Below, piece after piece: positions 1-30,589 of a stretch of 30,589 nucleotides of DNA; the stretch's first letter is position 1; the number at the start of each line of letters is the position of its first letter. The notes beneath the pieces are model-generated. The model was not told where the DNA came from, ran no database searches, and worked only from the letters and a program-made list of their open reading frames with translations. Both the position numbers and the translations under genes were made by a program. The DNA is from a virus (lineage: Duplodnaviria; Caudoviricetes), in IMG/VR virus record IMGVR_UViG_3300037479_000058, positions 1-30,589 of that record; one strand, given 5' to 3'.

Positions 1-90
1 TAACTTTGCTTTCTTTAGAGTTTTGTACCCTTCTAGCACCACTTCCTTTTTCTCAAGGTCGTAGTGTTTCACAACGTAGTTGGTATCCAT
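1..90 (-). CDS. Hypothetical protein, partial (start present; 3' end runs off left edge): MDTNYVVKHYDLEKKEVVLEGYKTLKKAKL...
   Basis: ATG at 90 on the - strand, preceded by AAAAGGAGATATAGTGT (strong SD). The frame is open to the window edge. Not in the ORF track. Confidence 0.75.
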   Translation of the reverse strand, partial: MDTNYVVKHYDLEKKEVVLEGYKTLKKAKL

Positions 91-718
91 ACACTATATC
101 TCCTTTTGTGTGTGTATGTGTGTGTGTGTTTCTTAGGTCTTACTTTCTTGCTCTTCGTTCTGCGGTTGCTTACCTGACACGCTAGTTTCGAGAAGTAGGT
201 TTTTTATGTGGTTGTCTATGTTCGGTTTTACAGTCTTTTGGTCGTTTGATAGTCTTTTTTAGTTGTCACTTCTTCCTTCTCTCCTCTTCCTCCATCTCAT
301 CTACTCCCTTTCTCATCACACCTATATATATGGCGTGTGAGGTTGGAGGATGTCAAGAGGGGGGAACGTTGCTCTAGCTTGTAGGTGAAGAAAACAAAAA
401 AGATATGTGCACGAAAACACAACAAAAACTAGACACAGCAAGTCTTTCAAGCTTCCCTTCTGACTGATGACACACTGTGTTTTATACATGTTTTTGCAGT
501 GCTACTCTTGATAAAGGACTTTCGGAAAAAGAAAAACTAGAAGTACAGTTACCTCGTACCTTAAAACAAGCAAAAGGAGGAAGGGAAGCGATGTAGTTTT
601 ACAGTGAGTACCAGACGTGGTGAGGGTTTCAGACTCTCATGAGGACCAGACCCCCGCGTAAAACTTAGTGTACTTACCTCTACACAACATAAAACCCATA
701 TCTCGTTGAGTAAAACAG
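91..718. promoter_or_regulatory. Divergent non-coding control region between the - strand genes and the + strand virion arm
   Basis: No credible ORF, and genes diverge from it. Contains TTGACA on - (351-356), a TATATATAT centre (323-331), a pyrimidine tract (269-293) and inverted repeats. Confidence 0.6.
107..129 (-). repeat. (CA)n tract in the leader of the left - strand gene
   Basis: tgtgtgtgtatgtgtgtgtgtgt on +, directly upstream (on -) of the AAAAGGAG SD. Confidence 0.9.
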
Positions 719-958
719 ATGGAAAAAGGTGAAACTGAGGAACGTGTACTTCTAAAAGTGCTAGAACGCTTAGAGAGTATAGAGTCCACTGTAAAACAGC
801 CACAAAGTATGGCTCAGTGGATACCTGTTTATGTAGCTCTGGCAGGTCTTTTTTTCGGAGCATCCAACATATACACAGGTATCATGACTCGTATAACGTT
901 ACTTGAACAGCAAGTGCAGTTAGTGAAGGAGTTAGTTATAAAGGAGAAGTCTAAATGA
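719..958 (+). CDS. Small membrane protein with one TM helix and coiled coil (possible holin or virion protein)
   Basis: 79 aa with hydrophobic stretch WIPVYVALAGLFFGASNIYTGIM. ATGA overlap with the next gene. Confidence 0.65.
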   Translation: MEKGETEERVLLKVLERLESIESTVKQPQSMAQWIPVYVALAGLFFGASNIYTGIMTRITLLEQQVQLVKELVIKEKSK

Positions 959-1155
959 ACTATGAAGAGTATAGACAGTATGTCTTTAAAAAGAAAAAAG
1001 CTGAGACAGAAGCTATGCGTAGAGAGCTAGAGTTCAAGGAAAGACAAACTTACTTAAAGCAGCTCACAGCAGTTAAAGATGCCACTGAGAGAGAAAACAA
1101 AAGACTAGCAGCTTTAGAGCAAGCTAGAAAAGCAAAGAAAAAAGGTGAAGCATGA
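955..1155 (+). CDS. Hypothetical charged coiled-coil protein
   Basis: 66 aa, SD AAGGAG upstream, ATGA coupling at both ends. Confidence 0.7.
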   Translation: MNYEEYRQYVFKKKKAETEAMRRELEFKERQTYLKQLTAVKDATERENKRLAALEQARKAKKKGEA

Positions 1156-1694
1156 GCAGAAGACGCAAACAAAAGTCATATAAAGTACAAGTACCTGGTG
1201 CCTCAGAGCCAACAAGTGCTTCAACAGAAGTAGATGATCTGAGAAACCAGTACAACACGCAGTATAGCCAACTTCAGCAGCAGTCTTTAGCAGCTGAACA
1301 AGCCTACCAAAGTCAACTAAAAAGCCTACAAAGTCAGTATGATCAACAGATAAGTTTGTTAGGAGGACAGTTAGGATCTCAGCAACAACAGTACAGTCTG
1401 TTACAGCAGCAGTTTGCTCAGCAACAAGAAAGGGCTAGACAAGAGTACGAGAAGCAGAAAAAGTACTATGATGAGTTGCTTCAAAAGCAAAAAGAGCAAG
1501 CTACTCGCGAGCAGGAGGCTAGTAGAAGAGCGCTTGCAGAAGCAGAACAAGCGCAGGGCTTACTTCAAACAGATGCTCTACAAGCTCTAGGAAGATCACA
1601 AGGGTTGTCAAAAAGCAAGTCACAGCCGCTGGTATCAAAAACTAGTTCATCAGTCACCAGAGGATCTCAGGGCTACTCTCTGTTGAGGAGATAG
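1152..1694 (+). CDS. Gln-rich coiled-coil protein, possible small virion/ejection protein
   Basis: 180 aa with a basic N-terminus and a long Q-rich helix. Translationally coupled and lies before terL. Confidence 0.7.
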   Translation: MSRRRKQKSYKVQVPGASEPTSASTEVDDLRNQYNTQYSQLQQQSLAAEQAYQSQLKSLQSQYDQQISLLGGQLGSQQQQYSLLQQQFAQQQERARQEYEKQKKYYDELLQKQKEQATREQEASRRALAEAEQAQGLLQTDALQALGRSQGLSKSKSQPLVSKTSSSVTRGSQGYSLLRR

Positions 1695-1700
1695 AAGAGT

Positions 1701-1727
1701 AAAAAAAGGGGGTTCAGGCTCCCTTTT
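1701..1727. terminator. Bidirectional intrinsic terminator-like hairpin
   Basis: A7-GGGGGT-TCAG-GCTCCC-TTTT. Confidence 0.6.
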
Positions 1728-1751
1728 CAAACTACTTATATAGAAAAACTC

Positions 1752-3494
1752 ATGATATCAGCAACCTTAGCGAACAAAAAGAAAGCCTTAGAGGATATAA
1801 CAGTCTTTGCTGAGTTGATAAACTACCAGGGCGGATGGTCTAAGTTTGCGACCATACATAAAAAGTTGGCTGGGTTTGTTACTGCACCTCAAGTGGCTAA
1901 GGTATGCCTGAGAGGTAAGTCCTATAACAAACGGCGGCTTATCCTGATGCCTCGTTCCCACCTGAAGTCCACTGTTTGTTCAGTTCTATATGTGCTTTGG
2001 CGCATCTATAGGAACCCAAACATCCGCATCTTAGTAGGAACTAACATCAAGTCCTTATCACAAGGCTTTATACGAGAGATAAGACAGTATCTAGAAGACA
2101 CAGAGCTTGGAGAAAGAGTGTGGAACAAGAGACCTCATATAGAGGGAAGACTCATCCCTATCATGGATGCTGCTGGTAGAAAGAGAAGAAGTCAAAAAGC
2201 TCTGGAGGAGGAGACAGATACTGAAGATAAAAAGCTTCTTTGGACTCTAGACGCTATACAGGTGCTGAGAAGTGCCAAGCTAAAAGAGCCAACAGTCTAC
2301 GCCACCTCGGCAGGAACGAGAGTAACTGGTCAACACTATGACCTTTTGATACTAGATGACATAGTGGACTTCGAGAACTCTTCTACAGCGGATAAGATAG
2401 ATAAGATAGTGGACTGGGCTGGTGACATGGAGTCTGTGGTAGACCCCGTCCGCAACGTTTTATGTGGTTCGTGGAGTGGTAAGTTCGGTAAACCCGAAGA
2501 ACTTTGGGAAGATGTCGGTGATGAGGTAGTTGTTTTGGGCACTAGATACACAGAAGGTGACTACTATGACTACCTGATGTGTAACATGCTTCACTTTGGA
2601 TACAGAGTTTTCTACCGCAACATCTACAGGAACGCTCAGAACTGGGTTAAGCCCTGTAAAACAGAGGACGAGTACAGACAAGATAGACGCAAGTATAAGT
2701 TAGGTGATGCTTCTGGTGGGTTTTTGTGGGAAGACAAGTTCGATGCAGAGTATATGGTAAGGTTAAAGGCACGTCTGACTGCCAAGAGATGGGCTTCTCA
2801 GTACTTAAACACCATCATCGCACCGGAAGAGACTGTGCTAGATCCTGCTAAGATAAAGTACTTTAAGAGTGGTTTAGTTGAAGCCAAAGATGGACTAGTT
2901 TATATAAAAGTACCTGAAGAGGAAGCAAAAAGAGTCATCAGACCTTTTCTAACAGTAGACCCAGCGGTAAGTCAAAACACAAGAGCAGACAACACAGCTA
3001 TCGCTGTAGGTGGTATCGACGAAGAAGGAGACATGTTTATCATAGATATGAAGGTAGGTAGGTTCTTGCCCAACCAAACTGTTGACCATGTCTTCTCGTT
3101 ACTGGAAAAGTGGAGTGCTACCAAAGTAGTCATAGAGGTAGTTGGCTTTCAACAAGCGTTAGTTTTTCAGATGAGAGACCAGATGAGGGAAAGAAAGGTT
3201 TTTCCTTTCATCATAGAACATAACCCTCAGGGCAAAGGCGAGAAGAAGGCAAGACTTGAGGCAGGCTTACAACCTTACTTTGAAAACAGAAAACTGTGGA
3301 TGGCAGACTGGTTAGCGACATATGAACAACTGCAAGACGATATCGCCCTTTTCCCTCGTGAGACCGCTAAAGATGACACACTTGACGCTTTGGACTTGGT
3401 TCGCTGTTATGGAGTTCGCGTACCTCGTGACAGTCGTAAACTTTACAGTCCCACACGCACTGCTTACAACAAGAAGTGGGGAGGCACTCGTTAG
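1752..3494 (+). CDS. terL: Terminase large subunit
   Basis: Walker A-like MPRSHLKST, Walker B LLILDD, RNase H-like nuclease motifs TVDPA and DDTLDA. Lies directly before the portal. Confidence 0.93.
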   Translation: MISATLANKKKALEDITVFAELINYQGGWSKFATIHKKLAGFVTAPQVAKVCLRGKSYNKRRLILMPRSHLKSTVCSVLYVLWRIYRNPNIRILVGTNIKSLSQGFIREIRQYLEDTELGERVWNKRPHIEGRLIPIMDAAGRKRRSQKALEEETDTEDKKLLWTLDAIQVLRSAKLKEPTVYATSAGTRVTGQHYDLLILDDIVDFENSSTADKIDKIVDWAGDMESVVDPVRNVLCGSWSGKFGKPEELWEDVGDEVVVLGTRYTEGDYYDYLMCNMLHFGYRVFYRNIYRNAQNWVKPCKTEDEYRQDRRKYKLGDASGGFLWEDKFDAEYMVRLKARLTAKRWASQYLNTIIAPEETVLDPAKIKYFKSGLVEAKDGLVYIKVPEEEAKRVIRPFLTVDPAVSQNTRADNTAIAVGGIDEEGDMFIIDMKVGRFLPNQTVDHVFSLLEKWSATKVVIEVVGFQQALVFQMRDQMRERKVFPFIIEHNPQGKGEKKARLEAGLQPYFENRKLWMADWLATYEQLQDDIALFPRETAKDDTLDALDLVRCYGVRVPRDSRKLYSPTRTAYNKKWGGTR

Positions 3495-3511
3495 AGAAGA
3501 GGCTTTAAACT

Positions 3512-5521
3512 ATGGACGTTAAGATAAAAAACTTCAACACAGTAAGAACAAGTAAAGATAAGTTGCCTGCTTCTCTAGACGAAAGCATCTACGACTTCCT
3601 CATACAAGAGAAAAACCGATATGAGGTTGGTAGGGACTCGGTACAGGACCTCTGGCTAGAAGCTTGGTCTCTTTACCTAGGAACTCCTGTAGCAGTTGAC
3701 GAGCAGCGCAAACGCACTCTTTACACTGTTGGTGAAGTCAACTCTGAGTGGAGACACAAGATATCAACAGGCAAGGCTTATGAGGTGGTGGAGACTATCC
3801 ATGGTTACTTGATGAGTGCCACTTTTCCAAACAGCGAGTGGTTCTCTATGTCTCCCAACGCACCAGGATATGCTCAGCTTGCACGAGTGGTAAGAAAGTA
3901 CTTAGCAAACAAGATGGATGAGGCGAACTTTAGAGCGCACTATGCCATGTTTTTGAGGCAGCTGCTTATAACAGGAACGTCTGTCATGGCACTTCCTTGG
4001 CGCTATGAGACTCGTCCATATAAGAAGAACGTGGTTGTAAAAAAAGTCATATACGACCCACTTATGGAAACTGAGGAAGAAGTTCGTGAGGTTGTTCAAG
4101 TAGAAGAACCTCGCCTGATAAAAAACCACCCAGAGTTTGAAACTTTAGATGTCTTCGACTGCTGGGTTGACCCGTCTGTGTGCGACCCTAACGAAGGCGG
4201 CTTTTTTAGGCGCATAGTCAAGACTCGTGCCGAAGTCATCAACTTAGCTCAACAAGGCTACTACGATGTTTCACCTCTCGACGTTATAGAAGTGCCTGCA
4301 TATAGAGGCACTGAGTCTGATGAGCAGGACTCTGTAAGACTTTTCCAAGGTATCGAGACAGATGATCCTTACTCTATGGGAGATAGAGTTGAACTGCTTG
4401 AGTTTTGGGGAGACGTACATCTAGACGGTATCACCTTCTACGATGTTTGTGCGACTATCCTAGACAAGCAGCTTATCAAGTTTCAGCCTAACGAGTTTTG
4501 GGCAGGAAAGCCTTTTGTTATAGGCTCAGCAACACCTACTCCACAGTCACCTTACTCGATAGGTGCTATCCAACCATCGATGGGTTTGCTTCATGAACTT
4601 AACATCATCACCAACCAACGTCTGGATAACATGGAGATAAACATAGATACAGTTCTCCTCGTTAGACAAGACGGCGTTCTTAACCCAGAGGATGTGTATG
4701 TCGCACCAGGTAAGACCATATATGTTACTGACCCTAGCTCAGTACAAGCTCTACAACTACCTCAGAACCAGAACATATCCTACACAGAAGCATCAGTACT
4801 GGAGCAGACCATAGACAAAAACGCTGGCACAGGGGCTATGATAAGTGCCAACACATCACGAAGCGGTGAGCGTGTTACTGCTGCCGAGATCCAAGCTACT
4901 CGTGATGCTGGTGGTAACCGTTTAAGTAACCTACAAGCACACATAGAAAGCACTTCCCTTAAGCCCATCCTCTCTCGTGTCTTTAGAAACTCACAGCAGT
5001 TTGTCACTGATGACGAGCTAGTAAGAGTTTCTGGAAGACAGGCTGGTGAGTTTAACTACTTTCGAGTTGGTGCTGATGAGCTTTGCTATGACTTTACTAT
5101 AAAACCTGTTGGTTCTGAACACGTTATCGACAGGACTAAGTATATACAAGACCGTATAAGTTTCCTTCAAGCGGTTGCACAAGTGCCTCAGATGGCTGAG
5201 CGTTTAAACTACGAGGCGATACTTTATGATATGGTACAGCACTTCGGCTTTGACGATCCTGATAGCTATGTTGTTCAGCCTTATGACCCTAACGCAACTG
5301 CTATGTCACAGTTAGCACAAGCCGCTCCTGTTGCTGCTGGAAGTTTGGTCTCACAGGCAGATGCCACATCCTTACAACAAAAGGTAAGTGAGGTGAGTCA
5401 GCCCTTGAGTGACGCAGTAGAGGCTAACTTCAAAGCTGATGGTGGTAGGGAACTTTTTAAAAACATGGTAGGTATCGAGACTAACCCGACAGAAGCAGCA
5501 CTTGAACAGGAACAACTATGA
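3512..5521 (+). CDS. Portal (head-tail connector) protein
   Basis: 669 aa between terminase and scaffold/capsid. Contains the portal-type TAAEI motif and WAGKPFV/PYSIG region. Confidence 0.88.
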   Translation: MDVKIKNFNTVRTSKDKLPASLDESIYDFLIQEKNRYEVGRDSVQDLWLEAWSLYLGTPVAVDEQRKRTLYTVGEVNSEWRHKISTGKAYEVVETIHGYLMSATFPNSEWFSMSPNAPGYAQLARVVRKYLANKMDEANFRAHYAMFLRQLLITGTSVMALPWRYETRPYKKNVVVKKVIYDPLMETEEEVREVVQVEEPRLIKNHPEFETLDVFDCWVDPSVCDPNEGGFFRRIVKTRAEVINLAQQGYYDVSPLDVIEVPAYRGTESDEQDSVRLFQGIETDDPYSMGDRVELLEFWGDVHLDGITFYDVCATILDKQLIKFQPNEFWAGKPFVIGSATPTPQSPYSIGAIQPSMGLLHELNIITNQRLDNMEINIDTVLLVRQDGVLNPEDVYVAPGKTIYVTDPSSVQALQLPQNQNISYTEASVLEQTIDKNAGTGAMISANTSRSGERVTAAEIQATRDAGGNRLSNLQAHIESTSLKPILSRVFRNSQQFVTDDELVRVSGRQAGEFNYFRVGADELCYDFTIKPVGSEHVIDRTKYIQDRISFLQAVAQVPQMAERLNYEAILYDMVQHFGFDDPDSYVVQPYDPNATAMSQLAQAAPVAAGSLVSQADATSLQQKVSEVSQPLSDAVEANFKADGGRELFKNMVGIETNPTEAALEQEQL

Positions 5522-6273
5522 CAAGCGAAAACGAAAGACCACAAGAGGCAGTTTATCTAGAAACAGCGAACGGTAACTTTATAGTTGATGACGAGGGTAG
5601 CGGTTACATACTACATAAAAACGCGCTCAAAGACGATAACTTACTTTTTGAAGAAGATAAGGCTTCTGGTGAAGCAGAGGAAGAGGCGCAACTTCCTTCT
5701 GCTGAGGAAGTAGACCTTTCTATCTTTGACGATATAGAAACTCCAGAACAAGAAGAAAAGGTCGAGGAAGAGGACAACGAACCAGAAACTCTTGAGTTTA
5801 CCAAGTTTAAGGATGACTTTAAGAAGCACTTAGGTTTAGACCTAGAAGAAGCACTTATAGCAGTTCAAGAACTTCAAAACTTAAGAGCCGAGCTTTATAT
5901 AAAAGAACAGGAACGAGATATCCAAGATAGCTGGGGAGTAGATAACGATACGTTCAAAAAACGTATGAAAGATGTGAGAGCATATGCCTTTACTTTGGCT
6001 GAAACTAAACCTGAGTTGTTTAAAAAACTGGACAACGTAGAAGGCGTGAAACTTATCTGGTCTAAGTTAGAGCAGGACAGGCAACGTGTAAGTTTACAAC
6101 AAAAGCAGGTACCAGGTATCCAACGAAACTCACAACGTACTCCAGAAGGAACATCGAAAAAGTACGAGTATACGTACTCTCAGATACAAAACATGTCTCG
6201 CACAGACTACGAGAAGAGCGCCACCCGCATAGCGCAAGCCTTCGCGTCAGGGCGTGTTGATATGAAACGATAA
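5518..6273 (+). CDS. Capsid scaffolding protein
   Basis: Acidic helical 251 aa protein between portal and capsid. C-terminal 'IQNMSRTDYEK...IAQAFASGRV' is typical of podovirus scaffolds. Confidence 0.8.
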   Translation: MTSENERPQEAVYLETANGNFIVDDEGSGYILHKNALKDDNLLFEEDKASGEAEEEAQLPSAEEVDLSIFDDIETPEQEEKVEEEDNEPETLEFTKFKDDFKKHLGLDLEEALIAVQELQNLRAELYIKEQERDIQDSWGVDNDTFKKRMKDVRAYAFTLAETKPELFKKLDNVEGVKLIWSKLEQDRQRVSLQQKQVPGIQRNSQRTPEGTSKKYEYTYSQIQNMSRTDYEKSATRIAQAFASGRVDMKR

Positions 6274-6300
6274 CCATCAAAACAACAGAGGTAACCATAT

Positions 6301-7431
6301 ATGGCTTTTAACGGAACACAGGGTACTTATAAAGGTGCGTCAGTAACTAAAGCAGTATCGAACTCCTTTATCCCAGAGCTTTGGTCAAGTGAAGTAAAGC
6401 GTGAACGTGACTTATCTTTCGTAGTATCCAAGTACACGAAGATGCTTTCAGGTCAGTTCTCTAAAGGCGACAGACTGAACATCCCGCTCATCTCTCGTGC
6501 TGCGGTAAACGCCAAGTTACCTGAAACCCCAGTCCAACTACAAGCTAGAAACGAAGGTAACTTCAACATAGATATCGACCGCTATATGGAGTCTTCTTTC
6601 ATGATCGAAGACTTGGTAGGTATCCAAGCATCCTACAACCTTCGCGGTGAGTATACGAGAGAGGCTGGATATGCCCTAGCTCGTGACATAGACAACTATG
6701 TTCTAGCTTTGCGTGCAGTTATCAACGGTACTAACTATACAGCAGGAGTACCAGCCTTCGGCACTGCTATCACTGCTGCTTGTAGCCAACGCGTTATCAG
6801 CCTAGACTCTGCTGGAACTGCCATCGCACCTATGAACTACCAAGCACTACTAGCTTCCAAGCTTATCTTAGATAAGGCTGCTGTGCCTGATAACGATAGA
6901 GTACTTATCGTAAGCCCGACTGGATATAACCAGTTACTCGCTATCGATAAGTTTATCAGTATGGACTACAGCCAGTCTGGTGGTGTTGGTTCAGGTAGAG
7001 TGGGTTCTATCTTTGGTATCCCTGTCATCATGTCCAACAACCTCGTAGCAAACAGCACCACTGGCTACTACAACGGTTCCGGTGCAACTGCACAACCAAC
7101 TCCTGGTGTAGCATCTTCGCCATACGTGCCTACTCAGGACATCTACACTGCACTGCAAACCTCTTTTGCTGCTAGTACGTTATACGGTCACTACGCTGGA
7201 ACCTTCACTACTTCTTCGACAGGTGGCGCAACTGAAGTTCATACTGCCATCATGTGTCAGAAAGACTGGGCTGTCATGGCTATACAAAAAACTCCTTCTA
7301 CTGAGTCTTCCCGTGAAACTCTGTATCTAGCGGACGCTTTAGTTAACTGTCAGCTGTATGGCGGTCGTGTATATAGACCAGATCACGCAGTAGTTATCTA
7401 CAGCAACGGGAACATCCCATCTGTAACATAA
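6301..7431 (+). CDS. Major capsid protein (HK97 fold)
   Basis: 376 aa with FIPELWSSEV N-terminal motif, GDRLNIP, GYALARDID, VPDNDRVLIVSP and C-terminal YGGRVYRPD. Followed by a terminator. Confidence 0.92.
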   Translation: MAFNGTQGTYKGASVTKAVSNSFIPELWSSEVKRERDLSFVVSKYTKMLSGQFSKGDRLNIPLISRAAVNAKLPETPVQLQARNEGNFNIDIDRYMESSFMIEDLVGIQASYNLRGEYTREAGYALARDIDNYVLALRAVINGTNYTAGVPAFGTAITAACSQRVISLDSAGTAIAPMNYQALLASKLILDKAAVPDNDRVLIVSPTGYNQLLAIDKFISMDYSQSGGVGSGRVGSIFGIPVIMSNNLVANSTTGYYNGSGATAQPTPGVASSPYVPTQDIYTALQTSFAASTLYGHYAGTFTTSSTGGATEVHTAIMCQKDWAVMAIQKTPSTESSRETLYLADALVNCQLYGGRVYRPDHAVVIYSNGNIPSVT

Positions 7432-7459
7432 GGACATAACTACACACATCTTAAAGAGA

Positions 7460-7489
7460 GGAGGTGACCCACATCACCTCCACTTTTTT
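7460..7489 (+). terminator. Intrinsic terminator after capsid gene (analogous to T7 T-phi)
   Basis: GGAGGTGA-CCCACA-TCACCTCC followed by ACTTTTTT. Confidence 0.8.
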
Positions 7490-8161
7490 ATGAGCGAACA
7501 GTCCTCAACTGATCTTATAACAGCAACAAACACTATACTAGAGAACATCGGGGAACGAAGAGTTCTATCGATAACAACCCCAGTGGCTAGAAAGGCGACA
7601 GTGGCGCTTCAGCAGGCAGTGTATGATATAGCTAGCCTTAACTCTTGGGAGTGGCTTAAGGAGTTTATACCAGCAGTTTCATGGGTTAACGAGAGAGCAG
7701 ATCTGGGTGATACTTCACGAGTTCATAGCGTTCAGTGGGGCAGCTCAGTAGATGGATATAGGCAGATACCTTGGATAGATCCAAGAGAGTTTGACTACTT
7801 ACCACTACAGTCCTACTCTGACTCGAACACAAAACCAAGGTTTTTCACACAAGAAACTTATAACATCGTAAAAGTGAACCCATACCCCTCGACTGCAACG
7901 GAGCAGGGTCGTATACGCTTTTATGTTACGAGAGAGATGGTTCCTCCGTACAACCCAGATGACTTTTTTCCGCTGCCTGAGAGACACATGTCCATGGTTT
8001 ACTTTAGGGCACAGCACTATCTCGCAACGTCGCATCTTGATGATAAAGAACTTGCGGCTACTTGGGGTCAGCAGTTTGATATGTACGTTCAAAGGATACG
8101 TGATAAGGAGAGGTTGGCTCCAACTTTCGGTGGTAACATCTTCAAACTACAAGGACGATAG
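7490..8161 (+). CDS. Tail adaptor / tail tubular protein A (T7 gp11-like)
   Basis: N-terminal 'LITATNTILENIGE' motif; size and position after the capsid gene. Confidence 0.75.
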   Translation: MSEQSSTDLITATNTILENIGERRVLSITTPVARKATVALQQAVYDIASLNSWEWLKEFIPAVSWVNERADLGDTSRVHSVQWGSSVDGYRQIPWIDPREFDYLPLQSYSDSNTKPRFFTQETYNIVKVNPYPSTATEQGRIRFYVTREMVPPYNPDDFFPLPERHMSMVYFRAQHYLATSHLDDKELAATWGQQFDMYVQRIRDKERLAPTFGGNIFKLQGR

Positions 8162-8163
8162 AC

Positions 8164-11100
8164 ATGGCTACATCCGACGAACTTTTAAAGTCTGGTTCGA
8201 CTGAAAGAGGAGCGAACCAGTACCAAAACCAGGAAGCTGCTATCTTTTCCAACTCGTACGGTGGGTGGAACAACACTGCCAACCCGCTAAACTTACCGTA
8301 TGAAGACAGTCCTTTGATGCGTAACGTGGTCACGGACACTTCTGGAGCCATAGTAAAGAGAAAAGGCACGAGGGTGGTATACAGAAACGTAGCAGCATAC
8401 AGTAACGTTACTCTTATGCCTGTCGCCACTGCCCTCGACTATAACTTACTGTGCCTCAAAGCTGGAGTAGACCTAGAAGTTTATGAGCTGAACAACAACT
8501 TAGCAACAAAGCTCATCACTAAGAGCAACGTGTGGTCTTCTGTAGTATCCCAAACAAGAGCGTCGTGGGTTCTAACATCTGAGCCAGAGCCTAGACTACT
8601 TATCGTGACTGGTGGAAACAAGCCAGTTCAAGTTCAGTTCGTTGAAAAGCAGTCGACATCGAGCGGCGGCACATCTGTTGTTTTCTCGTCGGCAGCTTCA
8701 GTGCAGCTAGCAAGCACTTCTAACGCTATCTTGTGGGTCAACAGGCAGAGATACACAGGCTCAGTGTCGTACTCATATAACAGTGGAACTCAGCAACTAA
8801 CAGCCACTTTGGGTACTTCTCTTACTAGCGGTGATGTTGTTGATATCACAGTCATCTGTTGGCAGTGGTGGGCAGAAGCTCAACACTGGTATGGAGACAG
8901 GCTCTTTGGATCTGAAACCAGGTTCAACGCGGTGCCAGCAGATCAAGTAGTGAAGATACCTTCTCGCTTGACAGTTGACCTAGACCCAACGGATAACGTT
9001 GCTAGAAGCTGGTCTACTTATGCTTGGCGAGAGTCGTCTCGTTTGAGCGTTTTGCCAGCCTTCACTAGAGTTACCACTGGTAAACCAAACACTGACCTGG
9101 AGTACTGGTTTTCAGACGGTAAGCGCTACAACTACAGCACAAACAACATCACCAACGCATCTCCGTTCTACATAACATATGGTAGAACTATGACGACGGC
9201 TACCTCGCCATCTACTGTTATAACTGACCCTACAACTGTTTTCTTCACGAGAGACAGGTCTTTGAAGTTCAGGGGTGGTACTGGTCAGTCCACTTCGTTG
9301 ATAGATGTTTATGTGGATGGGACTTTACGCACAAGATACACAGCTGTAGCTGGATCTACATACCTACAGTATGGTTTGAAGGATAGTGCTAAAGCCTTCT
9401 TATCAGGTGCCGGTACAGCATACTACGTTGAGTTTGCTGCCGAAGCTCAGATAGGAGTTAACCCGCTTTCCTACGCTGAGTTCGTAAACAAGGAAGCTAC
9501 TCACATAGGAAGTGCTGCCACGACGTCTCGATACTCTGCATCAACTGTTGATGGGTCCTACGTACCCATATATGGCTTAGGAGTTTATGCTGACTACTTG
9601 AACGGCTTTTACCCGTCAGTTGTCTCAACATATCAGAACAGGATAGTTTTAGGTGGTTTCAACCATCGTCCGATGCTTGTACTTTTCAGCAACGTGTCCG
9701 ACAGTGTCACTGCCGGAACTAGATATAACTTTTTCCAGATAACAGATGATGATCTAGCGTTACGAGACACGTCACCTTTTGATGTTGAGTTGGATAAGCG
9801 CGGAAGTGATGATAGAGTTGTTTCACTTATAGAGTGGGAGCGCTCGCTCTTTGTCTTGGCTCGAAGAGCTACTTATAGACTTTCTGGTTCAGCTGAAAAA
9901 GGTTTGAAGTTTGACAACAAGTTCGTAACTTTTCTTTCTAGTACGGGTTGTGTTAACTCAAACTGTGTTGTTCAGACAGAAACTAACATCAACTACCTGG
10001 GCGACAACGGGCTTTATAACCTCACTCCTCGTATCGAAGACGGTGAGTTTAAAGTTGACGAGAAGTCGCTGAAGATACGAAAGCAGTTCGGAGCTACGAG
10101 TGACCCAAGTTACGAAGAGCTTGCTTGGCTAGCGTATGATCCGCAAGAAAAGTACATCTACGTAGGCTATCCATCAACTGGGAACTTGTGGACTTCTGTT
10201 TTTTTATATGTCTACAACACTACAAGAGAAAGTTGGACTGAGTTTGACACACAAGGGTACTTCAGAGCTTTCGATGCTATACCTTTCGTTGATAGAACCG
10301 TAGGTCAAGTCTTTTTGATGGCATGTACAACGGAGCAAAACGAGAGCGGAGGCTCTACACAAGGTAGACCTGAAAACCTCATACTACTTAAGTTTTCGGA
10401 CTCTCACTATGTTGACTACTACGACATAAGAGGTCGGGCTTCCCTCGTAGAAACTTATCCAACGTTGCAAGTACCTGATATACAGTTCGTAACTGGAAAC
10501 GCTTGGGAACAAACTTTCAAGCACTCATACGAGAGCATAGGACAGTTTCGTGGATATAGACCACTACCGTTTACTGATGTTGAGGATGTAGTTTGCTACG
10601 TCTCACCTCCATCAGCAGCTTCAAGCTATCTCTCGTATCCAGGAGGTTGGACTAAAAAGCCAGGTGACTTTTTCTACATCAACAACAGGGTACCGACTGG
10701 TACTTCAGTATCTTTTAGGTGGAAGCCAAACAACGGTTTAGTTAACGCTCAAGGTTATAGCCATATGGTTGTGTGGGTAAACAGAGCTGTGTACACTGGA
10801 TGGACTTTATCTGGTAGTGGCGCAGTTAACGACAAGTACATGACTCTTCCATCCTCGGTACCTGTAAACGCTTTTGTTGAGTGGGGTTTTATATATAGCG
10901 CAGTTTACAGCTCACCAGTTTTTCTGAACAACGCTATGCCGACTCAGAAGCGCTTGAAGCACCTATATCTTTTCTTTGATAACGATGGTGGGCAAGATGT
11001 GTACAGAAGCTTTGATGTTAACACCACGCAAAGCCCTGCACAAGATCCCGAGGAGATCACAGATCACTATAAAACTAGAGTGAACGCAAACATATCAGTC

Positions 11101-11358
11101 ACATATAACGCCAACAACGAGGGTTTTTACAACTCTGATATCTATGGTTTTAGTGACTTATACTTCGACGAGGGTGTTTTCGACTACGATCCTGCTGCTG
11201 AGCAAGGTCACACGTACAGCCTCTTTAAAGAGCCTATCCAGGGTGTAGGCTACTCATACCAGGCTAGCGTATGGTCTTACGACGAGGCGAAGTTTAAACT
11301 GAGTGGTTACCAGATAACGGTGAGAACGAAAGGTCAGATGTATACAGGGAGGTTCTGA
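8164..11358 (+). CDS. Tail nozzle / tail tubular protein B (T7 gp12-like)
   Basis: 1064 aa, beta-rich. Contains SYGGWN...MRNV...GAIVKRKGT and GFYPSVVSTYQNRIVLGG motifs, and follows the adaptor. Confidence 0.8.
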   Translation: MATSDELLKSGSTERGANQYQNQEAAIFSNSYGGWNNTANPLNLPYEDSPLMRNVVTDTSGAIVKRKGTRVVYRNVAAYSNVTLMPVATALDYNLLCLKAGVDLEVYELNNNLATKLITKSNVWSSVVSQTRASWVLTSEPEPRLLIVTGGNKPVQVQFVEKQSTSSGGTSVVFSSAASVQLASTSNAILWVNRQRYTGSVSYSYNSGTQQLTATLGTSLTSGDVVDITVICWQWWAEAQHWYGDRLFGSETRFNAVPADQVVKIPSRLTVDLDPTDNVARSWSTYAWRESSRLSVLPAFTRVTTGKPNTDLEYWFSDGKRYNYSTNNITNASPFYITYGRTMTTATSPSTVITDPTTVFFTRDRSLKFRGGTGQSTSLIDVYVDGTLRTRYTAVAGSTYLQYGLKDSAKAFLSGAGTAYYVEFAAEAQIGVNPLSYAEFVNKEATHIGSAATTSRYSASTVDGSYVPIYGLGVYADYLNGFYPSVVSTYQNRIVLGGFNHRPMLVLFSNVSDSVTAGTRYNFFQITDDDLALRDTSPFDVELDKRGSDDRVVSLIEWERSLFVLARRATYRLSGSAEKGLKFDNKFVTFLSSTGCVNSNCVVQTETNINYLGDNGLYNLTPRIEDGEFKVDEKSLKIRKQFGATSDPSYEELAWLAYDPQEKYIYVGYPSTGNLWTSVFLYVYNTTRESWTEFDTQGYFRAFDAIPFVDRTVGQVFLMACTTEQNESGGSTQGRPENLILLKFSDSHYVDYYDIRGRASLVETYPTLQVPDIQFVTGNAWEQTFKHSYESIGQFRGYRPLPFTDVEDVVCYVSPPSAASSYLSYPGGWTKKPGDFFYINNRVPTGTSVSFRWKPNNGLVNAQGYSHMVVWVNRAVYTGWTLSGSGAVNDKYMTLPSSVPVNAFVEWGFIYSAVYSSPVFLNNAMPTQKRLKHLYLFFDNDGGQDVYRSFDVNTTQSPAQDPEEITDHYKTRVNANISVTYNANNEGFYNSDIYGFSDLYFDEGVFDYDPAAEQGHTYSLFKEPIQGVGYSYQASVWSYDEAKFKLSGYQITVRTKGQMYTGRF

Positions 11359-12074
11359 TGAGAGTTGAAGACGTTCTAAGGACTGTAAAACAAGCTGTCG
11401 CGATATATGAGGCTTCAAAAGAAGTTGTTGTCGCAGTTCAGACAGCTCTGAAAGCGCTAGGTTTGTACGACGACACAGTAGATGGTTTGGCTGGCAAAAA
11501 CACTCGTAAAGCTTTGAACGACTTCAAAGATAAAGAGTTCTTGGGCAGACCTGACATGCTTGGAGAAACTACAGCAGAGGCTCTTATCGAAGCCTATAGC
11601 GAACGCAAAACACCTCAGGATGTATCTAACAGCCGCATATCTCCAACTCCCTTCGCACATATCCCAGGTATCTCTCAGAGGGTTTCTACTGCATCTCTTA
11701 TCCTACCTGTAGGTCACTTTACTTGGGGTGAAGCTACTAAAGGACTAACGAGGCTTCCTGACTCTGCGTTGGTGACTACCAACATCATCAAGGTGGCTAA
11801 AGTTCTAGAGGAAGTTAGAGAACTTTTCGGTGGTAAGCCTATCATCGTTACTTCTTGGTACCGACCCGCGAAGATCAACAAAGCTGTAGGAGGAGTTTCA
11901 AACTCTCGTCACATCCTTGGTGATGCTGTAGACTTTCAGGTCAAAGGTGTTCATCCTACAGAAGTTCAGAAGAAGTTAGACAGTTGGTATGGAAGTAGAG
12001 GTGGTTTAGCTTCTGCAACTACTTTTACACATATAGATACACGAGGTTACAAAGCACGTTGGAGGTACAACTGA
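11358..12074 (+). CDS. Endolysin: peptidoglycan-binding domain + peptidase M15 (Zn)
   Basis: VQTALKALGLYDDTVDGLAGKNTRKAL is a PG-binding motif. SWYR...NKAVGGVSNSRH..GDAVD...HID matches peptidase M15. Confidence 0.88.
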   Translation: MRVEDVLRTVKQAVAIYEASKEVVVAVQTALKALGLYDDTVDGLAGKNTRKALNDFKDKEFLGRPDMLGETTAEALIEAYSERKTPQDVSNSRISPTPFAHIPGISQRVSTASLILPVGHFTWGEATKGLTRLPDSALVTTNIIKVAKVLEEVRELFGGKPIIVTSWYRPAKINKAVGGVSNSRHILGDAVDFQVKGVHPTEVQKKLDSWYGSRGGLASATTFTHIDTRGYKARWRYN

Positions 12075-12075
12075 T

Positions 12076-12435
12076 ATGGCTGATATGATGTCTTATGACT
12101 ATGCTCAAAAAGTAAAGGCTTGGAGAAGTGATGGGAGACCTGCAAACGGTGTTACCCCGAACTCTGCAGCACAACACTCAGTTGCGCTTGCTGCTTCTGG
12201 TGTTGCTAACTTTACTTCTGGTTCTGATGAAGTGATGGTCATCATTTCAGCATCAGGAAACGTTCATATCGCTTTAGATGGAGCTGCTCCAAGTTCAACT
12301 ACAGGCATCAGAACGGGAACTGGTGACCAAAGCATCATGCTTCCTTGTAAACCTGCTACTGTCAACGCAGTTAGGGTGTATAACGACACTGGTGCTGCTG
12401 TTGATGTGACAGTACAGTTTCTAGAGGCAGTATAG
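12076..12435 (+). CDS. Small beta-rich virion-associated protein
   Basis: 119 aa, SD GGAGG, within the late operon. Confidence 0.65.
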   Translation: MADMMSYDYAQKVKAWRSDGRPANGVTPNSAAQHSVALAASGVANFTSGSDEVMVIISASGNVHIALDGAAPSSTTGIRTGTGDQSIMLPCKPATVNAVRVYNDTGAAVDVTVQFLEAV

Positions 12436-12436
12436 T

Positions 12437-13234
12437 ATGGGTTTTGGGAACTTTGTAACTAGCGTAAAACTATCTGAAAACAAACTTGTTTTCAACAGAT
12501 CTAGGACTGCCATGGCAGGAGTTACTCCACAGTTTAACCCGCTTTTTTTACCTGGACTAAAAGTGTGGCTGGAAGCTGAGAACGGACTTACGTCTTCTGT
12601 GTCGTGGGCAGATAGGACTGGGAACGTAACTCTAGTACCAGTGTCAACATATGTTGCACCAACTCGTATCGCTGGTGGTTTGAACGGAAAAGCCTACGCC
12701 AACTTCGGTGTCGGTAACTGCTACATACGTGGCACACTGACTTCAACTATAAACTCACCATGTATGTATGGGGTTATCTACTGGGCTGATACGCAAGCAG
12801 GAGTTGCAGAGCTGTCAACATCGGATACTCTAGGAAACTCTCATACTATGCTGTTCAACGATGCAGGCTACTTTGCCTCGTCATATCTTTTTAGGGCAAA
12901 CCCAGTAACCGATGGTTTTGCGAACAGAGTTGAACTAACTGGAACATATAACACGACTTTCAAGTGGCAAGTCTTTGCTTTTTACTCTACTTCAAAAACA
13001 CAGTTTAGGGCTAAGGTGTGGGAAGGCTCTCGATATACTACCGATCTAGTTTCACCAACCTACTCAACCTGGACCAGAAACGCTACTCATATAGGTATGG
13101 GTTCTCTTATAGCTGCGCCCACATCATACTTTTTCGGAGGATCGGTCGCGGAACTCGTCATCTACTCCGGAAGCCATACTGAGATAGAGTCGAACCTTGT
13201 CATAAACTACCTTCGTTTTAAGTACGCACTATAG
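12437..13234 (+). CDS. Concanavalin A/LamG-like virion protein
   Basis: LKVWLEAENG...VSWADRTGN N-terminal and GSVAELVIYS...NYLRFKY C-terminal patterns typical of phage LamG-like proteins. Confidence 0.65.
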   Translation: MGFGNFVTSVKLSENKLVFNRSRTAMAGVTPQFNPLFLPGLKVWLEAENGLTSSVSWADRTGNVTLVPVSTYVAPTRIAGGLNGKAYANFGVGNCYIRGTLTSTINSPCMYGVIYWADTQAGVAELSTSDTLGNSHTMLFNDAGYFASSYLFRANPVTDGFANRVELTGTYNTTFKWQVFAFYSTSKTQFRAKVWEGSRYTTDLVSPTYSTWTRNATHIGMGSLIAAPTSYFFGGSVAELVIYSGSHTEIESNLVINYLRFKYAL

Positions 13235-13247
13235 GAGGACTGACATC

Positions 13248-13628
13248 ATGGCTATAGAAAGAGCCATACGAGACGAAGACTTAGCTATAGTAGAAGCTTT
13301 GACTGTTGACAACGATACTATCCACACTATCGCAGGAGGCGCTTCTCTTGAACTAACTATACCTATACCTGCTACTGAGGCTGGAGTATATGTTTATGGT
13401 ATCTCACCAGGCATACAACTAACATACTATAAAGAAGGTATGATGGGTTCAAAACTGTTACTTCCGGCAGCTTCTAAAAACATATATATCGACAAAGATG
13501 CGGACGGCTCTGTAAACCTTTTTTTAGGTCTTACTAACATAACAGCAAACTCTCTTGACGTACGAGTACGCTTCAAGAGAGTTGCATCACGACTGAAACC
13601 ACGTACGTTAGCGAGGTTACTTGCATGA
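13248..13628 (+). CDS. Hypothetical protein
   Basis: 126 aa, SD AGGAGG upstream. Confidence 0.7.
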   Translation: MAIERAIRDEDLAIVEALTVDNDTIHTIAGGASLELTIPIPATEAGVYVYGISPGIQLTYYKEGMMGSKLLLPAASKNIYIDKDADGSVNLFLGLTNITANSLDVRVRFKRVASRLKPRTLARLLA

Positions 13629-13777
13629 ACATAGAAAAACATCAAACAACTGTCATCTTGATACTACTCATCGTAGTAACAGGCTTCCTCGGATATGTAG
13701 GCAAGATGAACCCTGAAAACGTTCTTTTTACTATAGCAGGCGCGGTAGCTGGCATGGCAGTACCCAAGAGAGACTAA
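13625..13777 (+). CDS. 50-aa two-TM membrane protein, holin candidate
   Basis: MNIEKHQTTVILILLIVVTGFLGYVGKMNPENVLFTIAGAVAGMAVPKRD. ATGA overlap with the upstream gene and followed by a terminator. Not in the ORF track. Confidence 0.72.
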   Translation: MNIEKHQTTVILILLIVVTGFLGYVGKMNPENVLFTIAGAVAGMAVPKRD

Positions 13778-13780
13778 CAT

Positions 13781-13826
13781 AAAAAAAAAGAGAGAGAGAG
13801 AGAGGGCGCTTAAGCGCTCTCTTTTT
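13781..13826. terminator. Bidirectional intrinsic terminator with (AG)8 tract
   Basis: A9-(AG)n-AGAGGGCGC-TTAA-GCGCTCTCT-TTTT. Confidence 0.8.
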
Positions 13827-13886
13827 ATGTTTTGTTTAGCGTGCTTTGAAGCATGCTCCACAAGGTTAGTGTGTCACATATCTTCG

Positions 13887-13994
13887 TCACAGTTGTTCTA
13901 TATCTTTTTGATATATCTCTAGGACTTTTCTACTTTTTTCTAGTCTAGATAAGACATCAAACAAGTTTTCTTTAGTTAACGCTCTGTCTGACAT
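13887..13994 (-). CDS. Putative 35-aa antisense small protein (MSDRALTKENLFDVLSRLEKSRKVLEIYQKDIEQL)
   Basis: Lies between a - strand sigma70-like promoter and the bidirectional terminator. SD spacing is poor. Confidence 0.4.
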   Translation of the reverse strand: MSDRALTKENLFDVLSRLEKSRKVLEIYQKDIEQL

Positions 13995-14021
13995 ATCCTT
14001 TTCATCATCTTCTTACTTTTA

Positions 14022-14049
14022 AAGCTAACACAGCTAAAAAAGTTGTCAA
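14022..14049 (-). promoter_or_regulatory. Sigma70-type promoter on - strand
   Basis: TTGACA (14049-14044), 16-nt spacer, extended -10 TGt-TAGCTT (14027-14022). Confidence 0.55.
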
Positions 14050-14072
14050 GCGTTTTTGGAGGTTTTTTATAT

Positions 14073-15257
14073 ATGGGAGCGGCTCCAGTAGTTTCAGGTG
14101 TTTTAGGGGCAGCAAACGTGATAGGTGGCATGAGCCAGGCATCTGCTCAACGAAGGGCACAGAACGCACAGGCTAAGCAGAACGCTAGAGCTTTACAGGC
14201 ATCACTTCTTATCGAGAGACAAAACGCTGTAGATCAAGAGGCACTAGAAGCTTCACAACTAAAGCTCGCGAGGCAGTTCGCATCGCAACAAGCGACTATG
14301 TCGCAGCTTCAAAGGCAGTCCGAGAGTCAAGCTTTTGATGCAGCCATGAGAGTTCAAGGTCTGCAAGAACGTATGGGCATAGAAAGGGCTAGGATGCAGA
14401 ACGAGTCAGAGCTGGCTAACGCGAGGTTGGCAGAGATAGCGACAAGAGGTCAGGCTACAAGACAAAGGTTCGGAGCTGAGATGAAGGCTGTTGAAGGTGA
14501 AAGTCAAGCGTCACGGCTTCAGACGGCAGTGGCAGATCAGAGTATCCAAGCTCTTAACCAGGCGCGACAACAGTTTGGTCAAAGTGAGATAGATAGAGAT
14601 GCCTCCTTTGCAACAGATCCAGATAGTGATATAGCTCAAGCTCAACGTGCAGCCTCTATGAGAGAAGGTTTCACAGGAGCCACTGATATATCTCGAAAGA
14701 CTGACATATATGAAGATGAGGCTAGAGTTCAGGCTGACTATATCAGAAGCATCTCAAAAACTCTACGAGATATGGGTATCTCTGAGGCAGATGCTATGGA
14801 GGCGGCTGGAGCAGTTGCCGAAGGTATAGCAAGAGCTGGTTACGACCTTGCTAACATAGACTTGAACGCAGCCTTAGCTCTAGGTCAACAAGAAAGAGAT
14901 ATCCAGAGAACTTCTTTCTACGCGAACCAAGACCAACAGAAGCGTGCTGAAGAGATGGACTTATCAGCTAGGAACCTAGCTTTTGATACAGCTGAGGCTA
15001 CTAGTAAGCTGAACCTACGCAAGTCTCTAGAGAGTGTGGAAAGGCAAGCTAAGTACAACACACAGTTTGGCGCTTCCTCGCCAAGTGGACTCAGTAACGC
15101 CCTTCAGTTAGCATCGGGAGCCTACGGAGTATATCAACAGATGAAAACCCCAACTACACCAAAACAGCAAAGCGACTTCGGCGTCTCTCGTGTAGTTATG
15201 CCAAGCCTCTTGGCAAGTAACCCTTATACTTATCCTTCTAGTCAAGTTCAGAGGTAG
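14073..15257 (+). CDS. Internal virion (ejection) protein, gp14-like; start revised to ATG 14073
   Basis: SD GGAGG at 14058-14062. Gly/Ala-rich N-terminus followed by a long A/Q/R helix. First of the internal-protein block. Confidence 0.72.
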   Translation: MGAAPVVSGVLGAANVIGGMSQASAQRRAQNAQAKQNARALQASLLIERQNAVDQEALEASQLKLARQFASQQATMSQLQRQSESQAFDAAMRVQGLQERMGIERARMQNESELANARLAEIATRGQATRQRFGAEMKAVEGESQASRLQTAVADQSIQALNQARQQFGQSEIDRDASFATDPDSDIAQAQRAASMREGFTGATDISRKTDIYEDEARVQADYIRSISKTLRDMGISEADAMEAAGAVAEGIARAGYDLANIDLNAALALGQQERDIQRTSFYANQDQQKRAEEMDLSARNLAFDTAEATSKLNLRKSLESVERQAKYNTQFGASSPSGLSNALQLASGAYGVYQQMKTPTTPKQQSDFGVSRVVMPSLLASNPYTYPSSQVQR

Positions 15258-15261
15258 ATAT

Positions 15262-18200
15262 ATGCCCGATATCCTAAGGTTAGTTGGCACAGACACTTCT
15301 CCAACACAGCCTGTTCAAGTCCAAACACCTAGAGGTTTTCATCAAAGTCAAGCTTCTGGCGCCATCTTGCAGTCAGTACCTAGTACAAGACCTGTGCAAC
15401 AAGCTCTTCAGTCTTCTCAGCAGAGCCTTAGTTCAGCCCTTTCTGACTATAGTGTAGGTTTGAACACAAGAGCACAAAGAGACTTGGAAGTAGTCCAGGC
15501 GCAACAACAGTCAGCTCTAAGACAGAGCATGGCTAAAGCAGCAGCTCAGGCACAGCGAGGCGAAGTCATATCCTCCCTCGCCCAAACTGCAGCGCAGTAC
15601 TTGCTACAAAGAAAGCAAGTAGACGAAGCGGCTAGAGTAAGAGCTGAAGAGGTTCTGAAGGAGCAAAGAAAGACGAACTACACTAACGCAACGCTAGCTC
15701 TAAACGAACTTAAAAGCGAGGCAGCCAACGGTGGCTTCAAGCAAAAAGGAACAGGAGTTTATACCAACTCAGCTTTAGAACTTATACAAAGCACCGACTT
15801 AGACGAAGAAGATAGACGCGCTCTTATAAAAGACTTTTACTCAGCTCGTGACGACTATGAGTCTAAAGAGCGTTCTGTGAGAGAGGCTGCTATCAAGGAC
15901 ATGAGAGTGGCTGCACGAGAGCGAGAGAAGCAGCAGCACCTCTTAGATCTTCAGCCTACCTTCTCATCAGTCAAAGACAACCCTTATGCCGACCCCAACA
16001 TAGCTTTGCAGAAGTTACGAGAGAAGATAAGCATCACCTTCTCGAACGAAGACTACACGCCATCGGAAAAGGATGATATGGTGGCTGCACTGATGCGGGA
16101 AGCTTCACCATATGTTGGTTCAAACGTTCAAGCTCAAGTCAAGCTAGCGCGACTTCAGCAAGATATACAAGACTTCAAAGCTTATGAGGCTGACCAAGTT
16201 CTTCAGTATCAAAACGGCGTAGTAAACAGGCAGCAACTTCTCTCGAACCTAGCCACTTTCAAAGAGGTCAAGGGCTTAAGTGGAGTCCAAGCCTATGACC
16301 CTAAGAGCGACTTAGAGTTTGCGTCCTACCAAGAGCAGCTAACCAAGACAAGAACTTCTGACGTGGAGGCAGATATAAGGACTGCAGCCGACGGGGCTGC
16401 TTTAGCGGACGACCATGCCATCAACGCGTATGCTATACAGTTGGCGACATCGATGGGCGGGGTGGGCATAGAAGAGCTTAAGAAGGTGAGAGGAGAAGAT
16501 AAGCTTACTCTAGGTGAGAAGAAAGCTGTTCTTAGAGCCGAGGCTATCAACAAGTTGAGAGAGCAAGAGGCTTCCCTAGTAAAAGAAGTAGCTTCTATAT
16601 CACAAGACGCGGCTGATGTGAACGCATCAACTCTACTTACGATGTTACGAGAGCGGAGACCACTTAGTGTTTCTGATCAAGCTGCTATATCTACGTTGCC
16701 ACAAGATGTCATAGCAAAAGCTCTTGCTGGACAACAGCTTAGCCCTGAAGAGATGAAAGCAGTTGAAGAAGCTCTCACTCAAAGAAGGACTATGGCGGGA
16801 CAAAGAGTGTCGGAGGCTTCTACAAGACTCCAGCAGACAAAAGCCCAACTAGCCCAGTTCGGCTACGTAGATAACCCAGATGAGCTAAACAAGTACTTAG
16901 TAGAAGGCACCAAGAAGTGGGAAGACTATAAGAAACGCTGGATGGATGCGTCTCAGCAGTTTATGGGAGCATATCAAAAACAACGACAAGATGAGATGTC
17001 TCAGCCTGGTTTAGGAGTCAGAAGCCCTTTTGAGTCGGGGGAAGGAGAAGGCGGCATCCTTCCCTCAGGAAAGTTCGTGAACTTACCACGTGTTAACGCT
17101 CTTGGTGACACATACATAACCGGAAAAAGAGTCATCTTACCCTTCGCCGCTGAGGATAGAAACAACATCGACGTAACTAGTCCGTGGGCTGTAGACAGAG
17201 GTGACCATAAGCATGCTGGTCTTGACATATCTGTGGATGAAGGCACTAGAGTAGTTTCTCCTATCGATGGCGTAGTGAGACAAGTTAGATATGATGCACA
17301 AGGTTATGGCTACTACGTTGATGTTTTAGGTTCAGATGGCATGATGTATAGATACGGACACCTCAAAAGGGGTTCCGTAAAAGTCAAAGCTGGGGATAAG
17401 GTAGCTGCTGGTTCTGTTTTTGCTAGTACAGGTAACACTGGAAGATCTAGTGGACCGCATCTCCACTTTGAAGTTCGAGACCCTGAAAAGCCATATGGTT
17501 TTGATGGGACTGTTGATCCAGTAGGGTATCTATCTGCGGCAAACTTTAACACAAACGTAGAAACGCAGATGAGAACTTCTGGACTAGTAGCTCCTGTAAC
17601 TGCAGCTGGTGTAACTCTAAGCTCCATCAGCGTACCAACCACTGCCGCCCCTCTCGGTAACGGTTGGTTTTTGGCAAACAACAGAGTTTATAGTTTAGGT
17701 CCTAACACAACACAAGTTGAGGATAGGGGAACATCACATGACTACTTTCACGCAGGAAGACCGATGTATAACTCATACACCCAAAGTACTTTACCCGCTG
17801 GCTCTAAAGTCATCAACGACAAAGCAGCCAACTATGGCTACAGTATCTTAGCTAAAGATGCCGAACTCAGAAAAGCGATGTCTGAAGTTGGTGACAAACT
17901 TAACATCCCAGCCATGTGGTTGGCAGATGTTATCAGTTTAGAAAGTGGTTTCGACCATAAAGTAGTAAACTCTGTAGGTGCGGTAGGTCTTATCCAGTTT
18001 ATGCCGGAAACCGCAAAAAGCCTTGGTTATACTACAGAGCAGATACGAAGCATGTCACCAGCTCAGCAAGTAAGGACTGTTGTTTACGACTATCTCAAGG
18101 ATGCTAGAACTCAGTTCAAGAGCATACACGAGCTTTACGTTTTTATCAACGGAGGCTTGTCAGGACTTCGTGCCCTGAGAAAAAACCCTCTTAGTAACTG

Positions 18201-18405
18201 GGGAGACGGTAACGGAAGGTGGAGAGAAAAGCAGTTCCTTCTTCTCGGCAAGGCTGCTGGTAGACAGTACGAGATACCTATGCTAACAAGGAAAGAGAGC
18301 CTTACTTCCGCTGTTCACACTTCTTACACAGAGGGCTGTAAAGTGTGTGCATCCTTATCTAAGTCAGGCTCAGACATCGTTCCACATCATCCACAAGTAG
18401 GTTAA
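15262..18405 (+). CDS. Internal virion protein with M23 peptidase and SLT lytic transglycosylase domains
   Basis: HAGLD, YGHL and GPHLHFEV match M23. ISLESGF...GAVGLIQFMPETA matches SLT. The N-terminal half is helical. Confidence 0.85.
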   Translation: MPDILRLVGTDTSPTQPVQVQTPRGFHQSQASGAILQSVPSTRPVQQALQSSQQSLSSALSDYSVGLNTRAQRDLEVVQAQQQSALRQSMAKAAAQAQRGEVISSLAQTAAQYLLQRKQVDEAARVRAEEVLKEQRKTNYTNATLALNELKSEAANGGFKQKGTGVYTNSALELIQSTDLDEEDRRALIKDFYSARDDYESKERSVREAAIKDMRVAAREREKQQHLLDLQPTFSSVKDNPYADPNIALQKLREKISITFSNEDYTPSEKDDMVAALMREASPYVGSNVQAQVKLARLQQDIQDFKAYEADQVLQYQNGVVNRQQLLSNLATFKEVKGLSGVQAYDPKSDLEFASYQEQLTKTRTSDVEADIRTAADGAALADDHAINAYAIQLATSMGGVGIEELKKVRGEDKLTLGEKKAVLRAEAINKLREQEASLVKEVASISQDAADVNASTLLTMLRERRPLSVSDQAAISTLPQDVIAKALAGQQLSPEEMKAVEEALTQRRTMAGQRVSEASTRLQQTKAQLAQFGYVDNPDELNKYLVEGTKKWEDYKKRWMDASQQFMGAYQKQRQDEMSQPGLGVRSPFESGEGEGGILPSGKFVNLPRVNALGDTYITGKRVILPFAAEDRNNIDVTSPWAVDRGDHKHAGLDISVDEGTRVVSPIDGVVRQVRYDAQGYGYYVDVLGSDGMMYRYGHLKRGSVKVKAGDKVAAGSVFASTGNTGRSSGPHLHFEVRDPEKPYGFDGTVDPVGYLSAANFNTNVETQMRTSGLVAPVTAAGVTLSSISVPTTAAPLGNGWFLANNRVYSLGPNTTQVEDRGTSHDYFHAGRPMYNSYTQSTLPAGSKVINDKAANYGYSILAKDAELRKAMSEVGDKLNIPAMWLADVISLESGFDHKVVNSVGAVGLIQFMPETAKSLGYTTEQIRSMSPAQQVRTVVYDYLKDARTQFKSIHELYVFINGGLSGLRALRKNPLSNWGDGNGRWREKQFLLLGKAAGRQYEIPMLTRKESLTSAVHTSYTEGCKVCASLSKSGSDIVPHHPQVG

Positions 18406-18410
18406 AGCAC

Positions 18411-21400
18411 ATGTCACTTCTTCAAGAGTATAAACAAAAGAACTCGAAAGAACCTGAAGTTTTGGTTCCAGACATAAACATAGCTTTGCCTTCGCAGTCT
18501 CCAGTAGAACAACAAGTCCATCTAGGTCAGCAGGCTCCTGTTCCATCAAGCCCCATGCCATCTGATGTTGAGGTGGTTATGCCATCTCATCCTGATATGG
18601 AGACTCTGGCAAGTCCTGTCACTGATACTACTCTTGAAGAAGCATCCTTGTCAAGAAACCTACAAGTTTCTGATGTTCCTAAAAACGAGTATCCTGTTCT
18701 TTTTGACGCACCATCGGTACAGACGTTATCGTTTACTCCTTTTCCTAAGTACGAAGAAGAAGAGAAGGTTCCTCTCACTGGTGGCATATCTGTCCCTCTC
18801 GCAAAAACTCAAGAAGCTCCTTGGTATCACAGGCTTGGCAGGTCAACTCTTGAGTTTGGAGGAAAGGCTGTTCAGTGGGCTGGGAACGTAACATCTGGTA
18901 TAGCTTTTGATGTTCTAAACCTACCGAACAGGCTAGGATACATAAACGACGAGCTAAGCGACAGAACTAAAAACTTACTTGGTGTGAAGCCAGCGGACGT
19001 TCTAGAAACCCTACCAGGTGGGCTAGGTGCCCTCGGACGTTTGAGCAAAGTCAGTGAGACGTTCAGACCTTTAGCTACTCAAGCTGCTAAGTACTTTGAT
19101 AAAAAGAAAGAGGACGAAGAACTGACTTGGGAAGACTTCGTACCTAAGATAGCGTTAGATCCTAAGAGAACGTATAGTGCTGAAGCTTTTTTAGGGAGGT
19201 CTGCTGTCACTTCGACAGAAGATGTGCGAGAAGTTGGAAAGAAAGGCAAGTCACCTATAGGTACTTACCAACCTCGCTTCGACAAAAAAGGTAAGATAAA
19301 CCCTACTTGGTGGGCTGGTCTTGCTACTGACATAGGTGTAGGTCTAGCGACTGGTTTGACTTTGGAGCGCGGTGCAGTCAAAGGTGCGGGTGCCGCTGCT
19401 AAAGCTATCTCTAAAGGCTCTCCTGCAGCTGTGAAGGTGGCTGAGAAAACTGCATCAGTTGTTCTAGACCCAGTTGGAGAGCTTGTTTTACAGCCCGTCT
19501 TAAGCACCGCAGCTAAAACAGTAGGCAAGGTAGCTGCAGCAGTATCGGCACCAAAAGGCGCTGTGTCTATACCAGATGTAGAAGCTCCCAAGAAGTCATC
19601 AGTTTTACTGCTTGACGGAACTTCGCGAGAAGTATCGAGCTTCTCTAGCATCTCAGAAGAAACTTCAAGAGTTATAAAAGAGTTTGAGGTATCCGCACCT
19701 CGCGTAGTTCAGGGAGAAGCTACAACAGAGCTGAAAGAGTTGCCATCAGTAAACAGCAGAGTGTTCTCTGGAACTATGTCTTTGAAAGAGTTTTCTGATG
19801 CTATATCTGAGCAGGTGCCAGGAACTAGAGTCGATGTTGAAGCTCTTTCTAAGCAGCCAAGGACGTTACAGCAACTTCACTCGCTAGCGAGGAGAGTATA
19901 TAAAGATGGAGCACCTTTGCTATCAGAGAGAGTTCCTCACACCTTTACTGAGTTAAACTCAAAGCTTGATAGCCTTCAGCTTTTGCCTAGCGAAAGAAGG
20001 CTTTTCGAGAGATATGGCTATCCTATCCCTGAAGAAGCTCTCTCTTCACCAGACTTTCGTATAGTAGTGCAAGATGAACTTCCAGCTGCAGGTAAGAAAG
20101 AGCTGTCCGTACTTCAAACTAACCGACAAGCACAGGTATCTGAAAAGCTACTTGAGGATGTGCCGCTCATGGAAGGCGCTACTGATGTAAAAGTTGAGGG
20201 AGGCGTTCGCTCATACAAAGTCAAGCCGACATATGTTAAGCCCAAAGATGCAGGTCAAGTTTTTTCAAACCTCTCTAACGAGATAAGACAGCTGCGTGTC
20301 AAAGCTCAGGTCATGAGAGACATGGGCAACGTGCGTGGTTCTGAGAAGATAGAGTTAGATATAGCCGCTAAAGAAGCACAGTTCTATGTTCCAGACGTTA
20401 GGCAGCCAGACCAACTACGCATCGTTCAAGAAGAAGTTTTACCGTCTGAACTTCACGGTACAAGCGATGAGGTTATAGGTTTGACTGATGCTAAGTTGCA
20501 CACTGAAGTGGAGCTGAAGGACCTTGGTGACGAGATAGATAAGCTTAGCGATGAGTTAGAAGACGTGAAAGTGAACCTAGACTCCTCGGCAAACCGAGTA
20601 GTAGAGTCTGTGGATGTTGGTAGAAAACTCTCTAACGAAGAACTACCTGTAGTAAGAAGGGCTAGGAAAGAACAGCCTCCCATGGTACGTGAAGACATGG
20701 AACCTGGCATAGTCTCACGACCTAACGAAGGTACGTGGTTTCACGGTACCAGGGTAGTGGGTCTTCAGGCAGAAGCTATAGACCCAGTAGCAGGTGGTAA
20801 GCGTTCCGAGTGGGGTACAGGCATGTACTTAACTCGCGACCCTGAGTTGGCTGATGGATATGCAAGAGCAGATATATCACCAAACATCCCATCGTCGGTG
20901 AACAGGAAGTTCTCTTCGACTACAGGTGAAGTCATAGAGTATGAGATATCTCATGCACATAAAGCGTTATATGCTCACAAACCTTTCAGCATATCACAGG
21001 CTGAGATACTGCGTGATGTGGTTGAAGAAAACTTAGGTGGAGCTGATGGACAGAGAGTTATGAAACTCATGGACAAAAAAGCTACTCTATCTCAGGCACT
21101 TGGCGCTATCGAACGACTTGCTGCTAAGAAGGGTTTTACTGAAGCACAACTAACAAAACTTAACAGAGAGATAAGCCTAGGCTTTCTGGACGATGGAGTT
21201 GATGTAGTGTATGACGGAAACACGATGATGGTTTTAAACCCATCTGTCATGAAAGAAGTACGAAGAAGCAGTGTAGATCTCTCATCGCAAACACCACTAG
21301 AAGTTGCTGGTCATCGGTTCAACGTAGAGTCTACAAGAGCTTTACAAAACCCTGAGTCACTTACTGCTCAGGTTGACTTCGAGGAGTCGAGCGTAAGGCT

Positions 21401-21620
21401 TCAAGCCGAGGTGGCTGACAAACTTGAAAAAGATGTTAAAACGCTTGAGAAGCAAAGAAGTAAAAAGCTTCGTGAGCTACTAGATACTGAAGATGCTCTT
21501 GAAGAAGCTGCCACCAAGGAGCGCTTACAACGGTCACAAGAGCTAACTGAGAAAGCCAGGGCGCTTAAAGAAAAAGAGCTGAAAACTCTAGACGAACTCA
21601 ACAACCCTTGTGAGCCATAG
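18411..21620 (+). CDS. Large internal virion protein with C-terminal ADP-ribosyltransferase-like domain
   Basis: WFHGT...EWGTGMYLTRDPELADGYA...GVDVVYDGNTMMVLNPSVM motif order; located in the ejection-protein block. Confidence 0.65.
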   Translation: MSLLQEYKQKNSKEPEVLVPDINIALPSQSPVEQQVHLGQQAPVPSSPMPSDVEVVMPSHPDMETLASPVTDTTLEEASLSRNLQVSDVPKNEYPVLFDAPSVQTLSFTPFPKYEEEEKVPLTGGISVPLAKTQEAPWYHRLGRSTLEFGGKAVQWAGNVTSGIAFDVLNLPNRLGYINDELSDRTKNLLGVKPADVLETLPGGLGALGRLSKVSETFRPLATQAAKYFDKKKEDEELTWEDFVPKIALDPKRTYSAEAFLGRSAVTSTEDVREVGKKGKSPIGTYQPRFDKKGKINPTWWAGLATDIGVGLATGLTLERGAVKGAGAAAKAISKGSPAAVKVAEKTASVVLDPVGELVLQPVLSTAAKTVGKVAAAVSAPKGAVSIPDVEAPKKSSVLLLDGTSREVSSFSSISEETSRVIKEFEVSAPRVVQGEATTELKELPSVNSRVFSGTMSLKEFSDAISEQVPGTRVDVEALSKQPRTLQQLHSLARRVYKDGAPLLSERVPHTFTELNSKLDSLQLLPSERRLFERYGYPIPEEALSSPDFRIVVQDELPAAGKKELSVLQTNRQAQVSEKLLEDVPLMEGATDVKVEGGVRSYKVKPTYVKPKDAGQVFSNLSNEIRQLRVKAQVMRDMGNVRGSEKIELDIAAKEAQFYVPDVRQPDQLRIVQEEVLPSELHGTSDEVIGLTDAKLHTEVELKDLGDEIDKLSDELEDVKVNLDSSANRVVESVDVGRKLSNEELPVVRRARKEQPPMVREDMEPGIVSRPNEGTWFHGTRVVGLQAEAIDPVAGGKRSEWGTGMYLTRDPELADGYARADISPNIPSSVNRKFSSTTGEVIEYEISHAHKALYAHKPFSISQAEILRDVVEENLGGADGQRVMKLMDKKATLSQALGAIERLAAKKGFTEAQLTKLNREISLGFLDDGVDVVYDGNTMMVLNPSVMKEVRRSSVDLSSQTPLEVAGHRFNVESTRALQNPESLTAQVDFEESSVRLQAEVADKLEKDVKTLEKQRSKKLRELLDTEDALEEAATKERLQRSQELTEKARALKEKELKTLDELNNPCEP

Positions 21621-21622
21621 AT

Positions 21623-24600
21623 ATGTTACTGAGCTGCAGCTACAAGACACCGCAAGAAAAGCCGAACAAAAAACAGCTAACTTCAGACAGAAAAGAGCAG
21701 ATAGGTAAGCGCGTAGAGCAGTTCGCTTCAAAGCTTGTTATGGCTGGCACTAAAGCTACTGACTTAGAGCTGCGTGTTGATGTTGCAAAGAAGAAGTTCG
21801 CTCATAACATCATCGACCTGCACGACATGACAGGAAAAAAAGCTAACGCATGGACGCGCTTTCTTTCAGTATCACTAGGTGAAAACATAGGAGATGCTGG
21901 CAGGTTCAGAAGGTCTTTGTATGAGAACAAACGATATGCCGAAGGCTTGCTGCATATCATAGAAAACCAAGGTATGGTTGATGCAGTCAAACCTTTTACA
22001 AAACGTTTCAGCGAGTTATCTAAGCAACGAGGAGTAAAGAGCGCTGACACAGGTAGGCTGATGACCGACTTGTTCGAGGTGGGAAGGACTCCTTTAGAAC
22101 TTCAACTTCATGGTAAGTCAGGTGCAGTTCAGGAGCTTTTACAAGCGAGAAACGAAAGATGGGTTGAAGCGATGCGTCGTGCAGGCTTCACTGATACAGA
22201 TATAGATGAGTTGGCTCTGATGGCTCATCAGGCTGGAGAGGTTTTTGACAACTTATACTCAACTATCCATGCACTAGGTAAGGAGCTTCCAGCCATAGAA
22301 AACATCGAGTACTTACCACGTATCTTCTCTCGTGAAGCTGAAGACTACTTTAGCAGCTTTAAAAAGCCAACCGCTCTACTACCTGCAGCAGGACGAGAGC
22401 CGAGACCAGACTTCACTAAGGCTAGAAGCTCAGTTTGGTACACCGCAGAAGACCACGAAGCTCTTGCTGACTTACTTGGTGTGAAGACTCACAGTCAAGT
22501 TAGTGCTGAGATAGAGTTGGCTATATCTGAAGGTAAAACTCCTCCAACCTATAACGACGTTTTTCTAGAAGACATCATATCCGATACTGCATCTTTCAAA
22601 GCATATATAGATGAAGCTCTTACAGACGAGCTAAAAGACACTCTAGTAGATGCTGGCATCATAAGCAGAGTTCCTATGACCTCCAGTGAGCTTTATGAGT
22701 GGTACTCAACCAGATACGACCTGCCCTTCAAAAGCTTTGATGAGCTTCTGGTTACTGACCCTCGTAAGATACTAGCTGGTTATGCACAAGAGTTAGACTC
22801 TCAGGCTTCAAACTGGGGCATGTTGAAGAGTGTTCGGGATCAGGGAGTTGGTAAAGGTTTCTTGGTCGATGAAGATACTGCTATATCTGAAGGTCTAGAA
22901 AACTTCACTAAAGTGTCCGAGATGAAGTCCGCAGCACTTATGAGTGAAGCTGGCATAGACTCGAACGTTTTTATGCATAAGGATGTAGCGCGCATACTCG
23001 ATACTGCTCTGACTCTTGAGAGAGACCCGTCAGCACTTAACGCGATCGCTCGTAGCTGGATGTCGGTTATGAGCTTAGTAAAAACTCAGCTACTATCAAC
23101 TCCACAGTACTCAGCCCGCATCTTTATAAGTGACGCTTTGATGTATGCAGCCCACGGTGGCGAGATGCATGAAGCAGTTACTTCTTTTCATGACCTTGGA
23201 AAGTACTTAGCACGAGGACTAAAAGCTTTTGATGATGTCAAGCCTTTCAGAGTAGTTGATGGAAAAACCATGACTCACCGTCAGTTCATGGAGTTGTTTG
23301 CCTCCAGACGCATGACAAACATCACTCCTATGTTTGACGGGGCTAAACGACCAACATCAAAGATGGAAGCACTTAACCCGTTACTAGCCGGAAACAAGAT
23401 AAGCTTGATGTCTCGTATGGTTCTTAGCAAAGAAACCATGCCAGAGATGATAGGTCAGTTTTTTAAGGAGTCTGGCTACGTTCTTTCAGACTGGATAAAA
23501 GCTATCTACCAACCTTTTGCTTTCACAGCAAACTTCATGGAGACGGCTTTTAAGTTAGGTCTGCTCAAAAGCGTAACTAAGCGAGGTGACTCTTGGGATG
23601 GTTTGCGACAAGGGCTGCGCTACGTAGCTACTATGGAAGGTGTCATCTACGACAGTGCTGACGAGGCTTTGGAGCATGTGGACAGAGCCTTCCTTACGAT
23701 GGATGATGCTGGAGAGCTGACGGGTACTGTTAGCAGATATATCGTGCCCTTCTTCTCGTATATGTGGAAGTCATCTAGTGCCATACTAAGAGATGCAGTC
23801 AGACATCCTACAAAGTACATGCAGTATGGACGCACTGCTTCCATGATCTTCGACAGGATGGAAGAGCAAAGTCAGCTTCAGCAGACTGAACTCTTTGAAC
23901 CTTTGAACAACGACATGCCTATACCAGTATATGTCGATGATAGAGGTAGGGCTGTTATGTTGACCTTAACTAACGTCCATCCTATCTTAGGCTTCACACA
24001 AAGCACTGCTAGTAACGCTGATAAGTTAGCTAGGCTTTTAGGGATACCCTTAGGAACAGAGAAAGAAGTTCAAGAGATGCTAGCAGAGAAGTACGGCATA
24101 CGAAGTGATGGCTCACCAGTCTCTCTAGCGGACAAGATGGGCGAAGTCATGCAAAGCGTGTACGGAGCGCAGTACGTCAACATCATCGCTGGTGTGGACA
24201 CACGGGGCAAGCCTTTAGACGACGAAAAGTACAACACCTTCCTAGGTATCGAAGTGTCTCAGACGACCGAGGCTTTGGTTGGTATGGTCTTCCCCCTCGT
24301 CAAAACCCTAAACAGATATAACCCCCTTGGCATGTTTGGCTCAAAAGAAGAGATAAGCAACCAAGGTCGTATAGGTTTAGACAGCGACGGCAACATAAAG
24401 TATGACGAAGGACAGTTGATACGAGAAGGAAAGCCATCAGTTTTTGGTACTGATAGAACTGACCTAGACCAAAAAGAACTTGTAAACAAGGTGACAGATA
24501 ACCCGGCAGTTTTCTTAGCACAACTTGCTGGACTATCTTTTGTCTACAACGACACGACCCGCAACTTGAAGTACACTCACCAAGATATATCAGCGACTCA

Positions 24601-24901
24601 GCGAGAGATAGCTACAGCTTGGAAGCGTTTTGACATCCAGATAAAAGAAGGTAAGTTACCAGAACGTCAACGCATCTTAGCTCTGAAGAAACAGGAAGAC
24701 TTGCTAAAACTGTACGGTGTGTTCGAGTATGACCGTCTTCGTACAGAGGCTTACATGGCTAAAAAAGGGATCACCACCAAAGAGTTTGATGTGAAGGTAC
24801 GAGAGAACAAACTCTCGCTACAAGGTATACCGCAGTTAAGTTTAAAAGAAACTTATAAAGTCCAACAAGCTATGGAGGCTTTGAGAGATGTCAACAAGTA
24901 A
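21623..24901 (+). CDS. Large internal virion (ejection) protein
   Basis: 1092 aa helical protein with YLPRIF and IVPFFSY motifs, immediately before the tail fibre. Confidence 0.7.
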   Translation: MLLSCSYKTPQEKPNKKQLTSDRKEQIGKRVEQFASKLVMAGTKATDLELRVDVAKKKFAHNIIDLHDMTGKKANAWTRFLSVSLGENIGDAGRFRRSLYENKRYAEGLLHIIENQGMVDAVKPFTKRFSELSKQRGVKSADTGRLMTDLFEVGRTPLELQLHGKSGAVQELLQARNERWVEAMRRAGFTDTDIDELALMAHQAGEVFDNLYSTIHALGKELPAIENIEYLPRIFSREAEDYFSSFKKPTALLPAAGREPRPDFTKARSSVWYTAEDHEALADLLGVKTHSQVSAEIELAISEGKTPPTYNDVFLEDIISDTASFKAYIDEALTDELKDTLVDAGIISRVPMTSSELYEWYSTRYDLPFKSFDELLVTDPRKILAGYAQELDSQASNWGMLKSVRDQGVGKGFLVDEDTAISEGLENFTKVSEMKSAALMSEAGIDSNVFMHKDVARILDTALTLERDPSALNAIARSWMSVMSLVKTQLLSTPQYSARIFISDALMYAAHGGEMHEAVTSFHDLGKYLARGLKAFDDVKPFRVVDGKTMTHRQFMELFASRRMTNITPMFDGAKRPTSKMEALNPLLAGNKISLMSRMVLSKETMPEMIGQFFKESGYVLSDWIKAIYQPFAFTANFMETAFKLGLLKSVTKRGDSWDGLRQGLRYVATMEGVIYDSADEALEHVDRAFLTMDDAGELTGTVSRYIVPFFSYMWKSSSAILRDAVRHPTKYMQYGRTASMIFDRMEEQSQLQQTELFEPLNNDMPIPVYVDDRGRAVMLTLTNVHPILGFTQSTASNADKLARLLGIPLGTEKEVQEMLAEKYGIRSDGSPVSLADKMGEVMQSVYGAQYVNIIAGVDTRGKPLDDEKYNTFLGIEVSQTTEALVGMVFPLVKTLNRYNPLGMFGSKEEISNQGRIGLDSDGNIKYDEGQLIREGKPSVFGTDRTDLDQKELVNKVTDNPAVFLAQLAGLSFVYNDTTRNLKYTHQDISATQREIATAWKRFDIQIKEGKLPERQRILALKKQEDLLKLYGVFEYDRLRTEAYMAKKGITTKEFDVKVRENKLSLQGIPQLSLKETYKVQQAMEALRDVNK

Positions 24902-26648
24902 CGTTTCAGTAGTGCGTTCAGGAACAGGGTTTACTATCGACGTAACTCTCTGCAACTTAGACCCAGACTTAACCATCAAAGACTTTTTTATACTTCATAA
25001 CGGAAGTCCATACAGCCCATATCTTGTTGACTATACAAAAACTACTGCCACTGTACTAACATACACAGGCGCATCTTTGCCATCAACTACAGTAGAAGTA
25101 CGAAGAAAAACTTCTACTTCAGTAGTACAAACAGTTAACTTTGCTTCACGTGTTTCCAGTAGTTTGTGGAACTCTGAGTTTGATAGGGTTCAGAGGCGTG
25201 CGGAAGAGTACGAGCTGAACGGTGTTGGTGCCGCCTTTAGCGGTGTTATCCCGACACCTAAGGATGACGTCTTTCCTTCAGGATGGGACGGAGATATCAC
25301 ATATCCACCAACTAGAAACGCTGTATACGATAAGTTTGTGCTTATGGCTCCCCTGGCTTCCCCAAGCCTAACGGGAGTACCACTAGCACCAACAGCAGCT
25401 AAAACCGACAGCTCAACTCAGATAGCCACTACTGCCCACGTAAAGCTAGTAGCAGCAGACTATGCTCCGCTCGCCTCGCCAACTTTTACAGGCAACCCTT
25501 CTGCACCAACAGCATCCGCTAACGACAACGATACGCAGCTTGCCACAACAGCGTTTGTTCAGCAAGAGATAAAAAACGCGATCATCGGACTCAACTCATC
25601 CGCTGGATCCACCTATACAAGAAAGAACTTTATCATGAACGGTAGGTTCGACATATGGCAACGTAACACTAGTTTTACACATACTGGAAGTTCTTCTATA
25701 CAAAGCCTATATACAGCGGACAGGTGGGGCTTATACACTGACCCTAACGGTGGGACATCTGCCACCTTCACAGTAACAAGACAAGCACACACCCTTGGTC
25801 AAACCGAGGTGGCATATAGTCCTTCCTACTACCTTCGTGTAAACAACACAACTCAAGGTACTTCTTTAGGTGCTTCATCACAACATCGTATAGGACAGAA
25901 CATAGAGAACGTAGTAAACCTAGGCGGTGAAACTGTCACTATAAGTTTCTATGCTAGATGTTCATATGCTCCAAAAACTTTAGGTGTGGAGTTAGTTCAA
26001 AGCTTCGGAACAGGCGGTAGCCCGTCTGCTACAGTGACAGGCATAGGAGGTACTCAGATAACACTTACTAGCAGCTGGGCTTTTTACAGCGTTACTGCCA
26101 ATGTCACAAGCCTTGCTGGAAAAACTATAGGCACCGATGGTTATAGAACTTCCTCACTTATCTTGGTACTTTGGTTTCAAGCAGGTTCCACTAGTGGCGT
26201 TAGGACAGGAGGTGGAGCTTTTGCTTGGGGCGGTACAGGCAACATCGATATATCCGACGTTCAGGTGGAACGTGGATCGTTTGCAACATCTATAGATCGT
26301 CGCAGCTTTAGTGAAGAGCTACACGACTGTCAGAGATACTATCAGCACAGCTATCCGTACGGAACGTTTCCTGGTGCTGCTACTACTACTGGTATGGCAA
26401 GTATCGAGGTAGGCACAGCGACAACAGGCAACCTGCGCGTAACTGGCTTTCTGCCTTGCGAGATGGTAAGGATACCAACACTGCGATCATACGACTCTGT
26501 TGGTGCTATAGACAGGCATGACAGAAACGGGACAGGTAAGTCACTGCAGTCTAACGCACCTTCTACTAAGTCTTTTCGTTTCACATCTACGGACACAACT
26601 AGCTCGACACTCATGTCTGTCCACTATACTCTAGATGCTGAGTACTAA
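24888..26648 (+). CDS. Tail fibre protein 1
   Basis: N-terminal adaptor-like region (VEVRRKT...), two 39-aa ASPTFTG.P.APT...TQ.ATTA repeats, and C-terminal KNFIMNGRFDIWQR...EELHDCQRYY domain. Confidence 0.85.
   Translation: MSTSNVSVVRSGTGFTIDVTLCNLDPDLTIKDFFILHNGSPYSPYLVDYTKTTATVLTYTGASLPSTTVEVRRKTSTSVVQTVNFASRVSSSLWNSEFDRVQRRAEEYELNGVGAAFSGVIPTPKDDVFPSGWDGDITYPPTRNAVYDKFVLMAPLASPSLTGVPLAPTAAKTDSSTQIATTAHVKLVAADYAPLASPTFTGNPSAPTASANDNDTQLATTAFVQQEIKNAIIGLNSSAGSTYTRKNFIMNGRFDIWQRNTSFTHTGSSSIQSLYTADRWGLYTDPNGGTSATFTVTRQAHTLGQTEVAYSPSYYLRVNNTTQGTSLGASSQHRIGQNIENVVNLGGETVTISFYARCSYAPKTLGVELVQSFGTGGSPSATVTGIGGTQITLTSSWAFYSVTANVTSLAGKTIGTDGYRTSSLILVLWFQAGSTSGVRTGGGAFAWGGTGNIDISDVQVERGSFATSIDRRSFSEELHDCQRYYQHSYPYGTFPGAATTTGMASIEVGTATTGNLRVTGFLPCEMVRIPTLRSYDSVGAIDRHDRNGTGKSLQSNAPSTKSFRFTSTDTTSSTLMSVHYTLDAEY
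25344..25577 (+). repeat. 2 x 117-nt (39-aa) tail fibre repeat
   Basis: Units start at 25344 (MAPLASPSLTG) and 25461 (YAPLASPTFTG). Confidence 0.8.
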
Positions 26649-26675
26649 AAAAAGATGCCCCCTACAAAAGGGGGC
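26647..26675. terminator. Hairpin between the fibre genes; U-tract only on the - strand
   Basis: A7-gat-GCCCCCT-ACAAA-AGGGGGC. Confidence 0.6.
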
Positions 26676-26734
26676 TTACTGTTAAAGACGATGTACACTC
26701 ATACGCACACACACATACATACACTTCTTTTCTT

Positions 26735-28396
26735 ATGACTTACACATCGTACTACGAGTATGCTACTAACGAAGATCTAGATGCTCTTAAAGACGACCTA
26801 TATAAAAAGGTAGCAGACACAGATAAAAAACTACATGACATAACAAAAGTTAACGCAAAGTTAACTAAGTCAGTTTATCAGACCAACCAGATAGTAAACA
26901 ACTACCTAGGTGGAACTGTTACTGACGACCCATATGGTGTGGGCTGGGACGGTGCGACAAACATCGCGCCAAGCGCAAACGCTGTTTATGATGCTTTATC
27001 CTCCACAAACTCCACAGTTAGCTCTCTATCAGCTACAGTTAACAACCACACTACCAGCATATCGCAACACGATACTGACATAGCTACTCTTTACAACAAC
27101 GTAGCGAACAAAGCTAACATATCATCTCCTACCTTTACAGGAACTCCATCTGCGCCCACAGCAACGGCAGGTACTAGCACTACACAGATAGCCACTACGG
27201 AGTTTGTAACTAATGCCTTATCTACTAAAGCTGACATAGCATCTCCTACTTTCACAGGTACTCCGTCAGCTCCTACAGCAACAGAGGGTGCTAACACAAC
27301 TCAGATAGCTACTACAGCCTTTGTGACTACAGCGGTATCTACAGGGCTTGGCACTATAAACCAGTACAGTGATGAGAAAGCTCAGGATGGTGTCGGTGGT
27401 ATACTAACAAACACAACATCCATAAACCTAACTTACAACGATGCGACTCCTTCCATGTCAGCGTCAGCTAACTTTGGCTCCAGTGCTGGTACTGTATGCC
27501 AAGGAAACGATAGTAGACTGTCTGACGCTAGAACTCCCTTATCTCACGCTTCTTCACATGCAAGTGGAGGTAGTGATGCTATAAAGCTTGATGACCTTGA
27601 GGCACCTGACGACAACACCGATCTAAACTCATCTACAACCAGACACGGGTTGTGTCCTAAGTTACCTGGTGGAACAACTACCTTTTTACGAGGCGACGGT
27701 ACTTGGGCAACTCCTTCTGGAAGTAGTGGTGCCCCATCTATATGGGACATACATAAAAGACCAACATACATGAACGAGTTCATAGGTACCAGCGGCACTG
27801 CCACTTCGCCCTTCACTGGAGCTGCTATATCGTCTGGAACCACCGCTCTCTTATCTACGTCAGAGACAAGACACCATCCAGGAGTTGTGAGACTATCCTC
27901 GTCTACTACATCAAACAGTGGATATAGATACTACATGGACACTTCTGGGTTTAGACTTGGAGGTAACGAAGCCTTTTCGTGTGTTTTCCAACTCACAACC
28001 ACTACCAACACAACAACACGTATAGGGTACTTTGACACATCTACTTCATCAGACGCTACGGACGGAGCTTATCTGGAGATAGTTGGCACTACCGCTTCTG
28101 CTAAAACATCCAACAACAGTTCCAGAACAACTAACGGAACAACATACACAGTTACAACTGGTGTGTGGTACGGGTTGTATATAACTGTTAACTCAGATGC
28201 TACAAGTGTAAACTTTACTCTTCGGTTAGACGATGGCACAGTACTGTTAAACGTAAACAACACTACTAACATACCCACTGCTTCAGGTAGAGAGACTGGA
28301 TGTGGTGTTATATCGACAAACAGTGGTACCAGTTCTGTACAGCTTATAGTTCTGGACTACATGAGCTTTGGATGGGTAGGAGACTTAACCAGATAA
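26735..28396 (+). CDS. Tail fibre protein 2
   Basis: Coiled-coil N-terminus, SPTFTGTPSAPTA repeats, HASSHASGGSDAI and FLRGDGTWA fibre motifs, beta-rich C-terminus. Confidence 0.8.
   Translation: MTYTSYYEYATNEDLDALKDDLYKKVADTDKKLHDITKVNAKLTKSVYQTNQIVNNYLGGTVTDDPYGVGWDGATNIAPSANAVYDALSSTNSTVSSLSATVNNHTTSISQHDTDIATLYNNVANKANISSPTFTGTPSAPTATAGTSTTQIATTEFVTNALSTKADIASPTFTGTPSAPTATEGANTTQIATTAFVTTAVSTGLGTINQYSDEKAQDGVGGILTNTTSINLTYNDATPSMSASANFGSSAGTVCQGNDSRLSDARTPLSHASSHASGGSDAIKLDDLEAPDDNTDLNSSTTRHGLCPKLPGGTTTFLRGDGTWATPSGSSGAPSIWDIHKRPTYMNEFIGTSGTATSPFTGAAISSGTTALLSTSETRHHPGVVRLSSSTTSNSGYRYYMDTSGFRLGGNEAFSCVFQLTTTTNTTTRIGYFDTSTSSDATDGAYLEIVGTTASAKTSNNSSRTTNGTTYTVTTGVWYGLYITVNSDATSVNFTLRLDDGTVLLNVNNTTNIPTASGRETGCGVISTNSGTSSVQLIVLDYMSFGWVGDLTR
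27110..27343 (+). repeat. 2 x 117-nt (39-aa) tail fibre repeat
   Basis: Units start at 27110 (KANISSPTFTG) and 27227 (KADIASPTFTG). Confidence 0.85.
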
Positions 28397-28436
28397 AAAG
28401 AAAGTCCCACCACCCCTCTTTCGTGGTGGTGGTTTT
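28396..28436. terminator. Terminator between the converging arms
   Basis: CCACCAC-N9-GTGGTGG, flanked by an A-rich tract on the left and TTTT on the right. Confidence 0.6.
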
Positions 28437-28444
28437 AAGTTCTG

Positions 28445-28672
28445 CTAACCTTTTATGATATCTTCCAACTCTTTTGCATAGCCAGTCCATCCATGTTCTT
28501 TACAGATAGCAAGAAGTTCTTTTGCAGCTTTCACATGAAGTCTTTCGGTCTTGTTTACTTCTTGTTGAAGGATGTAGTTATATCTTTCCATGACCTCTTT
28601 CTGCCATGAGAGATAGAAAGGTTTTAGACAGAAGCTCATCCAGTTATCTATGCTTTCATCATGGTTAAACAT
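28445..28672 (-). CDS. Hypothetical protein
   Basis: 75 aa, SD AAGGAG within the end of the upstream nuclease gene. Confidence 0.7.
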   Translation of the reverse strand: MFNHDESIDNWMSFCLKPFYLSWQKEVMERYNYILQQEVNKTERLHVKAAKELLAICKEHGWTGYAKELEDIIKG

Positions 28673-28676
28673 ATGT

Positions 28677-29612
28677 TTAGGCTCCTTCTTCTTTCAAAAG
28701 TTCTTCGACTTCTACTGTAGCGGATACTTCAGTCATACGTCGTAAACGTTTTAAAACTTCGTCCTTTGGTAGATAGTCAAGAACATACTCTTTAGGCTTC
28801 TTGCCATCCTGTGTTGTTTCTATCTCATACCAACAGTGCCTAAAAGGGCTGTATCGCATCGAGGCGGGGACTAGGAAGTTTCCAGTCTCTTTTCTTCTAA
28901 AAACTTCTTGCTCAACTGGTGGGCACTGTAAAGTATCGACAAGATCTTCTAACGAGGAGATAGCTCTAAGTTTAGGGATGAGCCGCTCAGCTCTTTCTAA
29001 CACCTTATCGAAGGACTCAACGTCAGGCTTGATAACCTTTATCTCGTGCGTACCTTTGTTCAAACAAACCCAGTATATAGGCAAACTCATGCAGTGCGAG
29101 TAGACAGCAGCCTGAGTCAAGTAACCTCTAGCATCATCTTGTTCTCTGATAAAGTTATAAAAGTAGTTCTGGCTCATAGTCTTTACTTCAAGCACTACTT
29201 TGCCGGATGGTGTCTCGACAGCAAGATCGATATGACCGAGAACGCCTTTGAAGTTAACTTCTGCCTGTTCGTCTAAAACTGCATACTTACATAGTTTCAT
29301 ATAGGCTTTCAAGTATGCTTCAAAAACATCTCCTGTATGAAAGACATGACGAAGTTTTGTGGTCAGAACGGAAAAGTTGTCAACACCAAGAACTGTTAAA
29401 GCTTGAAGCACTGCTGGCTTACCGAGAGAAGACACTCTTAGAGTAGCTTCTTGCTTACTAGGTTCCATAAACTGTCTTCTAAAAGACTCTGCAACCTCTT
29501 TGCCATATATCTCAGATACAGCGTCACGAGAGAAGTTAGGTTCACTGAACACGAAGTCGTTCAGCTGTTCTTCTAACCAAGACATCTCTTCATCCAGTTT
29601 TTTTGTATACAT
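28677..29612 (-). CDS. PD-(D/E)XK nuclease (Cas4/RecB-like phage exonuclease family)
   Basis: LRVSSLGK, FHTGDVFE, GHID...VLEVKT and YLTQAAVY motifs; SD TAAGGAG. Confidence 0.82.
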   Translation of the reverse strand: MYTKKLDEEMSWLEEQLNDFVFSEPNFSRDAVSEIYGKEVAESFRRQFMEPSKQEATLRVSSLGKPAVLQALTVLGVDNFSVLTTKLRHVFHTGDVFEAYLKAYMKLCKYAVLDEQAEVNFKGVLGHIDLAVETPSGKVVLEVKTMSQNYFYNFIREQDDARGYLTQAAVYSHCMSLPIYWVCLNKGTHEIKVIKPDVESFDKVLERAERLIPKLRAISSLEDLVDTLQCPPVEQEVFRRKETGNFLVPASMRYSPFRHCWYEIETTQDGKKPKEYVLDYLPKDEVLKRLRRMTEVSATVEVEELLKEEGA

Positions 29613-29629
29613 AAAAACTCCTTAGTGAT

Positions 29630-29664
29630 AAAGAAAACTCCTGCTACTAGAGTAACAGGAGTTT
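29630..29664 (-). terminator. Intrinsic terminator-like hairpin
   Basis: On -: AAACTCCTGTTACT-CT-AGTAGCAGGAGTTTT-CTTT. Confidence 0.65.
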
Positions 29665-29681
29665 GTCAGATACATCAAGTT

Positions 29682-29825
29682 TCACTTTAGGTATGTTGCA
29701 TCCCAGTCTAGAAGAGCCTTAGAAGCCTCTATAGCTGCGTAGACTCCAGCAGGGTTTTCTCTCTTGATGCAGTCGATGGCTTGCTCTAGGTACCTTAGTA
29801 TGGCTTCATGAGTTTGGTTTTTCAT
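29682..29825 (-). CDS. 47-aa hypothetical protein (MKNQTHEAILRYLEQAIDCIKRENPAGVYAAIEASKALLDWDATYLK)
   Basis: SD AGGAGG and ATGA coupling to the upstream gene. Not in the ORF track. Confidence 0.7.
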   Translation of the reverse strand: MKNQTHEAILRYLEQAIDCIKRENPAGVYAAIEASKALLDWDATYLK

Positions 29826-29968
29826 AGCTCCTCCTGACTTTCCTTTATCCAACCTAGCATGATGCGCTCAGCGATGGCATAGTCATCATACTTCTCGCTA
29901 ACTTTCTTAACATCTGGTTGCTGCAAGAACCACAACCACTCTAGTACTGTCCTCATATCTAGTTTCAT
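29822..29968 (-). CDS. 48-aa hypothetical protein (MKLDMRTVLEWLWFLQQPDVKKVSEKYDDYAIAERIMLGWIKESQEEL)
   Basis: ATGA overlaps at both ends. Not in the ORF track. Confidence 0.7.
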   Translation of the reverse strand: MKLDMRTVLEWLWFLQQPDVKKVSEKYDDYAIAERIMLGWIKESQEEL

Positions 29969-30192
29969 GATGAAACCACCCTTGCCGTTACTTTCAAAGT
30001 TTTAACTTGGAAGGCTCCGTCTGTATCAGCGAAGTCCGTAGTTATGATATCAAGCTTGATGCGGTACGTTGCTTCAAAGTCCATGTGAGACTTCATATAG
30101 TTGAAGCACTTCGTCCTAGCTGCTTCAAACAGTGCAGTCGGGTTAGGTGTGTTGGCATCAACATAGTAGCTTGTTCTAAAGTCAAAGTCCAT
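29965..30192 (-). CDS. Hypothetical protein
   Basis: 75 aa, SD CTAAGGAG. Confidence 0.72.
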   Translation of the reverse strand: MDFDFRTSYYVDANTPNPTALFEAARTKCFNYMKSHMDFEATYRIKLDIITTDFADTDGAFQVKTLKVTARVVSS

Positions 30193-30210
30193 ATAAACTC
30201 CTTAGGGTTG

Positions 30211-30247
30211 AAAGAAAAAACCCCCAGTTACTTTTTGTAACTGAGGG
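30211..30247 (-). terminator. Intrinsic terminator-like hairpin
   Basis: On -: CCCTCAGTTAC-AAAAA-GTAACTGGGGG-TTTTTTCTTT. Confidence 0.7.
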
Positions 30248-30264
30248 AGCTAAACTAGGAAAGT

Positions 30265-30549
30265 TTAGTTTAGTATGGCACACTTGATAAAACTAAGCTT
30301 AGTTTGTGCTTCAACCAGCTCCTTCTTCAGTTTAGAAACTTCAGCTTCGAGTTCATCATAGCTACCGATAAGGTCATCAACTAAGTCAGATAAGTCCTCG
30401 TTGTCTTTTTCCAAGTCTAGCATCTCAGCATGAGCTTCATCCAGTAAGTCGTCTTGATCAAGTAACAGTCCTGCGTACAGTTCAAGCTTCTTTTCTAGCT
30501 CAGCGTAGGTAGGAGCAAACTTGAAGTTAGAGAAAAAGTTAGATAGCAT
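30265..30549 (-). CDS. Acidic coiled-coil hypothetical protein
   Basis: 94 aa with heptad Leu pattern. SD AAAGGA preceded by a CA tract. Confidence 0.72.
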   Translation of the reverse strand: MLSNFFSNFKFAPTYAELEKKLELYAGLLLDQDDLLDEAHAEMLDLEKDNEDLSDLVDDLIGSYDELEAEVSKLKKELVEAQTKLSFIKCAILN

Positions 30550-30561
30550 GGTTGGTTCCTT

Positions 30562-30576
30562 TGTGTGTGTGTGTGT
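30562..30576 (-). repeat. (CA)7 tract in gene leader
   Basis: tgtgtgtgtgtgtgt on +, immediately upstream (on -) of the AAAGGA SD. Confidence 0.9.
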
Positions 30577-30589
30577 TGTTTACTTATAT

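Follow-up and report, generated by a model that had tools for sequence, protein, structure and literature searches.

The window analysed here, the whole 30,589-nucleotide stretch of DNA, is judged from its gene content to cover the virion arm of a cyanopodovirus (Saffermanviridae) and the end of its replication arm (Table 1). The block of terminase, portal, scaffold and capsid genes places the phage in this family, and the set and order of the virion genes, the related capsid, portal and terminase, and the two arms that converge on a Cas4-like gene all agree with that placement. The window holds no polymerase, primase-helicase or early genes, as the early arm is missing from the fragment. Public contigs extend 3.3 and 6.5 kb beyond its right end, and a search for closely related phages that retain the early arm found none.

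Table 1 Features of the window and its residual AAT/ATT sites
Feature	Positions	Strand	Remark
Mostly non-coding left end	1..718		GT-repeat run; no AAT/ATT
Terminase large subunit, portal, scaffold, major capsid	1752..7431	+	Major capsid 50% identical to A-4L, 45% to Pf-WMP3
Tail tubular proteins A/B, endolysin, small virion genes, internal protein, M23 peptidase virion protein	7490..18405	+	
Large internal virion protein	18411..21620	+	ART-PolyVal-like domain, ~aa 770-905
Tail/host-specificity protein and two tail fibres	21623..28396	+	
Cas4-like exonuclease	28677..29612	-	Last gene of replication arm; distinct from candidate nuclease
Replication/early arm	29613..30589	-	Truncated
Residual AAT (AATG)	954..956	+	Where the stop of ORF 719-958 overlaps the start of ORF 955-1155
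Residual site, ATT on +, AATG on -	12244..12246	-	Sole ATT Ile codon, ORF 12076-12435
Residual AAT (AATG)	26100..26102	+	Within tail fibre gene
Residual AAT (AATG)	27212..27214	+	Within second tail fibre gene

The trinucleotide AAT and its complement ATT are almost absent from the window. A direct count of all 30,589 nt found three AAT and one ATT, each exactly where the initial annotation had placed it. The 1,000-1,500 sites expected in that annotation fit a composition-only null of 1,272 per strand (688 + 584), and a first-order Markov model gives about 800 (410 + 390 per strand; 801 counting both strands). The next-rarest 3-mer on the plus strand stands at 0.72 of its expectation and the one-letter neighbours of AAT are all plentiful, with counts of 882-1,657. 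Among 9,673 codons, Asn is encoded twice by AAT versus 400 times by AAC and Ile once by ATT versus 405 times by ATC or ATA. Lys, Glu and Gln codons ending in A, the majority elsewhere in the window, occur in 0 of 221 cases before T, as do T-ending Asp, Tyr and His codons in 0 of 158. Shuffling synonymous codons with the window's own codon usage left 543 +/- 19 AAT/ATT sites (minimum 493, n=200 shuffles), so the four observed sites lie far below both the Markov and the codon-shuffled nulls proposed as a check. The 1,601 bases of intergenic DNA contain none versus 86 expected. Selection of synonymous codons according to context imposes the loss at individual codons, intergenic DNA shows it as well, and the claim that depletion covers codon junctions and intergenic sequence holds. 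The proposal that the agent acts on DNA and has a target of 3-4 bp is supported. Each of the four sites that remain is followed by G (chance ~0.01 for G, ~0.04 for any single letter), a weak hint that the AATG context is the least cut. Other words are also affected (observed/expected): GGCC 0/95, GAGCTC 0/21 and, in partial reduction, GATC 100/264.

Contigs from two public freshwater runs, which may be the source samples of the window, are nearly identical to it over the 20 kb compared, differing by one substitution and by small indels close to the end. Four cultured phages carry the same depletion in genomes of 42-43 kb: Pf-WMP3 has 8 AAT/ATT sites, LPP-2 6, PP 4 and Lbo-JY12 4. Because natural contigs match and the four cultured phages are equally purged, an assembly or recoding artefact is ruled out; the AAT/ATT purge is real, natural and recurrent. 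This recurrence overturns the initial view that no comparable purge of a 3-mer was known, though a literature search at title and abstract level, mostly of the open literature, found no paper describing the purge or the candidate gene family introduced below. The non-purging relatives Pf-WMP4, LPP-1, yong1, TR020 and CHP58 hold 614 to 1,339 sites (Pf-WMP4 676, yong1 614). The recorded host of LPP-1 and LPP-2 alike is Leptolyngbya boryana IU 594, yet they carry 769 and 6 sites, respectively; this contrast on one host strain indicates a phage-borne agent, with the proviso that hosts of record are laboratory hosts and natural hosts may differ.

Across loci matched by portal, the purge forms a graded series of GATC only, RATC, RATY, AATC only, AATT and all AAT. 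A-4L, for example, lacks AATC (0/209) and otherwise retains AAT. An AAT-word purge was seen in 0 of 80 unrelated phage loci, a control set taken from a DNA polymerase scan that returned only unrelated phages. In a terminase-portal-capsid tree, the WMP3 clade, which has both the candidate gene and the purge, is sister to TR020, which has neither (support 100); G001 (RATY purge, gene present) is sister to CHP58 (support 81); and the window clusters with the carriers A-4L and G005 (support 79). The placement of the WMP3 clade and the window implies that the full AAT purge either arose twice or was lost in between. L137, near the window in the tree, is a short fragment without an AAT-word purge, and we counted it against the nuclease explanation developed below. 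In the WMP3 clade and the window the AAT purge is accompanied by relaxed GATC avoidance, GATC standing at 0.38-0.40 of Markov expectation versus 0-0.03 in the WMP4 group.

We clustered the ORFs of 20 genomes and fragments into 45 shared families, one of which matches the purge series. This is a small, unannotated early gene of ~180 aa, PfWMP3_05 in Pf-WMP3 and A4L_11 in A-4L. It occurs in all eight AAT- or AATC-purgers that have an early arm, and its sole other holder in this set, G002, has no GATC. Searches with family representatives collected 109 proteins; scans with subfamily alignments for extra carriers returned nothing, as did one motif scan, and in another motif scan 4 of 9 loci proved not to be members. 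The gene had no match in the window by profile search, the early arm being absent from the fragment. In A-4L it lies ~8.4 kb upstream of the Cas4 gene, which by analogy falls past the right end of the window, and we infer from the relatives that a member of the family is present in the missing early arm of the window phage.

Purge and gene were then compared, a core carrier being defined by a family profile score >75 bits. A RATY-type word is purged in 13 of 13 core carriers. An AAT-containing word is purged in 10 of these 13 versus 0 of 9 non-carriers by record (Fisher p 0.0005) and in 7 of 10 carrier versus 0 of 6 non-carrier lineages (p 0.011), both p values being optimistic because the family was picked after the purge had been seen. 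The tally leaves out purging fragments with no early arm and no gene match (L014, L023, L029 and L136, and also L020, L024 and L028) and the non-purging fragments G007, L137, L140 and other short portal loci. In sister lineages the purged word changes together with the gene. Four carriers came to light once the gene had been chosen. The provirus G011, of another tailed-phage type and found solely through the gene motif, has AATT 0/305, and in L015, where AATT 0/47 was known beforehand, the gene was subsequently found. The other two, the myovirus yong5 (GATC 0/523) and L180 (GATC 0/117), keep their AAT words intact, and distant homologs also accompany GATC loss (Wc4 0/730, P778 0/340, L178 0/96). 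The distant homologs L172 and L173 are a counterexample: they purge no AT-core word (GATC 20/64 and 38/123), CCGG and CGCG being low instead. GATC is the sole purged word in 3 of the 13 core carriers and is at or near zero in 4 of the 9 non-carriers (TR020, WMP4, LPP-1 and yong1). As GATC is lost without the gene, another pressure on GATC exists and the GATC cases lend weak support. A family common to TR020 and the WMP4 group was considered as a GATC cutter and rejected, having no nuclease signal and a poor alignment.

Scans against Pfam and PHROGs assign the family neither a name nor a function, and a sequence search against solved structures gave no significant match. Across 99 aligned sequences D45 and K61 never vary, and E17, D43, S59 and E73 are conserved in >=90% of members, with serine at the usual D/E position of the catalytic motif. 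The predicted model of PfWMP3_05 (pLDDT 96.6) best matches I-Ssp6803I (Z 9.9, rmsd 3.0, 122 aligned; Foldseek E 1e-4), followed by Hjc (Z 8.9) and type II restriction enzymes (Z 6-8). Pfam RE_MjaI is matched weakly in 19 of 99 members, each below its curated cut-off. The candidate has its fold and catalytic-type motif in common with I-Ssp6803I, Hjc, PvuII, DpnI, MspI, HinP1I and RE_MjaI, and its identity to the first six, whose structures are solved, is at most 24%. By modelling, the family thus has the PD-(D/E)XK restriction-endonuclease fold with conserved catalytic-type residues, and DNA cleavage is predicted. Its tree does not cluster by motif; the AATT carriers G011 and L015, for instance, stand apart.

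A protecting methylase was sought in 90 of the 116 listed ORFs of G001, G005, G006, L015 and G011; none was detected in the scanned ORFs of the first four, by a scan that a divergent methylase could escape, and G011 has weak Dam-like and C5 methylase genes ~10 and 25 kb from its nuclease gene. The annotations of Pf-WMP3, A-4L, LPP-2, PP, JY12 and yong5 list no methylase. A search of 401 cyanobacterial genomes for host-encoded copies gave three weak matches (25-36 bits) and no core member; one of the three sits on a contig with GATC 0/101. With neither an adjacent cognate methyltransferase nor a core copy on a host chromosome found, the family does not class as a type II restriction-modification system. 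Judged from the purge patterns, it does not class as Type IIP with its palindromic sites either, as AAT, AATC and RATC are asymmetric.

We consider it likely, from these data, that a methylase-free phage endonuclease attacks non-self DNA and that absence of the site protects the phage itself, both the cleavage and, from its relatives, the gene in the window phage being predicted. The nuclease would be produced soon after phage entry and would read an asymmetric 5'-[R]AT[Y]-3' with lineage-specific stringency at the outer positions. It would cut or nick DNA bearing the purged word, which for the window phage would be AAT, a site estimated from base frequencies to occur about every 25 bp of host DNA. 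Such an activity could serve to break up the host chromosome early on, or the DNA of competing phages, with the phage genome spared by absence of the word. In G005, AATC/GATT occurs 12 times in the first 1.2 kb, apparently host flank with a WD40 gene, versus twice in the remaining 37 kb. G005 purges AATC yet retains AATT and GATC, a pattern impossible for a symmetric dimer, which therefore points to asymmetric binding, probably by a monomeric nickase. With slightly more reserve, we favour a broader reading in which these are orphan restriction-like phage endonucleases whose specificity drifts among GATC, RATC, RATY, AATC, AATT and AAT, and which tell self from non-self by genome-wide removal of a word, with no DNA modification.

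The initial annotation had offered both a host defence and a phage enzyme as the agent, and the evidence favours the second branch, with PfWMP3_05/A4L_11 as candidate. A host defence that reads AAT, such as a very-short-site nuclease, a DarT-like DNA ADP-ribosyltransferase or a PAM-like requirement, with the phage nuclease as a passenger, is an unlikely source of the purge. Classical site avoidance is certainly present in the same genomes, which lack GGCC, GGWCC and numerous 6-mer palindromes, and the loss of GATC in phages lacking the candidate gene also fits a host pressure. Against this, LPP-1 and LPP-2 differ completely on one recorded host strain, and the Nostoc phages A1 and N1 keep AATC (637 and 702 in the first 50 kb of each), whereas A-4L has none; we take the three to share a host, with records that name different strains. 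The purged word also switches between sister lineages along with the gene, and the cyanobacterial genome search returned no core copy of it. AAT words abound in the DNA of cyanobacteria (L167 and the G005 flank), so a host enzyme would itself need self-protection.

Less probable still is that a different phage enzyme is the agent, the options being the ART-PolyVal-like domain of the injected virion protein, the Cas4 exonuclease, an endonuclease overprinted on the helicase and a dATP/dGTP diphosphohydrolase. The ART-like domain has in its favour that it lies inside the window and carries H-Y-E-type motifs; aa 770-905 score 0.92 to ART-PolyVal clusters, with recognition below threshold. It is, however, present in the non-purgers TR020, WMP4, LPP-1, yong1, CHP58 and G004 and was undetected in the purgers A-4L, G006 and G011. 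The overprinted endonuclease likewise occurs in WMP4, LPP-1, CHP58 and G004. The diphosphohydrolase co-occurs with the nuclease in complete Saffermanviridae genomes but was undetected in G011 and yong5. Cas4 is family-wide and has no profile match to the candidate family, though specificity may drift in a universal gene.

A cause at the level of RNA or translation, either an mRNA interferase that cuts at AAU or a codon bias imposed by tRNAs, is very improbable. AAT and ATT are both codons and both nearly unused, and AAU-specific MazF variants exist; but the coding strand has lost both the word and its complement, the loss extends to codon junctions and intergenic DNA, the next base affects which codon is chosen, and strand symmetry largely refutes the idea. 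Mutational bias or artificial recoding is scarcely credible, given the plentiful one-letter neighbours of AAT and the matching natural contigs, and is refuted by the four cultured isolates with the same purge.

Phage nucleases that destroy the host chromosome, as proposed here for the PfWMP3_05/A4L_11 family, include T4 endonuclease II and T7 endonuclease I. T4 shields its own DNA with modified bases, and T7 endonuclease I is specific for DNA structure; to our knowledge, neither depends on a word missing throughout the genome. The chlorovirus endonucleases (CviJI, RGCY; the nickases Nt.CviPII, CCD, and RAG nickase) are virus-encoded, recognize 2-4 bp sites and in some cases nick, and the role ascribed to them is the breakdown of host chromatin at an early stage of infection; they have companion methyltransferases (PMC7019647). 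These enzymes are packaged in the virion and belong to a eukaryotic algal virus. By contrast, the candidate is an early phage gene with no adjacent methylase found and with self-protection apparently by site absence. In phages, restriction-site avoidance is documented for GATC, which is under-represented in every one of 46 phages infecting hosts that encode the enzyme (Rusinov et al. 2018, PMC6286503). The strand-symmetric loss of short sites is alike in both cases, but the agent there is a host enzyme (PMC6286503), whereas here a 3 bp asymmetric word tracks a phage gene. Neither AATT nor cyanophages nor enzymes encoded by phages are mentioned in the text of PMC6286503. What sets the present case apart from such avoidance is that the agent of site loss appears to be the phage's own.

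If this explanation is correct, it would amount to restriction without modification, operated by a virus, in which self/non-self discrimination needs neither methylation nor base modification. A phage would be able to purge a 3-bp word, at the price of ~800 sites and the near loss of two codons, in order to carry one 180-aa weapon. A testable candidate gene is named in the cultured phages Pf-WMP3, LPP-2, PP and A-4L. The family would supply >100 naturally occurring versions of an enzyme that cuts or nicks at very short sites, and genomes may reveal the specificity of each, in that the word a phage lacks would predict the site of its enzyme. Some of what is regarded as restriction-site avoidance in phages, that of GATC included, may then be self-inflicted rather than host-driven.

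AAT was not the only word depleted in the window. GGCC (0/95), GAGCTC (0/21) and TTCGAA (0/10) were absent from the whole of it and GGWCC was low, a loss that is ordinary cyanobacterial restriction-site avoidance, additional to the AAT purge. AATT and GGCC both stood at 0 in L015, a carrier of the candidate nuclease, and in L029, a purging fragment without the early arm, and AGCC/GGCT had fallen to ~0.05-0.1 of expectation in both; the combined loss of GGCC and AGCC/GGCT suggests a second short-site pressure. In two genomes encoding distant homologs of the candidate nuclease (L172, L173), the missing words were CCGG and CGCG instead of an AT-core word. Two unrelated phage loci (L176, L177) had no ACGT or AGCT and little AATT, CTAG or GCGC, a pattern of broad avoidance of 4-bp palindromes.

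The large internal virion protein of the window, labeled 'ParB-like partition nuclease' in PHROGs, contained an ART-PolyVal-like domain common to most of the phage family; the WMP4 and LPP-1 versions carried an extra, second ART domain of the NAD:arginine type. The window endolysin differed from that of most family members, its nearest matches being Microcystis phage enzymes (36%) and a Chroococcales genome (42%). The left-end GT run was reminiscent of the terminal stretch in WMP3-clade genomes, which is rich in CA.

Features in the window and related phages
Feature	Genome	Position
GT dinucleotide run, non-coding left end	Window	107-128
Endolysin, peptidoglycan-binding + M15 peptidase	Window	11358-12074
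ART-PolyVal-like domain, within large internal virion protein	Window	20670-21200
Surviving AAT upstream of candidate nuclease gene	L005 (Pf-WMP3)	3174
	L008 (WMP3 clade)	3184
	L010 (WMP3 clade)	3282
	L011 (WMP3 clade)	35316
Overprinted endonuclease ORF (phrog_945)	L005	8070-8690
	L003 (A-4L)	9469-9939
dATP/dGTP diphosphohydrolase domain	L005	12316-13395
	L003	12780-13076
	L141	9135-10142

In the relatives, the phrog_945 ORF overlapped the primase-helicase gene in a different frame and was annotated in A-4L and not in Pf-WMP3. A dATP/dGTP diphosphohydrolase domain occurred together with the candidate nuclease in the same complete Saffermanviridae genomes; speculatively, it could clear nucleotides released from degraded host DNA.

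Among their few remaining AAT sites, all four WMP3-clade genomes retained one that directly follows a GGAGG and precedes the candidate nuclease start codon by 10 bases; a second early gene had another such AAT 21-22 bases ahead of it. Retention of AAT upstream of these two genes possibly reflects autoregulation, or a constraint imposed by expression signals.
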